A stretch of 64,000 bases of DNA from the sequence record PZ534534.1. The stretch is one strand, 5' to 3'. The notes beneath the pieces were generated by a model. It was not told where the DNA came from. It worked only from the letters and a program-made list of their open reading frames with translations, and did not search any database. Both the position numbers and the translations under genes were made by a program. This document shows, piece after piece, positions 1-64,000 of this stretch; the stretch's first letter is position 1; the number at the start of each line of letters is the position of its first letter. This DNA is from a phage.

Positions 1-198
1 CCTATGCCTAGCAGAGGGGTTGATGATGTAAGGATAGCAAACCGTTTTAAAACCACCTACAGAGAGTCAAGAGTCTACCCTGGACATGTGATGTGCTCTG
101 GTAACTACGCTTATAAACACCCTTATCAAGGTGATTACTGGACAGGTGCTATCCAAAAACTTGTAAATGGTCAATGGATCACTATATCTTATGCTTAA
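1..198 (+). CDS. hypothetical protein, C-terminal fragment (5' end lies upstream of window)
   Basis: Open frame runs from position 1 with no upstream stop; ends at TAA 196-198. No motif recognised. Confidence 0.3.
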   Translation, partial: PMPSRGVDDVRIANRFKTTYRESRVYPGHVMCSGNYAYKHPYQGDYWTGAIQKLVNGQWITISYA

Positions 199-209
199 AA
201 AGAGGGTAA

Positions 210-476
210 ATGAAACTAACTCAGTTTTTATGGGGACTGGTTGCGGCATCTGATGACCCTACGAAAGTGTCCCAATCTAAGCTATGGTCGAACATAGGCA
301 TGGCGGTGATGACTGGGGGGTTTATTCATATGGGGGATAATGATACGCTTCCTGAATGGTATGCGTGGATATACGCGCCTTCAGTAGCTTGCCCCCAGCT
401 TATTAGCAAATTCATCTCGCTCCGGTGGGGTTGCCAGCACCCTGACCACGTTAAAAACGAAGAGCAAAAAGCTTAA
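210..476 (+). CDS. hypothetical protein (88 aa)
   Basis: ORF with AGAGGG Shine-Dalgarno-like sequence upstream of ATG; same strand as fibre genes. No motif recognised. Confidence 0.45.
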   Translation: MKLTQFLWGLVAASDDPTKVSQSKLWSNIGMAVMTGGFIHMGDNDTLPEWYAWIYAPSVACPQLISKFISLRWGCQHPDHVKNEEQKA

Positions 477-485
477 GGAGAAATC

Positions 486-2231
486 ATGGCGCAAGACATG
501 ACAAGCTTTGAGCAGGCGGTAGATCAAGTAATTGTTGATTCTGAACGTTTGCACCTGATTGTCAACGGTAACGCTGTGGATGAAGTTGTCGTAGAGGATG
601 GGACCACCATCCCTACGGTACGAAAAGCCATGCTTGACACCCTTTATTTTAAAACGCCACCGATCCCTTGGGCGTATGGTGCATCCACAACAGTTTTTAA
701 CCAGCTGTACGAGTTTAAAGGGGACACAGGCCCTCAGTGGTGGTACGCTCCCGCAGCATCAAAATCTAACCCGGTTAGAATGCCAGCAGATCCTTCACAA
801 TCTCCAAACTGGAGATTATATACCGATTCTGCAGTAATGGCAAAATACTACGCAAAACTTAACAGTCCGAGGTTCGAAGGTGACCCGCGAGTACCTACGC
901 CTCCAATGGACGACAAATCCGAGTCTATAGCAAACACAGAGTTTGTTGTTGACTATGTGGATAGCATATTTGAAGCCATGGAGGGAATGAAAGTTACTGT
1001 AGGATCTTTGGTGGTAAAAGGTCTTACAGAACTTGCTAACACTATAGTTGGTGGCACACTCACCTTACATGGGCCTGTTAATGGAGCAGATTCTACTGCA
1101 CGCTTCAGGAACCTAATCCTCACGGCAAATACTTCTACACTTACTTTTGCGTGGAGTGATCCTAAGCATGCAGACTGGAGAAGCACAGAGCTGCAACCTC
1201 ATGAAGTGTCCACCCACAGGGTTATAGCTGACACTATAACTTCTGGGAAACCAGTGGCTAATAATAACGATGTGCATTTTGATGGTCTAGGTAATAACTT
1301 TTTTGACTACGTGTACATTCGTGGTAATGCCATGAAGGCAGCAACCGAACCGACATTGCAGGTAGATGGAACCACCAGGGTTAAGAACCTTGAGGTGACA
1401 GGCACTGTTACAGGGATAACCTACTCTGTCGATGGCACCATGATTTACCCTAGCTATATTGAAAGCACGGGGGACGCATTAATAAATGGTGATTTAGAAG
1501 TTGGCGGATCTGTAGTTATTCGAGGTACAGCCTCTATCCAAAACATAGCTCTGAATACCCTAAGAGTCAATGAGCGTGCAACTTTTGAAGGGGAAGGGCT
1601 TACAGCCAACAAAGGTGTAATTACCGAGCTGACAACCACTACTTTAACTGCAACAACTGCAAACTCTGAAAACTGCAACGTTACCAGAAACTTGCAGGTA
1701 AATGGAGATGTTAGTTTAAACGCAGCAGGGACGGGCACCACCTACCTTCACAACCTTGAAATATCCGGCACAGTGACTGGGTGGCTGCCAGACTTCTCTA
1801 ATGTCAACTTTGTTTGTAATGGCATTAACTCCAGTGGCAAGATAACCACCTCTCAAGAAATTGAGGCGGGTAAAACCATTACTGCCCCTACTTTCCACGC
1901 AGGAAAGGTAGATTTTGATTTAGAGGAGGTTGACGCGTCCAGTGGGACATGGACACCTAACGGGCAGGCCAGTATGTATGTTGTCCACGCGAAAGGGGAT
2001 TTTACAATAGGACAATGGCCTGGTACATCAGCGGAAGATAAACCTTATCCATTCACTGCGGTTATCTATGTCATTCAGGATGCTGTAGGTCACAACGTGA
2101 CTTTGCACGATAAGTATGCTATCCTGTCGGCAACGCCTGTTATTAATAACAAGGCTAATAGTGTTACCTTGCTGCAATTAACATATTGTGGTGTTGGTGA
2201 TATCGTAGACGTAGTAATTGCACAACGTTAA
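486..2231 (+). CDS. putative tail fibre / structural protein (581 aa)
   Basis: AAGGAG RBS 6 nt upstream of ATG. Thr/Gly/Asn-rich beta-strand repeats (TGTVTGITYSVDG, TTTTLTATTAN) typical of fibre/adhesin proteins; lies directly upstream of giant fibre gene. Product is inference. Confidence 0.55.
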   Translation: MAQDMTSFEQAVDQVIVDSERLHLIVNGNAVDEVVVEDGTTIPTVRKAMLDTLYFKTPPIPWAYGASTTVFNQLYEFKGDTGPQWWYAPAASKSNPVRMPADPSQSPNWRLYTDSAVMAKYYAKLNSPRFEGDPRVPTPPMDDKSESIANTEFVVDYVDSIFEAMEGMKVTVGSLVVKGLTELANTIVGGTLTLHGPVNGADSTARFRNLILTANTSTLTFAWSDPKHADWRSTELQPHEVSTHRVIADTITSGKPVANNNDVHFDGLGNNFFDYVYIRGNAMKAATEPTLQVDGTTRVKNLEVTGTVTGITYSVDGTMIYPSYIESTGDALINGDLEVGGSVVIRGTASIQNIALNTLRVNERATFEGEGLTANKGVITELTTTTLTATTANSENCNVTRNLQVNGDVSLNAAGTGTTYLHNLEISGTVTGWLPDFSNVNFVCNGINSSGKITTSQEIEAGKTITAPTFHAGKVDFDLEEVDASSGTWTPNGQASMYVVHAKGDFTIGQWPGTSAEDKPYPFTAVIYVIQDAVGHNVTLHDKYAILSATPVINNKANSVTLLQLTYCGVGDIVDVVIAQR

Positions 2232-2243
2232 TATATATCTAAC

Positions 2244-2267
2244 CGCTCCTGACGGGGCGGTTTTCTT
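2244..2267 (+). terminator. rho-independent terminator
   Basis: Hairpin CCGCTCC-TGAC-GGGGCGG followed by TTTTCTT, immediately after stop of 486..2231. Confidence 0.6.
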
Positions 2268-2281
2268 ATCTGGAGAACACA

Positions 2282-5200
2282 ATGCTTCCAATCCCTTTGC
2301 TAAAACTTGGTCGTCATTTCCTCGATAAGAGGGGTGGAATTAAGGAACTTGCTGTTCTGTCATACCCAATAGACAACAGTGATGGTACAAGCAACACAGT
2401 ATCCTATGTAAATAGCTTAGCTATACTTTTTGATGATGGTCAGCTTAATATTACTGGCTATAATAGGTTCGGAGAGTGTCGGACTGGAGATCTTGATACA
2501 ATAAACTATCCTAATGAGGCAGCTTGGAACGTAGACCATGTTTGGAGAGCTGACCGTGCATTTGTAATCCGCACATTCGATAATAAATTTTTCTATATTG
2601 GTTGCACAGCTGGTCTTATCGGATCGGAGGCAGCAGGTGGAAACGATGTTTGTGTCAGAGAGTGGACACCTTTGCCGGAACAGATCGTAACAGGGTTGCA
2701 TTTGGACACCCATCCTGAGAGACTTGTTGAAGTAATGGGTGGCGTAAACAATACCGTGTGGGTAATTGCTGCACCAGAGGCTGATGGTATGCTTCACCTG
2801 TACGGCTCTGGCAATAATACTTACGGCTCTCTTCATGTTGACAAAAGTCAACACGCTACTCCAGTTAAGATCGGTGAAACATCTGAAAGTCCAGAGACAG
2901 GTCCTTGGAAAAATCCAAGAATTAATTGTGAAGTTCATGACAACTCGGTTATTTTTGGTGGTCCTAACGGATTCTGGATTGCAGGTTACGACTTTCTGAG
3001 AAATAACAGTAGAAACGACCTTGTTTGGCCTCCTGTGCAGATTACTCGTAACGATTTGAGGGGCATTCCTGCAGATGAGGAGTGGAAAGGGTTTATGTGT
3101 GGTCCTAACGGGGCAGTAATTGCTACACAGAGGATGCATAGACCCGATGACCAGCAGCTTGTTAACGTATTTTATGGTCAAAACATTTGGGGAGATGATA
3201 CATGGCGGGAACTGAATATCACCTACACCCATGAGGTAATGATGGCTCGTGGGTACGGCACAAGTGGCATTTTCTTCAATAATGGCACTAAGCAGTATCG
3301 TGGGTTCTCTCGCAACTTATGTAATGATATTGGTGCACAATCTGCAAACAATAGTCCTAGGGCCGATTTTATCCACTATCAAGCTCTTGCTACAGCTAAA
3401 TATGTTGAGCAACGCCTGCCAGTCAGCTGGACAGAGAGTGTTTATTTCCAAGGCATCCACAGAGAAGGTTTCTTAGGTACCTTTACTGTTGTTAATGGTA
3501 AACTTTGGTGGTCAGGTATCCCAAGGGGAAGTTTTACAGGATCTAATAACCTCTTTGGCGGCAGACTTAACAGCCAAGGGTTCACAGAGATTCCGGAGAA
3601 TTGGTATAAAAATGTCCCGGTAGACAGTTGGGGTGTTGAGGATATTTTCGACGTTAACGGTGTTAGCAGCGTTAGCAATATTTACATTGGTGACACGGTC
3701 AAGATGAAATTGAAGCCTCAGCCAGAGGGGGCTACGTTCATTATTGACAAGATTGAACTGGTAAATGCTGCAGGCACGGTTGTTACAGATGCAAATTACC
3801 AATTCTCCACCAACTGGAACCACGGAGGGGCCAATGAAGTTGTTGTCACCCAGTATAACAGAAATGTTAACAGACGTGGCCTGTACTCTGTAAAAATAAC
3901 CTATCATGACAAGCATGGCACAGGCAGAACCCATACGACAAGGACTTTGAACTGGAACACCATAGTTCCTGCGTACCCGTCTGATGGTAAATGGCATACT
4001 GTCGGTAGAAACAAACAGTTCCATGTTAATGATACTGTATACTTTGGGCTGAATGGGACCCAGCCTGCAGTAGAAGGGGATACATCGTATATGGTCAGAC
4101 TCCACAGAATGGATGCTGGATCAGTCACTTATGATGTGACCCAAGAGATCTACGATCAAAGACGCGCCACGTATGACAATATTGTGAAAACACAAGCCTT
4201 GTGGGAGTTCAATCCTAATGGCAAGGGTGGTAAAATGTTGCAGGTTAATGAGCAGAACGGAACGTCGTTGACTGTTCACGAACACCCAGACCCTTGGCCT
4301 GATCCTGGAAAACCTCACCCAGGAGCTCGTACACTGAAAATTGTCAGCCATGATGCAGGGTATTTCGGAATACGCTGGGAAGCTACAGTAAGATATGTCG
4401 ACGGGACAACAAACAACATAGGGATTACACTTGGCGGCACTAGTGAAGATAACTCGCTGAAAATTGCCTACACGCCCAGAGGTATCTCTATTGATAATAT
4501 GGATGTTGTTCGCAATGGTTACGGCGATGTGAATGTCAAAGTTACTCTTGGCGAACATCTTGGTGGGGAAAGGATCATCATGTATGCCTTTGATCATGAT
4601 CCACGCACCAATGGAACTTATGCAAATCAGGCATGGAGTTACCTGATAAATGCACCTGAGCCGAATACTAAAGAGTTCTACTATGGTATGAAGCGAGATG
4701 TGTGCAAGAAAACAGGAACACATGACTGGATTGCTATCTGCGTTAAAGATGAGCGCACAGCTTGGGATGAGCCTGTTAACAGATGGTTCATAGGTATTCC
4801 TACCAGAAGTGATAAGTATGTCGCAGAATATATTGTATGCATGGGCGGTACCAACCTAAACATGTGTTGGAACGAAGATGTAAACAAATACTCTGATTAT
4901 GACTATATGAGGGATTACTCTTGTAATTTGTGGTTTAACCAAACTACAGGTTACCCTCCAAGACAGGCGAGAGTAAACCCTGCAATCTTCACAGACACGC
5001 AGGTTTTCTTGACAAAACAGGCCAACGAGGTCCAGACCTTCAAGAACAAATACGACCCTAATAAGTGGTTCTATAACTGCTATGGGGCATTTTTCTGGGG
5101 ACCTGGAGAATTACCTGGTGGTGGCTCTTGTTTTGAGGCTGCAACTTACGCCAGTGACAGATTTATGGGCCAGGTCAAGAAATACAAGATAATTCCAGGG

Positions 5201-7909
5201 CCTGAAACTTTAGGCAACGCTGTCGACCCCTATATCATCATGAGTGATCTAAGATCGAACATGGATGGAACATCCATATCTATGCAAGTTCCGGTAACAA
5301 ACGGATACAAGCGTGTTGTGATGATCATTAAGTGCGATCTGATAGGTAAGCAAGTTCTTGCAGAGAACGGAACTTCCACCCACCTATTTGAGACTGCTCT
5401 GCACTATCAGTTTGCTGATTCACCTTTTGCAGGGGATAAGAGAATATCTGACACAGACGCTGTGCGATGCAAGAAATTTATGCTAGGTGGTGGGTGGTGG
5501 TGGTATGAATTTGACTTAACAGACAAATTCACCGACACGTCTAAAGTAGTGACGGGGCTTCGTCTAGACCTTGGCGAAAACATGCACAAAAGTGTTTGTG
5601 ATGGCACCTACGGTGACCCAACAATCTACTTAAAGTATGTCTCTTTTGAGCACCCAGAGGATGTTGTTTATGGTCCAAAACTGAGACTGTTTGGCAATTG
5701 GATTGCTAAAGACAGGGTAGGTATGGGCAAGAAGGTAAGAGGCTTCTTAATAGATGCCGGTACAGAGGACATGCTAGTCAATGCAGTGTGGCCTGAATTA
5801 CCTGGGACTCAGTGGAACAACTCAGCCAAATCTATAAACTGGTTCAATATCCACAGGGCTATGTGGACAACCAACTGTTACCTGTGGAAAGAGCTGAATG
5901 ACGGCGCTTTCGGGTTCACAGGCGGCAGAAGAATGGCAATCATTTGCTGGACAACGTTGCAAAGATGTTATGACCATGACTACGAGATTGGAGGTAGGGC
6001 ATGGAAAAATATTAGGGATAGAATCATAACCAACTTTGCAGATCCTAACGGTGGTGGAGCGTATGGCTTCGACTGCAGCAGGCTCATCCATTTGAACGGA
6101 TCCTCTGCCTACAAGAAAGAAGGTTACTCTGGGTCTATGATAGAATGGGGCCTGGTGAAAGATGCTCGCGTGCTGATGGGTCAACAACTTGCTGCTGCAA
6201 TAGGTCCTAATGCAGTGCAATCTGTTAAACCTGCGTGGTTTGATATCCCATTGTGGTCATCCGGTACACCAGGAACTGCTGCAATCAACCCTACCACGGG
6301 GGATCTGGAAATCTCTTGGGAGGACTTGAAGCAGGTTGGAGGCTGGGATAAAACAGGGTATCAGGTCCAGTGGTGGAGGGCTGATGGATCTTTAGCCGCT
6401 GATGAGTTTGTTAAGGACAATTTCTACACCATGTCCTCTGCAAAAGCACAGGAATTGTTCGGTCAGGCAACTCCGTCAACGATCACCATGTCTATGTGCT
6501 GTAAAGACAACAGGACTGGAGCTTTGGGGCCAAGGGTTGCTAAAGTTTTCTCAGGTATTAAATGGAATCTACCTGTCCAAAGTATTTCATGGAAGCAAAT
6601 AGGTGATAACAAGCTGCTGGTTACCCCTGCCTGTCAGTTCAACGCAACTCTTAACGTTGATCCTGCTGTTGCGGCAAACTCAGCTAAAGCTTCTGACTTC
6701 TCTGTGTCTAACACTGCTATGGCAGATGTGAGGAAGATTGACACGCTGAACGCCAGAATTACCTGTAAAAACACTTATGGCACATTCCAAATCATCAACA
6801 ACTTCACAGATGCTGATTCTAAGGTAGTGAGGACAGCAAGCCAGACTCTGAGTTTAGGAACTCTGGCCTATGCGGCACTGATCACCGAACAGTCGGCAAC
6901 ACTCCAAGGAGGCGGTGTAGGCAAGTCCATTGCAACACCTGTGTGGAAGCCAAATGAGTGGGTTGTGTTTGATTTGACTGTGGACTTCTCCAGCGATAAT
7001 AACTGGACATGGGTAAGGAATTGTTTGTCACAGTTGATGGGCGGTCCAAGCTCCGTTAGTGATAGTCACGACTCTACTGACCCGAGTGTGTTCCAGGTAG
7101 GTAAAACTCACCCAGAGACTGGAGAAACGTTGCCTGACAGGAAGTATGCGTTGGTTTGCATCTCTTACGGGAAGGCAGATGTCACATTCTCAGGGACACA
7201 CACTTATAACGGAACTTACAACTTCTCAAGGAAGTATAGTCTCAAAGCAGGGAACATTATAGACGAGGTCGGTGTGCTGTATAATCCGGGCAACGGCATA
7301 GGGATTGTGGGCGGTAAACTGCAGATGCAGGAACCTTCTATCACCCCTTCCAACGTATCCGGGATTAGAAAGACTTGGGAAAGTAGTAATACCAACATTG
7401 CAACAGTGGATGCCACCACAGGGCTGGTAACATTTAAAGCTACTGGGAATGTCACCATAAAGTTTGTAGTTAGAGATGATGCAGGCCGCAAAACGTCTTC
7501 AACATCGTTTACTGTCAGACAGATGGCACCTCAGTGGTTTATTTGGGAAGGAAATCCTCTTGACGGGGCTTACCCTAGACCTGCAGGAACGTCCAATATG
7601 AGGGTCTTTACCGGTCCGGTCATGAACAATCCGACCACAACCACCAACCCTACATTTTTTGGTGCTTACATACCTGAAATTATTGGCCTACCAAGGAACC
7701 AGATACAACTGCTTTTCGGAGCAGGTGTTGATGGTCTAGCCACTTTTGGGTACAGTGACAACATTGATGCAGCCAGAAGCTCGGGTTGGATTGGATTTAA
7801 GTTTCAGTGGAACCCTGGTGGTAGAACATTAGGTGTTGCAAGCATAGGTGTTATGCTACCTGGTAACCAGCAATACCATCTCGAAGCTTATACAAACTTC
7901 CCTAGTTAA
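2282..7909 (+). CDS. giant tail fibre / host-recognition protein (1875 aa) with C-terminal bacterial Ig-like (BIG2-type) domain
   Basis: Single uninterrupted 5.6-kb ORF, GGAG RBS. C-terminal segment ...NVSGIRKTWESSNTNIATVDATTGLVTFKATGNVTIKFVVRDDAGRKTSSTSFTV matches the BIG2 Ig-like pattern (established family knowledge). N-terminal Gly/Asn repeats (LYGSGNNTYGSLHV) resemble RCC1-like propeller blades (weak). Tail-fibre role is inference. Confidence 0.6.
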   Translation: MLPIPLLKLGRHFLDKRGGIKELAVLSYPIDNSDGTSNTVSYVNSLAILFDDGQLNITGYNRFGECRTGDLDTINYPNEAAWNVDHVWRADRAFVIRTFDNKFFYIGCTAGLIGSEAAGGNDVCVREWTPLPEQIVTGLHLDTHPERLVEVMGGVNNTVWVIAAPEADGMLHLYGSGNNTYGSLHVDKSQHATPVKIGETSESPETGPWKNPRINCEVHDNSVIFGGPNGFWIAGYDFLRNNSRNDLVWPPVQITRNDLRGIPADEEWKGFMCGPNGAVIATQRMHRPDDQQLVNVFYGQNIWGDDTWRELNITYTHEVMMARGYGTSGIFFNNGTKQYRGFSRNLCNDIGAQSANNSPRADFIHYQALATAKYVEQRLPVSWTESVYFQGIHREGFLGTFTVVNGKLWWSGIPRGSFTGSNNLFGGRLNSQGFTEIPENWYKNVPVDSWGVEDIFDVNGVSSVSNIYIGDTVKMKLKPQPEGATFIIDKIELVNAAGTVVTDANYQFSTNWNHGGANEVVVTQYNRNVNRRGLYSVKITYHDKHGTGRTHTTRTLNWNTIVPAYPSDGKWHTVGRNKQFHVNDTVYFGLNGTQPAVEGDTSYMVRLHRMDAGSVTYDVTQEIYDQRRATYDNIVKTQALWEFNPNGKGGKMLQVNEQNGTSLTVHEHPDPWPDPGKPHPGARTLKIVSHDAGYFGIRWEATVRYVDGTTNNIGITLGGTSEDNSLKIAYTPRGISIDNMDVVRNGYGDVNVKVTLGEHLGGERIIMYAFDHDPRTNGTYANQAWSYLINAPEPNTKEFYYGMKRDVCKKTGTHDWIAICVKDERTAWDEPVNRWFIGIPTRSDKYVAEYIVCMGGTNLNMCWNEDVNKYSDYDYMRDYSCNLWFNQTTGYPPRQARVNPAIFTDTQVFLTKQANEVQTFKNKYDPNKWFYNCYGAFFWGPGELPGGGSCFEAATYASDRFMGQVKKYKIIPGPETLGNAVDPYIIMSDLRSNMDGTSISMQVPVTNGYKRVVMIIKCDLIGKQVLAENGTSTHLFETALHYQFADSPFAGDKRISDTDAVRCKKFMLGGGWWWYEFDLTDKFTDTSKVVTGLRLDLGENMHKSVCDGTYGDPTIYLKYVSFEHPEDVVYGPKLRLFGNWIAKDRVGMGKKVRGFLIDAGTEDMLVNAVWPELPGTQWNNSAKSINWFNIHRAMWTTNCYLWKELNDGAFGFTGGRRMAIICWTTLQRCYDHDYEIGGRAWKNIRDRIITNFADPNGGGAYGFDCSRLIHLNGSSAYKKEGYSGSMIEWGLVKDARVLMGQQLAAAIGPNAVQSVKPAWFDIPLWSSGTPGTAAINPTTGDLEISWEDLKQVGGWDKTGYQVQWWRADGSLAADEFVKDNFYTMSSAKAQELFGQATPSTITMSMCCKDNRTGALGPRVAKVFSGIKWNLPVQSISWKQIGDNKLLVTPACQFNATLNVDPAVAANSAKASDFSVSNTAMADVRKIDTLNARITCKNTYGTFQIINNFTDADSKVVRTASQTLSLGTLAYAALITEQSATLQGGGVGKSIATPVWKPNEWVVFDLTVDFSSDNNWTWVRNCLSQLMGGPSSVSDSHDSTDPSVFQVGKTHPETGETLPDRKYALVCISYGKADVTFSGTHTYNGTYNFSRKYSLKAGNIIDEVGVLYNPGNGIGIVGGKLQMQEPSITPSNVSGIRKTWESSNTNIATVDATTGLVTFKATGNVTIKFVVRDDAGRKTSSTSFTVRQMAPQWFIWEGNPLDGAYPRPAGTSNMRVFTGPVMNNPTTTTNPTFFGAYIPEIIGLPRNQIQLLFGAGVDGLATFGYSDNIDAARSSGWIGFKFQWNPGGRTLGVASIGVMLPGNQQYHLEAYTNFPS

Positions 7910-7924
7910 CAGGAGGCAAATAAA

Positions 7925-7952
7925 AAGGGGCCAGACGGCCCCTTTCTTTTTA
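7925..7952. terminator. bidirectional rho-independent terminator between convergent genes
   Basis: GGGGCC-AGAC-GGCCCC hairpin flanked by A-tract upstream and TTTCTTTTT downstream; lies between + gene ending 7909 and - gene ending 7956. Confidence 0.7.
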
Positions 7953-7955
7953 TAA

Positions 7956-8156
7956 TTAGTAATATTCCCAACACGACCCATCTTCAGACGGCTGGACACG
8001 CTTACCTTCATGATCGACATAGGTGTAACCACAGCCTTCACAGATAACAGGGGCCGCATAACCTTCCTTCCACTGGTCCTCTGTGATCAGTCCTTTCAGA
8101 TCTCCGCAGTCACGACCAAACAACTCTTCAGAACAATCTTTGCAAAAATCAGCCAT
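7956..8156 (-). CDS. small Cys-rich hypothetical protein (66 aa)
   Basis: ORF with CxxC...CxxC spacing (CKDCSEE...CEGCGY), possible zinc ribbon; first gene of minus-strand block. Confidence 0.45.
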   Translation of the reverse strand: MADFCKDCSEELFGRDCGDLKGLITEDQWKEGYAAPVICEGCGYTYVDHEGKRVQPSEDGSCWEYY

Positions 8157-8159
8157 TTC

Positions 8160-8606
8160 TCAGTCCTCGCATTTAACAAATTTTTCTACAGATCCACCAA
8201 GCACAGCTTGTTGTTTAATGGCACTTTCTTCATCATAGTGGATAGATTTATGTTCCGTACCTCCAAACTTACCTGTGTGGAAGGTGTGCACCCAAATCTC
8301 TTTAGGAAGGGATTTATTCTCTTCCTCCACCAACTCCCACATACCCCACAAGTGATCTGCGATATCTCTGATGAAATATCCCTCACCGAGGTTTGTATTC
8401 ACACTATAAGCTGATTCGTGATCTCCGCAAATATAACGGAAGGCAGTGTACTCTTTACCTGGTGTGAAGTGAGTGTCCATTAGTATAGCTGTTAAAGAAT
8501 AAGGGTCTCGAAAGCCTAAGAACTTTAGTTTAACAATTTCGACATTTACATCCGCAAGATTATCCATGACGATCTCCTCTGTTCGGTTGGTGAGATAATC
8601 ATACAT
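8160..8606 (-). CDS. hypothetical protein (148 aa)
   Basis: ORF tightly packed with neighbours on minus strand; no motif recognised. Confidence 0.5.
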   Translation of the reverse strand: MYDYLTNRTEEIVMDNLADVNVEIVKLKFLGFRDPYSLTAILMDTHFTPGKEYTAFRYICGDHESAYSVNTNLGEGYFIRDIADHLWGMWELVEEENKSLPKEIWVHTFHTGKFGGTEHKSIHYDEESAIKQQAVLGGSVEKFVKCED

Positions 8607-8731
8607 AGATCTGGTGTTGGTGTCAAGTTTAATTTTAAGCGATTCTGGGGGGGTATTTTGTTCAGGAGGGTAATCACACAGGGTAGGGCAATTTATGAAG
8701 GCACAGGCCTCGTTTGAGGCCTTAAAATAGG

Positions 8732-9112
8732 TTATGACGCTTTGACGTAGCGCTCTGACAAAGCTGGGAAGCCAAAAGCAGTACCTATACTACCGTATGC
8801 TACCCACCATTGAAGTTCATCGTGACACCATTTTCCGATCAGGAAGGTGCTGGGGTAGCGGGTCAGTATTTTGGCATAAGCTTTAGGGTCTGCATCCTCT
8901 GGGATAATGATACTTGGAACATCTTTGTTATGACCACAGCAGCAGTTTAGAGTTTTCAATCCTGCCGCCCATAGACTCATGATAGGCTTAGCCATGCACT
9001 TATCAAGGCACACACGTTTTTTGCCGTCACGGAGCTTTTTAGGCACATCAACGATAACATTTTGATGCTTGGCACCTTTCACTTTCCAATTATAGGATTT
9101 ACACTTGCACAT
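8732..9112 (-). CDS. hypothetical Cys-rich protein (126 aa)
   Basis: ORF; N-terminal CKCKSYNWKVKG and CCCGHNKD cysteine cluster; function unknown. Confidence 0.45.
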   Translation of the reverse strand: MCKCKSYNWKVKGAKHQNVIVDVPKKLRDGKKRVCLDKCMAKPIMSLWAAGLKTLNCCCGHNKDVPSIIIPEDADPKAYAKILTRYPSTFLIGKWCHDELQWWVAYGSIGTAFGFPALSERYVKAS

Positions 9113-9139
9113 TTAATCAGTCTCCATCTAGAAAGCAAT

Positions 9140-9313
9140 ACTTTACTTAAAATCTTTGTCACCTATTACGATTGCACGAATCCACTCATTGTGATGTTCA
9201 ATGGCGGTAAGGTGTAACATAATGCAGTGATTGTCATTACCAAACACGGTGCGGTAAGCTTTAGCAGCACCATGATATAACTTCCACATCAGGTAATGAT
9301 ATCTTCGCCTCAT
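9140..9313 (-). CDS. small hypothetical protein (57 aa), absent from ORF track
   Basis: ATG overlaps stop of upstream gene in ATGA arrangement (translational coupling); translated MRRRYHYLMWKLYHG... by hand. Confidence 0.3.
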
Positions 9314-9789
9314 GGCTCTTTCTCCGGTTCAGGATCTGGGTAATCTTCAATAATAAAGGGCCATCCGTTCCGCTTAGCCTCAGACTTGTACTCAATCTCC
9401 TTCATTGCAAACTCTAACTGATTCTTAGCCGGAATACATGCCGGAGAATCATCAATCCAGATATCTGGGTAGATATCAAACTGCGCCAAGTAGGCTGCCT
9501 TCTGCACACCGCCTGTGTAGAACACACCAACATCGAGCTCCTTGCGCCAATACTCAATGTCTACATTGTCTTGAGTAATGAATCGGAAAGTCACAAGGTA
9601 GACTGTCCACCCCTCCTTCTTCAGATCCCTGATCAGGCGGGAGAAGATGAAAGGGCTCGCATTAAACGTTCCATCAAAGTCGATGGCAATGATGTGTGTG
9701 CCGTGGCGAGTCTCGTATGGATTGCTTGTGGTAAGATTACTGTAGTTAAAAGGAACTTCTTCCCCGCAGTAGCTGTAGTCCATATTCAC
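9310..9789 (-). CDS. HAD-superfamily phosphatase (possible nucleotidase)
   Basis: HAD motif I IAIDFDGT (DxDxT), motif II VYLVTFR, motif III Lys (GGVQKAAY), motif IV DIWIDDS read in translation. Substrate is inference. Confidence 0.6.
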   Translation of the reverse strand: MNMDYSYCGEEVPFNYSNLTTSNPYETRHGTHIIAIDFDGTFNASPFIFSRLIRDLKKEGWTVYLVTFRFITQDNVDIEYWRKELDVGVFYTGGVQKAAYLAQFDIYPDIWIDDSPACIPAKNQLEFAMKEIEYKSEAKRNGWPFIIEDYPDPEPEKEP

Positions 9790-10061
9790 ACCTTCTCGTT
9801 GATAAATTTACGGGCGGTTTGGTGGGTTGTTTCTGCTGTCTTCAGAATGATATTAATTTTATTGTCAAGATCATTCATCTCTGCAGTTAGTTCAGGAATC
9901 TCTCCGGCATGCATAGTGAAATCATACATAGACATGCCCAGAATCTCATTGATGCGACGGTTGCATTCTGCAGCACGCTGGTTCATTTTCCAAGCTAACA
10001 CCAAAGCCTCCTGCGTAGCCTCTAGTGCAAAATCTAATACGTCGGCCTCTTCTTTCGTCAT
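9786..10061 (-). CDS. hypothetical protein (91 aa)
   Basis: ORF with 4-nt overlap to downstream gene; no motif recognised. Confidence 0.5.
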   Translation of the reverse strand: MTKEEADVLDFALEATQEALVLAWKMNQRAAECNRRINEILGMSMYDFTMHAGEIPELTAEMNDLDNKINIILKTAETTHQTARKFINEKV

Positions 10062-10120
10062 CTCAGTCTCTCCTGTTGTATTGTTGTTGGTAGGTGCATG
10101 AATACCTTATAACTCACCTT

Positions 10121-10651
10121 TTATTCAAACTGTAATAGCAAGTCCACTACCGCGCTAGGTCTGTCAACAAATTCCCCAGGTCCACATGCCCACAGAGGGT
10201 ATCCGTCTACATACCGCCAAATCCAACCTGCGGTGTGGAGTTCGAGCAGGGCAGTGCCGTCCTTACTGTCAACCACTCTTTCCCACAGTGTCGGGCAGCG
10301 AAGCTTGAGGACCGGATCACCTCCCTTATACCCGTCCATGTAGATACCCATTGCAAAGTTCAGCATCATCTTTTTGTGCACTGATCTCTTACTGAGGGTG
10401 CTCATCACTTCCTCTTTGTGAATGTTTGTAAGCTTCTCTTTGGCTACCCGCAGATCGTTGCAACCATTGTTCAGCAGATCTTCCAGACACTTGATCCGAA
10501 GGTCGTGAATGTCTTTGTCGTGTACCGTTGGCACAGGGTCGTAGCGGTATAGCACTGTTGATACAAGGTTGCTCGGGTGTGGGTCTGACAGCAACCCATA
10601 CCCAATGTCTCTGTCAAGCTTTCCTGTGTTGTAAGCCACATTGACCGCCAT
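10121..10651 (-). CDS. hypothetical protein (176 aa)
   Basis: ORF in minus-strand array; no motif recognised. Confidence 0.5.
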   Translation of the reverse strand: MAVNVAYNTGKLDRDIGYGLLSDPHPSNLVSTVLYRYDPVPTVHDKDIHDLRIKCLEDLLNNGCNDLRVAKEKLTNIHKEEVMSTLSKRSVHKKMMLNFAMGIYMDGYKGGDPVLKLRCPTLWERVVDSKDGTALLELHTAGWIWRYVDGYPLWACGPGEFVDRPSAVVDLLLQFE

Positions 10652-10653
10652 GA

Positions 10654-10899
10654 CTATAGCTCCACTAGCAAAGTGCTTTCAAAGTGCCGTTCATGCAGAC
10701 CGTTGTAAGGGACCACTTCCACAACACCATCACGGACATACGGGGCCATCATAGTGGTATAATCTCCAAACGGGTTGGTATTGTCACTAACCACAACCAC
10801 CTTCTGCCCTTCCTTGGCAGAGTGCCAAATAGATCTGCACTTCATCAGGTGTTCTAGAGCTCCAGGTAAAATTTTGTTACGTTCTTTACGGGTCTTCAT
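10654..10899 (-). CDS. hypothetical protein (81 aa)
   Basis: ORF, 2-nt spacing to next gene. Confidence 0.45.
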   Translation of the reverse strand: MKTRKERNKILPGALEHLMKCRSIWHSAKEGQKVVVVSDNTNPFGDYTTMMAPYVRDGVVEVVPYNGLHERHFESTLLVEL

Positions 10900-11345
10900 A
10901 ACAGGTATAGCTCCTTATGAAAGTGGTCTTTTAATTTCTCACTGAGAAACTTCTTGATACCTTCCTCTAAAGTGTTTTCGATGTAGTCCAGCTTAACTGC
11001 TTCGATGGACATATCATAGATTGCCAGCTCTAAGCTGTCAAGTCCCATCATAGCATGAACCATAAGATTTTCATCTTCAGATACATTCAGGGGACTTCCT
11101 ATAACATCTGTAGGTAGGATAGTTTCCCAATTATTCTGAGCGGTAGTTCTCCCGCCATCTACTTTACGGCGCAGTTCGAATGTGTTCTTAGTGTAGAACA
11201 CTTCATAAGAAACGATACGACTGTCACTCTCATAATAGACGAAGTTCAGGTAGGATCCTAGCCGCAGTCGGCAAACTTCCACCCCAAACCATTGTTTCTT
11301 ATAAGAATTCAGGCTAATGCTGTCGCATTCACGTTTGCTCAACAC
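10896..11345 (-). CDS. hypothetical protein (149 aa)
   Basis: ORF overlapping downstream gene by 4 nt. Confidence 0.5.
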   Translation of the reverse strand: MLSKRECDSISLNSYKKQWFGVEVCRLRLGSYLNFVYYESDSRIVSYEVFYTKNTFELRRKVDGGRTTAQNNWETILPTDVIGSPLNVSEDENLMVHAMMGLDSLELAIYDMSIEAVKLDYIENTLEEGIKKFLSEKLKDHFHKELYLL

Positions 11346-11361
11346 GGTTATCTCCTTTTTG

Positions 11362-11595
11362 TTAATCTTCGTAAATCAGGATTTCTGCTTTAGGTTTTCG
11401 TGCTTTCAGGTCCAGCTCTATCCAGTGCACCATAGCTGTTTCAAGAAAAACAGCCTGTATGCATCCGTCTTCAGCGTGCCCTACCAGCATAACAAGATCT
11501 TCACCTTCATCATCTGCATCACGAACATACAAAATCTCTCCAGATTCAAAGTCTTTCACAACCTGATTGCTGGATAATTTACGAATTTTTGCCAT
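11362..11595 (-). CDS. hypothetical protein (77 aa)
   Basis: ORF in array. Confidence 0.45.
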   Translation of the reverse strand: MAKIRKLSSNQVVKDFESGEILYVRDADDEGEDLVMLVGHAEDGCIQAVFLETAMVHWIELDLKARKPKAEILIYED

Positions 11596-11596
11596 A

Positions 11597-11860
11597 TCAG
11601 AAACCCTCTAAAAAGCTCTTGTAGAAAATAATCTCAGTATCCACACCAGTCACAATCTTGTCGTTCCTGATTTCATCTGTAAGATAGGTGTCAAAACGCA
11701 GCACCTGTGTGGTATTGTCACACATCCACTCGGCTGTGACCATGGCAAAAATCTTAGCATCTTCATTATCCGGTGTGAATGTTACCACCTCACCGCATTT
11801 AAACTTTTCGATAGGTTGCGTGTTAGCTTTTGGTTCTGCAATAGTGATTTTTGTAGTCAT
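11597..11860 (-). CDS. hypothetical protein (87 aa)
   Basis: ORF in array. Confidence 0.45.
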   Translation of the reverse strand: MTTKITIAEPKANTQPIEKFKCGEVVTFTPDNEDAKIFAMVTAEWMCDNTTQVLRFDTYLTDEIRNDKIVTGVDTEIIFYKSFLEGF

Positions 11861-12126
11861 TACTCTTCCTTCATAGTTTCACCAAATACTTCGATACGAG
11901 CGTCAAGCTCTGTTGCTTTCAGCTCCCCAACAAAATCTTTCAGTTCTTTCTCGTCAAGATCGTATGCCCACACACAAGATGAGCATGCAGATTTCACGAT
12001 TAGCAGTGTAGATACACGGCCTGACTCTGTAATCATGCTCACAATGGTTCCTACAGGGAACGTGTTGATAGCTTTTTTAACTGGGCGTTCAGCTTTAATT
12101 ACTACCTCTGTTGCCATAAATACCAT
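11860..12126 (-). CDS. hypothetical protein (88 aa)
   Basis: ORF in array. Confidence 0.45.
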   Translation of the reverse strand: MVFMATEVVIKAERPVKKAINTFPVGTIVSMITESGRVSTLLIVKSACSSCVWAYDLDEKELKDFVGELKATELDARIEVFGETMKEE

Positions 12127-12132
12127 CCTCTC

Positions 12133-13614
12133 TTACTTAGCGTACTCGATTAATTCCACAGTTTTCCCAAAGCTCGGGATATAATTTTTATTATACCCTT
12201 CGGTGAGAACCCATAAAGTATCGTACTTTTTCCACTTGTTGTCAACAGCCTTTTGTTCAAAGTTATGCTCAAAGTAGAGGTCGGTAAGGACGATGACATC
12301 TTTTGCATTCGGTATGTTAGCATCCAGATACTCGAACACGCAGGCGGCTGTTGTGCCCCATGTTGAGTGGACCTCATAGTTAATCATCTCATCGATGTTA
12401 CCGCGAGTGTATACTTTAACCTCTCCAACCTCCGTTGACCAACAGAACATAGTAACCTTAAACTCTTTATACAAATTGCACAACCCGGTGATCTCATTGA
12501 ACATTTTCTTTAAAGTTCTTTGTGAGATCGACCCAGAAACGTCTAAAGCCACTACAATATCTATAGTGTTTTCCGGATTACGACCAGGAACAATAACGTG
12601 TTGATTCTTGTTTATAGCTCCAACTTTTCGCATTGTGGTGGTCAAAGACCCAGATCGGCGACCAGGTTTTCTGTAGGTTAACTCAGCCTTTCTTTTAGAT
12701 AACATACGTTGCTTAATAATATCTATATAATTGATTACAGGCTTGCCTCTGTTTTTGACAAACTCGCGCACCGCCTCGGGGCAACGACCTCCTGAAGCTT
12801 GCATTGCTGCTTCCAACATGTCACCAGAGTCCTGCATGGCCTGATCTTTGTCAGATTGACTGATTACTGGTTGCGGCTGATCATACCCCATAGCCTTTCC
12901 AAGATCATCACTAGTGCCACCGTTCCCGCTCATGTGATCATCGGTTTGTCGTTTATCTCCTTGGGAGTTCTCACCTTTACCGTTCTTACTTTTACCGCCA
13001 TTCTGATCTCTTTGTTTATCAAGAACTGCATAGACGTTCTCAGCAATCCATCCATGAAACCTCATGTCGCAGTAGCAATTAGCTAAGAAGCCAAAAGGCT
13101 TACCTTTTACGAACTCAGTGCTTTTCCCCTTCGGGAAGAAAACACAAGGAGGCTTGCTAAAGTCAACCACAAGACCTGTGTTGATAACGTGATCACAAGC
13201 AATATTGAACAGTTCCGGCTCAAAGCTTTTACCACGGACCAGATGATCACAGATAATATGCCCCACCTCATGTGACAGAAGAAAGGCCACCTCTTTCACA
13301 GATTTTGGGGAATAGAAAACCTCAGCCATCTCAAACTGCTTGTCAGTCAGAGATGCTTTAAGAATGGTTTTACGCTCATCCGCCAACCCCATAATGAACT
13401 CAGGGCTGTAGTAGATGCGTTTATGGTCGGTTGCCATGGTGGAGCACCATGTGTGGTTTTCTACGAACTGCAACCCTGACAGTAGTGTGCCATAAAACGG
13501 CAGCTTTTCAAGGAGATACATACGTGCAGCCTGCAACATTCTCAGGGCATCATCTTTCTGCGAGGCAATGATTTCTGAACTTCTGCTATCCATTAAAACT
13601 CCAGAAGGGGCCAT
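12133..13614 (-). CDS. vWA-domain protein with N-terminal HExxH metallopeptidase-like domain
   Basis: HExxH motif LLSHEVGHIICDH in N-terminal half; vWA MIDAS motif VALDVSGSIS (DxSxS) in C-terminal half. Architecture resembles metallopeptidase-vWA partners of MoxR ATPases (established family knowledge). Confidence 0.65.
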   Translation of the reverse strand: MAPSGVLMDSRSSEIIASQKDDALRMLQAARMYLLEKLPFYGTLLSGLQFVENHTWCSTMATDHKRIYYSPEFIMGLADERKTILKASLTDKQFEMAEVFYSPKSVKEVAFLLSHEVGHIICDHLVRGKSFEPELFNIACDHVINTGLVVDFSKPPCVFFPKGKSTEFVKGKPFGFLANCYCDMRFHGWIAENVYAVLDKQRDQNGGKSKNGKGENSQGDKRQTDDHMSGNGGTSDDLGKAMGYDQPQPVISQSDKDQAMQDSGDMLEAAMQASGGRCPEAVREFVKNRGKPVINYIDIIKQRMLSKRKAELTYRKPGRRSGSLTTTMRKVGAINKNQHVIVPGRNPENTIDIVVALDVSGSISQRTLKKMFNEITGLCNLYKEFKVTMFCWSTEVGEVKVYTRGNIDEMINYEVHSTWGTTAACVFEYLDANIPNAKDVIVLTDLYFEHNFEQKAVDNKWKKYDTLWVLTEGYNKNYIPSFGKTVELIEYAK

Positions 13615-13626
13615 TGGCCCCTGTCA

Positions 13627-14670
13627 TTATTTAACGTGTTTGAAAATACCTGCCAACTCGGTCATTGTCATGCGGGTGGTCTTCATAAGATCTGTCATAG
13701 CTTTCTCCATAATTGGAGATACTACCATAAAGTTTCCTTTAGTGAAACCTTTATTCCAGTCGGTCACCAACAGGGGTTTAAGTCCAGCTCCAAGACGTTC
13801 ACCAGTTAAAGCACAGCATTTGCGAATATACGAACTCTTAAATTGGCTGAATGACAGATCAACTTTCATACCTACATCGTAGAACGTTTGACAATAGAAA
13901 GTGTAAGCTTTGGCAATCTCAACATCATCAGGTAGTGCAGGAACCTCTTCTGTAAGCTCCTCTTCGACCTCCTGAGTCTCTTTTTCCTCTTCATGCACCT
14001 GTTGCGTCATTTCTTCAATCTCTTCTGTGATAGGCTCGTTTACAATGTCGGAAATGTGCTTCTTGGGTGCACGATAAGTAACTTTAGACATCGGTAGCAT
14101 ATCTTCCTCCTCTTCTTCGTCAAAGAGTGCTAGTTTATCCTCTTCCGTTCCATATTGCAAGATGAAATCTTCAAAAGTATAATCACCTTTCAATTTCTCC
14201 ATACGCTCTTCGCTCAGGTGGAGCATCATCTGCTGGACAATTTTTCGATCAGTTTCGTCTTTAATCAAGACTGCAGTCTTTTTATCTACCAGACAGTCCT
14301 TTAGAGAGTTGCATCTCAATCCCACCACACAACAGTTATCAGCCGCATAAGGACCTTCATCATCTATCCGCTCCAGAGATGGGTAGAAAGGATTCCCCAG
14401 CCCGTTTTCATCTGTGTGCATGTCAAAAGGTATAAGGGTATAGTCGCATACTCCATCTCCTAAAAGTTTTTTACCAAATAGGAGGTATTCTTCCCATGAC
14501 AGGTCGAACTCTATATCTCGTTTCCGTGCGTTATTCTGTTTGCGTCTATATTTTTTGAGCAAGCGCTCTAACTCTTCTGGTGTATAATATTTTTCAAGAT
14601 TCATGAGTCGTCTCTCGTGCTCTGTAAGTGAAGAAATCGTATCAATTGTCTCAACAGATGTCAACATCAA
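13627..14670 (-). CDS. putative His-Me finger (HNH-like) endonuclease-domain protein with acidic C-terminal extension
   Basis: N-terminal region ...GDGVCDYTLIPF...SLERIDDEGPYAADNCCVVGLRCNSLKD resembles the DRID-type HNH pattern; Glu-rich middle; internal ATG preceded by GAGGAGG lies in a 29-bp inverted repeat shared with gene 15935..16291. Confidence 0.4.
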   Translation of the reverse strand: MMLTSVETIDTISSLTEHERRLMNLEKYYTPEELERLLKKYRRKQNNARKRDIEFDLSWEEYLLFGKKLLGDGVCDYTLIPFDMHTDENGLGNPFYPSLERIDDEGPYAADNCCVVGLRCNSLKDCLVDKKTAVLIKDETDRKIVQQMMLHLSEERMEKLKGDYTFEDFILQYGTEEDKLALFDEEEEEDMLPMSKVTYRAPKKHISDIVNEPITEEIEEMTQQVHEEEKETQEVEEELTEEVPALPDDVEIAKAYTFYCQTFYDVGMKVDLSFSQFKSSYIRKCCALTGERLGAGLKPLLVTDWNKGFTKGNFMVVSPIMEKAMTDLMKTTRMTMTELAGIFKHVK

Positions 14671-14677
14671 AAACGTG

Positions 14678-14706
14678 TTGACTTTACTCTAACTCCACAA
14701 TATAGT
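14678..14706 (+). promoter_or_regulatory. sigma70-type promoter (TTGACT-17-TATAGT)
   Basis: Read directly in divergent intergenic region upstream of 14747 gene. Confidence 0.55.
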
Positions 14707-14746
14707 GCACCCATTCGAAAGAAAACTAACATAGGAGCACTTACTT

Positions 14747-15646
14747 ATGGCAAATCTTAACAGTTTTAGTACGCGGTGGAAACAGGACATAACAACCAAT
14801 CTTTCAGCTGGGGACATCCTTTCTGCAATTTACGAGGCTTTAGATGATAAAGCTACTTCAAAAGCGGTTTGTACCAACCCATTAATTCCTATAGTGATGA
14901 AGGTTATTGAGCGTAGATTGGTATCTGGGTCTGATAAGTGGACATATTTAGATAATGAAGGACACACCTATTCCAATGGGTATGTCGATATAAAAGTAGA
15001 ATACGCGGTATCATACCGCCGGAGCGGTTCTGTAACTTTCAACTTCTCTGGAGGTTTTCGATCTCTGGCTACCTCACCTTTTGTTTCCTCAGAGGAGAAG
15101 TATGAGCTGCCATTTCTTTGGATGATGGCTAACGCGACAGGAAAAACCCCCGTTAGCATCCGAGTAAAATACAACTACAACGGATCTAGTAAGATCTATG
15201 CCGAAAGTGTCTCAGCAAGTTTTTATTTTGTGATGGGGGATGGAATCCTCAAACATATAAAGATGTGCGATATGCATGATGTTATAAATGAAGTGACTGA
15301 TAAGAATGTTCTAGTGAAAGACCTCAACAATTTTTATACACCTGGAGACTATTACGTCAGCCGTCCGCTGTGCATCTTTAATGCCGCACACCCTCTAGGT
15401 GAGTATTTGATCGCCAATAGCGATATTGCCAATAACCGCTTCGAGGTAGCAAGAGTTCAGAATGAGGTATTGACATCTTGCAAGAGCGGTGATAAGTTTA
15501 CCGAAGAAGAGATGGGTGTTTTAGAAATGATGGGATATAAGTGTAGCCTTTGGGTAGATGAGGTGTTTAATGATTGCATCTATGGACAGGATATTTACCC
15601 ATTAAAGAAGTATACTGATACAAGTTTAATTTATGCGAGGGTTTGA
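14747..15646 (+). CDS. hypothetical protein (299 aa)
   Basis: ORF with GGAG RBS; first gene of long plus-strand block. Confidence 0.6.
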   Translation: MANLNSFSTRWKQDITTNLSAGDILSAIYEALDDKATSKAVCTNPLIPIVMKVIERRLVSGSDKWTYLDNEGHTYSNGYVDIKVEYAVSYRRSGSVTFNFSGGFRSLATSPFVSSEEKYELPFLWMMANATGKTPVSIRVKYNYNGSSKIYAESVSASFYFVMGDGILKHIKMCDMHDVINEVTDKNVLVKDLNNFYTPGDYYVSRPLCIFNAAHPLGEYLIANSDIANNRFEVARVQNEVLTSCKSGDKFTEEEMGVLEMMGYKCSLWVDEVFNDCIYGQDIYPLKKYTDTSLIYARV

Positions 15647-15921
15647 CTATGATGAAGGCATGTGGTAATGTATATTACGTCGGTGAACATGTTCAGGCAG
15701 ACAGTGTGTGGAAATCTATTAAGTCCACCACTGACGATGCCTTTCTGAGTGGACTATGTTTCCCCAATCCGGGAGACATCCTCCCTCATCCTGGAGATTT
15801 TGTTGTCAACAAGATGGACGGTTATACCGTGTGCCTGATGGTTGAAAAAATCTTTTTAGACACTAGACACAATCACCGTCTTGTGTTAAAATTTCAAGAA
15901 TGTAAAATGACAATTGCCTAA
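15643..15921 (+). CDS. hypothetical protein (92 aa)
   Basis: ORF overlapping upstream stop by 4 nt. Confidence 0.5.
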   Translation: MTMMKACGNVYYVGEHVQADSVWKSIKSTTDDAFLSGLCFPNPGDILPHPGDFVVNKMDGYTVCLMVEKIFLDTRHNHRLVLKFQECKMTIA

Positions 15922-15934
15922 GGAGACCTTACCG

Positions 15935-16291
15935 ATGTCTAAAGTTACTTATCGTGCAGCTATTTACTGCAATGAACACCCAATCAATAATGATGGTCAC
16001 TGCCTTTTTAAAGAAAATCAATTGGGCTGTATTGTCCTCCCTGATGAAGGGGAAGGTTATCTGATTGCATTGACAGGGTTTGAACCTAAGGCTCTGGAAG
16101 CCAATCTGGACTACCTGGTAGAAGAGGGTGCTGCAGACCTGGTTGCCAATGGCCTCTCCATAAGCCTTGACGAAGTAGAGCGCTTCATGGGCAATTACCG
16201 TGTAGTGCGTGAGTTTACTATCGAGGTGGAAACTCCCGAGTGGGGTAGCCATGAAACTAATGCCGAAGAAAAAGAAGAGGAGGTAGAATAA
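15935..16291 (+). CDS. hypothetical acidic protein (118 aa)
   Basis: ATG with AGGAGA RBS 8 nt upstream (track start 15914 is TTG in same frame); N-terminus MSKVTYRA lies in 29-bp inverted repeat. Confidence 0.5.
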   Translation: MSKVTYRAAIYCNEHPINNDGHCLFKENQLGCIVLPDEGEGYLIALTGFEPKALEANLDYLVEEGAADLVANGLSISLDEVERFMGNYRVVREFTIEVETPEWGSHETNAEEKEEEVE

Positions 16292-16548
16292 TGAAAGTGC
16301 AGATCTTGACTAATGCCGAGAAGATGTTTATTGAAGATACACCTTTTGAAGCTGGTGAGCTACAGTTCGTTTATTTTGTTGACTTAGATAAGGTGTTTCC
16401 TGCACTGAATCTAGGTTTGGATGAAGTTCCTCATAAGGTTTTGTGCCAAGTTGTTCGTGCCTTAGCGGCAGAGGGGGAGTTCCACACCCTTCAAGATGTC
16501 CAGACCTACGGGTATCTTGAACTACAACGAGAAGAAGAGGTGGACTGA
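16291..16548 (+). CDS. hypothetical protein (85 aa)
   Basis: ORF; ATGA overlap with upstream gene. Confidence 0.5.
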   Translation: MKVQILTNAEKMFIEDTPFEAGELQFVYFVDLDKVFPALNLGLDEVPHKVLCQVVRALAAEGEFHTLQDVQTYGYLELQREEEVD

Positions 16549-16550
16549 TA

Positions 16551-16931
16551 ATGGCTCAGTGGAAGACAACAGTTGACCTTCATGATCAGTGGTTAGGACG
16601 CATCACTGAAGACGGGAAGCTAGTGGAGTGGGACAATAAGCATGTTAGCGAGTTGGCAAGTATTGTGGCTGGCAAGTTACGCTCCAAGTTCCCTGAACAA
16701 CTGGATCCTGATAGTTCAAAGTTCGATCCTGAGTTAGAGGATGTTGTATACTACTTCGACACCGTTGATGACTACGACGCGTGGTTTGCAGCACGGGAGC
16801 TTTACCCACAAGGCTCTGCTATGCGCCAGATGGAAGAAGATTATCCTCCGTGTGAGCAATTCAATAGTGCAATGACTTGCCTCTATGATTGGGCAGATAA
16901 GAACCTTGTCTGGATTCGGACTGCATTTTAG
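16551..16931 (+). CDS. hypothetical protein (126 aa)
   Basis: ORF in array. Confidence 0.5.
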   Translation: MAQWKTTVDLHDQWLGRITEDGKLVEWDNKHVSELASIVAGKLRSKFPEQLDPDSSKFDPELEDVVYYFDTVDDYDAWFAARELYPQGSAMRQMEEDYPPCEQFNSAMTCLYDWADKNLVWIRTAF

Positions 16932-16975
16932 TGGGCAGGAATGGCGGCAAGGATGCTGCTTAAGGAGTAGTAGAG

Positions 16976-17245
16976 ATGTTATACCAGCAATATGAACTTC
17001 GTGCAGAAAAAGAGTTAAATTTTGACAAAGATATTCACAGATATTATTATGGGAAAGTTAGAGGGCAAGCAAGAAAGTGTACTCCAACACTCTTTTATGC
17101 CAGCAGACGACTAGCGCCAGAAGAGGCAACAGCAGAAAGGGTTGCGTACAACTGGAGAGTCACGTATGATATTGACAGATTCGATGTGATATCTGTTTTG
17201 GAAAACTTTGAAAACACTTACACACAAGTAGAGGACTTTTACTAA
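16976..17245 (+). CDS. hypothetical protein (89 aa)
   Basis: ORF; stop overlaps start of next gene. Confidence 0.5.
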   Translation: MLYQQYELRAEKELNFDKDIHRYYYGKVRGQARKCTPTLFYASRRLAPEEATAERVAYNWRVTYDIDRFDVISVLENFENTYTQVEDFY

Positions 17246-18429
17246 TGTCAAGAAACGTATTCGAAAGTGGTCAAATCACTGTCCGTGAGTTGCCAGCTAT
17301 TATTCAGTTTGCCCAACGTCATAGCCGATCTGTCCTAATTTTGGGACCAATGGGTGTGGGTAAAAGCCAGGTGATGAAGCAGATCGCTGATAATATGTTC
17401 GGTGAGCGAGATGACAACCTTGTTGACGTGCGACTGTCAGATAAAGATCCTGCCGACTTATCTGGGCTACCTATCCCTGTAGAAGCGGATGGAACTACAC
17501 GTACAGTGTTTGCAATTCCAGAATTTTGGCCTGCGGATCCTGACTGGAGCGGAATTATCTTTCTGGATGAGCTCACTCATGCAGATAACTACCTGCAAAA
17601 GGTTGCAATGCAAATTATGCTTGACCACAAGTGCGGCACCTATGCATTCCCTAAAGGTTCTGTTTTTGTGGCTGCGGGTAACCGTTCTACAGATGGTGCG
17701 GTTCTTTCGGCGCTCGAAGCCCCTCTGGCTAACCGTTTTATCATTGTAGAGGTTACAAGCAATGCAGAGGTGTTTATTGAGGACTACGCATTCCTCAACG
17801 GGGTTCACTCCTCTGTAATTGGGTATCTGAAAAGAGTTCCATCAGCTATTGATAATTATGAGGCTATGGCTGAGATTAATTGTCCATCTTTTGCCACACC
17901 ACGATCTTGGGTTGCTGCATCTGACATCTTGCACGATTTTGACAGCGGTATTATTTCTGACGCTATGGCCCGTGTTCTTCTACAAGGTGCTATTGGTCAC
18001 ACTGCAGCGGTAGAGATCTGGACTTACCACACCAAGAAACGTAATTTACCGGAAATCGGTCGGATTATGGCAGGTGGCTGCAAAGAATACGTAGGTCCTA
18101 AGCAGCCAGACATTTTGTGGATTCTTGGATCTGAAGGTTGTATCGCTATTCGCAATATGATGGAAAATGCAAGTATCTCAGACGAAGATCTTGTCAGCTG
18201 CGTGGCAAACTTCCTCGATTTCCTTTGGGAAAACTTCAAGGACGAGAACCGAGATTTTGTATTCTCAGTCTTTATGGCGATGATGAAACCTAATGCCTTA
18301 GGAAATGCCTTGCTTATCGGTAAAGGGCGTGACAAGATTGTTGCTCAGCTGATCAAAGCATACCCAAACCTGATGAAGATTGTAAAAGAGTTTGGTGAAG
18401 AGTTTAGCGCCATTTTGGCTAAAGCTTAA
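17245..18429 (+). CDS. MoxR-like AAA+ ATPase (AAA_5 type)
   Basis: Walker A LILGPMGVGKSQ and Walker B IIFLDELTHAD, then FVAAGNRSTDG arrangement typical of MoxR/CbbQ-type ATPases. Functional partner of vWA protein is inference. Confidence 0.65.
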   Translation: MSRNVFESGQITVRELPAIIQFAQRHSRSVLILGPMGVGKSQVMKQIADNMFGERDDNLVDVRLSDKDPADLSGLPIPVEADGTTRTVFAIPEFWPADPDWSGIIFLDELTHADNYLQKVAMQIMLDHKCGTYAFPKGSVFVAAGNRSTDGAVLSALEAPLANRFIIVEVTSNAEVFIEDYAFLNGVHSSVIGYLKRVPSAIDNYEAMAEINCPSFATPRSWVAASDILHDFDSGIISDAMARVLLQGAIGHTAAVEIWTYHTKKRNLPEIGRIMAGGCKEYVGPKQPDILWILGSEGCIAIRNMMENASISDEDLVSCVANFLDFLWENFKDENRDFVFSVFMAMMKPNALGNALLIGKGRDKIVAQLIKAYPNLMKIVKEFGEEFSAILAKA

Positions 18430-18439
18430 GGGGGGTTGT

Positions 18440-18820
18440 ATGGCTAAAGTAGGTAAGCGGGGAAACTACCTGGTGGTATTGACCGAGGAGCCGGAGAAGG
18501 AGTACGAATGCAGCTCCACTTGCGTGATCGATATCCGAGAAAAAGATGTAGATGAAGTCTGGTTTAAAATATTGGACGCTTGCGATAGCAGTGATTATTT
18601 CTTCATTTATGTCAACGATAAGGCTGGATTCTTCCATGACGACGGAGAGTTGCCGTATGAAATCTATGAACTTGTAGAGGCTTGCCATCGTGGAGATGCG
18701 GAGTTGTTTGGCCTACGGCTGAAAAGCGGTAAATTCTTCTATCAAGATGAGTGCATGAATCTTCATAACTTTGTAGAGGGAACTTGCAACGATGGAGAGA
18801 TTTTGGCACACTACGATTAA
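18440..18820 (+). CDS. hypothetical protein (126 aa)
   Basis: ATG with GGGGGG RBS (track start 18392 overlaps previous gene). Confidence 0.5.
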   Translation: MAKVGKRGNYLVVLTEEPEKEYECSSTCVIDIREKDVDEVWFKILDACDSSDYFFIYVNDKAGFFHDDGELPYEIYELVEACHRGDAELFGLRLKSGKFFYQDECMNLHNFVEGTCNDGEILAHYD

Positions 18821-18828
18821 TTTCTAAG

Positions 18829-18860
18829 ACCTCCCCCGCTTCGGCGGGGATTTTCTATTT
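18829..18860 (+). terminator. rho-independent terminator (UUCG tetraloop)
   Basis: CCCCGC-TTCG-GCGGGG hairpin followed by ATTTTCTATTT. Confidence 0.7.
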
Positions 18861-18869
18861 GGAGTCATT

Positions 18870-19370
18870 GTGAAAATTAAGATCTTTGCTATTATTTTGA
18901 GCGCACTTTTATCGCTGCCTGTTGTTGCAGCACCAAAACAAAAAGTATATCATACTTGCAAGCCATCAGATACTAAGGAAAACATTCTGGCATGCAATAT
19001 CTACAGGGAAGCTAGAGGAGATGGCACGATGGGTATGCTGGCATCTGGGTTTGCCACACTAAACAGGAAATCCCACCCTAAATACCCAGACACTATAAGA
19101 AAGATTGTCTACCAACCTAACCAGTTTTCGTGGACAAACCACGGCAAAACTTTTAAGGTGACAGAAAAAGATTCATGGGATCACGCTAAAAGTCTTGCAA
19201 AGATGCTTCTAAAGGTCTATAATAACAACCATGTTGCATACATGGCTATGGACATAACAGGTGGAGCAACACACTACCATACAACCAAAGTACGACCGAA
19301 ATGGGCAAAAAAGATGCAGAGGACAGCTCAATTCGGGAGCCATATCTACTACAAGGAGCGCAATAAATGA
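18870..19370 (+). CDS. secreted SleB-type cell-wall hydrolase (Hydrolase_2 family), candidate lysis enzyme
   Basis: GTG start after GGAG RBS; N-terminal signal peptide MKIKIFAIILSALLSLPVVAAP; EARGDG...LNRK...YPDTI...VYQPNQFSW matches conserved core of SleB-type hydrolases. Confidence 0.65.
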   Translation: MKIKIFAIILSALLSLPVVAAPKQKVYHTCKPSDTKENILACNIYREARGDGTMGMLASGFATLNRKSHPKYPDTIRKIVYQPNQFSWTNHGKTFKVTEKDSWDHAKSLAKMLLKVYNNNHVAYMAMDITGGATHYHTTKVRPKWAKKMQRTAQFGSHIYYKERNK

Positions 19371-21349
19371 TTGTAAACAGTAATGAAACTAAAGCGGTAC
19401 TAACCGGGAATATGGAGGTCACCAGGGGCTCAATTTCTCTGAACAAAGAGACTTTTGGGCTAATCATTAAAGGGATTTACGAAGATAAGGTGCTGGCAAG
19501 CTGCCGTGAACCAATCTTCAATGCCGTGGACTCCCATGTTGAGTCTGGACGGGGTGATGTACCGATCATTATTCACTCTCCTACAGACCTTGAACCATAC
19601 TTCTTTGTGCAGGACGTTGGATTGGGCATGTCAGAAGAGATGGTCCGCAACACTTTCATGAATCTCGGGGAGTCAACCAAGCGCAACAGCAACGCTCTGG
19701 TAGGTAATAAAGGTGTTGGTTCAAAGGCTCCGTTCAGTATGGTGGACACTTTCGATGTTATCAGTGTGCACAATGGTGTTGAAAGCACATATCTATTGTT
19801 CTTGGATCAGGGTATCCCAAACGTTACCAAGATCCGTGAGCGGAAGACTGAAGAGCACAACGGGGTAAAAGTTCAGTTCCATGTTAAGAAAGAGCATGTC
19901 CTGAAATATCGCACTGCTATTGCGTCATGCCTACGCTATGCAAAGTTTCCGTTTACCGTTACCGACCCTATGACCAGTAAGATGCTGGAAGGTGATAAGG
20001 TTGAGGCGCAGTATCACTACGAGAAGGATGGTTGGAAAATGACCATCCTGAAAGGTTATACCAGCTCTGATGAGAGCCGTGTGGTGATGGGACACCAACC
20101 TTACCGCTCTAAGTTTCTGGAAACATTGACAGACTACCCTGCAATCTGTGTAGAGATCCCTATCGGGGATTGCAATATTAACCCTGGGCGCGAATGGACC
20201 ATAGAGGGGCACGACGATGGTGGATTCCAAGAGCGTCTGGAGGCTTTTGTCAAAGAGGGTATCCGTCTTCGTGGGGCAGAAGTTGTTGCGGAATTGGAGA
20301 CAGCAAAAACATCCTCAGAAGCACGTGAGATGATGAAGAACAGTGGAGTGTTCGGGCACATCTTCGGTAAGAATTTTATGTGGGACAGATGGGAAGAAAC
20401 AGGGCTTGGCGACTTAGGCGATTGTGAAATTTTCGCTGGAGGCTTAAATAAAGGCCGCATAGGCTATGCTCGTTACGGAAAGTCGGAGTTCTTACGAGGT
20501 GTATACCTTGTATTTAACGACGGAGATGGCAAATATAACCGAAATAAGTGTAACTATTTAAGCGAAATCACCGGACGCAACGTTTTCTATTGCCGGAATA
20601 CGGATCTAGTGAAAGAGTTTAAAGAGGCGGCACACCATCCGTTCTTTGCAGATACTGTCAAATTGTTATCAGAGCTCCCTCGCCGACCTGCGAAGAAAGG
20701 TGAAACAAAAACTCATTACGAGCCAGGTTATTGGGTTAAAAAGCTTGAGAAGGATGGTTACTTCCGTCGTGAACGTATTACTAAGGCAGAGTTCAAGAAG
20801 ATTAAGCACTGCATTCCTTATGAAGGTGATATCCAACGTGGAAGTTGTTGGCTGGGACAGCTGAGTAACATCTACCAGCAAAATTATGACCGTGTGCGTG
20901 CGGCACTCCAGATTCCTGAAGGGGAAGACCTGTACCTGGTATCAGAATCCCGTCTGCTTTGGACTGATCCTGATTGCCAGTATGTTACAGAGAAAAATGT
21001 GGAACATTTGTTGAAAGAGGATGCTTGGAAATTCTTACTGACTCGCGCAGCAAATGAAACTTCATATGACAGCCTGTATAGACAATTAGGGAAAATTATT
21101 CCCATGCAAGATTTTGGAAATTATCGGCCACATTTCCACAAGTGGGAAGGTAACACCGCGTGGAAGCACAGTGAGCTAAATCATCGTGCCAAAATCTTAA
21201 TCGCCAACCGAGTTAAATGCGGGAAGGCCTATATTGCAAGATTGGAAAAGAAATACCCACTTTTGAAGCATGTAGGCTTGAAATATTGGGACACTCCTGC
21301 TATGATTGAATACCGTGAACTGATCGATACAAAGAATAACATCAAATAA
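19367..21349 (+). CDS. rIIA: rIIA-like protein with GHKL (Bergerat-fold) ATPase domain
   Basis: N-terminal VQDVGLGMSEEMVRNTFMNLGESTK...GNKGVGSKAPFSM fits GHKL G1/G2 boxes; size (660 aa) and position next to a second large gene fit phage rIIA/rIIB pairs. rIIA identity is inference. Confidence 0.45.
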   Translation: MIVNSNETKAVLTGNMEVTRGSISLNKETFGLIIKGIYEDKVLASCREPIFNAVDSHVESGRGDVPIIIHSPTDLEPYFFVQDVGLGMSEEMVRNTFMNLGESTKRNSNALVGNKGVGSKAPFSMVDTFDVISVHNGVESTYLLFLDQGIPNVTKIRERKTEEHNGVKVQFHVKKEHVLKYRTAIASCLRYAKFPFTVTDPMTSKMLEGDKVEAQYHYEKDGWKMTILKGYTSSDESRVVMGHQPYRSKFLETLTDYPAICVEIPIGDCNINPGREWTIEGHDDGGFQERLEAFVKEGIRLRGAEVVAELETAKTSSEAREMMKNSGVFGHIFGKNFMWDRWEETGLGDLGDCEIFAGGLNKGRIGYARYGKSEFLRGVYLVFNDGDGKYNRNKCNYLSEITGRNVFYCRNTDLVKEFKEAAHHPFFADTVKLLSELPRRPAKKGETKTHYEPGYWVKKLEKDGYFRRERITKAEFKKIKHCIPYEGDIQRGSCWLGQLSNIYQQNYDRVRAALQIPEGEDLYLVSESRLLWTDPDCQYVTEKNVEHLLKEDAWKFLLTRAANETSYDSLYRQLGKIIPMQDFGNYRPHFHKWEGNTAWKHSELNHRAKILIANRVKCGKAYIARLEKKYPLLKHVGLKYWDTPAMIEYRELIDTKNNIK

Positions 21350-21359
21350 GGAGACCAAG

Positions 21360-22565
21360 ATGATTTTCATCTACGAACATTTCAAAACCCGTAAAGAAGC
21401 ACGAGACCGCCGTGCAGAACTTGAGAAGAAGGGTTTCACATGTGCCATTGAGAAAGGCGACACAACCTGGACACTGGCAGTTGGTGCCCCAGAGTTGTTC
21501 GATCCTGACCGTGACAGCGTCTGCTACACCCGTGAGGATTTTGAAACCCGCGAAGAGGCCCGTTTATTTCGATACGGTCTGGAAGATAACGGTAAGTACG
21601 CCATGATCTTAGATTTAGGCGAAGGGTCCGTTAAACGTTGGGGCGTGGTATACCCACTGTGTGTTGTTCATGGTGTGGGGTTCACTGGGGTAGCAATCAA
21701 GTCAGAAGAACCTTTAGTAGAAGTCAAAGATCCGGTGCTGGAGGTGGTGAGCAGCGTATCTCAGCAACAGACTCGAAGTATTGAGCCTTTGGTAGTTATT
21801 TGTGGGGAACTCCTCCAGATCACCTGCAACGAAGGCATTTTTGAAATTCGCCGCAGCGAAAGTGAGGAAGTTTACCAGAAAGTCTTCGACCATATCTCTG
21901 TTCAGGAATATGATGAGGCAATTGGTGAAATCCTTGTCTGGCTGGAACGCAAGAATGAGTTCACCACACTTGCAGACAACCTGGTCATGAAAGATGGTAA
22001 GCTCTACTACTACGGTGTAGAGATGCGATCCACCATTGCAAAGAAAATTGAGAAAGATTATGCAGACGGAACACTGGATGACCGCTATGTGAAATTCCTC
22101 GTTCGCCTGCTGCGCAATCCTTCTGCAAAATCTGTAAACATGCTCTACGATTTTATGCAGGCCAACGATATCCAGATTGCAGAAGATGGTCGAATCATTT
22201 GCTACAAAGGGGTTCAGTTTAACGGCAGCAAGTGGGTGGATTGGCACAGTGGTAAAGTTCCACAATACCAGGGGGCTTTTGTATCCATGCCTCGTAACTT
22301 TGTAGAGGATGATCCGGAAGCTGCGTGCTCTTATGGCTTACACTGCGCCAGCAAAGAGTATGCAAAGAGCTACGGCACTGTAATGACTGTTATGGTTGAC
22401 CCTGCAGATGTGGTTAGTGTGCCATACCAACACAATAGCGCTAAGTGCCGTGCATGCCGCTATGAGATTGTGGTAGCTCCGGAAGCACGCAAAGATGGAG
22501 ACCCTATTGAATATGTAGTTGATCGTGACGGTAACACTATCGACATTCTTTACGAGGAGGCGTAA
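21360..22565 (+). CDS. hypothetical protein (401 aa), possibly rIIB-like by position
   Basis: Large ORF directly downstream of rIIA-like gene; no diagnostic motif recognised. Confidence 0.5.
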   Translation: MIFIYEHFKTRKEARDRRAELEKKGFTCAIEKGDTTWTLAVGAPELFDPDRDSVCYTREDFETREEARLFRYGLEDNGKYAMILDLGEGSVKRWGVVYPLCVVHGVGFTGVAIKSEEPLVEVKDPVLEVVSSVSQQQTRSIEPLVVICGELLQITCNEGIFEIRRSESEEVYQKVFDHISVQEYDEAIGEILVWLERKNEFTTLADNLVMKDGKLYYYGVEMRSTIAKKIEKDYADGTLDDRYVKFLVRLLRNPSAKSVNMLYDFMQANDIQIAEDGRIICYKGVQFNGSKWVDWHSGKVPQYQGAFVSMPRNFVEDDPEAACSYGLHCASKEYAKSYGTVMTVMVDPADVVSVPYQHNSAKCRACRYEIVVAPEARKDGDPIEYVVDRDGNTIDILYEEA

Positions 22566-23935
22566 TGGAAAAAGGGCAGTATGATGTAGGCACAGATGCT
22601 GCCCTCGTTGCAATCATGAGTGGTGAGAATGTCTTCGTTTCAGGACCTGCAGGTTGTGGGAAGACGTATCTCATCAACATGATCCAGTCAATGTATGGAG
22701 ACTCTTGCATAACGGTTGCCCCGACAGGGGTAGCCGCTTTAAACGTTAATGGAGCAACAGCACACCGAACCTTCGATCTTGCAGCAGGTGTGAGCATGGA
22801 GTCAGACTGGACCGCAATAAGGGCAAAAACAGCAAAGCCTTTGAAAAGCAAGGCATTTACCATCCTGATTATCGATGAAATCTCTATGATCCGTGCTGAT
22901 AAGTTTATAGAGATGGATAGGAAACTCCGCTTCCTTCGAAAAAATGACAAACCTTTCGGAGGCATACAGGTCATATTGTTTGGCGATTTTTACCAGGCAC
23001 CTCCTGTTGTCTCTTCTATGGAGAAGGAAGCCTACTTCAACTTCTACCATACGGACCTGTGTTGCTATACCGAATCTTGGAAAGAGCTTGACCTCCACAA
23101 CATAGCCTTAGTAGATCAGTTCCGACAGGAGTCTATTCGATTTGCCACAATGCTCAACTGTGTTCGTGAGGGTCGTCGCATAAAAGAGGTTGTAGCAGAA
23201 CTTAATGCTCGCTGTTACAAAGGCGGTGTACCAACAGACGCTCTCACAATTTGCGCCACCAACAAACAAGCAGAGGAAGTGAACAGAAGGTTCTATGATG
23301 CCATCAACGCCCCAGAGAAGGTATACACTGGTGAAATGAAGGGTAAGTTTCCCTCCACCCTGCCAGTTGAGCAGGAGATGAAGTTGAAAATTGGCATGAA
23401 AGTTATGATAACCGCCAACGATGTTGACCCGACGCACAAGGTACCTTATTATGTTAACGGAACACGTGCCACAATTGTTAAATTTAAGAACAAGGCGGTG
23501 GTGGTAGAGCTTGAAGATGGAACACAGGTTGACATAGAGCAGAGGTTGTGGGAGAATAACGAGTATAAGCCCTCTCAGAGATACAACATTGCAGAAAGGA
23601 AGATGGAGAAGTTTATAGAGAGGGTAGTGATTGGGTCATACAAGCAACTTCCTCTGAAATCTGGGTACGCCGTAACATCTCATAAAAGTCAAGGACTTAC
23701 GCTAGATTGTTACAACCTGGACCTTGGAAAGAACGGAGCTTTCTCTCCTGGGATGACGTATGTTGCTTTGAGTCGGGTTAAGACAATACAAGGAATAAAC
23801 TTGTTGCGTCCACTAAGAGAAGTTGACATTATTGTTGACCCGCGAGTCGTAGAGTTTTACAATACAACATTCCCTGACTTAGACAAAATTGTCAGGAAAG
23901 ATTTTGAAACCAGAGCAGAAGAGGGGGACGTATGA
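22565..23935 (+). CDS. dda: Dda/RecD/PIF1-like SF1B DNA helicase
   Basis: Walker A VSGPAGCGKTYL, motif II ILIIDEISMI, and C-terminal VTSHKSQGLTLD...YVALSRV motifs characteristic of RecD/Dda family. Confidence 0.7.
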   Translation: MEKGQYDVGTDAALVAIMSGENVFVSGPAGCGKTYLINMIQSMYGDSCITVAPTGVAALNVNGATAHRTFDLAAGVSMESDWTAIRAKTAKPLKSKAFTILIIDEISMIRADKFIEMDRKLRFLRKNDKPFGGIQVILFGDFYQAPPVVSSMEKEAYFNFYHTDLCCYTESWKELDLHNIALVDQFRQESIRFATMLNCVREGRRIKEVVAELNARCYKGGVPTDALTICATNKQAEEVNRRFYDAINAPEKVYTGEMKGKFPSTLPVEQEMKLKIGMKVMITANDVDPTHKVPYYVNGTRATIVKFKNKAVVVELEDGTQVDIEQRLWENNEYKPSQRYNIAERKMEKFIERVVIGSYKQLPLKSGYAVTSHKSQGLTLDCYNLDLGKNGAFSPGMTYVALSRVKTIQGINLLRPLREVDIIVDPRVVEFYNTTFPDLDKIVRKDFETRAEEGDV

Positions 23936-24273
23936 GTTTGTGGAGAAATATCGTTAACTACGTGTGTGGCAATCCGACTCCTGAAGAGAAGAATGTTGTG
24001 ATTCACGATTTTACTAAAAGATCTCGTGAAAAAGATCTACTGCTAACAAAGGTGACTGATAAAGATCCTGCAGTAGGAGACTGGGCAGGTTTTGCGTTTA
24101 CATCGGACAAATACACCTTTAACAAAGGTGACTACCTTGTTGTAGATTTTAACGAAGACATTGAGGGTGCTGGACCTTACTATCAAACCCTTATTGTTGC
24201 AGGGTGTGTTAATCTCTCTGCAGGCATGCACAGTTTGATTCTTTTTGAGCTTGACTCTGAAGACCTTGAGTAG
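23932..24273 (+). CDS. hypothetical protein (113 aa)
   Basis: ORF overlapping upstream stop. Confidence 0.5.
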   Translation: MSLWRNIVNYVCGNPTPEEKNVVIHDFTKRSREKDLLLTKVTDKDPAVGDWAGFAFTSDKYTFNKGDYLVVDFNEDIEGAGPYYQTLIVAGCVNLSAGMHSLILFELDSEDLE

Positions 24274-24334
24274 TAAGGTGTGAGTATAAAGGGGAGGCAC
24301 TCCTCCCCACAAAAACTAAGGAGAGCACCAAACG

Positions 24335-25660
24335 ATGAGTAAAACCAAATTAGAACTTACCTGGATAGGTAAAAACGAGCGCAAAAAGTTAGAGCCGCAC
24401 ATTTTGTTAGAAGATTCTAGCAAATCTTACCACAGCCAGAAGGTGACCGAAAACGATATTTTTGATAATAAACTGATTTTTGGAGATAACTTATTAGCAT
24501 TGAAGGCGCTAGAGCAAGAGTATGCATGCAAAGTGAAGTGTGTTTACATAGACCCACCATTCAATACCGGGAGGGCTTTTGAGCACTACGATGATAGCCT
24601 GGAGCATTCCATTTGGCTGGGCTTAATGAGGGATAGGTTAGAAATAATTCGTAATCTTCTGAGTGATGATGGGGTAATATTCGTTCACTTAGATGGTTGC
24701 GAAATGGCGTATTTAAAAGTTTTGATGGACGAGATTTTTGGTCGTGCAAATCAGTTAAATACCATCTCGATGACCACAAATTCCCCTTCAGGATTTAAGG
24801 CAACAGGAGCCACAGTTTTCTCCACAGCAAACTTTTTGCTTGTATATGCAAAAGATCGCAACCAGAAACCGCTTAACAAAATCTATATACCTAAAGGGTA
24901 TGATACAGGATATAACAAATACCTATTAAACCCGGATGACCATTATAAAAATTGGACGTGGTGTGGTATTGCCGATGCGTTTGCAAAGGCCAATGGCTAT
25001 AAAGATGCAAAAGAAGCCAAGAAAAAACTGCCTGACACATTCGATGATGAATTAGCACAATTCGCAATTGATAATGCAGAACGTGTATTTCAATCTGTTG
25101 CAATTGGTGGTGGTGCTAAAATAAAGAGAAAAGAAACTATCGAGAAGTCAAAGAAAGACAGGGATAAGGTTTATGTACATCCAAATGAGGATGTTGAAGG
25201 ATTTTATATCGCAAATGGTAGGCAAATGGTCTTTTACTCCAACAGGCTTTTGGAAATTGACGGTGAGATGCAGCCTGCGGAACTAATAACTGATGTTTGG
25301 ACAGATATTAGTTGGAATGGAATAGCAAATGAAGGTGGCGTTAGTTTCAAAAATGGTAAAAAACCAGAAGCGCTTTTGAAGCGGATTTTCGAGATGTGTA
25401 CGCGAGAAGGCGATTTGGTATTGGATTCATTCGGTGGTTCGGGAACTACTGCTGCTGTAGCTCACAAAATGAAAAGACGTTGGATCTTGATCGAACTGGG
25501 TGATCATTGTCATACCCATATTATTCCGCGCTTGGAAAAAGTGATCGATGGCGAAGATCAAGGTGGTATTTCTAAGTCTGTAAACTGGCAAGGTGGTGGT
25601 GGCTTCCGTTATTACAAACTTACCCCGGCCTTAATTGCGAAAGATATGTCTGATCAATAA
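24335..25660 (+). CDS. DNA methyltransferase, N6-adenine/N4-cytosine class (beta-type motif order)
   Basis: Catalytic motif IV VYIDPPFNTG precedes AdoMet motif I VLDSFGGSGTT (beta-class order). Target base and site unknown. Confidence 0.7.
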   Translation: MSKTKLELTWIGKNERKKLEPHILLEDSSKSYHSQKVTENDIFDNKLIFGDNLLALKALEQEYACKVKCVYIDPPFNTGRAFEHYDDSLEHSIWLGLMRDRLEIIRNLLSDDGVIFVHLDGCEMAYLKVLMDEIFGRANQLNTISMTTNSPSGFKATGATVFSTANFLLVYAKDRNQKPLNKIYIPKGYDTGYNKYLLNPDDHYKNWTWCGIADAFAKANGYKDAKEAKKKLPDTFDDELAQFAIDNAERVFQSVAIGGGAKIKRKETIEKSKKDRDKVYVHPNEDVEGFYIANGRQMVFYSNRLLEIDGEMQPAELITDVWTDISWNGIANEGGVSFKNGKKPEALLKRIFEMCTREGDLVLDSFGGSGTTAAVAHKMKRRWILIELGDHCHTHIIPRLEKVIDGEDQGGISKSVNWQGGGGFRYYKLTPALIAKDMSDQ

Positions 25661-25673
25661 AGAGTACAATCAA

Positions 25674-25979
25674 ATGATGAAACGTTATAAACCATACACT
25701 TTTGAAATCGATTTCGAACTTGACGATATGTTTACTGTAGAAGCTCAGGCAGTTGTCCAGTTGCCAGACCCGGAGTGCCGTGATTCTGATGTTGACTATT
25801 ACGGATTTAGACAAATTACCGATGTGCATGTTTACCACAACGGTGAAGAGGTGGACTTCCACCAACTGCCAAACGATTTGCGACACTCAATTTACAAACG
25901 TGCAGCCCGTGAACTAGAGTCCTATCTGGATGCAGCGACGACAGCAGCTGCATTTGCTGAAGAAGTGGGAGGTTTCTGA
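25674..25979 (+). CDS. hypothetical protein (101 aa)
   Basis: ATG chosen downstream of MTase stop; track start 25635 is TTG in same frame. Confidence 0.45.
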   Translation: MMKRYKPYTFEIDFELDDMFTVEAQAVVQLPDPECRDSDVDYYGFRQITDVHVYHNGEEVDFHQLPNDLRHSIYKRAARELESYLDAATTAAAFAEEVGGF

Positions 25980-26377
25980 TGATTACAGGTGTGAAGATTA
26001 TCCAATACCACTTAACTAAATTGGAAGATGCTGAAAAAGAGCTTGCAGAAGTTCTGAATAGTGGATATACTTTGCTATCATGCGCCTGCTCAGATACCTA
26101 CGCTGTGTGGACACTTATCCGGAAGGAAGAGCCTGCGGGGATCTTGGTGCCAAACCCTAAGATCATTAGTGAGGTGGATGACTATGCTCAGGACGGCCTG
26201 CCAGAAGGCTGGGAAGTATGGGAAGGTGGTGAAAACCCTGCACCAGGTAAGTGGGTAAAATACAAACTACGTAGCGGTGCACAGTACGCTGACTACTCTG
26301 ATGACCTGGATTGGAGTCATTCTTCACCAGGATCATCTGCAAGTTCATATGATATCATAGCTTTTCAGGAAGAATAA
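25979..26377 (+). CDS. hypothetical protein (132 aa)
   Basis: ORF in array. Confidence 0.5.
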   Translation: MITGVKIIQYHLTKLEDAEKELAEVLNSGYTLLSCACSDTYAVWTLIRKEEPAGILVPNPKIISEVDDYAQDGLPEGWEVWEGGENPAPGKWVKYKLRSGAQYADYSDDLDWSHSSPGSSASSYDIIAFQEE

Positions 26378-26389
26378 GGAGATAGTGTT

Positions 26390-26872
26390 ATGTCAGATTT
26401 TATGTGGAAAGTAGGTTACGCAGCTCCTGAAATGTGTGAGGCTTGCTTTGTGAAAATAGGCCGCGAGGATATCGACAAAGTGATCCTTAAGTTTCGTGAT
26501 GTGGCTGTGATCGGCAACCGAGTGCTTAAGCACTTAAAGAATCTGAAGCTCACTAAAAAGAAGTTCTTCGGACTTTTCGAAGAGAAAGTTGATGCTTGGA
26601 CCCATTGCATCCAGGAAGCTAAATCTCACTACAGTGCTATCGTTACTCCAGAACGGGTAGCCAAGATGGAAGGATTCATCAACAGCACAGAATTTGAGTG
26701 TCTGAAAGCTGCACTCGATAGTTATCCGAAATGCCTCAAGCACTTGGACAAGTATGTAGAAAAGGATGGGGAAATGTATCTCACCCTGGACGCATACTAT
26801 GAGATGCAAGAAATTTTAAATTTAGATTTGACATTGGTATCCACCGAGTATACAATAGGTATCCGGGTTTAA
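26390..26872 (+). CDS. hypothetical protein (160 aa)
   Basis: ORF with GGAG RBS. Confidence 0.55.
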   Translation: MSDFMWKVGYAAPEMCEACFVKIGREDIDKVILKFRDVAVIGNRVLKHLKNLKLTKKKFFGLFEEKVDAWTHCIQEAKSHYSAIVTPERVAKMEGFINSTEFECLKAALDSYPKCLKHLDKYVEKDGEMYLTLDAYYEMQEILNLDLTLVSTEYTIGIRV

Positions 26873-26877
26873 CACTA

Positions 26878-26906
26878 GGCCCTGCCCGAAAGGGTGGGGC
26901 TTTTTG
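26878..26906 (+). terminator. rho-independent terminator (GNRA loop)
   Basis: GCCCTGCCC-GAAA-GGGTGGGGC hairpin followed by TTTTTG; near-identical copy at 39174. Confidence 0.6.
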
Positions 26907-26923
26907 CATTAGGAGACAGCAAA

Positions 26924-27688
26924 TTGAAATTCATCTACAAAGAACACTACCACAAAGGTGTTGTGTGGAGTCTATTTGACGGGTCTGGTGGTGCAGTTAT
27001 TGACTGGGCAAAAGCTGGGTACCTGTGCCTGTGCTTTAATGCAGAAGGTGCTGACCACGGCAGTTATGCAGAGGTGATAACCGATCATCCTAACATTCAC
27101 TATGTGGATTATTGGATTGACCCATGGTTCCCTCAAGAAACTTTTTGCATGTATCCAGCTCCAGACTTTATTCTTGCATTTCCTCCGTGCACGCATTTAG
27201 CGGTATCAGGAGCTGCACACTTTAAGAAAAAGCTGGCTAAGGACCCACTGATCCAAATTAATGCTGTAAAGGATGCTCGGGTTGCGGAAGAGTTGGGAGA
27301 GATTTACGATTGCCCGTGGCATGTAGAGAATCCTGTAGGTGTTATGTCCACACTGTGGCGCAAACCTGATTACCGTTTTCACCCTTCGGATTATGGCGGG
27401 TATTTACCGGAAGATGATGTAAATCCATGGTTTCCTGAATTTATAGCTCCACGTGATGCCTATCCAAAAATAACTTGCGGCTGGATAGGTAATGGATTTA
27501 TAATCCCAGCCACAAAACCTGTCCCGCAAATAGTTGACGTGGTTAGCGGGTATTCCATGCAACACGCCAAGCTGGGTGGAAAGAGTGCAAGAACGAAGAT
27601 GATTCGAAGCCTCACACCACGTGGCTGGGCAAAAGCCGTATTCTTAGCAAACGAGCCTGTAGTAAGGAGCAGAATTAATGGGAAGTAA
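26924..27688 (+). CDS. DNA cytosine-5 methyltransferase
   Basis: Motif I SLFDGSGG (FxGxGG), motif IV FPPCTHLAVSG (PC dipeptide), motif VI HVENPVG (ENV) read in order. Start set to TTG 26924 after AGGAGA RBS because track start 26894 (GTG) lies in terminator hairpin. Confidence 0.6.
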   Translation: MKFIYKEHYHKGVVWSLFDGSGGAVIDWAKAGYLCLCFNAEGADHGSYAEVITDHPNIHYVDYWIDPWFPQETFCMYPAPDFILAFPPCTHLAVSGAAHFKKKLAKDPLIQINAVKDARVAEELGEIYDCPWHVENPVGVMSTLWRKPDYRFHPSDYGGYLPEDDVNPWFPEFIAPRDAYPKITCGWIGNGFIIPATKPVPQIVDVVSGYSMQHAKLGGKSARTKMIRSLTPRGWAKAVFLANEPVVRSRINGK

Positions 27689-29756
27689 ATTTATGGCATC
27701 TGCATACAACCGTTTCGGTGAGCCAAACCCGGTTGCAACAAGATACAAAAGTGGGGGTAGTATGAAACGAGACTATCGTGATGAAAAAGAGGTTGAAACT
27801 GTAGAGACTGTTTTAGAAAATACTAAAATTGTCCCTGTCCCACAACAAAATATCGGTCTGATGGCTGCACAATATTTTGGTGTGCGATCAGCATTGTCCC
27901 AAGAAGATGGTGTGACAGTCACTGCAACATATTTCCCATATTACGACCGCTACGGAAATCTGTCCGGTTTCAAAAAGCGTGACTGGACTAAGCCGAAAGA
28001 GCAGAAAGGGCACTGGTCTGTAGTAGGCATAGTGAAGGCTAACTCCCAGATGTTTGGTCAAAAGCTGTGTGCATCTTCCAACAACCGTAAGCAGATTAAC
28101 GTTTGTGAGGGAGAAGGTGATGTTATTGCAGCATGGCAGGCTGCATATCAGATACAAGTAAAAGGGATTCTCACCAACGCTAAAGCCCCGGCAAAAGTGA
28201 AGCAGTGGGCTAAAGAGGTCCAGGACGGGATCGACGCAGTTATCAACGGTGGTGATCTGGCAGGAAAACCCTGCCTACCTTTTGTTGGAATTAACTGTGG
28301 ATGTGCAAACGCAGTAGATACTTTTGCAAACAATGAGAAATTTATCCGTAGCTACGGAACAGTGGTCCTTGCAATGGACAACGATGCAGCTAACGAGATA
28401 GAGAAGCAAAAACACGTTATCAAAGGTGTTGAAGCCACACATAATATCGCAGCATTTTTGATGGCTGATAACGTTTACCACGTGGAATATCCTGGCGAGG
28501 TAAACGACCCTGATGGTGTAAAAGATATCCGTGACATGCTGAAGGCTAAAAAGCTGGAAGATATTGTAAACATGTTCCGGCATCCTGTTAAGTATGTGCC
28601 GGATGCTGTGTCGGATTTAGAAGACTTCTCTATCGAATCTTTGCGGAAAAAGACTTCCAACGGGGTAGATATCAGCGCAGAGTTCCCAAAACTGCAAAAA
28701 ATGCTGAAAGGCTTGCACAAAGGGACACTTGTAATGCTTACAGGTCCATCAGGAGGCGGTAAAACAACTGTAGCTAAAAAACTGGAACACTGTATTGCAA
28801 GATACCTAATGGACCCGACATGTCCAAAGGCTGATGATTACGAAGAGGATGATCGTCTATGCATGATTCATCTTGAGGAGGACCCAGAGGAAGCAATTAA
28901 CTCCTTGTATGCAAACCAGTTAGGGTTTGATGTTAAAGAGTTTGTTGAAGATCCTAGCCAGTTTTTAACTGATCAAGAACACGCAGAGATTCACCAATCA
29001 TGGGCAAAAGCTGGAAAAATCAAAGTGTTCAAACATTTCGGATCTATTCCGGTGGACGAGTTGATTACCAAGCTTAAGCAAATGGTTTGCCTGTACCATT
29101 GCCGTTATATTGTGCTGGATCACCTGTCCATGGTAATTTCAGGGCTTAATGTTAAGGATGAGCGAAAAGAGCTGGACATGGCTATGACCCAACTGGCTGC
29201 GTTTTGTAAGCAGTTTAACGTGTTTATCCTAGTGATCGCTCACCTCAAACGTACAGAGATTGTGCCTCCTAAGGACAAGGATGGTAACCCGTTACCTTTC
29301 TGGTATCCTGTGCGAAAAGAGAATTTGCGAGGATCGGCTGGGCTTGAACAGTTGAGTTGGGTAGTCATAGGTGTTGAGGCTGAAGAAATGGTAGATCGTT
29401 CTCGTGGTCGTGTCCGTTTAGTAGGTCTTAAAAACCGTCCAGCAAAAACATTGGGTATTGCGGATACTTTGGTTATGGACCCACATACAGGTAAGTTCCA
29501 TGATGCCAGTAATTGGTACTGGGACAAAGAAATGCAGATGTTTACAGACGGAGAAGGTGGGGAGGTTGTTTGGAGACCTCAGGCCATGTTTGAGGACCAA
29601 GAGCATGCAGTTGTAGAAACACCTATGGGCAAGGTTGTAGCTGATAAGGTTGTAACTCCTACTATTAAGCCTGTTGACACGCAGGAAGACCTCCAGTACG
29701 ATGATCCATCTTCTGATCCGGTCCCCGGTTTTGAAGATGATGAAACACCTTTTTAA
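27678..29756 (+). CDS. primase-helicase (TOPRIM primase plus DnaB-like helicase, T7 gp4-like)
   Basis: TOPRIM motifs NVCEGEGDVIAAW and VVLAMDNDAANE in middle; helicase Walker A MLTGPSGGGKTT and Walker B YIVLDHLSM in C-terminal half. No N-terminal zinc ribbon seen. Confidence 0.65.
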   Translation: MGSKFMASAYNRFGEPNPVATRYKSGGSMKRDYRDEKEVETVETVLENTKIVPVPQQNIGLMAAQYFGVRSALSQEDGVTVTATYFPYYDRYGNLSGFKKRDWTKPKEQKGHWSVVGIVKANSQMFGQKLCASSNNRKQINVCEGEGDVIAAWQAAYQIQVKGILTNAKAPAKVKQWAKEVQDGIDAVINGGDLAGKPCLPFVGINCGCANAVDTFANNEKFIRSYGTVVLAMDNDAANEIEKQKHVIKGVEATHNIAAFLMADNVYHVEYPGEVNDPDGVKDIRDMLKAKKLEDIVNMFRHPVKYVPDAVSDLEDFSIESLRKKTSNGVDISAEFPKLQKMLKGLHKGTLVMLTGPSGGGKTTVAKKLEHCIARYLMDPTCPKADDYEEDDRLCMIHLEEDPEEAINSLYANQLGFDVKEFVEDPSQFLTDQEHAEIHQSWAKAGKIKVFKHFGSIPVDELITKLKQMVCLYHCRYIVLDHLSMVISGLNVKDERKELDMAMTQLAAFCKQFNVFILVIAHLKRTEIVPPKDKDGNPLPFWYPVRKENLRGSAGLEQLSWVVIGVEAEEMVDRSRGRVRLVGLKNRPAKTLGIADTLVMDPHTGKFHDASNWYWDKEMQMFTDGEGGEVVWRPQAMFEDQEHAVVETPMGKVVADKVVTPTIKPVDTQEDLQYDDPSSDPVPGFEDDETPF

Positions 29757-29814
29757 TGTTTAACAAAGAGTGGGAGGGGTAGTACAACCGCCTCCCCTTT
29801 AAGGAGAACACTTT

Positions 29815-30549
29815 ATGAACGAGTTCAGAGACCACTGTGTAGCCAACCACCTGTGGTCAGAGATACTGGAGTATGACGGTCAAAATCTTTTTTGGAAGAT
29901 AGACATTCTGGCAGGTAGCGGTGTAGGATATGTTAAAACTTCAGCAGGCTCCAGAGCTGACAAGGGGCAAGATGCTGATGGCAGGCCTGTAGTTAGTCTA
30001 GGAAAGCATTGCACTAAAGGTGCCCACGTCATAATCTGGGAAATGTTTAACGGCCCTGTACCGGAAGGGTATGAGGTTGACCACATCAAGGAGATAAGGG
30101 AAACAGGTGGTGTGGCTGATAACAGTATTCAAAATTTGCAACTACTCGAGCCCACAGATAACAAAAAGAAAAGTTGCAAGATACCTCGTAGCAACAACAA
30201 ATCTGGCAGGGTCGGGGTGCACTATTCTGAAGAAAGAGATGCATGGATAGCTCAAGGCACAGACTCTGTAGGGGAAAGGGTCTGGCTAGGCCAGTACAGA
30301 ACTTTTGAAGAGGCAGAGTGGGCAAGAAAGTTCTTCGAAGATAATGGTTTTTCGCACAAGAGTGGAAGAGCCGTGCAGTATAATAATACCAGCGGTTGCT
30401 CAGGGGTGAATTGGGATAAAACCCATGAAAGATGGGTAGCCAGAATTTATGTAGATGGTAAAAGGAAATGCCTTGGGTATTTCAAGAATAGGGACGATGC
30501 AATAGCTGCAAGAAAGAATGCTGAGAAGAAACAGGAGGGGACAGTATGA
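29815..30549 (+). CDS. HNH homing endonuclease with AP2 DNA-binding domains
   Basis: HNH core GYEVDHIKEIRETGGVADNSIQNLQLL; two AP2-like segments (GVHYSEERDAWIAQ..., GVNWDKTHERWVARIYVDGKRKCLGYFKNRDDAIAARKNAE). Free-standing between primase-helicase and DNA polymerase. Confidence 0.65.
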   Translation: MNEFRDHCVANHLWSEILEYDGQNLFWKIDILAGSGVGYVKTSAGSRADKGQDADGRPVVSLGKHCTKGAHVIIWEMFNGPVPEGYEVDHIKEIRETGGVADNSIQNLQLLEPTDNKKKSCKIPRSNNKSGRVGVHYSEERDAWIAQGTDSVGERVWLGQYRTFEEAEWARKFFEDNGFSHKSGRAVQYNNTSGCSGVNWDKTHERWVARIYVDGKRKCLGYFKNRDDAIAARKNAEKKQEGTV

Positions 30550-32969
30550 GTAATTGGTGCTTCGATCTGGAGGCCTCTGGGCTTTTGGAAGACCCAGATC
30601 TTTATTATCACTGCGGTCTGTTTAAAGAGCTGAATAAGAACCGTTTTATGCTGTTCCTTCCTCTAAATGACCGCACACACTACTCCGAGGAGGATATAGA
30701 AAAGGCCAAGAACTTCATTCTGGCAAAGAAAACTCTTTATAAAGATTTTGAAGTTCGCATAGCAGATTTTTCGGAGTTGGAAGGTTGGCTTACAGGCAAT
30801 TCCGACTGGTCACCAACAGCTTTGAACTGCCATAACTGCTACAGTTATGACTTTATGCTGATGGAAAGATTATCCGGTATTCATTTTGATATGTTCCGTG
30901 ATCCTAAATGCATGGGGACTATCAACGACCACCAGGTTAACCTGTTTGATACGTTGGCGATGAGTCGAATTTTGTGGCCTGATCGCCCTTTACCAAAAGG
31001 TTGTCCGGACTCTGTATTCAACCCGGTTACTAAGAAAATGCAGCCTGTTGGTCCTCACGGCCTTATGGCATGGGGCTACGCCCTTGGTAACCAGAAAGTT
31101 CAAATTGATGACTGGCGCGATCTTCCGTTGTGGAAGTATGTGGATCGTGTATTCGAGGACGTTATCATCCAGGAGCTGCTCTGGAAAGAGCTGGTAGCGG
31201 AATCAAAAGGTGTATTCTACGGCAAATCTGACATGCAGAACTTTATGTACGATCCTGCCAAAGAGAAGCCGAAAGGGTTCAAGAAGATCACCTGGAAGAA
31301 CGCATTACGCCGAGGCATGCTGCAGCACTTCCTGATGGAGCTGCAGGCCCGTCAGGGTGTGTATTTCGACATAGACGGGGCTATTGCTTTACGTGACCGC
31401 TGTGATGCGTGGATGAAAGAGATCGCTGATCGTGTTGAACCTCAACTTCCTTTAAAAGAGTTATCAATATCTCAGCGGCCTAAATTCCCTGAAAAGCCGT
31501 TCAACCAAGATGGGACAATTTCCAATAATGGCTGGAAATGGTTAAAAGATAAGCTTGGCTACCCTGTAGACATGAGCGCTTTAGAGTTCAAAGCCCCACC
31601 TAAGCGAGCATTTACCTCTACAGGAGATGTCAGTAAGATAGGGATAAAATGGTGTGAAGAGATGGGCTGCAAAGACCCCGATAAGATGGCTGATTTCTTG
31701 AGAGGCTATATTAAGGGCACCTCCACACCACAACCTTTACCTAAAGAGCTAATGGATCAGGCAATAAGTGATCTACAGCAGAAGCGAATGCCGGACTGCA
31801 AGATACCTATGAAAATCAGCAACCAGGACGACATTAAGCGATACCTGATCAGTGCTGGTTGGCTTCCGACAATGTGGAGAACTAAGGATGTAACTAAAGA
31901 CAGCAAGAAGAAAGCTCTACCTGATGCAGATGTTGATGCACGAGTATATGCATATATGGACGAGCTTTTAGAGTCAGAGTATTGTGACCTGATTATCAAC
32001 TTCTGGAACAAAACTGATGCTAAGTTCCAGACAACCGTGCACAAGTTCCGAAGCTTTCCTAACTCCGAAAGGATTAAAAAGGAAGTATTCGGGAAAATAC
32101 GTAGAAAAGCTAGGGCACTTATTACTTCTCCGCAACTGAAAGATACGTTTGGACACCTATGCCCGAATCTTGAAAAATTGAACGGAGAGATGGCTAAAGA
32201 TATCGTCTTGTGGTTATCATTGCGAAACCGCAGATCGGTCCTTGATCCAATCAAGGAGGATAAGGTTGATACTGGTCTTCTTAATCACCCACGTTTGAAG
32301 ATTGACCATAAGCTTCCTGCTAAAAGTTCTGGGTTAACAAACACTTCACGACAGAAACACAGTATTTGTGCAAACATGCCTAAACCATCTCCTAAAGTGG
32401 TTATGGGTAAAGAGATGCGTAGTCTGTGGGGTGTTCCTCCTGGATACTTTCAGATCGGTATTGACGGGTCCAACTTAGAGCAGCTTATCGGGGCTTGGGG
32501 TGCCTTTGAGTTCGACAACGGCTTGTATTATGATGTTGTAAGTAACGGGGACGCACACCAAAACAATGCTGAGGCATATACAAAAGTAGCAGGCAGAGAG
32601 GTGTCTCGTAACGACGGTAAACCTATCACGTATGGGGTTATGTACGGGGCACAAAAAGATAAAGTTGCAGATATGCTGGACATCTCTCCAGAGTTGGGAC
32701 AAAGGGTAATCGATGCACTTTGGGATGCCAACCCTGGTCTTAAGGGGCGTAAAGAGGATCTGGAGAAATTCTGGGAAGCAACGGGTAAGAAGTTTATCTA
32801 CTCTTTTGATGGTCATGCTATCTGGACCCGATCTAAACACTCTTTACTTAATGCATACCAACAGAATGGTGGTGCATCGCTGTGTGACTTAGTTGGGATA
32901 CTCATGCACCACCAAATGGTGAAGCGTGGGTGGTACGATGAAGGTGTCCGTCGTATTATCTATTACCAT
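30546..32969 (+). CDS. DNA polymerase, family A (T7 gp5-like), exon 1
   Basis: Exo I motif FDLEASGL at N-terminus; motif B RNDGKPITYGVMYG; FDGHAIWTRSKHSLLNAYQQNGGASLCDL parallels T7 gp5 segment before motif C; frame ends ...IIYYH then stop, inside motif C. Confidence 0.75.
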
Positions 32970-33812
32970 AAATAACATTGTGGCTTCATAGAGTGATCTA
33001 TGTCGAATAACCTCTTTAATTGACGGGAAAGCTAAGTTGACTTTTACACCTGAGTATGGTAAAAGCTCAATATGCTAATCCGCAGCGAAGACTAAAGGGG
33101 TGTAGTTAAAATGGCTAGAACAGCTGATTATCACGGGTATACCGTGTTTGATGATGGAACAATACCTTTATCGAAACGTGATCATACAACAATGTTTTGT
33201 TTTGATAATGGTAGAGGTTACCTTTGCGTAACCATGCTAATCGAGGGGAAGCAGTGCACAAAAGGTGTCCACCACCTGGTTGCTGAATGCTTTGTATCAA
33301 ACCCGGATCCTGAAAGGCTCACATGGGTGAACCATAAGGATGGGAATAAGTACAACAATGCATACTGGAACCTGGAATGGACCACCCCTGGTGGAAATAT
33401 CAAGCACGCCTATGATAATGACCTCAGAGTAAGGCCAGTTGGTGAGTATAATGCCAACGCTGTGCTGACAGAAGATGAGGTAATAGAGATTTGCGAACTG
33501 TTGCAGAGTGGTCTACGACAATGCGAGATTAGGGATCTTGGATATCCTTATGAGACCGTCAGGGCTATAAAGCAAAGAAGACAGTGGAAACATATCTCTA
33601 AAAACTACACCTGGTAGTAACGTTCAGAGACTATCGAAAGCATAGCTCCAACACAGGTTGGTGTGAAGAAGCGAGTAGAGTAGGCCAGCAAGTGCGGTCG
33701 AAATGGGAGGTGCCTTGTTACCAAGGCAGTGAGGTAGTCCGATCCATACAGGAAACTGTATGGCTATGCACGTAATGGTGCGGGGTAGCTTAACGACCTA
33801 CCTGAACAGATG
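32970..33812 (+). mobile_element. group I intron interrupting DNA polymerase motif C
   Basis: Exon 1 ends in T (cat), intron ends in G (...cagatg). Joined exons read YYH|DEYQLQV, restoring YHDE motif C. P7-like CAGAGACTA and TAGTCCGA segments lie downstream of internal ORF. Boundaries +/- a few nt. Confidence 0.6.
33111..33617 (+). CDS. intron-encoded HNH homing endonuclease
   Basis: VHHLVAECFVSNPDPERLTWVNHKDGNKYNNAYWNLEW is a typical HNH_3 signature; ORF lies inside the intron. Confidence 0.65.
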   Translation: MARTADYHGYTVFDDGTIPLSKRDHTTMFCFDNGRGYLCVTMLIEGKQCTKGVHHLVAECFVSNPDPERLTWVNHKDGNKYNNAYWNLEWTTPGGNIKHAYDNDLRVRPVGEYNANAVLTEDEVIEICELLQSGLRQCEIRDLGYPYETVRAIKQRRQWKHISKNYTW

Positions 33813-34166
33813 GATGAGTACCAACTTCAGGTCCCTGACACGCCTAAGTATAAGACTGTGTACACCTTCGACACAATTGAAGAATTGGAAGCATTTAAGG
33901 CAGAGCAGGAAGCCAAACTTCATGTGTTCGACGGTCATAAGTACAAAAAGGCACGCAAGGATGAGGACGGAAACGAAGTGGTTGACAGAGACGGAAACAC
34001 GGTGTACGATCCTATCCTGAACGATGACGGAAAGCTTGAACTTATCTGGAGCCCTGTGGGTGAAATGGTGGTGCATTGCTTCTGGCAAGCTTCTAAAATG
34101 ATGGGAGTCCCGTTCCAGATCACAGGTGAATACTTGTGTGGTCGTAATTGGGGTGATTGTCACTAA
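33813..34166 (+). CDS. DNA polymerase, family A, exon 2 (C-terminal motif C region)
   Basis: Begins DEYQLQV and ends ...GEYLCGRNWGDCH, parallel to T7 gp5 C-terminus ...GKMGPNWAICH; same frame as exon 1. Confidence 0.65.
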   Translation, partial: DEYQLQVPDTPKYKTVYTFDTIEELEAFKAEQEAKLHVFDGHKYKKARKDEDGNEVVDRDGNTVYDPILNDDGKLELIWSPVGEMVVHCFWQASKMMGVPFQITGEYLCGRNWGDCH

Positions 34167-34215
34167 TGTAAACTATCAACACATGGAAGTGTTGTTGAGC
34201 AAAGAGGAGACTTTT

Positions 34216-34500
34216 ATGGTAGTAGAACCAACAAAAACATTTACATCCATGACTATTCCTGTTATTATGCAGGTGGAGTGTGTTCAGGTATCTCAAGTGT
34301 GGCCTGGCACCAAAATCCCAACAGGGCCTGATTTCTTTCAGGTTGGGAAAGTGTACAATGTCTGGAAGGCACCAGATTGTTACCCTTTCATTAAAGATGA
34401 CCGTGGAATGTTGTGGTATCTTGGAAATGATTTGACACTGCACCTTGGGAATGCTATTATTGCAGTATTCAGACTTAACAAGAAGGAGACCGATCAATGA
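34216..34500 (+). CDS. hypothetical small protein, paralog family 1
   Basis: ATG after AAGAGGAG RBS (track start 34126 would overlap polymerase exon 2). C-terminus FFQVGKVYNVWKAP...GMLWYLG shared with next two genes. Confidence 0.5.
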   Translation: MVVEPTKTFTSMTIPVIMQVECVQVSQVWPGTKIPTGPDFFQVGKVYNVWKAPDCYPFIKDDRGMLWYLGNDLTLHLGNAIIAVFRLNKKETDQ

Positions 34501-34724
34501 CAACTTTGGTTAAAGCTACTTTTGTAGAAGAAAAGATGACAGACCTGTCCTTCTTTAAAGAAGGAAAGACCTACGAGGTTTATTACGATAAAGATCGTGC
34601 AAACAAGATGATTAAAGACGAGGAAGGGATTGCCTGGTTTATCTCCCATCTGGCAAACGGTGAGTATCATATCTACGGAACCACCCTGCTTGCCAAGTTT
34701 GTAGCTGTTGAAGAGGACCTATGA
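34497..34724 (+). CDS. hypothetical small protein, paralog family 1
   Basis: FFKEGKTYEVYYD...EEGIAWFISH...YHIYGTTLLAKF pattern shared with neighbours. Confidence 0.5.
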   Translation: MTTLVKATFVEEKMTDLSFFKEGKTYEVYYDKDRANKMIKDEEGIAWFISHLANGEYHIYGTTLLAKFVAVEEDL

Positions 34725-34915
34725 AAGTAAAGTATCTGGCTGAGGGTATGAGTAGGTATTTCACCCTTGGTGAAGAATATTGGCCCTTTACAAGCAACGG
34801 CGATGTCTACGTGAAAGATAATTTCGGCACTCCGTGGTTTCTGCACTCTAATGGGCTGGGATACTCCATTTACTGTGGTGCAGTGAACAACACAACCCTT
34901 GCAGAGTTCGTTTAG
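34721..34915 (+). CDS. hypothetical small protein, paralog family 1
   Basis: YFTLGEEYWPF...FGTPWFLHSNG...YSIYCGAV pattern shared with neighbours. Confidence 0.5.
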   Translation: MKVKYLAEGMSRYFTLGEEYWPFTSNGDVYVKDNFGTPWFLHSNGLGYSIYCGAVNNTTLAEFV

Positions 34916-34925
34916 AGGAGGTAGA

Positions 34926-35297
34926 ATGTTAGTAAAAGGTACCCACACAGTCAAACAACGTATCGAAGTTGAGATCGATGACTGTGAGCTGAAGCATATT
35001 TTACGATCATGCTCCAACGTTTTGCTCCTCAGTATTCTCCAGGAGCGAGTGGAGAACGAGTTCTTAAATGCACTGGCAGGCCGCCCTGGTGACTTCTGTG
35101 TGCGTAAGCGTGGTGACAACAAGTCATGGCTGTGGGAGATAGACGCAGAATGGGATTACCACAAAAATGAGGGTATAGATGAGCCTATTCGTGAATTGAC
35201 AGACAAAGAGGTTCAGACGTACAATGAAGTTTGTCATTGGGCAACACGCCAACAAATTTACCTCGACCCTGTGTGGCTGATTGAAAATAGTCATTGA
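34926..35297 (+). CDS. hypothetical protein (123 aa)
   Basis: ATG after GAGGAGG RBS (track start 34899 upstream in same frame). Confidence 0.5.
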   Translation: MLVKGTHTVKQRIEVEIDDCELKHILRSCSNVLLLSILQERVENEFLNALAGRPGDFCVRKRGDNKSWLWEIDAEWDYHKNEGIDEPIRELTDKEVQTYNEVCHWATRQQIYLDPVWLIENSH

Positions 35298-35322
35298 CAA
35301 GAAGTAAGATTAGATATAAGAT
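35294..35322 (+). promoter_or_regulatory. sigma70-type promoter (TTGACA-17-TAAGAT)
   Basis: Read directly upstream of 35374 gene. Confidence 0.5.
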
Positions 35323-35373
35323 GCTTCACACAAACAGAGAGTTGATTTTTAAATAATTGAGGAGACTGCTAAA

Positions 35374-35628
35374 ATGAAAATCATGTTGAAACCAGCATGC
35401 GTTGCAAATGACCGAGCTTTTAAAGATTGCACGCTTGGTGCTATTTATGAAGCAGAGTTTTGTGAGAACCCTTTAGTAAAAGCCCTTTTGGAAGAAGGGG
35501 CTCCTTTATCACAAGAAGAGATTGATGAGCTGGAAAACTCAGCCCAGTGCCTTACCTTTAAAGATGATGAAGGAGATTCTGTCTGGTGCACCGTTAACGA
35601 AGTGGTTTTTGTAAAACCTGAACATTAA
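35374..35628 (+). CDS. hypothetical small protein, paralog family 2
   Basis: KP..AFKDCT...DDEGDSVWCT pattern shared with 35692 gene. Confidence 0.55.
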   Translation: MKIMLKPACVANDRAFKDCTLGAIYEAEFCENPLVKALLEEGAPLSQEEIDELENSAQCLTFKDDEGDSVWCTVNEVVFVKPEH

Positions 35629-35631
35629 TAC

Positions 35632-35660
35632 TTGACAAGAAAGATGGGGCCAGATATAAT
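35632..35660 (+). promoter_or_regulatory. consensus sigma70 promoter (TTGACA-17-TATAAT) with -10 embedded in GATGGGGCC/GGCCCCATC palindrome
   Basis: Perfect -35 and -10 hexamers with 17-bp spacer read directly; inverted repeat brackets the -10. Confidence 0.65.
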
Positions 35661-35691
35661 GGCCCCATCTAAGAAAAAGGAGACCATAGCA

Positions 35692-35952
35692 ATGACCAAA
35701 CAATATCAACGAATTAAAGCCAAGGTTAAGCCAGACTATCTGGAGAAGGACTCCGCTTTTCGGGACTGCACAGCTGACAAAGTTTACACAGGGGCCGTCC
35801 TGTTGAACGATAAACTTGAAGTAGATGTGCTGGGTAAAGAGGCCGTTATCGAGGATGACAACGGTGACTGTGTTTTCTGCACCACACGGGAGCTAGAAGT
35901 CTTAGAATACTTCGGTGAAATCTTCAACTCCTTAGACGACGAGGAAGCGTGA
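35692..35952 (+). CDS. hypothetical small protein, paralog family 2
   Basis: ATG after AAGGAG RBS; KPDYLEKDSAFRDCT...DDNGDCVFCT pattern. Confidence 0.55.
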   Translation: MTKQYQRIKAKVKPDYLEKDSAFRDCTADKVYTGAVLLNDKLEVDVLGKEAVIEDDNGDCVFCTTRELEVLEYFGEIFNSLDDEEA

Positions 35953-36341
35953 TGAAAAATATTTGGGATATTGATATCTTTGAAGCCTCTAAGCTTGACG
36001 GTGCTGATGGAGTTATTATGGTGTCTGATGGCAAGGCAACACTAACTTCCGGAGATATCATCTATGACTTGGACGAGCTGGCGCTTCTGAAATCTACCGG
36101 TAACACTTTAGAGGAGCGTCTTCAAGGCTTCGCCTTCAAAGAAGGCACAAATACCGCCATGATGTGCACCACACGGACAGTTCAGGTTGGTAACGGTGTC
36201 TATATGATCATTGCTGTGTGTCCTAAATTCAGCAACGTCAATAAAGATGATGCTGACGCTGTCAACGATGTGGTTGTTCTCTTCGTGGGTGACGCTATGG
36301 CAGATCTGATGAATGCAGGAGAAGCAGCAAATGAAGACTGA
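35949..36341 (+). CDS. hypothetical protein (130 aa)
   Basis: ORF overlapping upstream stop. Confidence 0.5.
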   Translation: MMKNIWDIDIFEASKLDGADGVIMVSDGKATLTSGDIIYDLDELALLKSTGNTLEERLQGFAFKEGTNTAMMCTTRTVQVGNGVYMIIAVCPKFSNVNKDDADAVNDVVVLFVGDAMADLMNAGEAANED

Positions 36342-36633
36342 AAACATCACCCCAGCAGGGTTTTTAAAAGTATACCGTGAACTGCTATATACTACAGAGG
36401 ACAGTGTTCTAGAGTATCCAGAATATCTTTTGCTGTATAAGTATCTGCAGGAGGCTGGTGAAAATCTGCCAGTTAGTGCAGAAGGTGGTCCAAACTGGAT
36501 ATACAGCGCATGGAGAAAGGTTGACATTCTCCCAGACCCAGGTAAAGATATGGTAGTTTGGCAGCTTATCAACAACATCGGGATTCCAATCTTTGATGAA
36601 GCTGTTAAAATCTATTTTGAACTTGACGATTAA
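36331..36633 (+). CDS. hypothetical protein (100 aa)
   Basis: ATG after AGGAGA RBS; 11-nt overlap with upstream gene. Confidence 0.45.
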   Translation: MKTENITPAGFLKVYRELLYTTEDSVLEYPEYLLLYKYLQEAGENLPVSAEGGPNWIYSAWRKVDILPDPGKDMVVWQLINNIGIPIFDEAVKIYFELDD

Positions 36634-36650
36634 TATCAGGAGACCTTAAG

Positions 36651-36896
36651 ATGGCTGAAGCAGTTGCTCGCGCAGGACAGAAAGTACGTTGTGTGGAAGT
36701 AGGTTTTGGTGGCAAAGGGTGTCAAAACTTGACTCAAGGTAAGGAATACGCTGTTATTTCTGGTGGTGGCGACGAGAGTATTGTGTTCGAGGACCACATC
36801 CTGGATGCTGAAAACTTTGAAATCTTTGACGACGATGGGGATCCGATCACCTGCCTGCTAGACGGGAATTGGGGAACTTTTGAAGTGATTGGCTAA
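36651..36896 (+). CDS. hypothetical small protein (81 aa)
   Basis: GGAG RBS; DDDGDPITC motif loosely related to family 2. Confidence 0.5.
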   Translation: MAEAVARAGQKVRCVEVGFGGKGCQNLTQGKEYAVISGGGDESIVFEDHILDAENFEIFDDDGDPITCLLDGNWGTFEVIG

Positions 36897-36979
36897 CAAA
36901 TACCTATTGTAATTTGCAGAAGGGGATGCTAAAATAGTGTCTCCTTCTATGTTGTTCAAATAAAATCGGAGATTCCATA

Positions 36980-37345
36980 ATGGAACAAATGAACGATCAA
37001 ACGTCGGTTGCAATGAACGAGCAAGAACAACCTCAAGAATTTTTCTTAGGGTTAAGTAAAGATCAAGTGTCTCTTTTGCTAGTGCTTTCTTCTTTCATGG
37101 GAAGACTTCAGGAGCTCACACAACAACCGGAGGCTGAACAATTATTTCAGGCTCTGCGTGAAGAAGAAAAATATCGTCGTTTGGACTATGCCTTAGGTTG
37201 GGTAGCTCAACAACGAGATATGCTAATGGCCCTCTCTGGGACTACAAGTTTTGCAATGGGGCTGTTGGCTCAAGTTCAGGACAAATTAATTCAAGCAGGG
37301 TTTGCACATACGGCAAACACTAACGAAGAACAAGGAGACAAATAA
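36980..37345 (+). CDS. hypothetical protein (121 aa)
   Basis: GGAG RBS; Gln-rich. Confidence 0.5.
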   Translation: MEQMNDQTSVAMNEQEQPQEFFLGLSKDQVSLLLVLSSFMGRLQELTQQPEAEQLFQALREEEKYRRLDYALGWVAQQRDMLMALSGTTSFAMGLLAQVQDKLIQAGFAHTANTNEEQGDK

Positions 37346-38571
37346 TGAGCGTTATTCAACAATTCGCTAACCCGATGAATCCGCGTGAAACTGTTTTACT
37401 GGCTCACGGCATGATTAAACGTGTCAGCATCAAGCCTATCAAAGGTGCTGATCCTACAACAGGTATTAAAACCACTGTGTGGCAAGGTAAGAAAATTGAA
37501 TCCAGCCACACCATCTCTTTACTGATTTCTGAACTGGATTCCTCTGATAACCTGCTTCAAGGTGGTGAAGAAGTTTGGATCAGCATGGGTGATAAGCTGC
37601 TTAAACCTGGTCATCAAGACTCTGTCTCTGTTAAAATTGATGACAAGTGGGAAACCGTAACGCCGGGATGGATCGTAAATATCCCTTTGAAGGCAAACGA
37701 GCATAACGGTAAGACCTATTACAAAGGCTCACTGGCTAAGATGGTCAAGCTGGGTGCAGGAGAGGCTCCAGCAGCGACTCAGCAGCAAAAACAGCAACAA
37801 GGTGCACAATCACAAGGCCAGAAGCAGAAACCTCAGCAGAATGCCAATCAGGACGTTTTACGCATCTATGGCGATGTGACTCAGATTGTTGGCAACGTGG
37901 TTACTGTTAATGACCACAAGATTGGCGAAGGTGCTATGGTTGTAACTGATGAGCAGCTTAAAGACCTGGTGGTAGGTGGTCGTGTTGCAGCCATTGTTGA
38001 CAAAGACACCGGAAACATTATCAGTGGTTTCAAAGCCTATCCCCCTAAGGCAGAGAACGGCACTCAAGGCTCTGGTGGCAAGCGTAAATCCTCTTACGAC
38101 CCTATTGGTGTGGAGACGGGACATAGCATCAACGCGTTGCAAATCATCCTGGATCGCGGGTTTAAGGTAGACGACCCACTAGGTGTGGCTAAAACACTGC
38201 ACGTAGTCACCATTGAGCTTAAGAAAGAGTATGCTCAAGCCACCAACCGAACCGAAGATGAAGTAGGTGCCAGTGTCGGTAATGCGGTGTTGAACGCTTG
38301 TCGCCGTATTGACAAGAAAACGAAAGTTGAGGATTTTGCAGCGGCAATTACTGCAGAAGCAAAAGATGTCTTGACTAATCTGGCTGAGCCGTTGTACGAT
38401 TGGATCAAGAACGGTGCTGGGTCCACTGACCATCAAGAACCTCAAGCTGCCAAGCAGGAAGCTGCTCCACAGCAAAACACTATAGACGCTCCTCCTGTAA
38501 ATGATGAGGAAGATGACCCGATGGATCAGAATCCGGCGCAGTATGAGTTCGATGACTCGATCCCTTTCTAA
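37345..38571 (+). CDS. putative ssDNA-binding protein with SSB-type acidic C-terminal tail
   Basis: Ends ...YEFDDSIPF, mimicking bacterial SSB C-terminal tip DDDIPF; Gln/Gly-rich linker QQQKQQQGAQSQGQKQKPQQ; location in replication module. OB fold not verified. Confidence 0.45.
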   Translation: MSVIQQFANPMNPRETVLLAHGMIKRVSIKPIKGADPTTGIKTTVWQGKKIESSHTISLLISELDSSDNLLQGGEEVWISMGDKLLKPGHQDSVSVKIDDKWETVTPGWIVNIPLKANEHNGKTYYKGSLAKMVKLGAGEAPAATQQQKQQQGAQSQGQKQKPQQNANQDVLRIYGDVTQIVGNVVTVNDHKIGEGAMVVTDEQLKDLVVGGRVAAIVDKDTGNIISGFKAYPPKAENGTQGSGGKRKSSYDPIGVETGHSINALQIILDRGFKVDDPLGVAKTLHVVTIELKKEYAQATNRTEDEVGASVGNAVLNACRRIDKKTKVEDFAAAITAEAKDVLTNLAEPLYDWIKNGAGSTDHQEPQAAKQEAAPQQNTIDAPPVNDEEDDPMDQNPAQYEFDDSIPF

Positions 38572-38579
38572 GGTCAGTT

Positions 38580-39158
38580 ATGAAATGCAAACGTTGTGGG
38601 GAGGACAAGGAGGCCTCCGACTTCTATACCAGCAACAAATCAACGTGCAAAGAGTGCTGTAAGAAGGCCAGCAGGGAGGCTGACCAATTTGCTAAAGACT
38701 CTTCAGAAAAAGGTGTAATACGTGTGTTGTACAAGACTCAAAAGTGCAACAGCAAGCAAAGAGGTCACCCTCCTCCGACTTACACCAAAAAAGAGTTTAA
38801 GGAGTGGCTATACCTGAACGGTTACAAAGAGTTGTATGATCAGTGGGTAGCCAGCGGATACGACAAAAGGAAAAAGCCTTCTTGTGACAGGATAGATGAT
38901 TTCAAAGGGTACTCTTTTGATAATATCCGTTTAACGACCTGGGGAGAAAATAAAGACAAGCAGACAGAGGATATTTTGTTACATAGAAGCACCAGCGGTA
39001 GACGGTGCAAAAATGTAAGGAGGTTGGACATGAATGGCAACGTTCTTAAAGAGTGGGTATCCCACAACTCTTGCAGCAGAGAAACCGGAATATATGTTGG
39101 TTACTACATTCATGAAAAAATTCCAGCTCCCGATGGATACCTCTATGAATACTTCTAA
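38580..39158 (+). CDS. putative endonuclease-like protein with N-terminal zinc ribbon
   Basis: N-terminal CxxC...CxxC (CKRCGED...CKECCKK); CDRIDDFKGYSFDNIRL resembles DRID-type His-Me finger motif. Weak. Confidence 0.35.
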   Translation: MKCKRCGEDKEASDFYTSNKSTCKECCKKASREADQFAKDSSEKGVIRVLYKTQKCNSKQRGHPPPTYTKKEFKEWLYLNGYKELYDQWVASGYDKRKKPSCDRIDDFKGYSFDNIRLTTWGENKDKQTEDILLHRSTSGRRCKNVRRLDMNGNVLKEWVSHNSCSRETGIYVGYYIHEKIPAPDGYLYEYF

Positions 39159-39173
39159 CATCTAGTTAACATA

Positions 39174-39203
39174 GCCCTGCCCGAAATGGTGGGGCATTTT
39201 TGT
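39174..39203 (+). terminator. rho-independent terminator (near-identical to 26878 copy)
   Basis: GCCCTGCCCGAAATGGTGGGGC hairpin followed by ATTTTTG. Confidence 0.55.
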
Positions 39204-39220
39204 ATAAGGAGATCTGAAAA

Positions 39221-39637
39221 ATGACATTAGAAGATATCATTGTTAAACCTGAGAACTATGACCAATACAACCTGTCAACTCAATCTGTAGACCTTGGATG
39301 CGCCACAGTCAGTGCATGGCTGGTTAACGGAAAAGAGCTGGATAAATGCTTAGAAGCTCACATGTCTATTAACAAGTTTCTGGATGAAAATACTCACTGG
39401 CTTGAAGGTGCAGGCGTATATGCTTCATGGTTGGAGAGTATGGGATTCGACTACCAATCTGAAGAGGGGTGGTGGAGCTATTTAGCTATCTGCCCAGAGA
39501 CGCTGCAATGCTTCATGAAATATTCTGAAGATTTGGAGTACCGGGCGGTGGTTGATAGTGCTATTGCCCGTTATAGCCGTAAACCTTTTTCCCACGACAT
39601 TAAAACTGTGGAAGAATTTGTTGAAGTTTTCTGTTGA
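39221..39637 (+). CDS. hypothetical protein (138 aa)
   Basis: ORF with AAGGAG RBS. Confidence 0.55.
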   Translation: MTLEDIIVKPENYDQYNLSTQSVDLGCATVSAWLVNGKELDKCLEAHMSINKFLDENTHWLEGAGVYASWLESMGFDYQSEEGWWSYLAICPETLQCFMKYSEDLEYRAVVDSAIARYSRKPFSHDIKTVEEFVEVFC

Positions 39638-39733
39638 CACAAGTTGAAAGGTGTGTAATTATAACTTCATAGAACGGGAGGACGTGATGAACGAAGAAAA
39701 CTGGGATGTATAACTAACAGGAGGCCACTGCCC

Positions 39734-39931
39734 ATGATTTATCGAATCCGTGTAAGAGAAGATGCACCAGGCTGTTACTTTGACTGGCGTGGGTGGTGGT
39801 TTCTCCACCCGATGGATGGACTCACAGATAGAATGCTGGATGCTGCCCTTTATACAGATACCGACATAGAATATAATCTCTATCTGAAGGACGGTATAGA
39901 TAACGGTCTATTTGAAGCAATTCCTGTGTAA
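39734..39931 (+). CDS. hypothetical protein (65 aa)
   Basis: ORF with AGGAGG RBS. Confidence 0.5.
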   Translation: MIYRIRVREDAPGCYFDWRGWWFLHPMDGLTDRMLDAALYTDTDIEYNLYLKDGIDNGLFEAIPV

Positions 39932-39999
39932 GAGACTGTGATAGCCATGTTTTATGATCTTCCTGTAGCACCACCACCTGTTGAACCCGGAGAACTAAG

Positions 40000-40425
40000 A
40001 TGATCTATGAAATGCCAAAACTGATTCGTGACGATGCCCAAAACGCTCACACCATTATTATGGGCAAACGCATGGATATTATTTGTCATAAAGATTTCTG
40101 GGAAGGAAGTTACTTCACAGAGTATTTTGGTAAACTGGACAATGGTCTGCTGATCCAGTTCTACACCGATGCGGAAAACAACATTCCCTGGGAGTTCGAA
40201 ACTGAAGATGTCCATAAACTTTTCACCTTCCTCGGTATTAAGGTTAAGGCCAAGTTTGAAGAAGGTGAGTGCGACGATTGTGGATTTTATGAGGTAACAG
40301 ATTTCTACCTTCCTAGCGGTAAGAACCTTTACTATGAAAGCCACTTCGGTAACTCCAATATGCCACAGTGCTGGACTGAGTTTTTTGAAATTGCGGAAGA
40401 GGAGCTGGCTTACCGTGATTATTGA
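40000..40425 (+). CDS. hypothetical protein (141 aa)
   Basis: ORF in array. Confidence 0.5.
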   Translation: MIYEMPKLIRDDAQNAHTIIMGKRMDIICHKDFWEGSYFTEYFGKLDNGLLIQFYTDAENNIPWEFETEDVHKLFTFLGIKVKAKFEEGECDDCGFYEVTDFYLPSGKNLYYESHFGNSNMPQCWTEFFEIAEEELAYRDY

Positions 40426-40873
40426 TACTGTAGAGGGAGATTTAATCTCCCTTTTTAAGAGTGGTGCTGGTCACCTGATCCACGGTTGTAACTGCTTCCA
40501 CACAATGGGCAAGGGTATAGCAAAACAGATTGCCCGTGAGTTTCCTCAAGCACTGTCAGCCGACAAAGAGACTAGATACGGTTGCCTAAGTAAACTGGGT
40601 GCGTTCTCCCGATGGGAGCACTTATCTCCGATAGGTATTGTCTACGGAATCAATCTATATACCCAGTTCTACCCAGGACCTAATGCTGAGTATTTCTCAA
40701 TCCTGAAAGGCTTTGAGCTAGTCAATGAAGTATTCAGCGGATCGACTTTACCATTCTACATCCCTAAGATCGGGTGCGGCATAGGCGGTTTGAAGTTGGA
40801 ACACGTAGAGGACGTTATTAACCTTGCCACTTTCGACATAGATATTGTCGTGGTGGAGTACAAAAAGTGTTGA
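40415..40873 (+). CDS. macro-domain-like protein (putative ADP-ribose binding/processing)
   Basis: GTG start after GAGGAG; N-terminal VEGDLISLFKSGAGHLIHGCNCFHTMGKGIAKQIAREFP resembles macro-domain core. Not HMM-verified. Confidence 0.45.
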   Translation: MIIDTVEGDLISLFKSGAGHLIHGCNCFHTMGKGIAKQIAREFPQALSADKETRYGCLSKLGAFSRWEHLSPIGIVYGINLYTQFYPGPNAEYFSILKGFELVNEVFSGSTLPFYIPKIGCGIGGLKLEHVEDVINLATFDIDIVVVEYKKC

Positions 40874-40927
40874 CGACCATCTTCTGAGGTGATATAGTTT
40901 CCACGACAACTAAGAGAGGAGAGCACT

Positions 40928-41098
40928 GTGGAGACTAAAATCTTAATTCTTGCTGTGGTAGATACAACCGAAGGAGCTATATTCGAATCTGCAGGAGGGT
41001 ATTTCTACCTACCATACGGAAAAAGAACTTCCGAGCCAAGTAAAGATTCAATCCTCAAAGTGTTCCCGTGTGCTTTCTGGCTGGAGATTTTGGTATAA
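40928..41098 (+). CDS. small hypothetical protein (56 aa), absent from ORF track
   Basis: GTG start after GAGGAG RBS; translated by hand. Confidence 0.25.
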   Translation: METKILILAVVDTTEGAIFESAGGYFYLPYGKRTSEPSKDSILKVFPCAFWLEILV

Positions 41099-41124
41099 GA
41101 TTGCAGAGGATTTGGGAGAGAATT

Positions 41125-41319
41125 ATGAGAAACAAGAAAGAACTTTACTCCGGTGAGTGGATCAACGATCAACAGGTGGGAGAGGTAACCTGCTTCCGAT
41201 GTTTTACCAGGTACAATCTTAAAACTGCACCAAAAAGTGTTCCAAAGACTGACGGTTACTACATAAAAGAACCTCATTGCCCAAAATGTAAATGCCGATT
41301 GTACTGGAGCAATCTGTAA
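41125..41319 (+). CDS. small zinc-ribbon protein (64 aa)
   Basis: ATG after GGGAGAG; CFRCF...CPKCKC four-Cys pattern. Confidence 0.5.
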   Translation: MRNKKELYSGEWINDQQVGEVTCFRCFTRYNLKTAPKSVPKTDGYYIKEPHCPKCKCRLYWSNL

Positions 41320-41323
41320 GAGG

Positions 41324-41352
41324 TTGACATCTGAAAACTGCAGTGTATAATA
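41324..41352 (+). promoter_or_regulatory. consensus sigma70 promoter (TTGACA-17-TATAAT)
   Basis: Perfect hexamers read directly upstream of 41383 gene. Confidence 0.65.
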
Positions 41353-41382
41353 TACGCATAAACTAACAGAGGGTGATGTATT

Positions 41383-41574
41383 ATGGTAATTTTTAACCGG
41401 GATGGTATCATAGTTAGACAGCACCCGTTCCTTGAATACTATCAAATTGAGCAATGGTGCTACGGGGATTGCAGTCACTCCTATGGGCAAAGTTGGGGAT
41501 ATCGTGCAGTTTTTGAATCCACAGACCTTGACAAAGTAAGACAGAAAGTTTTAGAACTTATTAACAACAAGTGA
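41383..41574 (+). CDS. hypothetical protein (63 aa)
   Basis: ORF downstream of consensus promoter, GAGGG RBS. Confidence 0.5.
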   Translation: MVIFNRDGIIVRQHPFLEYYQIEQWCYGDCSHSYGQSWGYRAVFESTDLDKVRQKVLELINNK

Positions 41575-41584
41575 GTATCGTGCC

Positions 41585-41917
41585 ATGGTAACATTGGAAA
41601 GACGTAAAGCTATCGCCGCCACACTGGCAGACATCTTTTGGGATTGCAACTTAAAAGATACCCGAAATTGTGGCGCATCTGTAGATGTATTATTCCCACG
41701 GCCTACTATTGTTGCAATGGGCAACCTGCTCGATGTGGTATATGGAGCATGGGACAAGGAAGGTGGATTCTATATCTGGCAACCTGACTACGGGACTTGG
41801 AAAGAGGTTAGTGGTTCTTCGGACTTCACTCCTGCAGTGGCTAAAATGGATGGCTGGAAAATCTATGTCGGTAACGACATGGAACTGAAAGGCGAAATTG
41901 TTTACTGGTTACCTTAA
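41585..41917 (+). CDS. hypothetical protein (110 aa)
   Basis: ORF in array. Confidence 0.5.
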   Translation: MVTLERRKAIAATLADIFWDCNLKDTRNCGASVDVLFPRPTIVAMGNLLDVVYGAWDKEGGFYIWQPDYGTWKEVSGSSDFTPAVAKMDGWKIYVGNDMELKGEIVYWLP

Positions 41918-41938
41918 GAAAGTCCAGGAGATAAAGTT

Positions 41939-42184
41939 ATGAACAAAGGGTGGACATTTGTAGACGGCGTTAAAAACATGCCTCTAGGAAAGTATATTGT
42001 AGCCATGGCAGATGAGAATGGCAAGGTTGATTTCGGAGTTTGCGAGGTTGTTCTTGCAGGATCTGGTGACTATGCTCACAAAACTGGGATAATTAACGGT
42101 CATTTCTACTTTGATTACAACCCTGTTGTGGCGTATATGGCTATGCCAGAGTTCGAGCTCCCAAAGGAAGGTGCAGATGTTTAA
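41939..42184 (+). CDS. hypothetical protein (81 aa)
   Basis: AGGAGA RBS. Confidence 0.5.
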   Translation: MNKGWTFVDGVKNMPLGKYIVAMADENGKVDFGVCEVVLAGSGDYAHKTGIINGHFYFDYNPVVAYMAMPEFELPKEGADV

Positions 42185-42374
42185 GCTTAAATCTGCATGG
42201 AACATCGCTGTGGGGGACGAGATCCGTATCCCAGGTGGAAAGACCATTATGAAAATATCTCGTATCGAGTACGAAGGTGATCGTGTATTTCATATCTTTG
42301 CAGAAGATGGTCGAGAAATTTATATACAGGCAGGCTCTCACATCTATATTCGTAAGAAAGGGGAGGACAAATGA
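42177..42374 (+). CDS. hypothetical protein (65 aa)
   Basis: ATG after AAGGAAGG overlapping upstream stop (track start 42111 in same frame). Confidence 0.45.
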   Translation: MFKLKSAWNIAVGDEIRIPGGKTIMKISRIEYEGDRVFHIFAEDGREIYIQAGSHIYIRKKGEDK

Positions 42375-42700
42375 CAGAGATCATCATTTCAACTGCAGGG
42401 TATGTATTCCTGACAATCATTGCGCTGGCTATTCTGGTGGCGGTGTATGGATTTGTTATCCTTCCTATTCTTGAGACATTTAGTTTGTGTCGGTGTTGGA
42501 GAAAAGCTTACGGTCCACAACCATGGAAGGACTGGCCCCACCTGGTGCGCTTAGCGTTCTCTTATGCTTACGATCACTCCAGTAGTGCATGCATAACCGG
42601 ATACCACGCCCACAACTGGAGCTGGGAAGGGTTGAGGAAATGGAATGTTACAAAGACCATACCTCTGCGCATGTACAAACCTAAAAACAAAGACAACTGA
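42371..42700 (+). CDS. membrane protein (109 aa)
   Basis: N-terminal hydrophobic segment IIISTAGYVFLTIIALAILVAVYGFVILPIL; GGGGAGG RBS. Confidence 0.5.
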   Translation: MTEIIISTAGYVFLTIIALAILVAVYGFVILPILETFSLCRCWRKAYGPQPWKDWPHLVRLAFSYAYDHSSSACITGYHAHNWSWEGLRKWNVTKTIPLRMYKPKNKDN

Positions 42701-42724
42701 TACTTGAAAATTCCTGGCATATCA

Positions 42725-43200
42725 AGTATAAGGGGGATTTCTAAAATGGATTTCCTCCTTTTGATATTTCACCGGGCTGGATATTTTAAAATTCTTAGAA
42801 AATCAGAAAATGGATCGAAAACTAAAATGGATTTTTCAGAGTAGGCGCGACAAGCTGAATAGCTCATCCTATCGTTTGCACCATATTCCAGACCACCATT
42901 ATAGATTTCCCACACATGCTAACCTCCCTCTACTAGAACTTCCTCCACTTACCCTTGACCTTCTATGGTAACAATCTAACCACTATCTTGAAGTTGCGGT
43001 GCAGCTTTCCAGGTACTCGATCTACTTTTCATTCCAGGGCTTGGATTTTCTGAAAATTTTTCTCGATAAATTTCTCAGTACTCGATCTGTTTTTCGTTTT
43101 CTGAATCGGATTTTCTGGAAATCGTTCCGGATCTCGACCTGAAATTTTTGGGGACGAAATCTATTTTTCGTTTTCAGAAATGGATTTTTAAAATTTCTAT
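42725..43200. repeat. iteron-like direct-repeat region (GGATTTTC[T/G]GAAA and TACTCGATCT...TTTTCGTTTTC units)
   Basis: At least six GGATTT(T/C)-containing units plus duplicated TACTCGATCT and TTTTCGTTTTC blocks in AT-rich gene-free DNA, read directly. Confidence 0.5.
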
Positions 43201-43665
43201 ATGGGAATATTTTATGGGGCACTGTTTTATAGGAAATTGTTACGGAGGGTAATTAGCATGCTAATTAAATTTATTAAATGCGAGGGATTCTTATTTAGAA
43301 TTTTGAATGATAATTATTCTCGTTTGCAGAATAACGGGCAGGCCCGGTGATTGTCTCCCGGCCCCTGCTGCCCCGGCTTGTTATTATAGTATCACACAGG
43401 ACAAAGAAGGCAAGGATTTTTTGCATAAATTTTTAAATGATAATGATAACCGTTCTCATTTTATGAAGCGCCCATCCCCGGTGGTTGTCTCCCCCGTCAC
43501 CGGTGCCTGCCGTCCTTTCGATAGGTATATTATGCCGCCTGGCGGGGCCGCTGTCAACACTTTTCAAAAAATTTTTCTAACCTGATGCGCTAACCGTTGC
43601 AACCTGGCGGGGCCAGCCTGGCAGGTCCGCACTATAAAGTAAACAGCTACAGAAGAGGTACAAAA

Positions 43666-43842
43666 ATGAAAGGTAATGCTACTCGCCTGGGAAATGTAGT
43701 GATTAATGATACGGAAGCTATCGCCCTGGTTGAAAAGGTTATGGCGGGAGCGTTGGAACATAAAGAAGAGTACGAAAAAAAATGGTGGTTAACCTGGCGG
43801 GGGGCGGCAGGTGGATTCTATCATAAAAATAATTTAAAATAG
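43666..43842 (+). CDS. small early protein (58 aa)
   Basis: ATG after AGAAGAGG RBS (track start 43597 lies in GC-rich repeat). Confidence 0.45.
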   Translation: MKGNATRLGNVVINDTEAIALVEKVMAGALEHKEEYEKKWWLTWRGAAGGFYHKNNLK

Positions 43843-43844
43843 TC

Positions 43845-43874
43845 GTTGACAACAAGGTTAATCATGGTATTATT
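43845..43874 (+). promoter_or_regulatory. sigma70-type promoter (TTGACA-18-TATTAT)
   Basis: Read directly; track ORF start 43846 falls inside this promoter. Confidence 0.5.
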
Positions 43875-43923
43875 ACCCTACAAGGTGAACAACACCGCAC
43901 TAACCAGTAAAGAGGATAAATTT

Positions 43924-44121
43924 ATGAACGCATACGGGATCAAAGTACGTCGCAACACTCGCCAGGTGGTCACCAATCAAGTGATTTGCCGGGTGGATGT
44001 AACCATTAACAACGGGCAAGGCCTTTATAAATTTCGTCGCGGTCATAGCTATACCCTGCAACAGCTTGATCGTTGCGCCCTGACAAAAGGACAGATCAAC
44101 CACTGGTTTAATAAAAAATAA
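43924..44121 (+). CDS. small early protein (65 aa)
   Basis: ATG after AAGAGGA RBS downstream of promoter. Confidence 0.5.
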   Translation: MNAYGIKVRRNTRQVVTNQVICRVDVTINNGQGLYKFRRGHSYTLQQLDRCALTKGQINHWFNKK

Positions 44122-44124
44122 GTA

Positions 44125-44153
44125 TTGACATATAGTCCGACACCAAATACACT
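44125..44153 (+). promoter_or_regulatory. sigma70-type promoter (TTGACA-17-TACACT)
   Basis: Read directly upstream of 44186 gene. Confidence 0.5.
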
Positions 44154-44185
44154 AAAAGCACAAAAGACACTAAGAGGATAAAATC

Positions 44186-44584
44186 ATGAAAACCACTACC
44201 TTTAATTTTGATAATGCGGACTTTTCTTTTTCTGATGTCAAGAACTGCCGCCGTGATCGTGGATTTTACAAGGCTTATAATCTGGTGGGCCTGGACGATG
44301 ACAATAATTTGCACGAAGTAGCTGAGATCCGGTATTATGCCGCCGCCAGCGGGAACACTCACTACTGCGTGTTTTGGATTCACGACAACAAGAACAATAA
44401 GTACGGTTATACTGGCGGCAAGGCGAGCGGTCACGGTTACGATAAAGCTAACGCAGCACTTGAGGGCGCATTAAATGCTATGGGGATCACTGCCGACGGC
44501 TGGATCTACGAAGAAGAGTTTTTGTCGGCACTTGCTGACCACCTGGGCTATAAAAAACACATTGTAACATGTGCCCACGAATAA
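44186..44584 (+). CDS. early protein (132 aa)
   Basis: AAGAGGA RBS. Confidence 0.55.
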   Translation: MKTTTFNFDNADFSFSDVKNCRRDRGFYKAYNLVGLDDDNNLHEVAEIRYYAAASGNTHYCVFWIHDNKNNKYGYTGGKASGHGYDKANAALEGALNAMGITADGWIYEEEFLSALADHLGYKKHIVTCAHE

Positions 44585-44668
44585 AAAATTATTGACACGC
44601 TGCAAAATTCAAGTAAACTATACACAAAAGGCGGGAATGTTTCCCGCCAACACAAAGGAAAAAAGATC

Positions 44669-45064
44669 ATGAATAAGAACGTACGCCGCATCATGAACGA
44701 ACTGGCAAACGATGAAAAAATTATTGATATGCATTTGGTCAACATTTGCCACCGTTGTGTAACATACAACAACCGCGCCGCGAAAGCGCGTGAGATGAAC
44801 GCAAAAGGCACCTTAAAGCCCTTTCAGGTGGTTGTAAAATCTATAACTAGCGCAGCAGGCCAGGCGCATGACCACAACAACGAGAGCGCTAATATTGATC
44901 CGTCTTACGTAATGAAACGGATCCGGACTTGCAAGAATAAAGAGCAGGTGTATAACGTCATAGATTGGCTGGACTCCCTGGGCGATGTGGTTTACAATAG
45001 GTTTTCTGCAGCTATTGAGATTCAGTTAGACAGGTTGGACGGGAAAGTACTGAAAACTTACTGA
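44669..45064 (+). CDS. early protein (131 aa)
   Basis: 5' leader hairpin GCGGGAA-TGT-TTCCCGC then ACACAAAGGA RBS. Confidence 0.55.
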   Translation: MNKNVRRIMNELANDEKIIDMHLVNICHRCVTYNNRAAKAREMNAKGTLKPFQVVVKSITSAAGQAHDHNNESANIDPSYVMKRIRTCKNKEQVYNVIDWLDSLGDVVYNRFSAAIEIQLDRLDGKVLKTY

Positions 45065-45065
45065 G

Positions 45066-45111
45066 TTTATTTTTAGATGGCCTTGACTCCAGGGCCATCA
45101 ATAAAGTAAAC
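45066..45111 (+). repeat. conserved about 46-bp regulatory element, copy 1 (UP-like A/T tract + GATGGCC-TTGACTCCA-GGCCATC palindrome + AATAAAGTAAAC)
   Basis: Near-identical copies at 45688 and 49405; palindrome contains TTGACT. Confidence 0.6.
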
Positions 45112-45144
45112 TAACCACAGTTGAGCGGAAAGGGGGGCTTAAAG

Positions 45145-45264
45145 ATGAGTACTACACGCCAGCACACAAAGGTAACTATTATCGTTTGCATCATTGGGTA
45201 CATCCTGGCGCAAATGTTGATGGGTAGCGCCAACGGTGTCGCAAAATTTTTCTTAAACTTTTAA
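45145..45264 (+). CDS. small hydrophobic peptide (39 aa), absent from ORF track
   Basis: ATG after AAAGGGGGG RBS; IIVCIIGYILAQMLMG hydrophobic core; translated by hand. Confidence 0.35.
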   Translation: MSTTRQHTKVTIIVCIIGYILAQMLMGSANGVAKFFLNF

Positions 45265-45292
45265 TTGACAAGCTAACTTAAATCGATATAAT
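45265..45292 (+). promoter_or_regulatory. sigma70-type promoter (TTGACA-16-TATAAT)
   Basis: Read directly; followed by AAACGGGAAAACTTCCC leader hairpin. Confidence 0.55.
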
Positions 45293-45343
45293 AAGCACAT
45301 AAACGGGAAAACTTCCCAGAATACACAAAAGGAGAAAAACACC

Positions 45344-45685
45344 ATGACTACTATGACCGCCGCAGAAAAAGCTATGCAGATCGCTGAACTGAAAAAACAG
45401 ATCGCAGACCTTGAGAATAAGATCGATAACTTTGAAATCGACGAGGACAAGTACGACGAAAACTATGATGAATGGTTAGACGAGATCTACGGCGAAATTA
45501 TGATCGGAAACATTTCTTTTCTTCCGTCGCGTATCCTCAAGGAGTTAGATCCTATCGCTTACCGCTGCGGATTTAGCGACTACATCGACAGCCTGGATAT
45601 TGAGGACGATGAAGAATACCAGGAATTGCAGACAGAGCTGGAAGAAATGAAAGAAGAGCTTTCAGAGCTGGAAGAAAACGAGTAA
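45344..45685 (+). CDS. acidic coiled-coil early protein (113 aa)
   Basis: AAAGGAGAAAAAC RBS; heptad-like Glu/Leu-rich sequence. Confidence 0.55.
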   Translation: MTTMTAAEKAMQIAELKKQIADLENKIDNFEIDEDKYDENYDEWLDEIYGEIMIGNISFLPSRILKELDPIAYRCGFSDYIDSLDIEDDEEYQELQTELEEMKEELSELEENE

Positions 45686-45687
45686 AA

Positions 45688-45733
45688 TTTATTTTTAGAT
45701 GGCCTTGACTCCAGGGCCATCAATAAAGTAAAC
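45688..45733 (+). repeat. conserved about 46-bp regulatory element, copy 2
   Basis: Identical core to copy 1. Confidence 0.6.
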
Positions 45734-45772
45734 TTTACACTGTTAACACTGAACTAATGAGGAGTTAAAACC

Positions 45773-46018
45773 ATGGCAGCACTAATCACAAAATATTATG
45801 CGCCCACCAACACCAAAAGCGCCCGTATCATGGTAAAAGGCTTCGGACGTAAAAAGGTTTACACCTGGGATTATGCCTTAGACACGGAAGACAACTACAC
45901 CAACGCGATGACCGATTTTATTAATGATCTGAACACGCGGATCTTGACAAATTATAAAATTACCGATATTGCCTATATAGGGGAAGGCGGGATCTGTTTT
46001 GTCGGTATCGTCAAATAA
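45773..46018 (+). CDS. early protein (81 aa)
   Basis: TIR GGAGTTAAAACCATGGC identical to that of 50019 gene. Confidence 0.55.
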   Translation: MAALITKYYAPTNTKSARIMVKGFGRKKVYTWDYALDTEDNYTNAMTDFINDLNTRILTNYKITDIAYIGEGGICFVGIVK

Positions 46019-46093
46019 GCTGTTTTTTCGGTGGTCCTGGTAGCAGGGCCATCTATAAAGACAGTTTATCAACACAATGAAAGGAGAAAGTAC

Positions 46094-46447
46094 ATGATCA
46101 GCGGGGCAAGTTTTATTATTGGCGCTATTGCTACGGCTTTAATTGTAAACAAGATCCAATCTAAAAACGAAAAAGAGAGCAACGCGCTCACAGAATACCC
46201 ATTTTGGGTATTCAACGACAATGAAGACTACATTATCAAGTACAAGAATGAGAAGGGCGACCAGGTAACACCGCGACCGATCCCGGCTTACAAAATGCAG
46301 GAAACACTATACCGCCTAAAGGCTGGGGGCGCAAAAATTGTAGACTTTTGGGGATACGATCACACAGATCAGGAAGTTATAAAGCGCCGTATCCGGGCTA
46401 TTCAGGCCAATATTGAAGTTAGCAAGGGGGGAATATATGAAAATTAA
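46094..46447 (+). CDS. membrane-anchored early protein (117 aa)
   Basis: ATG after AAGGAGAAAG; N-terminal TM helix ISGASFIIGAIATALIV (track start 46031 lies in upstream palindrome). Confidence 0.5.
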   Translation: MISGASFIIGAIATALIVNKIQSKNEKESNALTEYPFWVFNDNEDYIIKYKNEKGDQVTPRPIPAYKMQETLYRLKAGGAKIVDFWGYDHTDQEVIKRRIRAIQANIEVSKGGIYEN

Positions 46448-46634
46448 TTTCGAGAAAATTGTAAAGCGCCCTCATGATTCCGAAGAGCTGCCAGAACGCC
46501 GCCAGCGTAACAATAAACTGAATAAGCCAAAAAGGTTTGGGAAGATCTGGCGTAATCATTATGATCGTAAATTGCCCGGCCTACTTTTGGAACGTGAACG
46601 ACAGGCAGAACGATACCGCCATAAAGACAAATAA
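46437..46634 (+). CDS. small basic early protein (65 aa)
   Basis: ATG after AAGGGGGG; Arg/Lys-rich. Confidence 0.45.
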   Translation: MKINFEKIVKRPHDSEELPERRQRNNKLNKPKRFGKIWRNHYDRKLPGLLLERERQAERYRHKDK

Positions 46635-46641
46635 CAACCAA

Positions 46642-46672
46642 CGCCCCGCCATTGTGCGGGGCTTTTTATTTC
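46642..46672 (+). terminator. rho-independent terminator
   Basis: GCCCCGC-cattgt-GCGGGGC hairpin followed by TTTTTATTT. Confidence 0.7.
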
Positions 46673-46792
46673 TATCCTACGAATAGCGCCCCTGGTTGGC
46701 CCTGTAAGCGCCAAAAAGGCCCCCACCTATGCAATCGCCCCCTTTAACCTGAAAACATCGCCCAAGGCCGTTTTATGGCGTTAAAAATATCA

Positions 46793-46820
46793 TTGACATC
46801 GTCAACAGGTTAGCTATACT
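46793..46820 (+). promoter_or_regulatory. sigma70-type promoter (TTGACA-16-TATACT)
   Basis: Read directly. Confidence 0.55.
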
Positions 46821-46852
46821 AACCACATCAAAGAGAGAAAGGAGTAAACGCC

Positions 46853-47113
46853 ATGCGTAAATTAAAAAATTTTGATAAAGTTGATGTTGTCCTGAATAAT
46901 TTTTACTACTGCAACAACAAGGCTATTTGGTGGCGTGATAGTTCCACCGATAAAGTCAAGGCGCGCTTTCTCCAGGGGCACTGGCAAGGCCGCCCAGTGA
47001 TTAAAATCATGGGGCAATTGGTAGCGTTTAAAAATTGCCGCCGTGTTGATGACGTTGAGGAGATTTTAAACATTTTGCGCCACAATAATTTAAAAAATAG
47101 TGTTGACAAGTAA
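46853..47113 (+). CDS. early protein (86 aa)
   Basis: AAAGGAG RBS. Confidence 0.55.
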   Translation: MRKLKNFDKVDVVLNNFYYCNNKAIWWRDSSTDKVKARFLQGHWQGRPVIKIMGQLVAFKNCRRVDDVEEILNILRHNNLKNSVDK

Positions 47114-47129
47114 ATCTTGATAAGTATAC
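47102..47129 (+). promoter_or_regulatory. sigma70-type promoter (TTGACA-16-TATACT) overlapping end of upstream gene
   Basis: Read directly; followed by AAACGGGAAAACTTCCCG leader hairpin. Confidence 0.55.
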
Positions 47130-47187
47130 TTAAACACGTAAACGGGAAAACTTCCCGCCACTAACAAAGAAAACAGGAGAAAATATC

Positions 47188-47811
47188 ATGACCACCGTTA
47201 ACATTACCACAGGTTACAATTTATCTTTCGACGTGCTGACCGACGAACAAAAAGAAAAAGCCATTGAAATGGTACGCGAAAGAGAAGAACACAGCGGGGA
47301 TGACTTTTTTGCAGAAAGTGTAATTGAACACTACAAAGAATATATCTTTCCAGAGTACGGCCTTGAAGATACCGAAGTACATTGGTCCGGCTTTTGGTGC
47401 CAGGGTGACGGCGCTTCAATCAGTGCTGAAAACGTGGATTTAGAAAAATTTTTGCGTAAAGTAAAGGCCCTGACCAAGTTCCGATCAATTCGTCACTTGT
47501 TCGGCACAATGCACGATGGCGAGTTATCAGCCAGTGTTGAACGCGACAAGTACAGCCATTACAGCCATGAAAACACTGTAAGCGGATACATTGATACCAC
47601 CTGGCTAGATCTGACCGCCAAACAAGAAAACAAAGTGGAAGACCTGGAAGAGCTGATCACCGAGACGGTACGGGAGCTATCCCGCAAGGTTTACGTAGAC
47701 CTGGAGGGGGCCTATCTTGAACAATTCACTACCGAAAACCTGATCGGCCTTATCGAGGCCAATGATTGGCGGTTTGATGTGGATGAAGATGGCGAGATGA
47801 CTTTTTCATAA
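47188..47811 (+). CDS. early protein (207 aa)
   Basis: ACAGGAGAAAA RBS; acidic. Confidence 0.6.
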   Translation: MTTVNITTGYNLSFDVLTDEQKEKAIEMVREREEHSGDDFFAESVIEHYKEYIFPEYGLEDTEVHWSGFWCQGDGASISAENVDLEKFLRKVKALTKFRSIRHLFGTMHDGELSASVERDKYSHYSHENTVSGYIDTTWLDLTAKQENKVEDLEELITETVRELSRKVYVDLEGAYLEQFTTENLIGLIEANDWRFDVDEDGEMTFS

Positions 47812-47901
47812 ATAAAGTGTTGCAATAACCTAAAAACCTGCTATATTAAAACTCAAGGGGGCAAGACGTTTGCCCCCACACAAAACAAAGAGGAAAACAT
47901 C

Positions 47902-48282
47902 ATGAAAAACACTACTAAAGCTATTGACACCGTTATGTTTAACCTGGTTACCTTTCGCGAGGATATGAAAGATCTTCCGCGTGAAACAGTGTGCGACCAT
48001 ATCGAAAACTATCGCAAACTAATCAAAGAGTTGCCTTTAAAACGTGATCAGTATGCGGCTAACGCCATGCTTAATGCCATGATCAAAAAGATGATCCAGT
48101 GTGATTTAACTCTAGCCTATGATTATGCGGGTGGTCGTTTTGCAGTATACAATCAGCCCGTGCCCGGTATGAGCACCACCGAAGAATTGCACGCGCTCAA
48201 TCTAAAACAAGACGTGTGGGATAGTATGCCTCGCGTGGTGGTATGGGTAGAAAGCGGAAAGATTTACGGCGATAATTTTTAA
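47902..48282 (+). CDS. early protein (126 aa)
   Basis: Leader hairpin GGGGGCAAGACGTTTGCCCCC + ACACAAAACAAAGAGGAAAAC RBS. Confidence 0.55.
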   Translation: MKNTTKAIDTVMFNLVTFREDMKDLPRETVCDHIENYRKLIKELPLKRDQYAANAMLNAMIKKMIQCDLTLAYDYAGGRFAVYNQPVPGMSTTEELHALNLKQDVWDSMPRVVVWVESGKIYGDNF

Positions 48283-48291
48283 TCAGGTAAC

Positions 48292-48316
48292 AGGCGGCAT
48301 ATTTGCCGCCTTATTG
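48292..48316 (+). terminator. rho-independent terminator
   Basis: GGCGGCA-tat-TGCCGCC hairpin followed by TTATTGTT. Confidence 0.6.
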
Positions 48317-48346
48317 TTAATCAGAACTGTAAAAGAGGTACATAGA

Positions 48347-48718
48347 ATGGAATTTATTATTTTGGCTGTATTGGTTGCCTTGTTTAACGCCTGGATCGCT
48401 GGCAAGATGGGAAGATCCGCCTTTTTATGGTTTATTATATCTATTTTCCTGGGGGTGGTTGCAACTATTGTATTGGTTATCCTTGCAATTGTTGACAAGG
48501 GGAATAATAGAAAGGGTAAAGTATTTTCAGACCTGTACGACGCTCAAACGTTTGTCAACGCCTATTATAGTGATCTTCCAGTCTCCCTACGTTGCAGCCT
48601 TGCACAACAGGTTTTCGATGAAGCTAAAACCAGAGATCACGCCCATGAGATTTGTTTAACTGAGGCGGATCGCTTATTTGAGAGGAATAGAAAATATGTG
48701 GGCCAGCCGTTTAAATAA
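48347..48718 (+). CDS. membrane protein (123 aa, two predicted TM segments)
   Basis: ATG after AAAAGAGG; MEFIILAVLVALFNAWIAG and FLWFIISIFLGVVATIVLVILAIV hydrophobic segments. Confidence 0.5.
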   Translation: MEFIILAVLVALFNAWIAGKMGRSAFLWFIISIFLGVVATIVLVILAIVDKGNNRKGKVFSDLYDAQTFVNAYYSDLPVSLRCSLAQQVFDEAKTRDHAHEICLTEADRLFERNRKYVGQPFK

Positions 48719-48937
48719 TACCACGTTAATTAATCCATTTAGTGAAGATTTGAGGCCAGCCGCCTGGCGGGATGGATTCAATAATGAAAGCTTTATTTTC
48801 AGGCCTGATCTTAAGGAATTTTATAACAATGGATCGAACAACGACAGAGATAATTTTTCTTGTAATGTGCGTGGTGATAATACTCCTGGGGGCCATTGCA
48901 AACCACGTCACTACTAACAGGAGGAAAGGGGGAGACG

Positions 48938-49057
48938 ATGACACCCAAGGATAAGCCCCGCACCGATAAGGCGCGCCGTGTTATGGTATGGCTGGAGATC
49001 ATCGCCCTTGAAATATTGTTAGGCGTAGGGATGTATTTTATCGCTGTACGCACCTGA
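48938..49057 (+). CDS. small membrane peptide (39 aa), absent from ORF track
   Basis: ATG after AGGAGGAAAGGGGGAG RBS; C-terminal TM WLEIIALEILLGVGMYFIAV; followed by terminator. Confidence 0.4.
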   Translation: MTPKDKPRTDKARRVMVWLEIIALEILLGVGMYFIAVRT

Positions 49058-49061
49058 TAAC

Positions 49062-49090
49062 GGCCCCCGATCCCTGGGGGCCTAACTTTT
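49062..49090 (+). terminator. rho-independent terminator
   Basis: GGCCCCC-gatccct-GGGGGCC hairpin followed by TAACTTTTC. Confidence 0.55.
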
Positions 49091-49113
49091 CAAAAAATTT
49101 TTCTTCCGGGGTG

Positions 49114-49141
49114 TTGCAATCCGGTCCAGAATATGGATAAT
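49114..49141 (+). promoter_or_regulatory. sigma70-type promoter with extended -10 (TTGCAA-16-TGGATAAT)
   Basis: Read directly; same AATATGGATAATA block recurs at 49951. Confidence 0.5.
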
Positions 49142-49201
49142 AACAATCAACGGGGAGACACTCCCCCACCACATAGACAAAGTTCCAAAAGGAGAAACAA
49201 A

Positions 49202-49402
49202 ATGAGCAACAATATCCGCGTTATTAACTTCAAAAAAGAAGAAAAAATTGCTGTGCTGGTTGATGGTCAAGAAATATTCAAGGGGTATTATGAAGATCAT
49301 CAGGTGGCGATCAGTATTACCCGCGTGATTGGTTATCATAATTTCTACCCCCAAGGCGCTGAGGCAGCAGTTAAACGAATCAAAGAGATTGTAGGCCTGT
49401 AA
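49202..49402 (+). CDS. small early protein (66 aa)
   Basis: ATG after AAAGGAGAAAC (track start 49133 upstream in same frame). Confidence 0.5.
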   Translation: MSNNIRVINFKKEEKIAVLVDGQEIFKGYYEDHQVAISITRVIGYHNFYPQGAEAAVKRIKEIVGL

Positions 49403-49404
49403 AA

Positions 49405-49450
49405 TTTATTTTTAGATGGTCTTGACTCCAGGACCATCAATAAAGTAAAT
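49405..49450 (+). repeat. conserved about 46-bp regulatory element, copy 3 (compensatory variant GATGGTC...GACCATC)
   Basis: Same element as copies 1 and 2, with paired substitutions that preserve the inverted repeat. Confidence 0.6.
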
Positions 49451-49493
49451 TTAAACCCTGTTAAAATAATCAGTGCAAAAAGGAGCAATGATC

Positions 49494-49793
49494 ATGTTTA
49501 TACCCGCCAATAATCTTTATTTCTTTGATGGTCAGATCGTAGACGGCGTGGAAGTTGAGATCACTGGATGTCAAGGCGGCCAGGTAATGATCTTCCGCAA
49601 TAGTGCATTTAACGATCAATTCATTACAATGACCATGGAAGTCAAAAAGCTGGACGATAAGAAGACACTCATTGACTATTCCGTGAAAGATCATCCAGAC
49701 TACCACATGATCTATGGTGATTTGTGCATTGTTGACCGTGACAAGGTGGGCGGCATTGTGATCGCTATTGTGAACGATGTTTTCTCTGAATAA
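49494..49793 (+). CDS. early protein (99 aa)
   Basis: ATG after AAAAGGAG. Confidence 0.5.
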   Translation: MFIPANNLYFFDGQIVDGVEVEITGCQGGQVMIFRNSAFNDQFITMTMEVKKLDDKKTLIDYSVKDHPDYHMIYGDLCIVDRDKVGGIVIAIVNDVFSE

Positions 49794-49933
49794 TTCCAGC
49801 AAATGATGCAAAATAAGGCCCATGGCAGGGCCTGCAGCGATATAATCACATAAAGGCTATGCGGTTGCATGGCCTTTATTATTTTGGCGCTACAGCGGCC
49901 CCCAAGGCGCTTAAAAAATTTTTAAAGAAGTAC

Positions 49934-49961
49934 TTGCATCAAGCCCTACAATATGGATAAT
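49934..49961 (+). promoter_or_regulatory. sigma70-type promoter with extended -10 (TTGCAT-16-TGGATAAT)
   Basis: Read directly upstream of 50019 gene. Confidence 0.5.
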
Positions 49962-50018
49962 AGGACGTGTCAGGGGGGCGGCCCCCAATCATTAACCGGA
50001 TAGATAGGAGTTAAAACC

Positions 50019-50303
50019 ATGGCTATTGTTACCGTTGGCGATGTAGTAGAAATGGAAGCAAAATACTTAAAAGCGGGTATGCATATCCTACGCAACGATC
50101 TTGAACTAGTCCTGACAATGGTTGACTATAATCCCGGTCAGGATTATCCAAGCATCGACTACTTTTTTGAGTATGTCGATGAAGAGCTAAAAGAGGATGA
50201 GGCCTATTGCGGTGAGTTCTGCAACTTCTTTTGTCCTGATGAGGTTGTAAAAGTTATCTATCAACCTGGCGTACCTTTCCCGCTGCATGCTATCAACAAA
50301 TAA
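50019..50303 (+). CDS. early protein (94 aa)
   Basis: AGGAGTTAAAACCATGGC TIR. Confidence 0.55.
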   Translation: MAIVTVGDVVEMEAKYLKAGMHILRNDLELVLTMVDYNPGQDYPSIDYFFEYVDEELKEDEAYCGEFCNFFCPDEVVKVIYQPGVPFPLHAINK

Positions 50304-50358
50304 ACCTGGCGGGGCCGAAAAGGCCCCCAATTATGAAAATAAAGAGAGGCAAATCATC

Positions 50359-50478
50359 ATGATGGAACAAATTAAACGCACCGAGGCTATTAATGGCAAC
50401 GTGATCTATTTTGTCAGCAATAACGAAAAAGGCGTACCCTATGCGGCGGTAATAGTACAACCTGACGGCGATTATTAG
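50359..50478 (+). CDS. small early peptide (39 aa)
   Basis: ATG after AGAGAGG downstream of GGGGCC-GAAAA-GGCCCC hairpin (track start 50287 upstream in same frame). Confidence 0.35.
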   Translation: MMEQIKRTEAINGNVIYFVSNNEKGVPYAAVIVQPDGDY

Positions 50479-50663
50479 TTTACTGTGTACGGCGCTTATT
50501 CTTTTGGGCGTCCGGTGCATGATAGAATTTTGAAAGTAGCGAACCCTACCGGGAAAAATATCACAGCAGAAAAATTTTTTGAAAATAGTTGACATGACCA
50601 TATAAGACTGTAGTATATAAATCAAAGGGGCAAGCCCCACCAACCACAAAGAGGATAAAAATC

Positions 50664-50843
50664 ATGGCTATTATTGCAAAGACTGAGATCGTAGGCTTGG
50701 ATTCTATTCTCCTCGCATATGAGGAAGCTATAGAAATGTATGTGGTTTCCTATGGTGAGTATATCCGTGAATATAAATCTATTGATCTGGCTTTTGAATG
50801 TTATATTCGCCAGGTTAATAAAGCGTACGATGATTATCGTTAA
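50664..50843 (+). CDS. small early protein (59 aa), absent from ORF track
   Basis: Leader hairpin GGGGCAAGCCCC + ACCACAAAGAGGATAAAAATC RBS + ATG; TTGACA promoter at 50589. Confidence 0.5.
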   Translation: MAIIAKTEIVGLDSILLAYEEAIEMYVVSYGEYIREYKSIDLAFECYIRQVNKAYDDYR

Positions 50844-50933
50844 AATAGTTTGAAAACAAACAACCATCTTACAAAGCATAATACATAAGGCGGTGGAATG
50901 GTCCGCCACCTGGAACAAGAAGAGGAAAACAAG

Positions 50934-51038
50934 ATGAAACAGAAATTAATTGATGCGGTGATCCTAGCTATTGCCCTGGGTATTGGCCTGATTGCAACCA
51001 TGTCTAATATGATCTTGTCTTCCAACGGTATCGGGTGA
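50934..51038 (+). CDS. small membrane peptide (34 aa), absent from ORF track
   Basis: AAGAAGAGGAAAAC RBS; hydrophobic AVILAIALGIGLIA. Confidence 0.35.
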   Translation: MKQKLIDAVILAIALGIGLIATMSNMILSSNGIG

Positions 51039-51047
51039 GGTTGGCAA

Positions 51048-51263
51048 ATGATCACTAACAAAACAGGCAAAACAGAATTTTTACGCAACTTACAGATCGG
51101 CAAGCCTGAGATCTGGTATTGCACTAAAACACCACGTGACGAAATGAAAGACTTCACCGCCACGCTGCAACGGGTAAAGATATCCATCACGCAGAAAAAG
51201 GCCTTATTAGTGGTGGAAGGTGAGATCCCCCAAACCGTTGTTATAGTTGAGCGTACAGCATAG
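51048..51263 (+). CDS. small early protein (71 aa)
   Basis: GAGGT RBS. Confidence 0.5.
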   Translation: MITNKTGKTEFLRNLQIGKPEIWYCTKTPRDEMKDFTATLQRVKISITQKKALLVVEGEIPQTVVIVERTA

Positions 51264-51354
51264 TTTAATTTATACCGATACCCGAAAATTAACCAACAAA
51301 GCATAAACAGGCGGTTACCGCCGCCTTAAACGTAGCAGAAAGAGGATAGACACA

Positions 51355-51639
51355 ATGAAAAAGATGATCGCAGTGGTTGCCCTAGTTGTTGGACTTAATG
51401 CGCCTGTAATGGCCAAAGAGCTGGCAAAAGAGGTTAATCTAACGGATATTCATGCCGTCAATCGAATCGGGGTTACTTATCGCTTATGCCTTGCCACTAA
51501 AACTTTTAAGGACGGCACAACAGAGTACTACGGATTCGAGGGTGTCCGGTGCGGTGAGCTTGCTCGCGACCTTAAGGAAGATCCAGACCTGGAAGATCTG
51601 CCCATCACCGTAAACGGTAAAGCTTACGTAAACCGTTAA
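51355..51639 (+). CDS. secreted small protein with signal peptide (94 aa)
   Basis: AAAGAGGA RBS; N-terminal MKKMIAVVALVVGLNAPVMA signal-peptide-like segment. Confidence 0.55.
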   Translation: MKKMIAVVALVVGLNAPVMAKELAKEVNLTDIHAVNRIGVTYRLCLATKTFKDGTTEYYGFEGVRCGELARDLKEDPDLEDLPITVNGKAYVNR

Positions 51640-51641
51640 CC

Positions 51642-51776
51642 ATGAGAAAGATAATCATCACCTTGGGGATTGTGGTGGCAATATTGGCGCTCTTTCCCCT
51701 TATGGTTAGGTATGTGCTGATCGGTATTGTCCTGGTAGTCAGTGATCTATTGGAAACGGTTGGCACCTTGTTTTAA
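51642..51776 (+). CDS. small membrane peptide (44 aa), absent from ORF track
   Basis: ATG 2 nt after upstream stop (coupled); two hydrophobic stretches. Confidence 0.3.
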   Translation: MRKIIITLGIVVAILALFPLMVRYVLIGIVLVVSDLLETVGTLF

Positions 51777-51788
51777 AGAGCGGTAAAA

Positions 51789-51980
51789 ATGAATATCGAA
51801 CAAGTTAGAAAGGTATTGGCGGTACTGCGTTATCATAATCATAGAAAGGTTATAGACGATCCTGATTATGTTGATTCAAGTCTGGAAGGGGATACACTGC
51901 AAGCCATAAGCAACATGCAAGAATTGCTAAAGCGCATGACAGAGAAAAACCGACCGGACTACATAGGCGAAAAAATATAA
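51789..51980 (+). CDS. small early protein (63 aa)
   Basis: ORF from track; weak terminator-like hairpin follows. Confidence 0.45.
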   Translation: MNIEQVRKVLAVLRYHNHRKVIDDPDYVDSSLEGDTLQAISNMQELLKRMTEKNRPDYIGEKI

Positions 51981-52192
51981 TATTTATAAACTACAAAACA
52001 GGGCTTGCAATGGTCCTGTTTTTTGTTATACTTGTTTCACGGCAGGCACCTGGCGACAGGGGGAGACAATCACCGGGTGTGCCTGCTATATAAAAACTAT
52101 AAAAACCGTTGACATCTGCCAGGTGGTGGGGTAGCATTTATCTCGAAGGGGGCAAAAGCGCCCACACAACAACCGGAAGAGAGGAAAACGCC

Positions 52193-52465
52193 ATGTTAAG
52201 CTGGATTAACCAAGAAGTTGAATCACGTTTTAATGCTATTTGGGATCTCATCGAAAAAGAGGACGGAACATCAAGCCCTTATCTCAATAATCTTGAATTC
52301 CATTTCGTGGAAGCGATGAACGCAGAACATGATCACGAAGGTGGTGCGGATGAATTCGCTAAAGGATATGGCTTCAACAATGCCAACGAAATGATCGAGG
52401 CGGTTGTACTCCAGGCTGAGGAAGATTATCAATTAAAAACGCTTGAATTCTGCCGCCGTAAGTAA
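52193..52465 (+). CDS. early protein (90 aa)
   Basis: ATG after GGAAGAGAGGAAAAC preceded by leader hairpin (track start 52109 lies in promoter). Confidence 0.5.
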   Translation: MLSWINQEVESRFNAIWDLIEKEDGTSSPYLNNLEFHFVEAMNAEHDHEGGADEFAKGYGFNNANEMIEAVVLQAEEDYQLKTLEFCRRK

Positions 52466-52525
52466 TAAGATAATGACACGGGCCAAAAGGCCCACTAATC
52501 AGAACCACACAAAGGGAGAAAGAAA

Positions 52526-52744
52526 ATGACAACCCGTAAAATTAAAGTTGTTTGCATTGAATCGACTGGGGGCGCTTTTGTAGTTGGTCAGGAATATAAT
52601 GCGGTTTTAATGGGTACGGATTGGAAGGTTAAAGGCCTTAATGGTTACGAGTACGGCACTACTTGCGGCTTGCGTGGTCGAATCGGATACGTGAGTTTAG
52701 ACAATAAAGAAAAATTTGTTTTCGACACCCTTGTGAGTAAATAG
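52526..52744 (+). CDS. small early protein (72 aa)
   Basis: Leader hairpin GGGCCAAAAGGCCC + CACACAAAGGGAGAAAG RBS. Confidence 0.55.
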   Translation: MTTRKIKVVCIESTGGAFVVGQEYNAVLMGTDWKVKGLNGYEYGTTCGLRGRIGYVSLDNKEKFVFDTLVSK

Positions 52745-52822
52745 CATGAATTGCTAAAAACTGATCTGCGAACTGCTGTATTATCAACTAATCAAAACGA
52801 ACCACATAAAGAGGAAAACATC

Positions 52823-53086
52823 ATGAAACGTCTGGATCAGCTTAAATTAGTTCAGTACATGGCCTACAGAATTCTTGAAGTCCAAAAAGGTAGCAAAAAA
52901 GAGGTTTGCGAGAAAGCTTATAAGATCTTTACTCGCAAAAAAGATGACTGGATGCTACGCCAGACCAAAAAATCCGATATCCTGGGGTACCTGGAAGAAG
53001 AGATCCGGCTTGAAGAGCAAGAAGAGATCCGCCGTAGTGAGGCAGATTATCAGGCAGCTTGGGAAAACTGGATGAGCAACAAATAA
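52823..53086 (+). CDS. early protein (87 aa)
   Basis: ATG after CATAAAGAGGAAAACATC (track start 52751 upstream in same frame). Confidence 0.5.
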   Translation: MKRLDQLKLVQYMAYRILEVQKGSKKEVCEKAYKIFTRKKDDWMLRQTKKSDILGYLEEEIRLEEQEEIRRSEADYQAAWENWMSNK

Positions 53087-53152
53087 TACAACAAGTTACA
53101 TGGTCAGGGGCAATAAAGCCCCTTGATCACATAAAAATTATGCTATCCTTGG

Positions 53153-53181
53153 TTGACAGGGATCGGCAGTTTTGCTATATT
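53153..53181 (+). promoter_or_regulatory. sigma70-type promoter (TTGACA-17-TATATT)
   Basis: Read directly upstream of 53232 gene. Confidence 0.55.
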
Positions 53182-53231
53182 CTTTTTTGAAGGGAAGTTG
53201 TAAGAAAATTAACTGAGAGGTAAAAAACACC

Positions 53232-53651
53232 ATGAACATTAAATCTGATAATCCGGCATATAGCTTTGATAACGCTTTTTGTCACGGTCCGGCGGCGAAA
53301 GGATTCGAAATCGATGGTAAACTAATTATTGTCAATGTTGACGGGGAAGAGGTTGCAGTATATCCGGTGGCGGACGTTAAAAGCCGTCTACAATGCCGCA
53401 TGGATGTTACCGCCTATCAGCTTGATCCGGTCCGCATAGTTGCCCTGGTCCTGGAAGAAGAAATTAAAGCCATGCACCATAGCAACAGATTTATTGGTGA
53501 CGCGCAGGATAATATGAAAGTATGCCGCCATAAAGTTAATGAAGTGCTTAAAGAGTACGGTTATAAAGATCTTATGATCAAACGTGAGGAAAAATTCCGC
53601 TACCGTAACGACCTGGCAAATCGGATTTTTGAAATATACGAATCATTATAA
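53232..53651 (+). CDS. early protein (139 aa)
   Basis: GAGAGG RBS; last gene of plus-strand early block. Confidence 0.55.
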   Translation: MNIKSDNPAYSFDNAFCHGPAAKGFEIDGKLIIVNVDGEEVAVYPVADVKSRLQCRMDVTAYQLDPVRIVALVLEEEIKAMHHSNRFIGDAQDNMKVCRHKVNEVLKEYGYKDLMIKREEKFRYRNDLANRIFEIYESL

Positions 53652-53670
53652 TTTTTTAACTGAATTATCA

Positions 53671-53699
53671 AGGGGCTTAGGCCCCTTTCTTTTTGTCTG
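53671..53699 (+). terminator. rho-independent terminator
   Basis: AGGGGC-tta-GCCCCT hairpin followed by TTCTTTTTG. Confidence 0.7.
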
Positions 53700-56098
53700 C
53701 TCTTCTCCTACCATAAACGGCCCTACCTGGCAAGTGGAATAATTGACTAGCTATTAATCCCACACACTGTACAAATATACATGGAAAATAACTATTGCAT
53801 AATTTTTCATTGTGTGGTAGCAAGGCCATTTTTGCCCGTTTTCTCTCCCAAAATTGCACGTAATGCCGCTATTGCATAAATTTTAACCTGATGCATATCT
53901 TCAATATCTTGTCAACAAATAAAAATTCTTATAAGTCATACACTTACACAACATCGAAAGCGTGTCCTATGCGAAAAATCGAGTATAACTATAGCCGCCA
54001 GATTTCAGAATTTACGTACGCTCACCATTCTATAGCTTGCTAAGTATTTATTCCAACCATAGAATAACGGAATAGTCAATACCTGCATAAAATAATTATT
54101 CGTTTAAATTGCATAACATAAATCAGCTCAGGTGTCAACATTTTTCGTAAACAGTCCGAAATTGTCACGGCAAGTTATCATAAGCAGAGAAATCTTTAGT
54201 CGTCTAATGTTTACTGTACGTTACTATACTAACTGGAATCATTAGATGACTAACAGAAAGATAAGAAATAATTAATAATGTAATTGTTTTACCTGTAACA
54301 ATAAGGCAACTATGCAAACGAATGGCATGGCGCGACGGAGTCGCGACATAATATAAAAGCAGTAACCATCACCCCCGTGATAGTTTGTCTGCAAACTATT
54401 AATCAGATCATAGTTGCCTTGTATTTAGTTAATCATGACATAACAAGCAAGGCAACTATAGATCTGCTAATAGTTGCCCTGCTTTTATATTATGTCATAT
54501 ATTATTAACTTGTTAATTGTTAACTTGCTAATTGTTTTCATGCAAACGAATGTCATGGCTTATCATATCTGTGTAAACTGTCAAGGTGTAAACAGTCTAT
54601 GCGGGAACAATCTATACGTGAACAGTGAAACATGAAATAATAACAGTCGTTATTGTGCCATATTGTGTCCGGTGTGTCAGACAAGTTTTTCTCCTCTTTG
54701 TCAAGTGCTGCATGAAAAATTTACAAACTGGTATGGTAGCATTTTTGCGGCCCTGTTTACATTCAGCGATGTATGTATAATCCTTGTTGTGTGGGCGTTT
54801 AGACGTCTAGACGGTTGGAAGTCTGCAGGTCAATATCTAATCTATTGGCTGCTAACTATATCCCACACAAATAGTAAGAAATATGATTGTTATATGCGTA
54901 AACTGTAACTCATGTTATCAATCCCTGTATGTATCGCCAGTGGTGCGCATAATGGGTATTATGTTAAATTGCCCGTAATGATAACTATTCTCACAATGAT
55001 AGGTATTCTCATTCACCCCCACAAGATAGGTTGCAAATGTTGTGCCACTGTGTGAACGGCCTCACCTATTAATTTGCCTCACTGCCTCGATATTTGAGAA
55101 TTATTATAAGAATGAGAAGTATTCCCATTTCGTCCGCCTGGCAGCACTCCAGTCGCTACCGCTCATGACAGGGCAGAACTAGACCCTCTTCAGATATTTC
55201 TGGCTGACTCTTCAGGTCTGTGTGGGAAAAGCCAACCTCTCCGGCGGGGAAGGGGAGGTCAATTAAAAAATTTACGTGGTGTATGAAGCGCTCTTCAGGT
55301 AAGGCATGTGTTATGGGATGAAACCCTCTTCAGGCAATGATATTTGTGGGTGTGATATTTGCTGGAAAGCCAGATATGACGGGACTCCCGGCGGGGCAGG
55401 GGTAGTACAGACAAGGAAAATGTGGGGATGTGGTGGGAGTAAATTGATCAGACAGGTAGAGTATGGAATATGTTACAGGTATGTTAAATAGGGAGGCTGA
55501 ATATCTGTAAGATTTGTGTGTAAAATCAAAGACTTAAGTGGTGTTGTGGTATTTTCTATAAATAATTCAAGTTTAATAGGTAATATTTGTCTCTATCCGC
55601 CTTGTGTGGTAAACAGATTCAGATGAGATTGGTTTACAAGTGTATACATAATATACAAATTAAAGATACAAGAAACCCCCCTCCCCCTTCGGCTACCATT
55701 CACCTTTTCCTCTGACTGGTACTTAAACACTTATTCAGACTCTTCAGGTTATCACCCATATATCATATGGCAGTGACTGGTGTCCTCCGGCCACTCTTTC
55801 GTCACCCGTCCGCTTCGCCATGCTAATGCCATAGCCAATGGTTCGGTTGTTCACCCTGTTCACTCAGGTGTATCTCCATACCCCTTCAAACCGAAGAGAA
55901 CAGAAAACCCGAATTACTCGGTAAAAGAAAAGAGAAGAACTTAATTTTATCAGGATAGGCAAGAATGTCAAGGCATGACTGCTCACTAAACAAGCAAACA
56001 GTCATGTGTGGGAGGTAAGTGATTGTGGTGGTAGGAAATTTAGTTGAAAGATGTGTTATAGGTGCTTCCAGCACTTTAGCCGGGCAGCTAATTGTGTG
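53700..56098. other. 2.4-kb gene-free strand-switch region with nested palindromes and iterated motifs (candidate replication origin / regulatory hub)
   Basis: No convincing ORF on either strand; inverted repeats, direct repeats and six CTCTTCAGG copies read directly. Confidence 0.5.
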
Positions 56099-56395
56099 TC
56101 AGTCCAGCGGTTCATCCTCTACTTCACTGAAATCAATATTCATGGTCTCTTCCCAACCATCGATCTCAGCACAAGAGTGGAGTTCTTTAGGGTTTACTCC
56201 CAAAGCCTCAGCAACAGAGTCTATATTTAACACCTCTGGCAGGTATGATTCATCGAATTCAAGGTAAATCAGGCCACGAGTGTTGTCAGCCCCACCAAAT
56301 ATTTCTATCTTCATAAAATCTCCTCTGGGAATGAGAGTGTGAACAGGGTTTTATACGTTCCAATGCACAAGAATTATACACGTTTGCCTCTTCAG
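55186..56395 (+). repeat. six dispersed copies of CTCTTCAGG-type motif, all in same orientation
   Basis: Copies at about 55186, 55208, 55291, 55326, 55740, 56387, read directly. Confidence 0.5.
56099..56314 (-). CDS. small acidic protein (71 aa)
   Basis: GAGGAG RBS 6 nt upstream on minus strand. Confidence 0.5.
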   Translation of the reverse strand: MKIEIFGGADNTRGLIYLEFDESYLPEVLNIDSVAEALGVNPKELHSCAEIDGWEETMNIDFSEVEDEPLD

Positions 56396-56435
56396 GCCAT
56401 GCTTTAGCATGAGGAACCTGTGTGGGCTCGGTGCT

Positions 56436-56648
56436 TCATAGTCTACCACCTCTGAACTCTTCGTGCTCAGGCATAATAGAGAACCAGATATCTACGATGT
56501 CCTCCCACGTCAGGTCATCAGCCTCAGGATCTGTCTGGGACGAAGATGAAGAGTCCTCAGAATCTAAGTTTTCCTCTTTAACTGGCTCATCCAAGGGACA
56601 TATGGTCACTCCTTCGGATGTCTCTTCAGATGCATGTGTGTTGATCAT
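56436..56648 (-). CDS. small acidic Ser/Glu/Asp-rich protein (70 aa)
   Basis: ORF with GGGTGGA RBS. Confidence 0.45.
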   Translation of the reverse strand: MINTHASEETSEGVTICPLDEPVKEENLDSEDSSSSSQTDPEADDLTWEDIVDIWFSIMPEHEEFRGGRL

Positions 56649-57008
56649 GTTCCACCCGTGAGTATTCCGGCAACAGCCGCTATGGACGTAATGATCATCA
56701 GGATCACCACTAAAACTTCGGACAATGTTCTCATTGTGTACTCCATATTCTACAAACTATGTGTGGATACTATCACTGGATCGGTAATGTGTCAACAGAA
56801 ACGCCGCGAGGGTTTGGTTAAAATCCGAGCGTATGGTGATTTGGGTCAAAACGGACGTGCGTTCTCGCTACGCTCGAAAGAGAGATTTGTTTGTAGGAAG
56901 CTCTTAAACGCTCTGTAACGAGATTATCTGTCCAAGGTATGCAATCGTGCACCAGATAAAGAAAAGGACGCCACAGAGCGTCCTAGGTGTCTTAAATTTG
57001 ATATTTTG

Positions 57009-57320
57009 CTATACCCATGAGGGCTTATCAAGGTTGGAGTAGCTGAAAGGTGTCAAAAGGTGACTGTCAAAATCTCTCAAACTATCCAAATCTTTTTCCT
57101 CGTCCTGACACCATCTGTGCCTACATTTATTGTTGTAGTGCATAGAATGCATAGCGTTCTGCAACTTAACAGGCACAAGTGATTCAGGAGTAGATAGTAT
57201 TGTTGGGTATGCCAGAACCACCTCAAACAGTGGAAACACATCGAAACTAAAGTCTACCTCTGCAGAGGTTGATGGCATGTAAGAGTATTTAGCCGCCTTT
57301 GTAGACATAATCCACCTCAC
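57009..57320 (-). CDS. hypothetical protein (103 aa)
   Basis: ORF overlapping upstream gene by 4 nt. Confidence 0.5.
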   Translation of the reverse strand: MRWIMSTKAAKYSYMPSTSAEVDFSFDVFPLFEVVLAYPTILSTPESLVPVKLQNAMHSMHYNNKCRHRWCQDEEKDLDSLRDFDSHLLTPFSYSNLDKPSWV

Positions 57321-57643
57321 ACAGGTTTGATAATACCTTTACCGAATAACTCTTCGTATCTAATCTTATCCGGATCCCACTCCTGGATAATTTCGAAGAC
57401 AATATCCAACCCTGGGATAATCACTTCTCCAGTGTCGAGCTTAGCAAGAACAAAACCGGAGGGTTGAATGGTTTCCCAGTTGCGCCGATTGGAATAGAAG
57501 ACCTCGAAAATATCGCCGACCTTTATCTGTTGATCAAGATGTTCAAGATTCTCTTTCATATAGACGCAGCGGATTTTTCGTGCAGGCCATAGACCACCTG
57601 CATCACGTTCATTCAATTCTTTTACAGTGATAGGTATACCCAT
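57317..57643 (-). CDS. hypothetical protein (108 aa)
   Basis: ORF in array. Confidence 0.5.
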   Translation of the reverse strand: MGIPITVKELNERDAGGLWPARKIRCVYMKENLEHLDQQIKVGDIFEVFYSNRRNWETIQPSGFVLAKLDTGEVIIPGLDIVFEIIQEWDPDKIRYEELFGKGIIKPV

Positions 57644-57670
57644 CTCAAATCTCCTTCATAGATAGTAAAA

Positions 57671-57696
57671 AGAGGGGTCCAAGCCCCTCTTTTTGT
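57671..57696. terminator. bidirectional rho-independent terminator
   Basis: AGAGGGG-tccaag-CCCCTCT hairpin flanked by A-tract and T-tract; lies just 3' of minus-strand gene 57699..58004. Confidence 0.65.
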
Positions 57697-57698
57697 CA

Positions 57699-58004
57699 TT
57701 ATTCTACAGAGCGTTTGAACAGAATGTCTGCCTCGGACATGTGCTCAACCTCTTCTTCGATTTTAGCTCGACGTTTTTCAGCCTCATAGCGAATATCGAA
57801 CTCGGTAGCCACCAGAGATTTGATGAATTTAGGAGAATACAGGTGATCCTGCTTCTCAACGAGAATGATATCCTTGATGGCATCTTTCAGATCTTTAATC
57901 TGAAGTTGGAGTTCCACCAGTTCTTCGATTGTTTTGCGAAGGCGATCACGCTCTGCAGTGTCAGAAGGAAGAGAGGTGAACAGTTCAACTTTAGATTTAG
58001 CCAT
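57699..58004 (-). CDS. coiled-coil protein (101 aa)
   Basis: Glu/Lys/Leu-rich heptad-like sequence. Confidence 0.5.
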   Translation of the reverse strand: MAKSKVELFTSLPSDTAERDRLRKTIEELVELQLQIKDLKDAIKDIILVEKQDHLYSPKFIKSLVATEFDIRYEAEKRRAKIEEEVEHMSEADILFKRSVE

Positions 58005-58032
58005 AGTAAGAGTCTCCTTATGTTGTTTTAAA

Positions 58033-58284
58033 TTAACGTTCTACAAAAATACCGTTTAGTTCAATAACCAGGAATTTCTGGTCTTCACTGTCGTCTCGTG
58101 CCAGCACCTCACAGACGTATCGGTCATCTCCATCATCATCGCAGTCAAATACAAGACTGAGGACTTTATCATGATAAACCTTCGCCACTACCGCCTCGTA
58201 AGTATTGCCGATTGTGAATCCAAGATAATCTCCGATGCATTTGACAACAACATGGTCGCCAGCATTCAAGTCAATCTTCGTCAT
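58033..58284 (-). CDS. hypothetical protein (83 aa)
   Basis: ATG after AAGGAG RBS (track start 58350 upstream in same frame). Confidence 0.5.
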   Translation of the reverse strand: MTKIDLNAGDHVVVKCIGDYLGFTIGNTYEAVVAKVYHDKVLSLVFDCDDDGDDRYVCEVLARDDSEDQKFLVIELNGIFVER

Positions 58285-58439
58285 TACTGCGCTCCTTGGG
58301 TAATAATACTGTATGTAAAACTTTAACCAGAGATGTGAATAACGCCCCAAAACACACCGATAGCGCTAAAACAGACAAGGCCATCATTAAAGCTTCAGTA
58401 AAATCAGTCACTCCTCACCTCTTGTTAGTCACTATACTG

Positions 58440-58703
58440 TCATTTATCCTTGCCGTCAAGAACTTTTTTAAATCTTTCAGGGATATCGCCTGTTCTTAGA
58501 TAGCTCATGACCTCACAAGGTTCCCACTTGAATTTCTTACAAAGCAGGGCGGCTGAGATTGTTTCATTGCGAAAAGAAAGGATATTAATATCCCATTCTG
58601 AGAACCCCAACTTCCGAAGGGTAGCTACAGAAATCCTCACCGCAACCCAGCAGCAAAAACATGCAACAAACGCCACTGCTATAACCCACATCAGGATGTT
58701 CAT
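58440..58703 (-). CDS. membrane protein (87 aa)
   Basis: N-terminal TM MNILMWVIAVAFVACFCCWVAV. Confidence 0.5.
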   Translation of the reverse strand: MNILMWVIAVAFVACFCCWVAVRISVATLRKLGFSEWDINILSFRNETISAALLCKKFKWEPCEVMSYLRTGDIPERFKKVLDGKDK

Positions 58704-58792
58704 ACAAGCACCTCACTGAAATACAAGACACAGTGTTAAGGTTACTGACCAGCAAATAATTAGCAGGACCATTGCAACCTTGGCAAGATTTA

Positions 58793-59080
58793 TCATAGTG
58801 CCTCTAAGATTTCATATCCTTCAGGTCGAAATACAAGCCACTCCGTGGCTCCGTTTGGTCGATACGCTTTATACAGAACAACCTGATCTCGGCACATGCA
58901 CATGGCTACATAGTTTTCATCCACACCTGCAGCCTGCATTGCATCTTCTTCTCCGGCAACTGCTTTGCTTACAACTTCCTTGGTAGGCAGGTGTGCGATC
59001 AGCTCGTCACCATCATTAATTCCAAAATGACTGAGTTCTCCATTGGTATCTTTAATCTTAATCTTAACCAGATCTTTCAT
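58793..59080 (-). CDS. small acidic protein (95 aa)
   Basis: ORF in tandem array. Confidence 0.5.
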   Translation of the reverse strand: MKDLVKIKIKDTNGELSHFGINDGDELIAHLPTKEVVSKAVAGEEDAMQAAGVDENYVAMCMCRDQVVLYKAYRPNGATEWLVFRPEGYEILEAL

Positions 59081-59409
59081 TAGTCTTTCTCCAGGTTCAA
59101 AGGTCCTAAGATTTCATATGCTAGATTAGAAGTTACCAGAGGGTCTTCTGCATCTTTAGTATTGTACCACCCGTGAATAACCAGAGTCCCACTTTGTTTC
59201 ATATCCAACTGGAACTGTTCTGCAGTTTCCTCATCCATCTCTAAGATCTCCATGAGGTATTTGATGTTAGGAAGGTATGCAGCTGTTACAGTTCCCTCCA
59301 CCAAACCTTCGGGCCAACCTACATCCGGATGACAAGTAGGAACCAGATTAGTCAGCTTAATAGTGTACGCTTTTTCTGCACGAGCCTTCAGTAACGGGTC
59401 AATCTTCAT
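59080..59409 (-). CDS. small acidic protein (109 aa)
   Basis: ORF in tandem array; 1-nt overlaps. Confidence 0.5.
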   Translation of the reverse strand: MKIDPLLKARAEKAYTIKLTNLVPTCHPDVGWPEGLVEGTVTAAYLPNIKYLMEILEMDEETAEQFQLDMKQSGTLVIHGWYNTKDAEDPLVTSNLAYEILGPLNLEKD

Positions 59410-59759
59410 TATTCGTCCTCCTCTTCGGTGCCTGCTTCCAGTAATAAGTTAAGAATATCTTCTGCACAAGGTTCATAGAACTCTTGGCCTTCATTATCGA
59501 TGATTTTGTAGTCATCTCCACGAATAATCAGGGGATCACTCTCAAAATTATCGAGACCTTTAACAACGACAACACGATCGATTGCCATCATTGTAAGAAC
59601 TTTATCGACATCTTCCTCTGCTACACCATACTGCAGCAGAATGTCTTTGGTAGGAGGAACAGCATCCACCACAACGCCGTTACCAAAACCTTCTGGAAGT
59701 TTAGCTAAAATATCTTCCGGAACCACATTCACATCAAAACCGGTAATTTCTACTTTCAT
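59409..59759 (-). CDS. small acidic protein (116 aa), paralog family C
   Basis: MKVEITGFD... and acidic tail; resembles 59760 and 61184 genes. Confidence 0.5.
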   Translation of the reverse strand: MKVEITGFDVNVVPEDILAKLPEGFGNGVVVDAVPPTKDILLQYGVAEEDVDKVLTMMAIDRVVVVKGLDNFESDPLIIRGDDYKIIDNEGQEFYEPCAEDILNLLLEAGTEEEDE

Positions 59760-60020
59760 TTACAGCACCTCTTCGTCAACTACTTCATAAAAATGGCCTG
59801 GGATTGCAATAGCGTTCTCACCTTCACCTACAAACACAGTTCCGTCAAGAATCAACATCATAAGAATTTCTGTAATATCCTCTTCCGGAACGTTGCCAAA
59901 ACCTTTAATCAGCTCGTAGGTTGGAATATTTACCTCTAAGATGTCACCATCTTTAGAACGGAAATCAACACCGTCCTGAATCTCTGCCGTTTCAAGGTTT
60001 TTCAATTTAATCTTCATCAA
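59760..60020 (-). CDS. small acidic protein (86 aa), paralog family C
   Basis: MMKIKLKNL...GEGENAIAIPGHFYEVVDEEVL parallels 61184 gene ending ...GNGEELIVTPDVYEIVEE. Confidence 0.5.
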   Translation of the reverse strand: MMKIKLKNLETAEIQDGVDFRSKDGDILEVNIPTYELIKGFGNVPEEDITEILMMLILDGTVFVGEGENAIAIPGHFYEVVDEEVL

Positions 60021-60096
60021 TCGGTCTCCTGTCTTGTTAAGATGAAGGTATTATTTCACACAGGGTTGGCGTTGTCAACACCTGTGTGCAAGAAAA

Positions 60097-60492
60097 TTAC
60101 TGAAACAGTGCGGATAAATTACCTTCTGGTGGGAACTTATCTGCCAAAAACGGTGTTAGCACAGTAGCCTTCTGAAGATCTGGGGTCCACTCGTTGTTCA
60201 GAACATCCCAGTAGTACGCAATGTTGCTGTGTGGGTGCCGCATTACGAACTTTTTCCCTTCGTAGTCATCTGAAACCTCTACAGAAGAAATAACAACAGA
60301 ATCTTCAAGGGTTTCTTCATAGAAAGATCCGCCTTCAAATTTCCAACGAGATGCAAGAGCCCCTGCCTTGAACGCTGCAGATAACGGACTGTCGGCAAGA
60401 ACATACATTTCTTGCACTCTGTCGCTGCGATCTTTGCTTCTTACGTTGTATACAGTATCTGAGCTATACTCAACACGGTATAGGCTTACCAT
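60097..60492 (-). CDS. hypothetical protein (131 aa), paralog family B
   Basis: Shares ...HPHSNIAYYWDVLNNEWTPD... with 62304 gene (...HPDSRVKHYWNARTKTWTPF...). Confidence 0.55.
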   Translation of the reverse strand: MVSLYRVEYSSDTVYNVRSKDRSDRVQEMYVLADSPLSAAFKAGALASRWKFEGGSFYEETLEDSVVISSVEVSDDYEGKKFVMRHPHSNIAYYWDVLNNEWTPDLQKATVLTPFLADKFPPEGNLSALFQ

Positions 60493-60824
60493 TACCGCAC
60501 CTCCTCAATAACTTCCACATCTGAACCTACCACAAATGCAAAAGGACAGGTTTCATGAAAGACATCCGGATCGCCGCCAAGCTTGCTAACAATCTCTCCA
60601 CCACTAATAAACACAAGCTCACCGATATTCATCAGATTGCTGAAATAGTACCCATAATGATTAAAGAATGCAGCAGGGTCAGGTAGACTAGTAGCCTCAA
60701 GCACTACATCAGTTGAGGTTACTTTCTTATCATAACCTCTCGCCTTTTGAGATGCAAGATCTGCAGAATCCTCAGGCGACCGGAGATGCACAGGAATTGT
60801 TTCACCAATAAAGCGTACTTTCAT
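60492..60824 (-). CDS. hypothetical protein (110 aa), paralog family A
   Basis: ATG chosen (MKVRFIGE...) by analogy to paralogs; shares ...ISGGEIV...VVGSDVEVIEEV with 62704 and 62948 genes. Confidence 0.5.
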   Translation of the reverse strand: MKVRFIGETIPVHLRSPEDSADLASQKARGYDKKVTSTDVVLEATSLPDPAAFFNHYGYYFSNLMNIGELVFISGGEIVSKLGGDPDVFHETCPFAFVVGSDVEVIEEVR

Positions 60825-60828
60825 ATTA

Positions 60829-61092
60829 TCACCCAACAACCATAGCTTCAAAAGGGGTCATGAACGAATAAACGGCATCATCATCTGCTTCAGGGAATGC
60901 TCCCAAAGACTTCATGTCTGAGCCCTTGACAAATACAAGGTTTTGATCAAAAGCTTCTTGAGGATCAATCCGATACATATTCCGTAGAATATCGCCTACC
61001 TCCTCATCAAGAGGTGAGTATGCTGTGCACGTTTTTCCGATCAAGCTTTGAGAATCAGGGTATCCACCTGAAGTTTTAAAATAAACAATCAT
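60829..61092 (-). CDS. hypothetical protein (87 aa)
   Basis: ORF in tandem array. Confidence 0.5.
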   Translation of the reverse strand: MIVYFKTSGGYPDSQSLIGKTCTAYSPLDEEVGDILRNMYRIDPQEAFDQNLVFVKGSDMKSLGAFPEADDDAVYSFMTPFEAMVVG

Positions 61093-61183
61093 ATAGTATC
61101 ACCTCTGGTAAGAGATTGGGATTCCTTTCCCACAAATAATTACAAACCTTCCTTATCGAGGAAGTATGCTAATCCAAGCAGGA

Positions 61184-61453
61184 TTATTCCTCTACAATCT
61201 CATACACATCCGGAGTTACAATCAACTCTTCTCCGTTACCCGGTGCAACAAACACCACCAGACCTTCAGGTGTGTGCTTTTTAGCCATCTCGATGACATC
61301 TTCTCGCAGAGCTGGCTCCATCAGATCAAAACCTTCACCCAAGGCATCACGAACCACCTTCATGTAGTCCACTGGTTGTGCTTCAACAATCATGCCTTCA
61401 ACCAGTCCACAGTTTTTGTCTGCCAGCTCAGTTTTGAATAATTTAATTTTCAT
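61184..61453 (-). CDS. small acidic protein (89 aa), paralog family C
   Basis: MKIKLFKTEL...YEIVEE. Confidence 0.5.
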   Translation of the reverse strand: MKIKLFKTELADKNCGLVEGMIVEAQPVDYMKVVRDALGEGFDLMEPALREDVIEMAKKHTPEGLVVFVAPGNGEELIVTPDVYEIVEE

Positions 61454-61590
61454 TTAGAGGTCTCCTCAATTATTTGATATCAATAGCCGTAACCTAACAC
61501 ATTAACTACAACTGCGATTGCAAACATAATTTCAAAGCATGCAATCTCTACACTTGGGACTAATTTCTTAATCACGCCCATTGTAGCACC

Positions 61591-61908
61591 TCATTCTCCA
61601 AAGTCAATCTTTACTTTTCCTTTCCCTTTACCTTTCTTTCCACCACATTTAGCCAGCTGACGTGCTGCAACATCTACCATACGGTCAGTTGCCTCGTAAG
61701 CATCACTGCCTTTAGCTTTGGCAATAACTTCTTTTCCAGAAGTGTCAAAAATGAACGCCATAACTTCCTGGTGATCATTTTCAACTTTTACACTTACACG
61801 TGCATGATTTACAGAAGGATGTAGACGCTCCAGTTTTGACATTTTGTGGGAAATGAAAGACACCATACCTTCGGTGATTTCTACGTTGCCAGTGATCTCA
61901 ATTTGCAT
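61591..61908 (-). CDS. hpf: ribosome hibernation promoting factor / RaiA (YfiA) family homologue
   Basis: MQIEITGNVEITEGM...KLERL...VSVKVEN...AKAKGSDAYEATDRMVDVAARQLAK parallels E. coli HPF (MQLNITGNNVEITEAL...KLEQY...VVLKVEK...AEGQDMYAAIDGLIDKLARQLTK) along full length; Lys/Gly tail. Recalled alignment, not computed. Confidence 0.7.
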   Translation of the reverse strand: MQIEITGNVEITEGMVSFISHKMSKLERLHPSVNHARVSVKVENDHQEVMAFIFDTSGKEVIAKAKGSDAYEATDRMVDVAARQLAKCGGKKGKGKGKVKIDFGE

Positions 61909-61995
61909 AACGTGCTCCTCTCAAGGAAGGGAGAATAACAACCATCTCTCTTTGAAAACAATAATACTATAGCTGAAGCGTTGTGTCAACAGTTT

Positions 61996-62286
61996 TTACA
62001 GCTTGTTGTCGATAGTATCTAAAATATCTACAGCAAGATCTGCCATTTTTCGAACATACTCTGCAAACTCAACAGGATCCTTGATCAAAGAATTCACAGG
62101 GTCGTACCCTAGAGCGTTCAAAATGGCTGCAGCATCTACAACCTTTTCATCATTTGCAAAGATCTCTCCGTCAAACTTATAGGTCCATTTTGAGTCAATC
62201 TTGGCAGGGCATGGTTGGTACATGCTTGTTACACCATCGTCTTTAACCTCTCCTGCGTTATCAATATTCAGAACTAAATCCATCAT
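61996..62286 (-). CDS. hypothetical protein (96 aa)
   Basis: ORF in tandem array. Confidence 0.5.
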   Translation of the reverse strand: MMDLVLNIDNAGEVKDDGVTSMYQPCPAKIDSKWTYKFDGEIFANDEKVVDAAAILNALGYDPVNSLIKDPVEFAEYVRKMADLAVDILDTIDNKL

Positions 62287-62303
62287 AGTGGCACCTCACT
62301 GTT

Positions 62304-62702
62304 TCAGTTTAGCTTTTCTTCAACAACCCCATAGCTCGGGGCAGAGTCAAGAGCTTTTTGGTTTAAAAGTGGTGTAGCAGAATCTGCAAACGGTGTCCAA
62401 GTTTTTGTTCTGGCATTCCAGTAATGCTTCACTCTGGAATCTGGATGCACTATAACAAAAACTTTTTCACTTGTCAACACATTAATTTCTTCTGCACCTT
62501 TGCTGATAATTTCTCCGTCATAGCCACCAGTCTGGTACCCTTCGTACCATGTTCTTGCATAGGCATAGCCAGCCTGCCAGCATGCAGCCTCCTCCGAGGT
62601 GGAGACTACGTAGAAGTCTTTCTCAAATTCTGGAATACGTCCTTGCTTTACGCTCCAAGCTCCGCGAATTTTCATTGTTACTTTGAAAAGCTTGTTCTTC
62701 AT
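62304..62702 (-). CDS. hypothetical protein (132 aa), paralog family B
   Basis: See 60097 gene. Confidence 0.55.
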   Translation of the reverse strand: MKNKLFKVTMKIRGAWSVKQGRIPEFEKDFYVVSTSEEAACWQAGYAYARTWYEGYQTGGYDGEIISKGAEEINVLTSEKVFVIVHPDSRVKHYWNARTKTWTPFADSATPLLNQKALDSAPSYGVVEEKLN

Positions 62703-62703
62703 A

Positions 62704-62958
62704 CTACCGCTCTACAATCTCTACATCTGTTCCTACACCGAAGGCATAGTAATGTTCTTCCTCAAAGTAATACTTGGGGACACCAGCTTTGATCAGATCT
62801 GACCCGCGAATAAATACCACACAGTGTGATACAGTGGAATGCTTCTGACGCACAGGATCGTTGTCAGGCAACCATTCGAAGTATGCCGCAGGTACGACCT
62901 TTCCTTTCAGGAAGGATTGTCCCAAGTAGACGTTAGAGTCAAGAATTTTAACCTTCAT
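62704..62958 (-). CDS. hypothetical protein (84 aa), paralog family A
   Basis: MKVKILDSNVYLGQ...IRGSDLIKAG...GTDVEIVER. Confidence 0.55.
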   Translation of the reverse strand: MKVKILDSNVYLGQSFLKGKVVPAAYFEWLPDNDPVRQKHSTVSHCVVFIRGSDLIKAGVPKYYFEEEHYYAFGVGTDVEIVER

Positions 62959-63175
62959 GATCGTCCTCCACTATCTCCACATCCTCTCCTAGGGCAAAGT
63001 TGTAGGTCCACTGACTGTCAAAGCATTCCTGAGATGCGCCAGCGGCAATAAGAGCTGACCCTTTTATTTTTAAAAGGTCAGGGTAATCTTTATTAGGAAC
63101 AGCGGTAAACACTTTTCCAACCAAAGGCTCTTGACCAATATAGAAGCTTGAATCTAAAACTTTAACTTTCATCAA
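62948..63175 (-). CDS. hypothetical protein (75 aa), paralog family A
   Basis: MMKVKVLDSSFYIGQ...IKGSALIAAG...GEDVEIVEDD. Confidence 0.55.
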   Translation of the reverse strand: MMKVKVLDSSFYIGQEPLVGKVFTAVPNKDYPDLLKIKGSALIAAGASQECFDSQWTYNFALGEDVEIVEDDHEG

Positions 63176-63459
63176 CGGTCTCCATCAGGTGGTTGTGGGA
63201 CGTAAACACTGTTACGAATATCGTCCGCAGTATAGTAATAAGTGTCTCCAACCCTATCTCTGGCTGCAATGTACTCTGCTATACCAATAAGTGCCATTGA
63301 TTTGGTGGCGTATCTTCCCAACTCGTTAGCTCCCCAGTAGAATTTAGACCAATAGGGAATAAGACCGAACAAATATACCTTTTGACGAACTTCCCAGTAA
63401 GTGCCTTTCCCGACAAGTTTAAACTCAACTTCACCACTGTTAACCTTTTTCATTATCAA
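63172..63459 (-). CDS. hypothetical protein (95 aa)
   Basis: ORF in tandem array. Confidence 0.5.
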   Translation of the reverse strand: MIMKKVNSGEVEFKLVGKGTYWEVRQKVYLFGLIPYWSKFYWGANELGRYATKSMALIGIAEYIAARDRVGDTYYYTADDIRNSVYVPQPPDGDR

Positions 63460-63752
63460 TCTCCCTCCACCGTGGTTGGATTGTCAGTAAGAAATTGAGC
63501 ATTGGCTGGAGGAACGCCTGACATTTTCCACACAACCATAAGTTTGTAACCAGGCACTCTATTAAGTGCAGATCGAGTAGAGTTTGTGCACGTATACTTT
63601 CTCTTTCCAAACCCGTTCTCCATCATAATCCAGTACCCAGTATCTTTGTCACCAGGTATTGGTAGACCACATTCATCAACCCACTGAATGGACCACGGCA
63701 CGATGGCTACAGCTTTATATTTAAACTTTTTAAACCACTCAAAAAGTTTCAT
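63456..63752 (-). CDS. hypothetical protein (98 aa)
   Basis: ORF in tandem array. Confidence 0.5.
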   Translation of the reverse strand: MKLFEWFKKFKYKAVAIVPWSIQWVDECGLPIPGDKDTGYWIMMENGFGKRKYTCTNSTRSALNRVPGYKLMVVWKMSGVPPANAQFLTDNPTTVEGD

Positions 63753-63755
63753 AAT

Positions 63756-63845
63756 TCAGCCTCGCATAGACATAATCACTATAAACAGGCAAACAATGAA
63801 TCCGAATGCCACGCCACCCATAAACGTTAATATTGATGCAATCAT
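63756..63845 (-). CDS. small hydrophobic peptide (29 aa), absent from ORF track
   Basis: ATG overlaps stop of upstream partial gene (TGACTATGA); MIASILTFMGGVAFGFIVCLFIVIM hydrophobic; translated by hand. Confidence 0.3.
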   Translation of the reverse strand: MIASILTFMGGVAFGFIVCLFIVIMSMRG

Positions 63846-63847
63846 AG

Positions 63848-64000
63848 TCAATCAGCCTCGCTTGGCAACTCTTCTACCTTAACATGCCGAAAAGTGTTAC
63901 CGTAATGGTTGATCCATGACATCAGCTCGCTTTCTTGCTCTTCCTCTGGGATGAACTCTCGAATGCTGACAAGTTTTAAGAAAACCCAATCACAATCTGC
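63848..64000 (-). CDS. hypothetical protein, C-terminal fragment (5' end beyond window)
   Basis: Minus-strand frame open from window edge to TGA at 63848-63850. Confidence 0.35.
   Translation of the reverse strand, partial: ADCDWVFLKLVSIREFIPEEEQESELMSWINHYGNTFRHVKVEELPSEAD

What the first reader, a model, noticed from the sequence alone, without database searches (positions are those of the whole stretch)
2282..7909. 1875-aa fibre/adhesin combining propeller-like repeats and a C-terminal Ig-like domain
A single 5.6-kb ORF with N-terminal Gly/Asn-rich repeats (RCC1-like by eye) and a clear BIG2-type Ig-like segment near residue 1700. Such giant multi-domain fibres determine host range; the unusual size and domain mix suggest a complex receptor-binding or depolymerase function.
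Basis: partly seen in the sequence, partly recalled or inferred. Interest (0 to 1): 0.4.

Follow-up and report, generated by a model that had tools for sequence, protein, structure and literature searches.

The report
Giant accessory tail adhesin of rV5-like phage
The 5.6-kb gene is the already-annotated rV5 gp27-type "lateral tail fiber protein with intimin domain" of a Vequintavirus coliphage: a 208-kDa string of a propeller, many Ig-like domains and a sugar-binding-like module that rides on the virion but is dispensable on lab E. coli, so it is most likely an optional host-surface adhesin and not a classical fibre or depolymerase.

Summary
Window 2282-7909 (+) is one 1875-aa ORF with an RCC1-like N-terminal propeller and a Big_2 Ig domain at residues 1682-1733.

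The window is a Vequintavirus (rV5-like myophage), 99.4% identical to BASEL phage DrSchubert. The ORF is the ortholog of rV5 gp27, the last gene of the tail-fibre operon. gp27 was detected at low coverage in rV5 virions. Its MaxBurger ortholog bas54_0041 tolerates transposon insertions on E. coli K-12.

Architecture:
- a conserved 16-aa N-terminal peptide (M-x-P-I-P)
- an RCC1-like propeller
- about 3-4 Ig-like sandwiches
- a Trp/Cys-rich helical region that is a sequence orphan, split by a CBM-like jelly-roll
- an array of about 3 further beta-sandwich (Ig-like) domains
- a Big_2 domain
- an allelic C-terminal sandwich

Related genera keep the N-peptide, Big_2 and a variable tip. phi92-like phages lack the propeller. 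No beta-helix, coiled coil or enzyme domain was found.

dN/dS is 0.02-0.12 with mosaic recombination, yet several lab isolates carry private knock-outs.

Best reading: a low-copy, probably non-trimeric, glycan-binding accessory adhesin of the tail-fibre network. The gene is already known and annotated, its function is untested, and interest is modest.

The parts
2282..7909 (+). Complete ORF, 1875 aa, 208.4 kDa, pI 6.2. Ortholog of rV5 gp27, DrSchubert bas50_0041 and MaxBurger bas54_0041; PHROG 15684.
2241..2262 (+). Terminator-like hairpin (9-bp stem, 6 GC pairs) between the upstream fibre gene and this ORF. A terminator is annotated at the same position in phAPEC8 and phiTE. This suggests attenuated, low-level expression (inference).
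2272..2275 (+). Shine-Dalgarno GGAG, 6 nt before the ATG
2282..2329 (+). N-terminal peptide, residues 1-16 (MLPIPLLKL...). The M-x-P-I-P motif is invariant in all syntenic homologs, including phi92-like muut_214, which has no propeller. Candidate virion-attachment element (inference).
2330..3616 (+). RCC1-like beta-propeller, residues ~17-445. It is the part best conserved across the more distant homologs. The blade number was not resolved (AF2 pLDDT below 50). Residues 251-300 form a variable segment.
3617..4831 (+). Residues ~446-850: about 3-4 Ig-like beta-sandwich domains. Moderate model confidence only at residues 450-560 and 730-850.
4832..5173 (+). Residues ~851-964: Trp/Cys-rich, predicted helical, low confidence. 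Part of the sequence-orphan core.
5174..5656 (+). Residues ~965-1125: beta jelly-roll (pLDDT 57-85 per 10-residue block, mostly 65-85) resembling carbohydrate-binding modules. It appears to interrupt the helical region (models are low-confidence there). Second hot spot of allelic variation.
5657..6256 (+). Residues ~1126-1325: Trp-rich (5.5% W) helical region with strongly conserved motifs (EDMLV, NWFNxHRAMW, GYSGSMIEWG). Fold and function unresolved.
6257..7288 (+). Residues ~1326-1669: about three tandem Ig-like sandwiches, nearly invariant within Vequintavirus (1-3% diversity).
7289..7528 (+). Residues ~1670-1749: Big_2 (intimin/invasin-type) Ig domain. The Pfam match itself covers residues 1682-1733.
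7529..7906 (+). Residues 1750-1875: C-terminal beta-sandwich tip. Two discrete alleles exist (the 1875-aa type as here, and the rV5 1877/1878-aa type, ~64-73% identical). It is frameshifted away in DrSchubert.
7924..7945 (+). Terminator-like hairpin ending the tail-fibre operon. Downstream genes are on the opposite strand.
486..2231 (+). Context: the upstream 581-aa fibre, a homolog of phiTE_241 (PDB 9cuy_g, modelled in the phiTE baseplate structure). Only its C-terminal ~105-aa head is shared with the Phapecoctavirus counterpart. Candidate docking partner (hypothesis).

Best explanation
The ORF encodes the Vequintavirus gp27-type protein, a low-abundance, non-essential virion protein encoded at the end of the tail-fibre operon. 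It is built as beads on a string, not as a trimeric shaft. The order is: a short conserved N-terminal peptide; an RCC1-like propeller; about 7-8 Ig-like sandwiches overall (roughly 3-4 before and 3-4 after the central region, the last being the Big_2); a CBM-like jelly-roll set inside an orphan Trp-rich helical region; and an allelic C-terminal sandwich. The proposed mechanism has three steps. First, the invariant M-x-P-I-P N-terminus fixes the protein to the tail-fibre network, possibly at the distal head of the upstream baseplate-anchored fibre. Second, the Ig-like domains act as a long flexible stalk. Third, the propeller, the CBM-like module and the C-terminal tip make lectin-like, probably low-affinity, contacts with surface polysaccharides. 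These contacts would raise adsorption on particular natural hosts, while the core infection route (NGR/ECA-type glycan plus LPS core, through other fibres) does not need them. Shown: the ORF, the domain identities, synteny, presence in virions (for the rV5 ortholog), dispensability on K-12 (for the Bas54 ortholog), purifying selection and mosaicism. Inferred: the attachment site and the role of the N-peptide, monomeric state, glycan binding, and a host-specific benefit.
Against: No binding, localisation or oligomeric-state data exist for this protein. Both AF2 models are weak (mean pLDDT 43 and 59), so domain counts and the CBM assignment are at fold level only. Residues ~851-964 and ~1126-1325 are unresolved and could hold an enzyme. 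Docking on the upstream fibre head is weak: that head occurs in 385 phage records against ~228 for the propeller. In Mydovirus KPP-1 the fibre with this head has no downstream partner. I could not confirm that the cryo-EM 'TC8' fibre is the upstream neighbour. Whether 0041 is conditionally needed on the clinical isolates is shown only in a figure I could not read.
Confidence: 0.55

Rival explanations
1. It is an enzyme-bearing accessory protein. The orphan Trp-rich helical region (residues ~851-964 plus 1126-1325) with its inserted CBM-like module would be a novel polysaccharide hydrolase or lyase, for example an alpha/alpha-toroid type. The Ig stalk would present it to capsule, colanic acid or O-antigen.
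For: The helical region is strongly conserved across 40-93%-identical homologs, with many invariant Trp, His, Arg, Glu and Tyr residues (EDMLV, NWFNxHRAMW, GYSGSMIEWG). A CBM-like domain appears to sit inside it. Other fibre proteins of this phage group carry glycan-processing domains. From memory only, N-x-H...W motifs recall alginate-lyase NNHSYW; this was not tested.
Against: No Pfam, NCBIfam, PHROG or PDB-sequence hit to any enzyme family, even when all 16 family members were scanned. An exhaustive HMMER search of 1.84 billion representatives with residues 560-1660 found only the protein's own family. The model there is unreliable (pLDDT 20-35), so there is no fold evidence.
Confidence: 0.15
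2. It is a classical trimeric lateral tail fibre or tailspike that is the primary host-range determinant.
For: It sits in the fibre operon and is annotated 'lateral tail fiber protein'. The BASEL paper lists it among three large fibre genes with allelic variation. Thin 70-nm fibres are occasionally seen on rV5.
Against: No coiled-coil, beta-helix, collagen-like, S74 or fibre-tip hits. The confident model parts are Ig-like or CBM-like sandwiches, which in the matched structures are mostly non-trimeric chains. It is dispensable on K-12, whereas the neighbouring fibre gene 0040 is not on the dispensable list. Cryo-EM of two Vequintaviruses found only three fibres near the baseplate, and none was assigned to this protein. 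Variation is modest and consists of discrete alleles.
Confidence: 0.12
3. It is a capsid or neck decoration, a Hoc-like Ig-domain protein. It would mediate weak adherence to mucus or other surfaces and would not be part of the tail-fibre apparatus.
For: The matching PHROG 215, 'structural protein with Ig domain', is filed under head and packaging. It is dispensable, as Hoc is (the Hoc comparison is from general knowledge). A weak profile hit to a phage decoration protein at the Ig region (9kmh, E=0.2).
Against: The gene lies at the end of the tail-fibre operon in at least five genera. Its N-terminal module matches PHROG 11922 'tail protein'. MS coverage was 3.1%, against 83-85% for the rV5 capsid and decoration proteins.
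Confidence: 0.08
4. It is not a virion component. It would be a soluble or cell-associated protein made late in infection, for example for lysis-from-without protection, superinfection exclusion or a released lectin.
For: It is dispensable for forming infective virions, and MS support is only 3 peptides.
Against: It was detected in purified rV5 virions. Its placement is in the late fibre operon. No signal-peptide-like or membrane features are evident in the N-terminus (by inspection). All matched folds are surface-exposed adhesion modules.
Confidence: 0.03

Closest known systems
rV5 gp27 / PHROG 15684 (Vequintavirus 'Ig-like domain-containing protein', BASEL 'lateral tail fiber protein with intimin domain')
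   Same: Orthologous over the full length (PHROG 15684 at 4431 bits covering residues 1-1874; 89-99.6% amino-acid identity to >100 deposited phages), with the same operon position.
   Different: Nothing essential. This copy carries the 1875-aa C-terminal allele instead of the rV5 1878-aa allele. It is intact, unlike DrSchubert, magaca, nomine, ECP26 and EPFV3.
Syntenic 'tail proteins' of related genera: phAPEC8_00180 (Phapecoctavirus, 891 aa), SPLA5a/PVP-SE1 tail protein (Seunavirus, 573 aa), muut_214 (phi92-like Justusliebigvirus, 628 aa)
   Same: Last gene of the fibre operon. They share the invariant M-x-P-I-P N-terminus, Big_2 domains and a variable C-terminal domain. The RCC1-like propeller is shared with the first two.
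   Different: The Vequintavirus protein has ~1200 extra residues (Ig-like sandwiches, the orphan helical region and a CBM-like module) between the propeller and Big_2. muut_214 lacks the propeller altogether. The C-terminal domains are unrelated.
Phage N4 gp65 'non-contractile tail sheath' (PDB 9lc0_I) and the 'Megatron' protein of siphophage R4C (8gtc_M)
   Different: 6-11% sequence identity, so this is fold resemblance only. They come from different virion types (podo- and siphovirus) with different attachment, and no homology is shown.
Intimin / invasin (bacterial Big_2-array adhesins)
   Same: A Big_2-type Ig domain (weak phmmer hits to intimin 1e5u/1f00 at E~0.006-0.013; invasin 1cwv by Foldseek). 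The overall logic is also shared: a rod of Ig-like domains presenting a distal binding domain.
   Different: No LysM, no outer-membrane beta-barrel anchor and no C-type-lectin tip were detected. NCBIfam intimin scores 21 bits against a cut-off of 1400. The 'intimin domain' label means only one Big_2 domain.
SU10 nozzle protein gp17 (7z47_G)
   Same: A phage tail protein combining a seven-bladed propeller with a chain of Ig-like domains. Foldseek hit at E=2e-8 through the Ig domains.
   Different: The SU10 propeller forms a hexameric ring around the tail channel of a podovirus. Here the propeller is an optional N-terminal cassette in a myovirus accessory protein. No sequence homology.
RCC1-like domains (HERC1/2, RPGR, RCC2, UVR8)
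   Same: The N-terminal profile matches them specifically, through several repeats.
   Different: The window protein alone does not reach Pfam gathering scores. No functional link to GEF or ubiquitin-ligase roles is implied; here the propeller is presumably a binding scaffold.

Membership tests
Big_2 (PF02368) bacterial Ig-like domain | Match to the Pfam model above the gathering score | tested here: met
   34.7 bits against a cut-off of 22.8, residues 1682-1733. The precomputed Pfam for P0001 agrees.
RCC1-like beta-propeller | Sequence homology to RCC1 repeats / RLD | tested here: met
   The family profile hits only RLD proteins in the PDB (best E=6.7e-7, multiple blades). PHROG 4219 at E=4e-7. 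The homologs pass the PF00415 cut-off (24.0 and 28.3 bits against 21.7). The window protein alone is sub-threshold (PF25390 at 20 bits against 150).
RCC1-like beta-propeller | Seven blades closing into a propeller | tested here: inconclusive
   The AF2 model of residues 1-450 has pLDDT mostly below 50. A relaxed motif scan located five blade-like G-x-N-x-x-G sites (residues 58, 113-118, 174, 233, 419); inspection of the sequence suggests about seven.
Intimin/invasin adhesins | Full-length family match (LysM, beta-barrel anchor, Ig array, C-type lectin tip) | tested here: not met
   NCBIfam intimin_all scores 21.4 bits against a cut-off of 1400, over 39 residues only. No LysM or barrel hits.
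Classical trimeric tail fibre / tailspike | Trimerising shaft (coiled coil, triple beta-helix or beta-helix) and/or an S74 or separate chaperone-dependent tip | tested here: not met
   No such Pfam, PHROG or PDB hits. The confident model parts are Ig-like or CBM-like sandwiches.
Classical trimeric tail fibre / tailspike | Homotrimeric state in the virion | not testable with these tools
   No multimer prediction or experimental data were available.
Phage depolymerase | Recognisable glycanase, lyase or esterase domain | tested here: not met
   None detected by Pfam, NCBIfam, PHROG, PDB profile or exhaustive HMMER searches. The helical region remains unresolved, so this is absence of evidence only.
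Carbohydrate-binding module (beta jelly-roll) | Fold match to CBM families | tested here: inconclusive
Virion structural protein | Detected in purified particles | tested here: met
   The rV5 gp27 ortholog gave 3 peptides, 9 spectra and 3.1% coverage (supplement of PMC3606486). This was not tested for this exact phage.
Hoc-like capsid decoration | Encoded with head genes and abundant on the capsid | tested here: not met
   It is encoded at the end of the tail-fibre operon. MS coverage was low compared with 83-85% for the capsid and decoration proteins.

The most novel reading that the evidence does not exclude
The rV5-like supergroup may have a so-far undescribed class of 'piggy-back' receptor-binding proteins. 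These would be non-trimeric chains that plug into the fibre network through a conserved ~16-residue M-x-P-I-P N-terminal peptide, perhaps onto the C-terminal head of the baseplate-anchored phiTE_241-type fibre. They would carry exchangeable cargo cassettes: an RCC1 propeller, Ig stalks, CBMs and esterase-like tips. In Vequintavirus the cargo would include a new, sequence-orphan polysaccharide-active enzyme fold (residues ~851-1325). This protein could then account for the unassigned density seen at a fibre tip in Bas54 cryo-EM, and by extension bear on the still-unassigned fibre II of phi92.
Probability: 0.15. Interest if true: 0.55.

Novelty: already known. Interest (0 to 1): 0.27.

Why it matters
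Vequintaviruses are broad-host-range coliphages that are frequently isolated for therapy and biocontrol. Their nine or so 'fibre' genes are largely unassigned to structures or receptors. Three points help interpret the unassigned cryo-EM densities in Bas49/Bas54, phi92 and phiTE. The largest of these genes is not a classical fibre but an optional Ig/CBM/propeller adhesin. It shares a docking-type N-terminal peptide with shorter proteins in sister genera. It is repeatedly lost in lab isolates. This also points to a dispensable locus that could be re-engineered, by cargo swapping behind the N-peptide, to add host specificities. In itself, though, the gene is already annotated and its dispensability has been published.

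Tried and rejected
1. AF2 on residues 1-1000 with the 16-sequence family alignment gave mean pLDDT 43. The propeller and the helical region were not resolved, so its Foldseek hits were used only for the Ig-like region.
2. AF2 on residues 876-1875 gave mean pLDDT 59. Only the jelly-roll and the C-terminal sandwiches are usable.
3. Word-indexed homolog searches returned only 15 full-length clusters and 3 N-terminal clusters. They missed the Phapecoctavirus and Seunavirus homologs, which tblastn found.
4. An exhaustive HMMER search of 1.84 billion representatives with residues 560-1660 found only the protein's own family.
5. The PDB profile search with the full family alignment gave only two insignificant Ig-type hits.
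6. Pfam scans of all 16 members found nothing in residues 450-1660 beyond weak Ig-like hits. NCBIfam gave only a trivial intimin fragment.
7. IMG/VR yielded only 3 loci, so the variation analysis used GenBank records instead.
8. The idea that the propeller is the virion anchor was downgraded after muut_214 was found to keep the N-peptide without the propeller.
9. Strict co-occurrence of the upstream fibre head with the downstream protein was rejected: there are 385 records against ~228, and Mydovirus has the head with no partner.
10. phiTE_242 as a homolog is only weakly supported: hhalign E=0.002, probability 14%. The jumbo-phage downstream proteins are not homologs.
11. The RBPseg supplement and the 2012 phi92 paper were not available, so TC8/RBP65 could not be identified by gene.
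12. Diversifying selection at the tip was rejected: dN/dS is 0.12 there, and the variation is two discrete alleles.
Full report
**Observation.** Window 2282-7909 (+) is a single ORF of 1875 codons. It starts at an ATG 6 nt after a GGAG. Terminator-like hairpins lie on both sides, at 2241-2262 and 7924-7945. The predicted protein is 208.4 kDa. The gene contains no DNA tandem repeats.

Pfam Big_2 matches residues 1682-1733 above threshold (E=1.7e-8). The N-terminus is RCC1-like on four lines of evidence:
- PHROG 4219 matches at E=4e-7.
- Pfam RCC1-like domain PF25390 matches at E=3.8e-4.
- 12 of 16 family members hit PF25390.
- A profile of the N-terminal 450 residues from four phage groups hits only RCC1-like propellers in the PDB (HERC1 6.7e-7, RPGR, HERC2, RCC2, UVR8), through several blades.

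**What the window is.** The ORF is 99.4% identical in DNA to Escherichia phages DrSchubert (BASEL Bas50) and Mangalyan. It is 91-97% identical to >100 other Vequintavirus (rV5-like) genomes. In DrSchubert it is bas50_0041, 'lateral tail fiber protein with intimin domain'. That is the last gene of the + strand tail-fibre operon, and genes on the opposite strand follow it. Other records call it 'Ig-like domain-containing protein' or 'structural protein with Ig domain'. It matches PHROG 15684 (unknown function) end to end.

It corresponds to rV5 gp27, which is 1878 aa and 208,334 Da. The BASEL paper describes gp27 as the last large lateral tail fibre gene, with moderate allelic variation. gp27 was detected in rV5 virions by MudPIT with 3 peptides, 9 spectra and 3.1% coverage. 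The MaxBurger ortholog is bas54_0041. A HIDEN-SEQ preprint lists it among fibre genes that tolerate disruptive insertions on E. coli K-12. The neighbouring gene bas54_0040 is not on that list.

**Distribution.** Full-length relatives are confined to Vequintavirus and Vequintavirus-like metagenomic phages. There are 15 clusters at 40-93% identity, and synteny is identical in the two checked. An exhaustive HMMER search of 1.84 billion representative proteins with residues 560-1660 found only the protein's own family. The central ~1100 residues are therefore a sequence orphan.

**Anatomy.** Both structure predictions were limited by the shallow alignment. The N-half (residues 1-1000) had mean pLDDT 43. 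Only sandwiches at ~450-560 and ~730-850 reached moderate confidence, and these match chains of 3-4 Ig ectodomains. The C-half (residues 876-1875) had mean pLDDT 59 and showed three things:
- a beta jelly-roll at ~965-1125, with pLDDT 57-85 per 10-residue block (mostly 65-85);
- a low-confidence helical stretch at ~1126-1325;
- about five successive beta-sandwiches from ~1330 to 1875, with pLDDT mostly 60-90 and lower (44-71) over the last ~125 residues.

The helical parts (851-964 and 1126-1325) are Trp- and Cys-rich. They contain the most strikingly conserved motifs in the family alignment. They gave no hit of any kind. I found no coiled coil, beta-helix, S74 chaperone or enzyme domain by Pfam, PHROG, NCBIfam or PDB-sequence searches.

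**Modular relatives.** tblastn shows that only residues 1-~207 are shared (30-39% identity) with the last fibre-operon gene of Phapecoctavirus, Seunavirus and relatives. A weaker match covers the last blade near residue 400.
- phAPEC8_00180 (891 aa) is an RCC1 propeller, two Big_2 domains and a C-terminal domain.
- Seunavirus SPLA5a (573 aa) is an RCC1 propeller plus Big_2.
- muut_214 (628 aa), in the phi92-like phage muut, begins MYPIPLF. It aligns to phAPEC8_00180 residues 1-16 and then jumps directly to residues 411-587 (62% identity, Big_2 x2). The propeller is cleanly absent.

All these proteins start with M-[LFY]-P-I-P-[LIVA]. This motif occurs at the N-terminus of only one of 170 ORFs of at least 60 aa in the window, namely the ORF studied here. 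So the universally retained elements are the N-terminal peptide and Big_2. The propeller is an optional cassette. The Vequintavirus protein is an expanded version with ~1200 extra residues.

**Where it might attach.** The upstream neighbour (window 486-2231, 581 aa) is a clear homolog (E=9e-77) of phiTE_241, a chain modelled in the phiTE baseplate structure (PDB 9cuy). By its description it is most likely the fibre the authors call LTF, which attaches to the outer wedge. That identification is my inference.

Between Vequintavirus and Phapecoctavirus, these upstream fibres share only their C-terminal ~105 residues, at 51% identity. This mirrors the N-terminal-only conservation of the downstream proteins. 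[quoted passage not shown] That suggests the giant protein docks on this head.

The support for this is only moderate, for three reasons. The head is more widespread than the downstream protein, with 385 records against ~228. Mydovirus has the head with no downstream partner. I could not verify that TC8 is the upstream neighbour. A terminator is annotated or predicted between the two genes in Vequintavirus, phAPEC8 and phiTE. This fits reduced expression and the low MS signal.

**Variation and selection.** Across 15 Vequintavirus orthologs, the Ig array at residues 1301-1700 is almost invariant (1-3% pairwise amino-acid diversity). Hot spots are residues 251-300, 951-1200 and 1751-1875. The C-terminal hot spot reflects two discrete alleles, the 1875-aa type and the rV5 1877/1878-aa type, and not hypervariability. 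Residues 251-300 and 951-1000 also fall into a few allele classes. dS differs about 20-fold between segments (0.05-1.0), which indicates mosaic recombination. dN/dS is 0.02-0.12 throughout, which indicates purifying selection.

Several deposited isolates nevertheless carry private disruptions:
- DrSchubert has a 1-nt deletion in a T-run, which frameshifts after residue 1792.
- EPFV3 has a frameshift near residue 1280.
- nomine has W82amber.
- magaca and ECP26 both have Y617 TAT->TAG, although their alleles are only ~89% identical with different flanking SNPs. Each TAG 41-mer is unique to its own record.

Under a uniform model, such a coincidence among three nonsense mutations has P~0.004. This is a post hoc estimate, and I leave the coincidence unexplained. 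Together the data describe a gene maintained in nature but dispensable, and perhaps a burden, in laboratory propagation.

**Interpretation.** The best-supported reading (confidence ~0.55) is a low-copy accessory adhesin of the tail-fibre network.
- The conserved N-terminal peptide would anchor it.
- Ig-like domains would form a flexible stalk several tens of nm long.
- The propeller, the CBM-like module and the C-terminal tip would make lectin-like contacts with surface glycans, improving adsorption on some natural hosts.
- The essential recognition steps would be carried by other fibres: the ECA/NGR-binding deacetylase fibre and the LPS-core-binding short fibres, per the BASEL papers.

The rivals are an enzyme hidden in the orphan helical region (0.15), a classical trimeric host-range fibre or depolymerase (0.12), a capsid or neck decoration (0.08) and a non-virion protein (0.03).

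Noticed in passing
window 4130-4132 (codon 617) and 2525-2527 (codon 82); loci L029, L030, L031: Two divergent deposited alleles (magaca and ECP26, ~89% identical) carry the same private Y617 TAT->TAG nonsense change. nomine carries W82 TGG->TAG. All three nonsense alleles are amber, and the rest of the ORF is intact in each. The coincidence has P~0.004 under a uniform model (post hoc) and is unexplained.
   Followed up: partly
window ~7652-7656 (T-run, ORF nt ~5374); L001 12001-17627: DrSchubert, 99.4% identical to the window, has a 1-nt deletion in a T-run. It frameshifts the protein after residue 1792 and removes most of the C-terminal domain. This could be a real mutation or a homopolymer sequencing error.
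   Followed up: yes
window 486-2231 (+): The upstream 581-aa 'lateral tail fiber protein with glycosidase domain' is a homolog of phiTE_241 (PDB 9cuy_g, E=9e-77). No glycosidase domain was detectable by Pfam here. Its last ~105 residues form a head module found in 385 phage records, including jumbo phages, Mydovirus and phiTE.
   Followed up: partly
window 2241-2262; L002 7964-8079; L025 4273-4286: A terminator is predicted or annotated between the fibre gene and the downstream N-peptide protein in Vequintavirus, phAPEC8 and phiTE. This hints at conserved attenuation of the last gene.
   Followed up: no
L025 4306-5544 (phiTE_242): phiTE_242 (413 aa, hypothetical) follows fibre gene 241 after a terminator. 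Its N-terminus is weakly propeller-like (MIPFAII..., hhalign E=0.002, probability 14%). It may be a remote member of the same family.
   Followed up: partly
L020 17189-18298 (-): A metagenomic Vequintavirus-like phage contig encodes a 369-aa protein with a YadA_anchor (trimeric autotransporter anchor) Pfam hit, a few genes downstream of the homolog of this ORF. That is unusual for a phage gene.
   Followed up: no
GenBank records MG0656xx: 15-16 records named 'Campylobacter phage' with host C. jejuni are 93-97% identical to E. coli Vequintavirus and Phapecoctavirus in this gene. This suggests misattributed hosts or co-isolated coliphages.
   Followed up: no
P0019: A partial 'hypothetical protein [Eggerthella lenta]' is 96% identical to the N-terminus of this phage protein. 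It is probably phage contamination in that assembly.
   Followed up: no
window 1-64000: ARAGORN found no tRNA genes in the 64-kb window. GC skew flips at ~8 kb, ~14-16 kb and ~56-58 kb; the first two coincide with the strand switches of the gene blocks listed for 1-14 kb, and the ~56-58 kb flip was not checked against ORFs.
   Followed up: no

Follow-up and report, generated by a model that had tools for sequence, protein, structure and literature searches.

Do a MoxR-class AAA+ ATPase and a vWA-metallopeptidase that are encoded on opposite strands in an rV5-like coliphage, with 3.6 kb between them, still act as a pair, and if so at which stage of infection? The question arises in the window, by which we mean the whole stretch of 64,000 nucleotides that was analysed (record PZ534534.1), for which an earlier note had reported both open reading frames, their divergent orientation and their spacing, all of which are borne out here. 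The pair itself is not new, being already annotated and described (rV5 gene 4 was named "MoxR-ATPase" in 2013), and within the window it is an ordinary feature; its sole unusual trait is that a normally adjacent operon has been split onto opposite strands by one local inversion. It is nevertheless among the more widespread uncharacterised two-gene modules of large virulent phages, carried by N4-like, rV5-like, Rak2-like and PA5oct-like jumbo phages and by many environmental phages, and is also common in bacteria. The virion-assembly hypothesis published for it fits its gene context poorly, and both the rV5-like phage EdH4 and N4 are already tractable by CRISPRi-ART knock-down.

A zincin and a vWA domain in one protein

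The minus-strand gene comprises the following features:

12133..13593, minus strand: vWA-metallopeptidase gene, 486 aa from the conserved start M8
13258-13272, minus strand: HEVGH zinc-binding/catalytic motif (H115, E116, H119), predicted from sequence, invariant
12895..13002, minus strand: low-complexity Gly/Ser/Lys/Asp-rich linker, about residues 205-240, joining the peptidase and vWA halves
12529-12543, minus strand: DVSGS, MIDAS motif
12280..12543, minus strand: segment of the gene that includes DVSGS

The longest open reading frame, 12133-13614 on the minus strand (493 aa), had been taken as the gene; the frame is real, but the true start is probably M8, the ATG at 13593, which is conserved, has a GGAG ribosome-binding site at 13599-13602 and gives the 486-aa form used by deposited records. 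The upstream ATG (13614) is non-conserved and lies inside a GC hairpin. The proposed combination of an HExxH peptidase-like N-terminus with a vWA MIDAS motif is upheld by Pfam, where the 493-aa frame matches DUF2201_N ('putative metallopeptidase') with 100 bits against a cut-off of 23.2 (E=2.3e-28) and DUF2201 ('VWA-like') with 43.7 bits against 26.4 (E=3.6e-11); by the DUF2201 zincin-vWA family we mean PF13203 plus PF09967. Every one of 65 homologues carries DUF2201_N, and all except P0180 carry DUF2201 as well.

From N- to C-terminus the protein consists of a zincin (DUF2201_N), a disordered linker and a vWA domain with the MIDAS site (DUF2201). In the predicted structure residues 208-235 of the linker have pLDDT below 50 and are flanked by two folded halves, and linker length differs across the alignment. 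The MIDAS set is complete (D358, S360, S362, T421, D445) and sits on a vWA fold; these five residues, together with H115, E116 and H119, are invariant across 24 sequences with identity down to 21%, so that the short HExxH and MIDAS motifs are not chance matches. H124, R127 and D141 (13192-13194) are likewise invariant, and profile comparison aligns the HExxH helix with minigluzincin MJ1213 and with the M48 peptidases BepA and HtpX, while a single-sequence PDB search found no solved structure for this protein.

Counterparts of the gene are rV5 gene 12 and N4 gp25. Many RefSeq records, as well as phrog_1314, label the family 'HNH endonuclease', a label that appears to be a propagated misannotation, since Pfam yields DUF2201_N and DUF2201 only. 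Among the unusually long family members, inspected for natural fusions with the ATPase, P0275 instead contains an intein (Hint plus LAGLIDADG) within its peptidase domain, whereas the extra length of P0145 lies in extensions that carry no annotation.

A diverged MoxR-class ATPase

On the plus strand the following features were located, with invariance referring to an alignment of 24 sequences:

17245..18429, plus strand: diverged MoxR-class AAA+ ATPase gene, 394 aa
17344-17367, plus strand: Walker A, GPMGVGKS; G37, G39, K40 and S41 invariant
17449..17541, plus strand: helix-2 insert region, residues 69-99, with a predicted beta-hairpin at 75-90
17554-17574, plus strand: Walker B, IIFLDEL; D108 and E109 invariant
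17671..17739, plus strand: sensor 1 AAGNR (N146) and PLANRF motif; N146, R147 and R164 invariant
17893..17910, plus strand: sensor 2 region ATPRSW; P219 and R220 invariant

The product, whose counterparts are rV5 gene 4 ('MoxR - ATPase') and N4 gp24, has an alpha/beta core and a lid, followed by an entirely helical C-terminal extension, and R164 of the PLANRF motif is a candidate arginine finger. Both Walker motifs named in the earlier note are present; such motifs do not by themselves define MoxR, however, and further evidence was required for the class. The profile searches that the note proposed succeed for both DUF2201 domains but not for the ATPase, which stays below every Pfam AAA cut-off (AAA_5, 16.7 bits vs 22). 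AAA_5 or AAA_3 is found at E<=1e-3 in none of 13 rV5-group ATPases and in 11 of 11 distant homologues, themselves matching the window protein at E~1e-44, so that the MoxR assignment rests on transitive homology and fold evidence.

Single-sequence PDB searches were uninformative, returning for the ATPase Walker-A-level matches only, and profiles were therefore required: with these, the best PDB match is Midasin (E=1.6e-10). The top 17 Foldseek matches in the PDB are all NorQ or CbbQ, with E from 7e-9 to 5e-7 and target-normalised TM of 0.58-0.64. In the AlphaFold model (pLDDT 84) strands 75-81 and 84-90 follow helix 2 and a short hairpin lies at about 128-134; the predicted helix-2-insert beta-hairpin and pre-sensor-1 hairpin would be marks of the clade shared with MoxR, dynein and Midasin. 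The helix-2 insert, which touches the vWA partner in NorQ and CbbQ (PMC13036017), here contains a cluster of invariant residues (D71, G74, A90, P92, P96, D98, P99), an indirect hint that a finger of the vWA partner may reach it. Together, profile and fold evidence place the protein in the MoxR/AAA_5 clade, as first proposed, and not in an unrelated AAA clade. An NCBIfam scan gave nothing useful, and among the PADLOC-DB defence models the vWA-peptidase has no match and the ATPase has P-loop-level matches only (E at least 0.003).

With NorQ and CbbQ as the closest fold relatives, the pair could be read as a metal-cofactor insertion chaperone for a phage or host enzyme, for instance one of nucleotide metabolism, in which the HExxH domain would bind metal or confer target specificity and would not be a protease; models for such a role are NorQD (Fe into NO reductase), the CobST or BchID chelatases and CoxDE. 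NorD likewise consists of an N-terminal domain, a linker and a VWA domain, and nucleotide-metabolism genes recurrently adjoin the pair. We nonetheless consider this reading improbable: E116, invariant together with the His ligands, is expected of a hydrolase and unneeded for plain metal binding, the families matched by Pfam and by profile are peptidases, and no metalloenzyme accompanies the pair consistently from lineage to lineage.

Two transcription units and one obligate pair

The signals around the two divergent genes are these:

14664 to 14636, minus strand: putative sigma-70-like promoter, TTGACA-17-TACGAT with extended -10, consensus match
14678-14706, plus strand: putative sigma-70-like promoter, TTGACT-17-TATAGT, consensus match
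13606..13622, no strand: GC-rich hairpin AGGGGCC-AAT-GGCCCCT between an Srd-like gene and the vWA-peptidase start
18834..18849, plus strand: intrinsic terminator, CCCCGCTTCGGCGGGG then a T-run, at the end of the rightward, ATPase-containing unit

The putative promoters at 14636..14706 stand back to back, one per divergent unit, and their -35 boxes form the arms of an inverted repeat (14660-14682). A further putative promoter lies at 17022-17050. In the annotation of phage Murica, terminators are given both for the hairpin at 13606..13622 and at the position matching 18834..18849.

Related loci were searched with the sub-alignments A3, A4 and A5, because the broad alignment A2 lacked a sufficiently conserved stretch. 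Both genes are present in all 71 evaluable ATPase-first viral loci, in 31 of 31 vWA-first viral genomes and in 72 of the 73 evaluable bacterial loci. Judged by this distribution, ATPase and vWA-peptidase are an obligate pair, and the idea that they function together despite their separation gains strong support. The commonest layout is an adjacent operon, ATPase first and vWA second; from comparison of gene orders, the divergent 3.6 kb layout is a derived one limited to the rV5/Vequintavirinae group, and a single inversion of the ATPase segment would explain it. L016, which seemed an exception to co-occurrence, has lost neither gene but carries them tens of kilobases apart. A putative natural ATPase-vWA fusion was seen in the bacterial locus L208 only, and no conserved third gene was found in the bacterial neighbourhoods of the pair.

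The lodging of the two genes in different transcription units, along with the relative in which tens of kilobases separate them, could mean that after the operon split the rV5-like proteins ceased to cooperate, each being recruited separately or one of them decaying. This we hold to be very improbable, as every genome examined in the split clade keeps both genes, the catalytic and MIDAS residues are all intact, and from one relative to the next the two proteins have diverged in amino-acid sequence to closely matching degrees. Purifying selection on both genes is strong (dN/dS 0.021 and 0.038), with dS saturated in every comparison but that of the window with L010. For the planning of experiments, the pair can be used as one functional unit even where its genes are split.

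Gene context and a proposed ATP-driven machine

In rV5 the genes belong to two units that flank a bidirectional promoter, outside the late genes 27-66. N4-like phages have the pair between the RNAPII genes and those for dCTP deaminase, rII, helicase and DNA polymerase, and in environmental phages, where the tail genes are encoded on the other strand, it adjoins genes for a 5'-3' exonuclease and for thymidylate synthase; in the lineages examined it never lies within the morphogenesis module. Neither protein has been detected in virions. The phAPEC6 virion paper makes no mention of the two genes, and the CRISPRi-ART paper, which uses EdH4, reports nothing on them.

This context bears on the view that the pair combines a chaperone for virion assembly with a processing peptidase, helping head or tail assembly while the zincin trims structural proteins. 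Iyer et al. (2021, PMC7824862) proposed it for jumbo phages with exactly the same domain architecture, by analogy with the MoxR-vWA pair required for the tails of Acidianus two-tailed virus; a chaperone function in assembly and maturation is established for MoxR-vWA pairs, and a transient chaperone would be compatible with absence from virions. Against it, the pair stands outside the morphogenesis module in rV5, N4-like and environmental phages alike, and the operon is common in bacterial chromosomes devoid of phage context, so that we judge a virion-assembly role unlikely; among the roles suggested in the earlier note, it is virion maturation for which gene context speaks least. The rII and replication-arm context and the absence from virions instead favour a protease that is driven by ATP, targeted through its MIDAS and active in the early or middle phase.

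In our judgement, the two proteins are probably halves of one ATPase/zincin-vWA machine with an early or middle non-structural role rather than one in virion maturation. The first half, the MoxR-class AAA+ ATPase, would presumably form a hexameric ring, and the second would be a dedicated adaptor-effector in which a disordered linker joins the zincin metallopeptidase to a vWA domain with complete MIDAS. By analogy with NorQ-NorD and CbbQ-CbbO, the vWA domain would dock on the ATPase ring, touching the helix-2-insert region, and the MIDAS metal would capture an acidic residue of the target protein; ATP hydrolysis would then twist and stretch the linker, so that the target is remodelled and the peptidase positioned or activated to cut. 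The machine would have originated as the adjacent, co-directional ATPase-then-vWA operon present in many phages and bacteria, with a local inversion in the rV5-group ancestor turning the ATPase segment and leaving both genes, each retained, on either side of a bidirectional promoter. Gene context would suit a role in host take-over or in replication-phase protein processing.

A more specific version, to which we give somewhat less than even weight, is that the pair may be no morphogenesis chaperone but an ATP-gated, MIDAS-targeted protease acting on a host or non-structural phage protein in early to mid-infection. It would belong to an ancient take-over and replication arm (the pair, rIIA/rIIB, helicase and DNA polymerase) common to N4-like podoviruses and rV5-like myoviruses, and would tolerate uncoupling of its genes that is complete and extends up to tens of kilobases.

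Comparison with known systems

Among the closest known counterparts is the gp24 (AAA ATPase) and gp25 (vWFA, pfam13203) pair of N4 and other Schitoviridae, which is homologous (tblastn matches are labelled 'N4 gp24-like' and 'N4 gp25-like'), has the same domain architecture and is listed as of unknown function. Both modules lie on an arm with rIIA, rIIB, helicase and DNA polymerase; the N4-like genes, however, share one strand and are adjacent or nearly so, whereas those of the window are divergent and 3.6 kb apart, and identity between the proteins is only ~22-30%. Compared with their N4-like relatives, the rV5-group vWA-peptidase has two extra insertions, one ahead of HExxH and one separating the RR motif from the first vWA strand; the rV5-group ATPase has a longer C-terminal tail.

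Group 2.2 jumbo phages have an identical architecture, a MoxR AAA+ ATPase with a vWA co-chaperone that bears a fused metallopeptidase at its N-terminus, for which virion assembly or processing was proposed (PMC7824862), whereas the window's context points elsewhere and its genes are split and inverted; in Rak2-like phages, of ~350 kb, homologues of both were detected and the genes are adjacent. The same two families occur in the ancestral ATPase-then-vWA order in the bacterial AAA_5 plus DUF2201 operon (e.g. Sulfurivermis fontis), which has more than 515 species matches but is chromosomal rather than phage-borne and uncharacterised, and encodes shorter proteins of about 350 and 415 aa; at E<=1e-10 the vWA-peptidase family as a whole comprises 26,192 cluster representatives. 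In eukaryotes, Midasin/Rea1 forms an AAA_5 ring and carries a MIDAS domain at its C-terminus, but it is one giant polypeptide with six AAA modules, has no peptidase and acts in ribosome biogenesis.

The mechanistic template, with finger-in-pore docking and linker twisting, comes from NorQ-NorD and CbbQ-CbbO, bacterial MoxR AAA+/VWA remodelling complexes that provide the best fold matches of the window ATPase and whose partner protein, like the window vWA-peptidase, runs from a functional domain at the N-terminus through a disordered linker to a MIDAS-bearing VWA domain at the C-terminus. Sequence identity is ~16-23%, and the window ATPase has an additional helical C-terminal region of ~100 residues. 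By this analogy, the window pair would work like NorQD and CbbQO without being a member of either system.

Identity of the two proteins

Both open reading frames that an earlier, sequence-only note had placed in the window are present where it put them (12133-13614, minus strand; 17245-18429, plus strand), and the HExxH peptidase and vWA domains it had read in the minus-strand product are borne out by invariant active-site residues and by Pfam matches to DUF2201_N (putative metallopeptidase, E=2.3e-28) and DUF2201 (VWA-like, E=3.6e-11), each far over its curated cut-off. Across an alignment of 24 homologues reaching down to 21% identity, the HExxH residues H115, E116 and H119 are invariant, as are H124, R127 and D141 and a complete MIDAS set (D358, S360, G361, S362, T421 and D445); the nucleotide coordinates of these motifs were checked against the window sequence. 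The ORF is real, but its start needs amending: the conserved start is M8, whose ATG at 13593 has a GGAG 5' of it, and the upstream, non-conserved ATG at 13614 falls within a hairpin, so that the CDS is most likely 12133-13593 (486 aa), matching the Murica record.

13606-13622: GC-rich hairpin AGGGGCC-AAT-GGCCCCT, perfect 7-bp, between the stop codon of the Srd-like gene and the conserved vWA-peptidase start

The Murica record marks this hairpin as a terminator, and it could act as a read-through attenuator or as a modulator of vWA gene translation. The vWA-peptidase family is large (26,192 cluster representatives at E<=1e-10); one metagenomic DUF2201 protein (P0275, 794 aa) carries an intein (Hint + LAGLIDADG) within its metallopeptidase domain. 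Inteins tend toward highly conserved sites in important proteins.

Assignment of the plus-strand gene to the MoxR class required further evidence, since Walker A and Walker B motifs are generic. The window ATPase scores below every Pfam AAA cut-off (AAA_5: 16.7 bits vs. 22); its full-length homologues, at E~1e-44 and 31-38% identity, match AAA_5, AAA_3 (PF07726, the MoxR signature) and sometimes bpMoxR. Judged by a member-by-member Pfam scan, the rV5-group ATPase is a diverged family member, because AAA_5 and AAA_3 are matched by 11/11 distant members of the alignment and by 0/13 rV5-group members. Invariant throughout are Walker A, Walker B, sensor-1 N146, R164 of the PLANRF motif and sensor-2 P219-R220, and the best solved relatives by profile are Midasin AAA modules (E=1.6e-10). 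The predicted structure (pLDDT 84) has a β-hairpin inserted after helix 2, and all of its top 17 Foldseek PDB matches are NorQ or CbbQ, MoxR ATPases that act with the vWA proteins NorD and CbbO. Placement in an unrelated AAA clade, looked for by profile, was not found: transitive homology, invariant motifs, the Midasin profile match and the fold matches together give a MoxR-type ATPase at 17245-18429, as proposed.

Obligate co-occurrence of the two genes

The two genes are strongly supported as a pair, and the suggestion that they belong together despite their separation is upheld by joint presence across viral and bacterial loci. Where viral loci were found through the vWA-peptidase, the ATPase lies within 10 kb in 30/31, and in the sole exception (L016) it is present elsewhere on that 136 kb contig. 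Eighty viral loci were found through the ATPase, 9 of which were left out owing to a contig end within ~1.1 kb 3' of the gene; the vWA-peptidase is present in all 71 evaluable loci and lies directly 3' on the same strand in 69 of them, with a median gap of 74 nt. Bacterial loci behave likewise, with the ATPase directly upstream in 72 of 73 evaluable cases (80 in total) and stop and start codons often overlapping. The AAA_5 gene is immediately 5' of the DUF2201 gene on the Sulfurivermis fontis chromosome and directly upstream of it on environmental phage contigs, and a search of the 80 bacterial loci for a consistently linked third gene gave none. By tblastn of sequenced phages, the vWA-peptidase is found in 530 records and the ATPase in 786, including N4-like podoviruses (annotated "N4 gp24-like" and "N4 gp25-like"), ~350 kb Rak2-like jumbo phages, PA5oct-like phages and Bacillus phage G. 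What the two parts are, and that they are coupled, is shown.

On the ~136 kb contig of L016/L129 (IMGVR_UViG_3300045988_163358) the ATPase (~4-5 kb) and the vWA-peptidase (~103-105 kb) share one strand and are at least 35 kb apart even with circular permutation, the widest separation of the pair seen. In L208, a Nitrosomonadales MAG and the one bacterial locus where both profiles match a single open frame, this uninterrupted 766-codon frame (4948-7248, plus strand) is either a natural gene fusion or an assembly error deleting a stop codon.

Origin of the divergent layout

The opposite strands and 3.6 kb separation in the window are as first described. The divergent layout occurs in all loci with a vWA-peptidase 39-99% identical to that of the window, a single clade comprising the rV5 group and ~145 kb Klebsiella, Salmonella, Cronobacter and Erwinia relatives, and all more distant loci have the same-strand layout. 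Together with the window, intermediate relatives form a graded series.

Layout of the pair in the window and three intermediate relatives
L007: adjacent; gap 37 nt
L006: same strand; four small ORFs between
L008: divergent; 4.4 kb apart
Window: divergent; 3.6 kb apart

By synteny mapping, the window and L006/L007 have one and the same gene order, vWA-peptidase - ATPase - SleB-like hydrolase - PIF1-like helicase, and differ only in the polarity of the ATPase. One local inversion of the ATPase-bearing segment explains the divergent arrangement; it shifted the divergent promoter region to the other side of the ATPase, and small ORFs and the Srd-like gene are further gains. In the split lineage, dN/dS values of 0.021 and 0.038 for the two genes (vs. 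the relative L010) point to strong purifying selection persisting on both, and across relatives the amino-acid divergence of one protein closely follows that of the other.

Transcription units and promoters

14664 to 14636, minus strand: leftward sigma-70-like promoter, consensus match
14678-14706, plus strand: rightward sigma-70-like promoter, consensus match
18834-18849: strong terminator, end of the rightward unit

These two intergenic promoters are consensus matches, in a region whose promoter-like site count is not significantly above shuffled expectation. They lie back-to-back, their -35 boxes being the arms of an inverted repeat at 14660-14682 (8-bp arms, GTCAACAT...GTGTTGAC) that gives a symmetric bidirectional promoter and perhaps an operator as well. 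In the leftward unit the Srd-like anti-sigma gene comes first, then the vWA-peptidase; the rightward unit opens at 14747 and holds the ATPase together with six small genes before it and one gene after it. The region's best sigma-70-like match (17022-17050, plus strand, TTGACA-17-TATTAT, 11/12) lies inside a small ORF (16976-17245) just 5' of the ATPase start, and may be an internal promoter giving a separate ATPase transcript.

The gene adjoining the vWA-peptidase upstream (13627-14604, minus strand), the Srd-like "anti-sigma factor," matches the decoy-of-sigma70 and Srd PHROGs, with endonuclease and endonuclease VII families matched by its N-terminal ~130 residues; its annotated start (ATG 14604) makes it shorter than the longest ORF (TTG 14670). 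Many records name the first rightward gene (14747-15646, plus strand) "putative alpha 1-3 fucosyltransferase"; its product has no match in Pfam or NCBIfam and a sole match to phrog_12338, a PHROG of unknown function.

Existing annotation

The region shares 98.5% identity across 6.5 kb with Escherichia phage JeffSchatz, and 122 phage records match it at 90-99% identity, nearly all of them rV5-like coliphages of the genus Vequintavirus. Near-identical genomes already carry the labels "metallopeptidase (contains von Willebrand factor domain)" and "ATPase / MoxR ATPase." In the rV5 genome paper of 2013, "MoxR - ATPase" is the entry for gene 4, and gene 12 appears as a conserved hypothetical protein that has PF13203 DUF2201_N (PMC3606486). 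The original rV5 record DQ832317 divides the vWA-peptidase between two overlapping genes, gene 12 (441 aa) and gene 13 (81 aa) (PMC3606486 Table S3), probably a frameshift or sequencing error of the old record; the window and most relatives have a single intact 486-aa ORF.

"HNH endonuclease" is a widespread label for the vWA-peptidase (phrog_1314; RefSeq, e.g., NC_024134 and NC_041871; Pharokka-style annotations), and "DNA repair ATPase" an occasional one. The former looks like a propagated misannotation, since Pfam finds DUF2201_N and DUF2201 only and no HNH domain. Sixteen "Campylobacter phage" records also match the window, 15 with host Campylobacter jejuni; those listed, among them MG065635, MG065654, MG065655 and MG065666, are 96.5-98% identical over 6.5 kb, and their Campylobacter host looks doubtful, with coliphage contamination or mislabelling as the alternatives.

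Biological role and proposed mechanism

For the same architecture in group 2.2 jumbo phages, Iyer et al. (2021) proposed virion assembly and proteolytic processing of structural proteins (PMC7824862), but gene context argues against this as the primary role. In rV5 both genes lie within two units around the bidirectional promoter, outside the late unit of genes 27-66, and neither carries a mark of mass-spectrometric detection in virions; in the window the ATPase leads an arm into rIIA, rIIB, helicase, methyltransferases, primase and DNA polymerase; N4-like phages have gp24 - gp25 - dCTP deaminase ... rIIA - rIIB - helicase - DNA polymerase; and in environmental phages the pair is flanked by 5'-3' exonuclease and thymidylate synthase, with the tail genes encoded on the other strand. 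Such contexts favour an early or middle, non-structural function, short of proof because chaperones too are absent from virions. The arm order MoxR/vWA pair - rIIA - rIIB - helicase - ... - DNA polymerase (window 17245-31000), common to rV5-like myoviruses and N4-like podoviruses, hints at an old early/middle module conserved across morphotypes.

Among characterised systems, NorQ-NorD and CbbQ-CbbO are the closest. In NorQD, a VWA-domain finger enters the ATPase hexamer pore and touches the helix-2 inserts; binding of acidic target residues is the role proposed for the MIDAS site, and the linker that joins the VWA and N-terminal domains is twisted and stretched as ATP is hydrolysed (PMC13036017, PMC9976466). 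Like NorD, the phage partner is tripartite, with an N-terminal functional domain, a disordered linker and a C-terminal MIDAS vWA domain, its N-terminal domain being a zincin with an invariant catalytic Glu. A role in metal insertion, as for NorQD or chelatases, is possible but less likely given that invariant Glu, and an ATP-driven, MIDAS-targeted protease is the best-supported reading, in which the ATPase would remodel the target, gate the peptidase, or both; docking mode, proteolysis and target are features that we infer for the phage pair.

Conclusions

The earlier note was correct overall in observation and interpretation, on a module already annotated; we add counts demonstrating the pair as obligate, a reconstruction of the split as a single inversion in the rV5-group ancestor, and the argument that the published morphogenesis hypothesis poorly fits gene context. 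Our literature search found no experiment on any module member; the pair will not surprise specialists, and its function is tractable. The feature belongs to a known module, the same one as rV5 gp4/gp12, N4 gp24/gp25, the jumbo-phage MoxR/peptidase-vWA pair and the bacterial AAA_5 + DUF2201 operon.

Follow-up and report, generated by a model that had tools for sequence, protein, structure and literature searches.

Two kinds of gene with one nuclease-type fold in a Vequintavirus: probable homing elements around the DNA polymerase gene and a fixed Srd homologue

The presence of four endonuclease-like genes in one phage genome raises the question of whether all of them encode homing endonucleases, as an earlier note on this DNA held, or whether a common fold is shared by genes of different types. 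The window, i.e. the whole stretch of 64,000 nucleotides analysed, is that of a Vequintavirus, an rV5-like E. coli phage, with ~96% identity to Vequintavirus genomes, including that of phage WalterGehring. All four open reading frames proposed are present at the positions given for them. From the observed sequence and fold relationships, distribution among relatives, insertion boundaries and flanking tracts, it is likely that they represent two kinds of gene with one fold, i.e. three mobile homing endonuclease elements around the DNA polymerase gene and a fixed core gene encoding a homologue of Srd. The proposal of four endonuclease genes thus stands with respect to the fold and to the mobility of three of them, but not with respect to 13627-14670 as a homing endonuclease. 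Since close relatives already have all four genes, with annotation, there is little out of the ordinary in the finding.

The proposed clustering of homing genes near replication genes is borne out by three of the four, which lie around the primase/helicase and polymerase genes, have a sporadic distribution, and are precise insertions with linked flanking tracts. On comparison of the whole 64 kb with phage nomine, the only window-specific insertions longer than 300 bp (735, 843 and 609 bp) are at these three genes. The whole 12.5-kb region is matched in one piece by a single record of 128, that of WalterGehring, which is therefore likely to be alone among them in having all three elements. At each junction a short substitution tract accompanies the element, as expected for homing, in a small sample of relatives, with eight to ten genomes compared at each site. 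In such a process, each enzyme would cut or nick the element-free allele of a relative infecting the same cell, and repair from the element-bearing genome would copy in the element plus a short flanking tract, the substitutions in which probably shield the carrier from its own enzyme. As judged by sequence comparison, the three genes behave as selfish mobile homing elements, with cleavage and over-transmission as the presumed basis of their spread.

One of the three elements interrupts the polymerase gene itself:

30546 to 32969, plus strand: exon 1 of the DNA polymerase (family A) gene (Pfam DNA_pol_A, phrog_17), colinear with the uninterrupted nomine gene
32970 to 33812, plus strand: group I intron of 843 nt (Rfam Intron_gpI), exactly absent from nomine
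33111 to 33617, plus strand: gene for an intron-encoded I-HmuI-like HNH endonuclease of 168 aa (phrog_59, 1.5e-36; I-HmuI 1u3e, 3e-05)
33813 to 34166, plus strand: DNA polymerase exon 2, from comparison with the intron-less allele

The intron divides the polymerase codons for Y-Y-H from those for D-E-Y, a site that in family A polymerases is the catalytic HDE of motif C. The 5' exon ends in T (32969) and the intron in G (33812); the spliced open reading frame would encode 925 aa, the length of the nomine polymerase, with identical residues across the junction. The window intron matches Rfam Intron_gpI (RF00028) over the full length of the model, with the open reading frame as a large insertion, at 29.4 bits (E 2.8e-5), i.e. 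below the gathering score of 50, which the homologous ORF-less allele in MaxTheCat exceeds (64.7 bits, E 3.8e-16). The 843-nt insertion is, by these features, probably a group I intron and would be self-splicing. The intron with its open reading frame is found in 31 of 119 relatives, and over the first 30 nt of exon 2 identity to the intron-less allele is 77%, compared with 97-100% beyond.

The intron-encoded protein matches Pfam HNH_3 weakly (E 0.0028, 17.7 bits, below the cut-off) and retains the canonical His (VNHKDGNKYNN...N), its VNHKDGNKxNN motif being aligned with I-HmuI. The latter, the intron-encoded HNH nicking endonuclease of the DNA polymerase gene of Bacillus phage SPO1, likewise has its gene inside a group I intron of a phage DNA polymerase gene. 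Residues 36-100 of I-HmuI (PDB 1u3e) align with the window protein, including the DH...N...N catalytic motif, whereas the C-terminal DNA-binding part is without detectable sequence similarity; the window intron differs further in phage group and host, and in its site at the HDE of a T7-like family A polymerase.

Immediately before the polymerase gene is the second element:

29810 to 30544, plus strand: insertion of 735 bp with a putative free-standing AP2-HNH homing endonuclease gene, absent from nomine
29815 to 30549, plus strand: AP2-HNH open reading frame (Pfam HNH_3, 5.2e-12, plus AP2)
30546 to 30592, plus strand: substitution tract tied to presence of the AP2-HNH gene, covering the initial ~45 nt of the polymerase gene, from phage comparison

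The AP2-HNH protein has the catalytic His and passes the Pfam cut-off for HNH_3 (45.7 versus 24.8 bits). Its gene is carried by 10 of 118 relatives, with a precise empty site elsewhere; phage nomine has 4 bp in place of the insertion. The insertion is located exactly between the ribosome-binding site and the ATG of the polymerase gene, and the AP2-HNH gene, the stop codon of which overlaps that ATG, therefore uses the existing ribosome-binding site while providing the polymerase with another. The associated tract has one version in four phages with the gene and another in three phages without it, with an intermediate version in ECML-10, which is also without the gene.

The third element is downstream of the polymerase gene and encodes one of two proteins with a D/E-R-I-D motif, hereafter the DRID proteins:

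38544 to 38571, plus strand: substitution tract tied to the PacI-type gene, in the last 28 nt of the upstream gene, from phage comparison
38572 to 39158, plus strand: insertion of ~590 bp with a putative free-standing PacI-type endonuclease gene
38580 to 39158, plus strand: PacI-type open reading frame of 192 aa, labelled 'endonuclease VII' in relatives
38586 to 38657, plus strand: N-terminal zinc-ribbon-like CxxC...CxxC (C3, C6, C23, C26), aligned with the PacI N-terminus
38886 to 38951, plus strand: active-site-type motif D103-R104-I-D ... Y111 ... N115 ... N124, from alignment with PacI
39006 to 39155, plus strand: C-terminal NUMOD-like helix-turn-helix DNA-binding module

This gene is carried by 51 of 116 relatives, again with a precise empty site elsewhere. 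The upstream tract has one version in four phages with the standard gene, another, close-knit version in five phages without it, and a third in rV5, where the gene itself is longer. The four Cys residues are conserved in at least 90% of 40 homologues, and the segment containing them aligns with PacI residues 2-30; D103, R104, Y111 and N124 are invariant in 40 homologues, down to 31% identity, and the motif aligns with PacI VDRSD..GY..N...CN. When compared with the PDB, the profile of the protein finds PacI at 1.8e-4. As a putative free-standing homing endonuclease, the 192-aa protein combines a zinc ribbon with a His-Me finger of the PacI type and a helix-turn-helix resembling NUMOD. With Arg in place of the usual general-base His, the conserved loop Tyr may take over its role, and the conserved Asp and Asn may hold the metal as in PacI.

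The other DRID protein is encoded far upstream, on the opposite strand:

13627 to 14604, minus strand: core gene for a 325-aa Srd-like protein, orthologue of rV5 gp11, annotated 'anti-sigma factor'
14299 to 14373, minus strand: N-domain active-site-type motif E78-R79-I-D81 ... Y86 ... N90 ... N99 ... K102
13936 to 14109, minus strand: acidic linker, aa 166-223, predicted to be disordered (pLDDT <50; Glu-rich sequence)
13630 to 13935, minus strand: degenerate second domain copy, aa 224-325, from BLASTP, family profile and column comparison
14636 to 14664, minus strand: sigma70-like promoter TTGACA-17-TACGAT, TG-extended, upstream of the ATG at 14604, from a consensus scan only

The open reading frame as previously delimited (13627-14670) runs to a TTG start at 14670. 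The gene is probably 13627-14604, because of that TTG, because the minus-strand promoter (14664 to 14636) lies within the extension, and because 325 aa is the length in many database homologues and in the WalterGehring annotation. A divergent promoter-like site is present on the plus strand at 14678-14706, as found by consensus scan only. In the proposed architecture a helical extension lies between the N-domain and the linker and second-copy parts. The N-domain motif is invariant in 13 Vequintavirinae homologues and across 30 domains of the Srd class, that of T4 Srd among them, and as a regular expression is found in 134 of 148 representatives; of the 142 aligned domains that bear the motif, all have C53 and 141 have N99. 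The degenerate copy matches the T4 Srd N-domain by BLASTP (1e-3) and the family profile at a domain i-E of 0.054; in it L-V-T-D replaces E-R-I-D, and F and E occupy the positions of Y86 and N99, respectively.

The claim that both DRID proteins carry a His-Me-finger-like segment is upheld, in that the best structural match of each is the HNH restriction enzyme PacI. Within the window the pattern (D/E)R-x-D...Y...N is found only in these two among 488 six-frame open reading frames of at least 50 aa, and a profile from 142 family domains matches the same two only (E 1.3e-38 and 3.8e-08). Their motif segments are homologous (hhalign 86%, E 5e-6; 96.8%, E 2.7e-10 with the broader Srd-class profile), and a ββα core (His-Me, ββα-metal finger) is present in both. 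Absence of HNH profile matches for these proteins had been named beforehand as a ground for refutation and, in the curated libraries, such absence is literally what was found: Pfam (E up to 0.1) and NCBIfam (E up to 0.01) gave no family for either, and ten relatives, T4 Srd included, gave no HNH-type Pfam match. However, PHROG families labelled HNH or endonuclease do match and a fold search finds PacI; it is therefore the family model that is missing, not the fold.

The catalytic His at the end of strand 1 is absent in both DRID proteins, where Arg occurs instead (R104, R79), as it does at the general-base His position in all 142 motif-selected family domains aligned. In PacI, Tyr replaces His and the metal is bound via Asp and Asn (PMC4081073, PMC5714182). 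The equivalent set, i.e. Tyr for His with Asp/Glu and Asn at the metal-ligand positions, is invariant in the phage proteins as D103/Y111/N124 and E78/Y86/N99, which align with PacI D-R...Y...N. R.PacI (PDB 3ldy/3m7k; His-Me finger group 20 of Jablonska et al. 2017), the nearest fold relative, is a bacterial restriction enzyme of 142 aa; it contains two Cys4 zinc sites and acts as a homodimer on TTAATTAA. By contrast, the second zinc site is missing in the phage proteins; the 192-aa protein has one CxxC...CxxC set without the second, and only C53 of the second site is left in the 325-aa protein. The former further differs from R.PacI in its additional NUMOD-like DNA-binding tail and mobile-gene behaviour, the latter in its helical region, acidic linker and dead second copy, and in being a core gene product. 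Sequence comparison with the Srd-class profile alone fails to detect PacI, and the apparent link of that class to PacI rests on predicted structure and profile-profile similarity.

The distribution of the 13627-14604 gene is that of a fixed core gene, not a mobile one. It is in the same place in 118 of 118 relatives, without the sporadic presence and empty site of a free-standing homing gene, and in a Salmonella phage, where identity is 40%, it is still syntenic with the DUF2201 gene. The orthologous rV5 gp11 has already been called an Srd homologue (PMC3606486). T4 Srd itself (NP_049634; 'postulated decoy of sigma factors', RNase E activator) matches the window protein by BLASTP (2e-7, 24% identity over 143 residues), with its residues 4-133 aligned to the N-terminal ~135 residues and S-L-E-R-x-D..G-Y..G-N...N common to both; it is without the acidic linker and second domain, and no sequence relationship extends to its C-terminal half. 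PHROG matches are to phrog_1400 (1.9e-10) and phrog_4592 (3.7e-15), and the top BFVD matches are 'anti-sigma factor' proteins, a label also carried by T4 Srd, of several phages, including those of Aeromonas, Morganella and Proteus. T4 Srd, the one family member for which an RNase E function is known, binds RNase E in the N-terminal half of the enzyme and promotes the decay of host mRNA, according to articles citing the work (Qi 2015, cited in PMC4980113, PMC7430671, PMC13232886). By analogy, given the T4 Srd homology and the early-type promoter, the most likely role of the Srd-like protein is in early-infection host takeover; it may bind RNase E and speed host mRNA decay as T4 Srd does, with the PacI-type domain serving as a scaffold.

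The view that all four genes encode homing endonucleases is, in the light of this distribution, highly improbable. The fold and motif common to this gene and the mobile 38580-39158 gene, and its 'HNH endonuclease' label in PHROG and some RefSeq entries, accord with that view, but its occurrence in every relative largely refutes it; moreover, the protein is without a NUMOD or AP2 DNA-binding module, and the gene is first behind an early-type promoter. It is unlikely, if less so, that the Srd-like protein is itself an active nuclease or nickase, e.g. degrading host nucleic acid, with E78/R79/Y86/N99 acting as PacI D/R/Y/N and the dead C-domain as a pseudo-dimer partner. A catalytic role is possible because the N-domain retains every active-site-type residue, though the conservation could instead reflect binding of nucleic acid or protein; throughout the Srd class, Glu and not Asp is at the first metal-ligand position, and two articles (PMC4980113, PMC7430671) give T4 Srd as a binder and stimulator of RNase E, with no nuclease activity described.

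For the 192-aa protein, other functions also have to be weighed. Its nearest solved relative being a restriction enzyme, it could act like a restriction enzyme, as a weapon directed at competing phages or at host DNA, or it could have lost the ability to cut and retain only DNA binding. In a marker-exclusion assay with Skunavirus that included a PacI-like phage endonuclease, clear effects are described, in the available part of the report, only for two I-HmuI-like enzymes (PMC12724721), which is in keeping with such a non-homing role. That role is nonetheless quite improbable given the sporadic presence of the gene at a single, exact position between genes, along with a linked flanking tract, the C-terminal NUMOD-like module typical of homing endonucleases, and the invariance of the active-site-type residues in distant homologues. 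The reading as a Holliday-junction resolvase of the endonuclease VII type, which follows the GenBank labels in rV5 and many relatives and the name of phrog_1035 ('endonuclease VII'), is hardly tenable; neither the sequence family nor the fold of T4 endonuclease VII was the best match.

As homing endonucleases, the two free-standing genes of the window resemble known HNH-class phage enzymes, including the I-HmuI-like and rare PacI-like ones of Skunavirus (PMC12724721), and the HNH-AP2 type. They are alike in intergenic insertion beside conserved genes, and share the sporadic distribution and linked flank polymorphism; the 29815-30549 gene has the HNH_3 plus AP2 architecture of HNH-AP2 endonucleases. 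The window's genes are further members, at new sites and in a different phage genus, with no substantial difference from those known. At the empty site of the 192-aa gene an inverted repeat, TTAAC-N5-GTTAA, spans the insertion point, an observation to be taken as a lead only.

Three of the four endonuclease-like genes considered here are mobile and one is core. All four open reading frames were found where the earlier note, made from the sequence alone, had placed them; they are given here with their presence among the relatives that match each site, together with one empty site.

Endonuclease-like genes of the window and their presence in relatives
13627-14604, minus strand: first DRID gene, Srd-like, 325 aa; held by 118/118 relatives
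29815-30549, plus strand: AP2-HNH gene; held by 10/118 relatives
33111-33617, plus strand: HNH gene inside the polymerase intron; intron with its ORF held by 31/119 relatives
38580-39158, plus strand: second DRID gene, PacI-type, 192 aa; held by 51/116 relatives
Phage nomine, ~75,860-75,960: empty junction of the second DRID gene, ...CCCTTTTTAA/CATCTAGTTAACATAG (slash, insertion point)

Comparison of all 64 kb of the window with phage nomine, which is 99.9% identical to it around the first DRID gene, reveals only three window-specific insertions of >300 bp, i.e. 735 bp (29810-30544), 843 bp (32970-33812) and 609 bp (38544-39152), corresponding to the AP2-HNH gene, the intron and the second DRID gene, respectively. 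These three elements have precise sites, a sporadic presence and short linked tracts adjoining the insertion, the combination that homing predicts and from which we infer cleavage and homing. The proposal in the earlier note that all four genes encode homing endonucleases thus holds for the three mobile genes, but is rejected for the first DRID gene, which is present in every relative matching its site. A 161-kb Salmonella phage also has the latter gene (40% protein identity), again with the DUF2201 metallopeptidase-like gene as its neighbour. Other differences from nomine comprise 278 bp found in the window only (52522-52799), a replaced segment of ~120 bp (43626-43748) and 349 bp found in nomine only (nomine 86593-86941).

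The 12.5 kb around the polymerase gene has matches in 128 phage records, nearly all of them Escherichia Vequintavirus (rV5-like myoviruses), the best being phage WalterGehring (96.5% over the full length), where the four genes are annotated as 'anti-sigma factor' and, in three cases, 'putative homing endonuclease', and the 'DNA polymerase' as a two-piece join. WalterGehring is the sole record to match the whole region in one piece, so that it alone likely holds all three mobile elements; in consequence the window lies at the high end of endonuclease load for the polymerase region.

The product of the AP2-HNH gene passes the Pfam threshold for HNH_3 (5.2e-12), and has AP2 domains too. In phages without this gene the polymerase ATG is preceded by AAGGAGAAC-TGTAT, and the 5' end of the polymerase gene in such a phage reads ATGAGTATGTGGTCTTTCGATTTTGAGTCATCC... 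In the window the AP2-HNH reading frame begins at the place of the polymerase ATG, behind the same ribosome-binding site; it provides the polymerase with a fresh AGGAGG, and the endonuclease TGA overlaps the polymerase start codon. Over its first ~45 nt the polymerase gene occurs in two versions, one common to four phages with the AP2-HNH gene, the other to three phages without it, with one further phage lacking the gene being intermediate. A G+C-rich hairpin followed by TTT (29771-29800; GGGAGGGG-N10-CCTCCCC-TTT) is situated between the primase/helicase gene and the ribosome-binding site that serves the AP2-HNH gene; it is kept in phages with and without the AP2-HNH gene and looks like a terminator or an RNA-processing/stability element.

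Nomine lacks exactly the 843 nt of the intron. The last base of exon 1 is T and that of the intron is G, and joining 32969 to 33813 gives a polymerase of 925 aa, the length of that in nomine, reading ...RRIIYYH/DEYQLQ across the junction, where HDE is catalytic motif C of family A polymerases; the intron would thus occupy the most conserved part of the polymerase gene. Its ORF gives a weak match to Pfam HNH_3 (0.0028), a strong one to phrog_59 (1.5e-36) and, with its DH...N...N motif aligned, a match to the solved structure of I-HmuI (3e-05). At the gathering threshold Rfam gave no match anywhere in the window, whereas a permissive search with the Rfam group I model gave a full-length match of 29.4 bits (E 2.8e-5), which falls below threshold because the ORF sits inside the matched region. 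MaxTheCat (1761-1996) has a third allele at the polymerase site, an intron of ~270 nt without an ORF, that scores above threshold (64.7 bits, E 3.8e-16) and in which 75 nt replace 649 nt of the window (33030-33678). A single genus therefore contains intron-less, ORF-less-intron and ORF-bearing-intron alleles. Over the first 30 nt of exon 2, intron-bearing and intron-less alleles share 77% identity, compared with 97-100% further on; every change inspected within the first 21 nt is synonymous.

Two short reading frames at the 3' end of the intron bear on annotation. A 118-aa 'DNA polymerase' ORF (33810-34166, plus strand) takes as its start ATG the last three bases of the intron, which explains why many records have two polymerase CDSs rather than a join. 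An 86-aa ORF (33760-34020, plus strand), matching phrog_31536 (unknown function; 2.4e-55), spans the intron 3' end into exon 2 in a frame different from that of the polymerase, so phrog_31536 was probably built from mis-called ORFs. The more distant phage Av-05 (H38, NC_025830; 78362-79361) is 72% identical to part of the intron/endonuclease region and is annotated with an 'HNH homing endonuclease' and two polymerase CDSs, a match which suggests that the same intron occurs outside the genus Vequintavirus.

The second DRID gene directly follows the upstream gene's stop codon. Four phages that have this DRID gene in its standard form share one version of the final 28 nt of the upstream gene; in five phages that lack the DRID gene these 28 nt are of a second, close-knit version. 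In rV5 (DQ832317, 439-1062) a longer PacI-type gene (207 aa) starts so as to overlap the end of the upstream gene; there the 28-nt tract is of a third version and the junction sequence is unlike that of the window. The empty site, ...TTTTTAA/CATCTAGTTAAC... (relative L003, 10395-10425), has an inverted repeat, TTAAC-N5-GTTAA, across the insertion point, which is a lead to the possible target of the second DRID protein and not evidence for it. In the occupied allele (window 38565-38580 and 39150-39175) each end of the insert has TTCTAA, and at the downstream junction a single base departs from the empty site (TCTAAC vs TTTAAC), features that may represent the target and a change conferring immunity.

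Neither DRID protein matched any family in Pfam (E up to 0.1) or NCBIfam (E up to 0.01), and T4 Srd and representative relatives likewise gave no relevant match in these curated profile scans. Both, however, match PHROG families labelled HNH endonuclease and endonuclease VII, and the first also matches one labelled T4 Srd. Among 488 six-frame ORFs a regular expression for the motif (D/E)R-x-D...Y...N matched these two only, as did a family HMM on the window ORFs; the motif in the two ORFs is not a chance occurrence. Compared profile against profile, the two DRID families score 86% (E 5e-6), or 96.8% (E 2.7e-10) with a broader Srd-class profile. Six-frame searches of the window by regular expression, family HMM and phmmer gave no (D/E)RID or HNH gene beyond the four; there are no tRNA genes in the window.

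The earlier note saw a His-Me finger in the DRID proteins, correctly, and the assignment can be made more exact, to the histidine-less variety typified by PacI, although for the Srd-like protein this is a modelled assignment. PacI is the known HNH enzyme without the histidine, in which, according to PMC4081073 and PMC5714182, the metal is held by Asp and Asn, and a loop tyrosine is positioned so that it could serve as the base; PacI group 20, which has no Pfam family, is described as consisting mostly of giant-virus proteins (PMC5714182). The AlphaFold model of the 192-aa protein is confident (pLDDT 92), and sequence searches with its family profile reach PacI (1.8e-4) and I-HmuI (5.2e-4). D103, R104, Y111 and N124 are invariant, and the four N-terminal cysteines nearly so, across 40 homologs with identities as low as 31%; some homologs have precomputed NUMOD-type Pfam hits, one being named at source as a NUMOD1 DNA-binding protein. 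The 'endonuclease VII' label on this gene is unsupported, the fold being PacI-type.

An exhaustive search (E up to 1e-3) with the N-terminal domain of the 325-aa protein gave 388 cluster representatives, and (D/E)R-x-(D/N/E)...Y...N is present in 134 of the best 148 of these; in the 142 motif-bearing domains aligned, a Cys precedes the first strand in all and the second Asn is present in 141. In an 'ERID' class, which includes T4 Srd and the first DRID gene, the domain is N-terminal in proteins of ~230-345 aa; members of a 'DRID' class are shorter or tandem. Among predicted viral structures the top matches were phage 'anti-sigma factor' proteins (the label of T4 Srd), followed by giant-virus 'HNH endonuclease' and 'Zn-finger' proteins. 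The (D/E)RID...GY...N domain, for which there is no Pfam or NCBIfam model, connects mobile phage endonucleases, giant-virus PacI-like proteins and T4 Srd. PDB sequence searches with the Srd-like protein (single sequence, family profile and a 30-member Srd-class profile) gave chance-level matches only and did not reach PacI, so its link to PacI rests on predicted fold and profile-profile similarity.

The core gene is best read, though not firmly, as encoding an Srd-like host-takeover protein. T4 Srd aligns with residues 8-143 of the first DRID protein (E 2e-7), and both have the same S-L-E-R-x-D..G-Y..G-N...N motif, the likeness being limited to the shared domain and the following helix. The rV5 ortholog, gp11, was already named an Srd homolog via PSI-BLAST in the genome paper (PMC3606486), from which call the 'anti-sigma factor' label derives. 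The TTG-started extension of the ORF contains a minus-strand sigma70-like promoter (14664..14636), and many homologs, as well as the WalterGehring annotation, have 325 aa; the gene therefore probably starts at ATG 14604. It is then the first gene behind that promoter, in a divergent promoter region, a position that would fit an early gene. Srd binds to RNase E, at the catalytic N-terminal half of the enzyme, and accelerates host mRNA decay (Qi 2015, as cited in PMC4980113, PMC7430671 and PMC13232886); in T4 it is known solely as an RNase E-stimulating protein, and members of the family in phage genomes bear the label 'anti-sigma factor' or 'sigma decoy'. As a functional label, 'HNH endonuclease' implies a mobile enzyme, which the distribution of the gene excludes.

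It is possible that the Srd-like protein is nevertheless a nuclease or nickase. Its N-terminal domain keeps every residue that would be catalytic in PacI, while a C-terminal copy has lost the Arg, Tyr, Glu and second Asn, an arrangement of active-like and dead tandem domains that recalls a PacI dimer cut to a single site. The broader proposal, that the Srd family is a PacI-type His-Me branch which retains all active-site-type residues (E-R-x-D, Y, N, N) and whose members are themselves nucleases, nickases or nucleic-acid-gripping proteins, appears unlikely; were it true, catalysis by Srd-like proteins themselves, this Vequintavirus core protein among them, would account for part of the host shut-off attributed to them. 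A literature search found no published link between Srd and the HNH/His-Me fold, the papers retrieved naming each term once only. The domain family offers a concrete structural hypothesis of the mode of action of Srd-like host-takeover proteins, and suggests point mutants.

It is usual for large lytic phages to carry homing endonuclease genes and polymerase introns, and HNH endonucleases within phage replication genes, free-standing or borne by introns, are textbook knowledge. PacI-like free-standing endonucleases are catalogued for lactococcal phages in PMC12724721. The observation in the earlier note is thus real and partly well interpreted, and is known both in kind and in instance: the Srd homology is already in print, and many near-identical genomes (~96% identity) have been deposited with all four genes annotated, so that as a finding on the window it is of small weight. 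What is added is the split into three mobile genes and one core gene, the exact insertion sites with their linked flanking tracts, the three-allele polymerase site, the corrected 'endonuclease VII' label, and the placing of the Srd family, with an intact active-site-type motif, inside a large PacI-type domain family that has no curated model. With three polymerase-site alleles and clean empty sites, this phage genus is a convenient natural system for measuring homing.

Two further annotations merit comment. The gene at 12133-13614 (minus strand) matches phrog_1314 'HNH endonuclease' (8.9e-123) and is a RefSeq 'HNH endonuclease' in FV3; Pfam finds no HNH domain in its product, giving a DUF2201_N metallopeptidase domain (2.3e-28) and a DUF2201 VWA-like domain, so the label is unsupported and looks like a carry-over from the annotation of its neighbour. 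A MoxR-type ATPase gene (17245-18429) lies near this DUF2201 gene. Sixteen GenBank MG0656xx records (H5, H7, H9, H19, H20 and others) are entered as 'Campylobacter phage' with Campylobacter jejuni as host; these are 93-97% identical to the E. coli Vequintavirus region of the window, and their host label looks doubtful.
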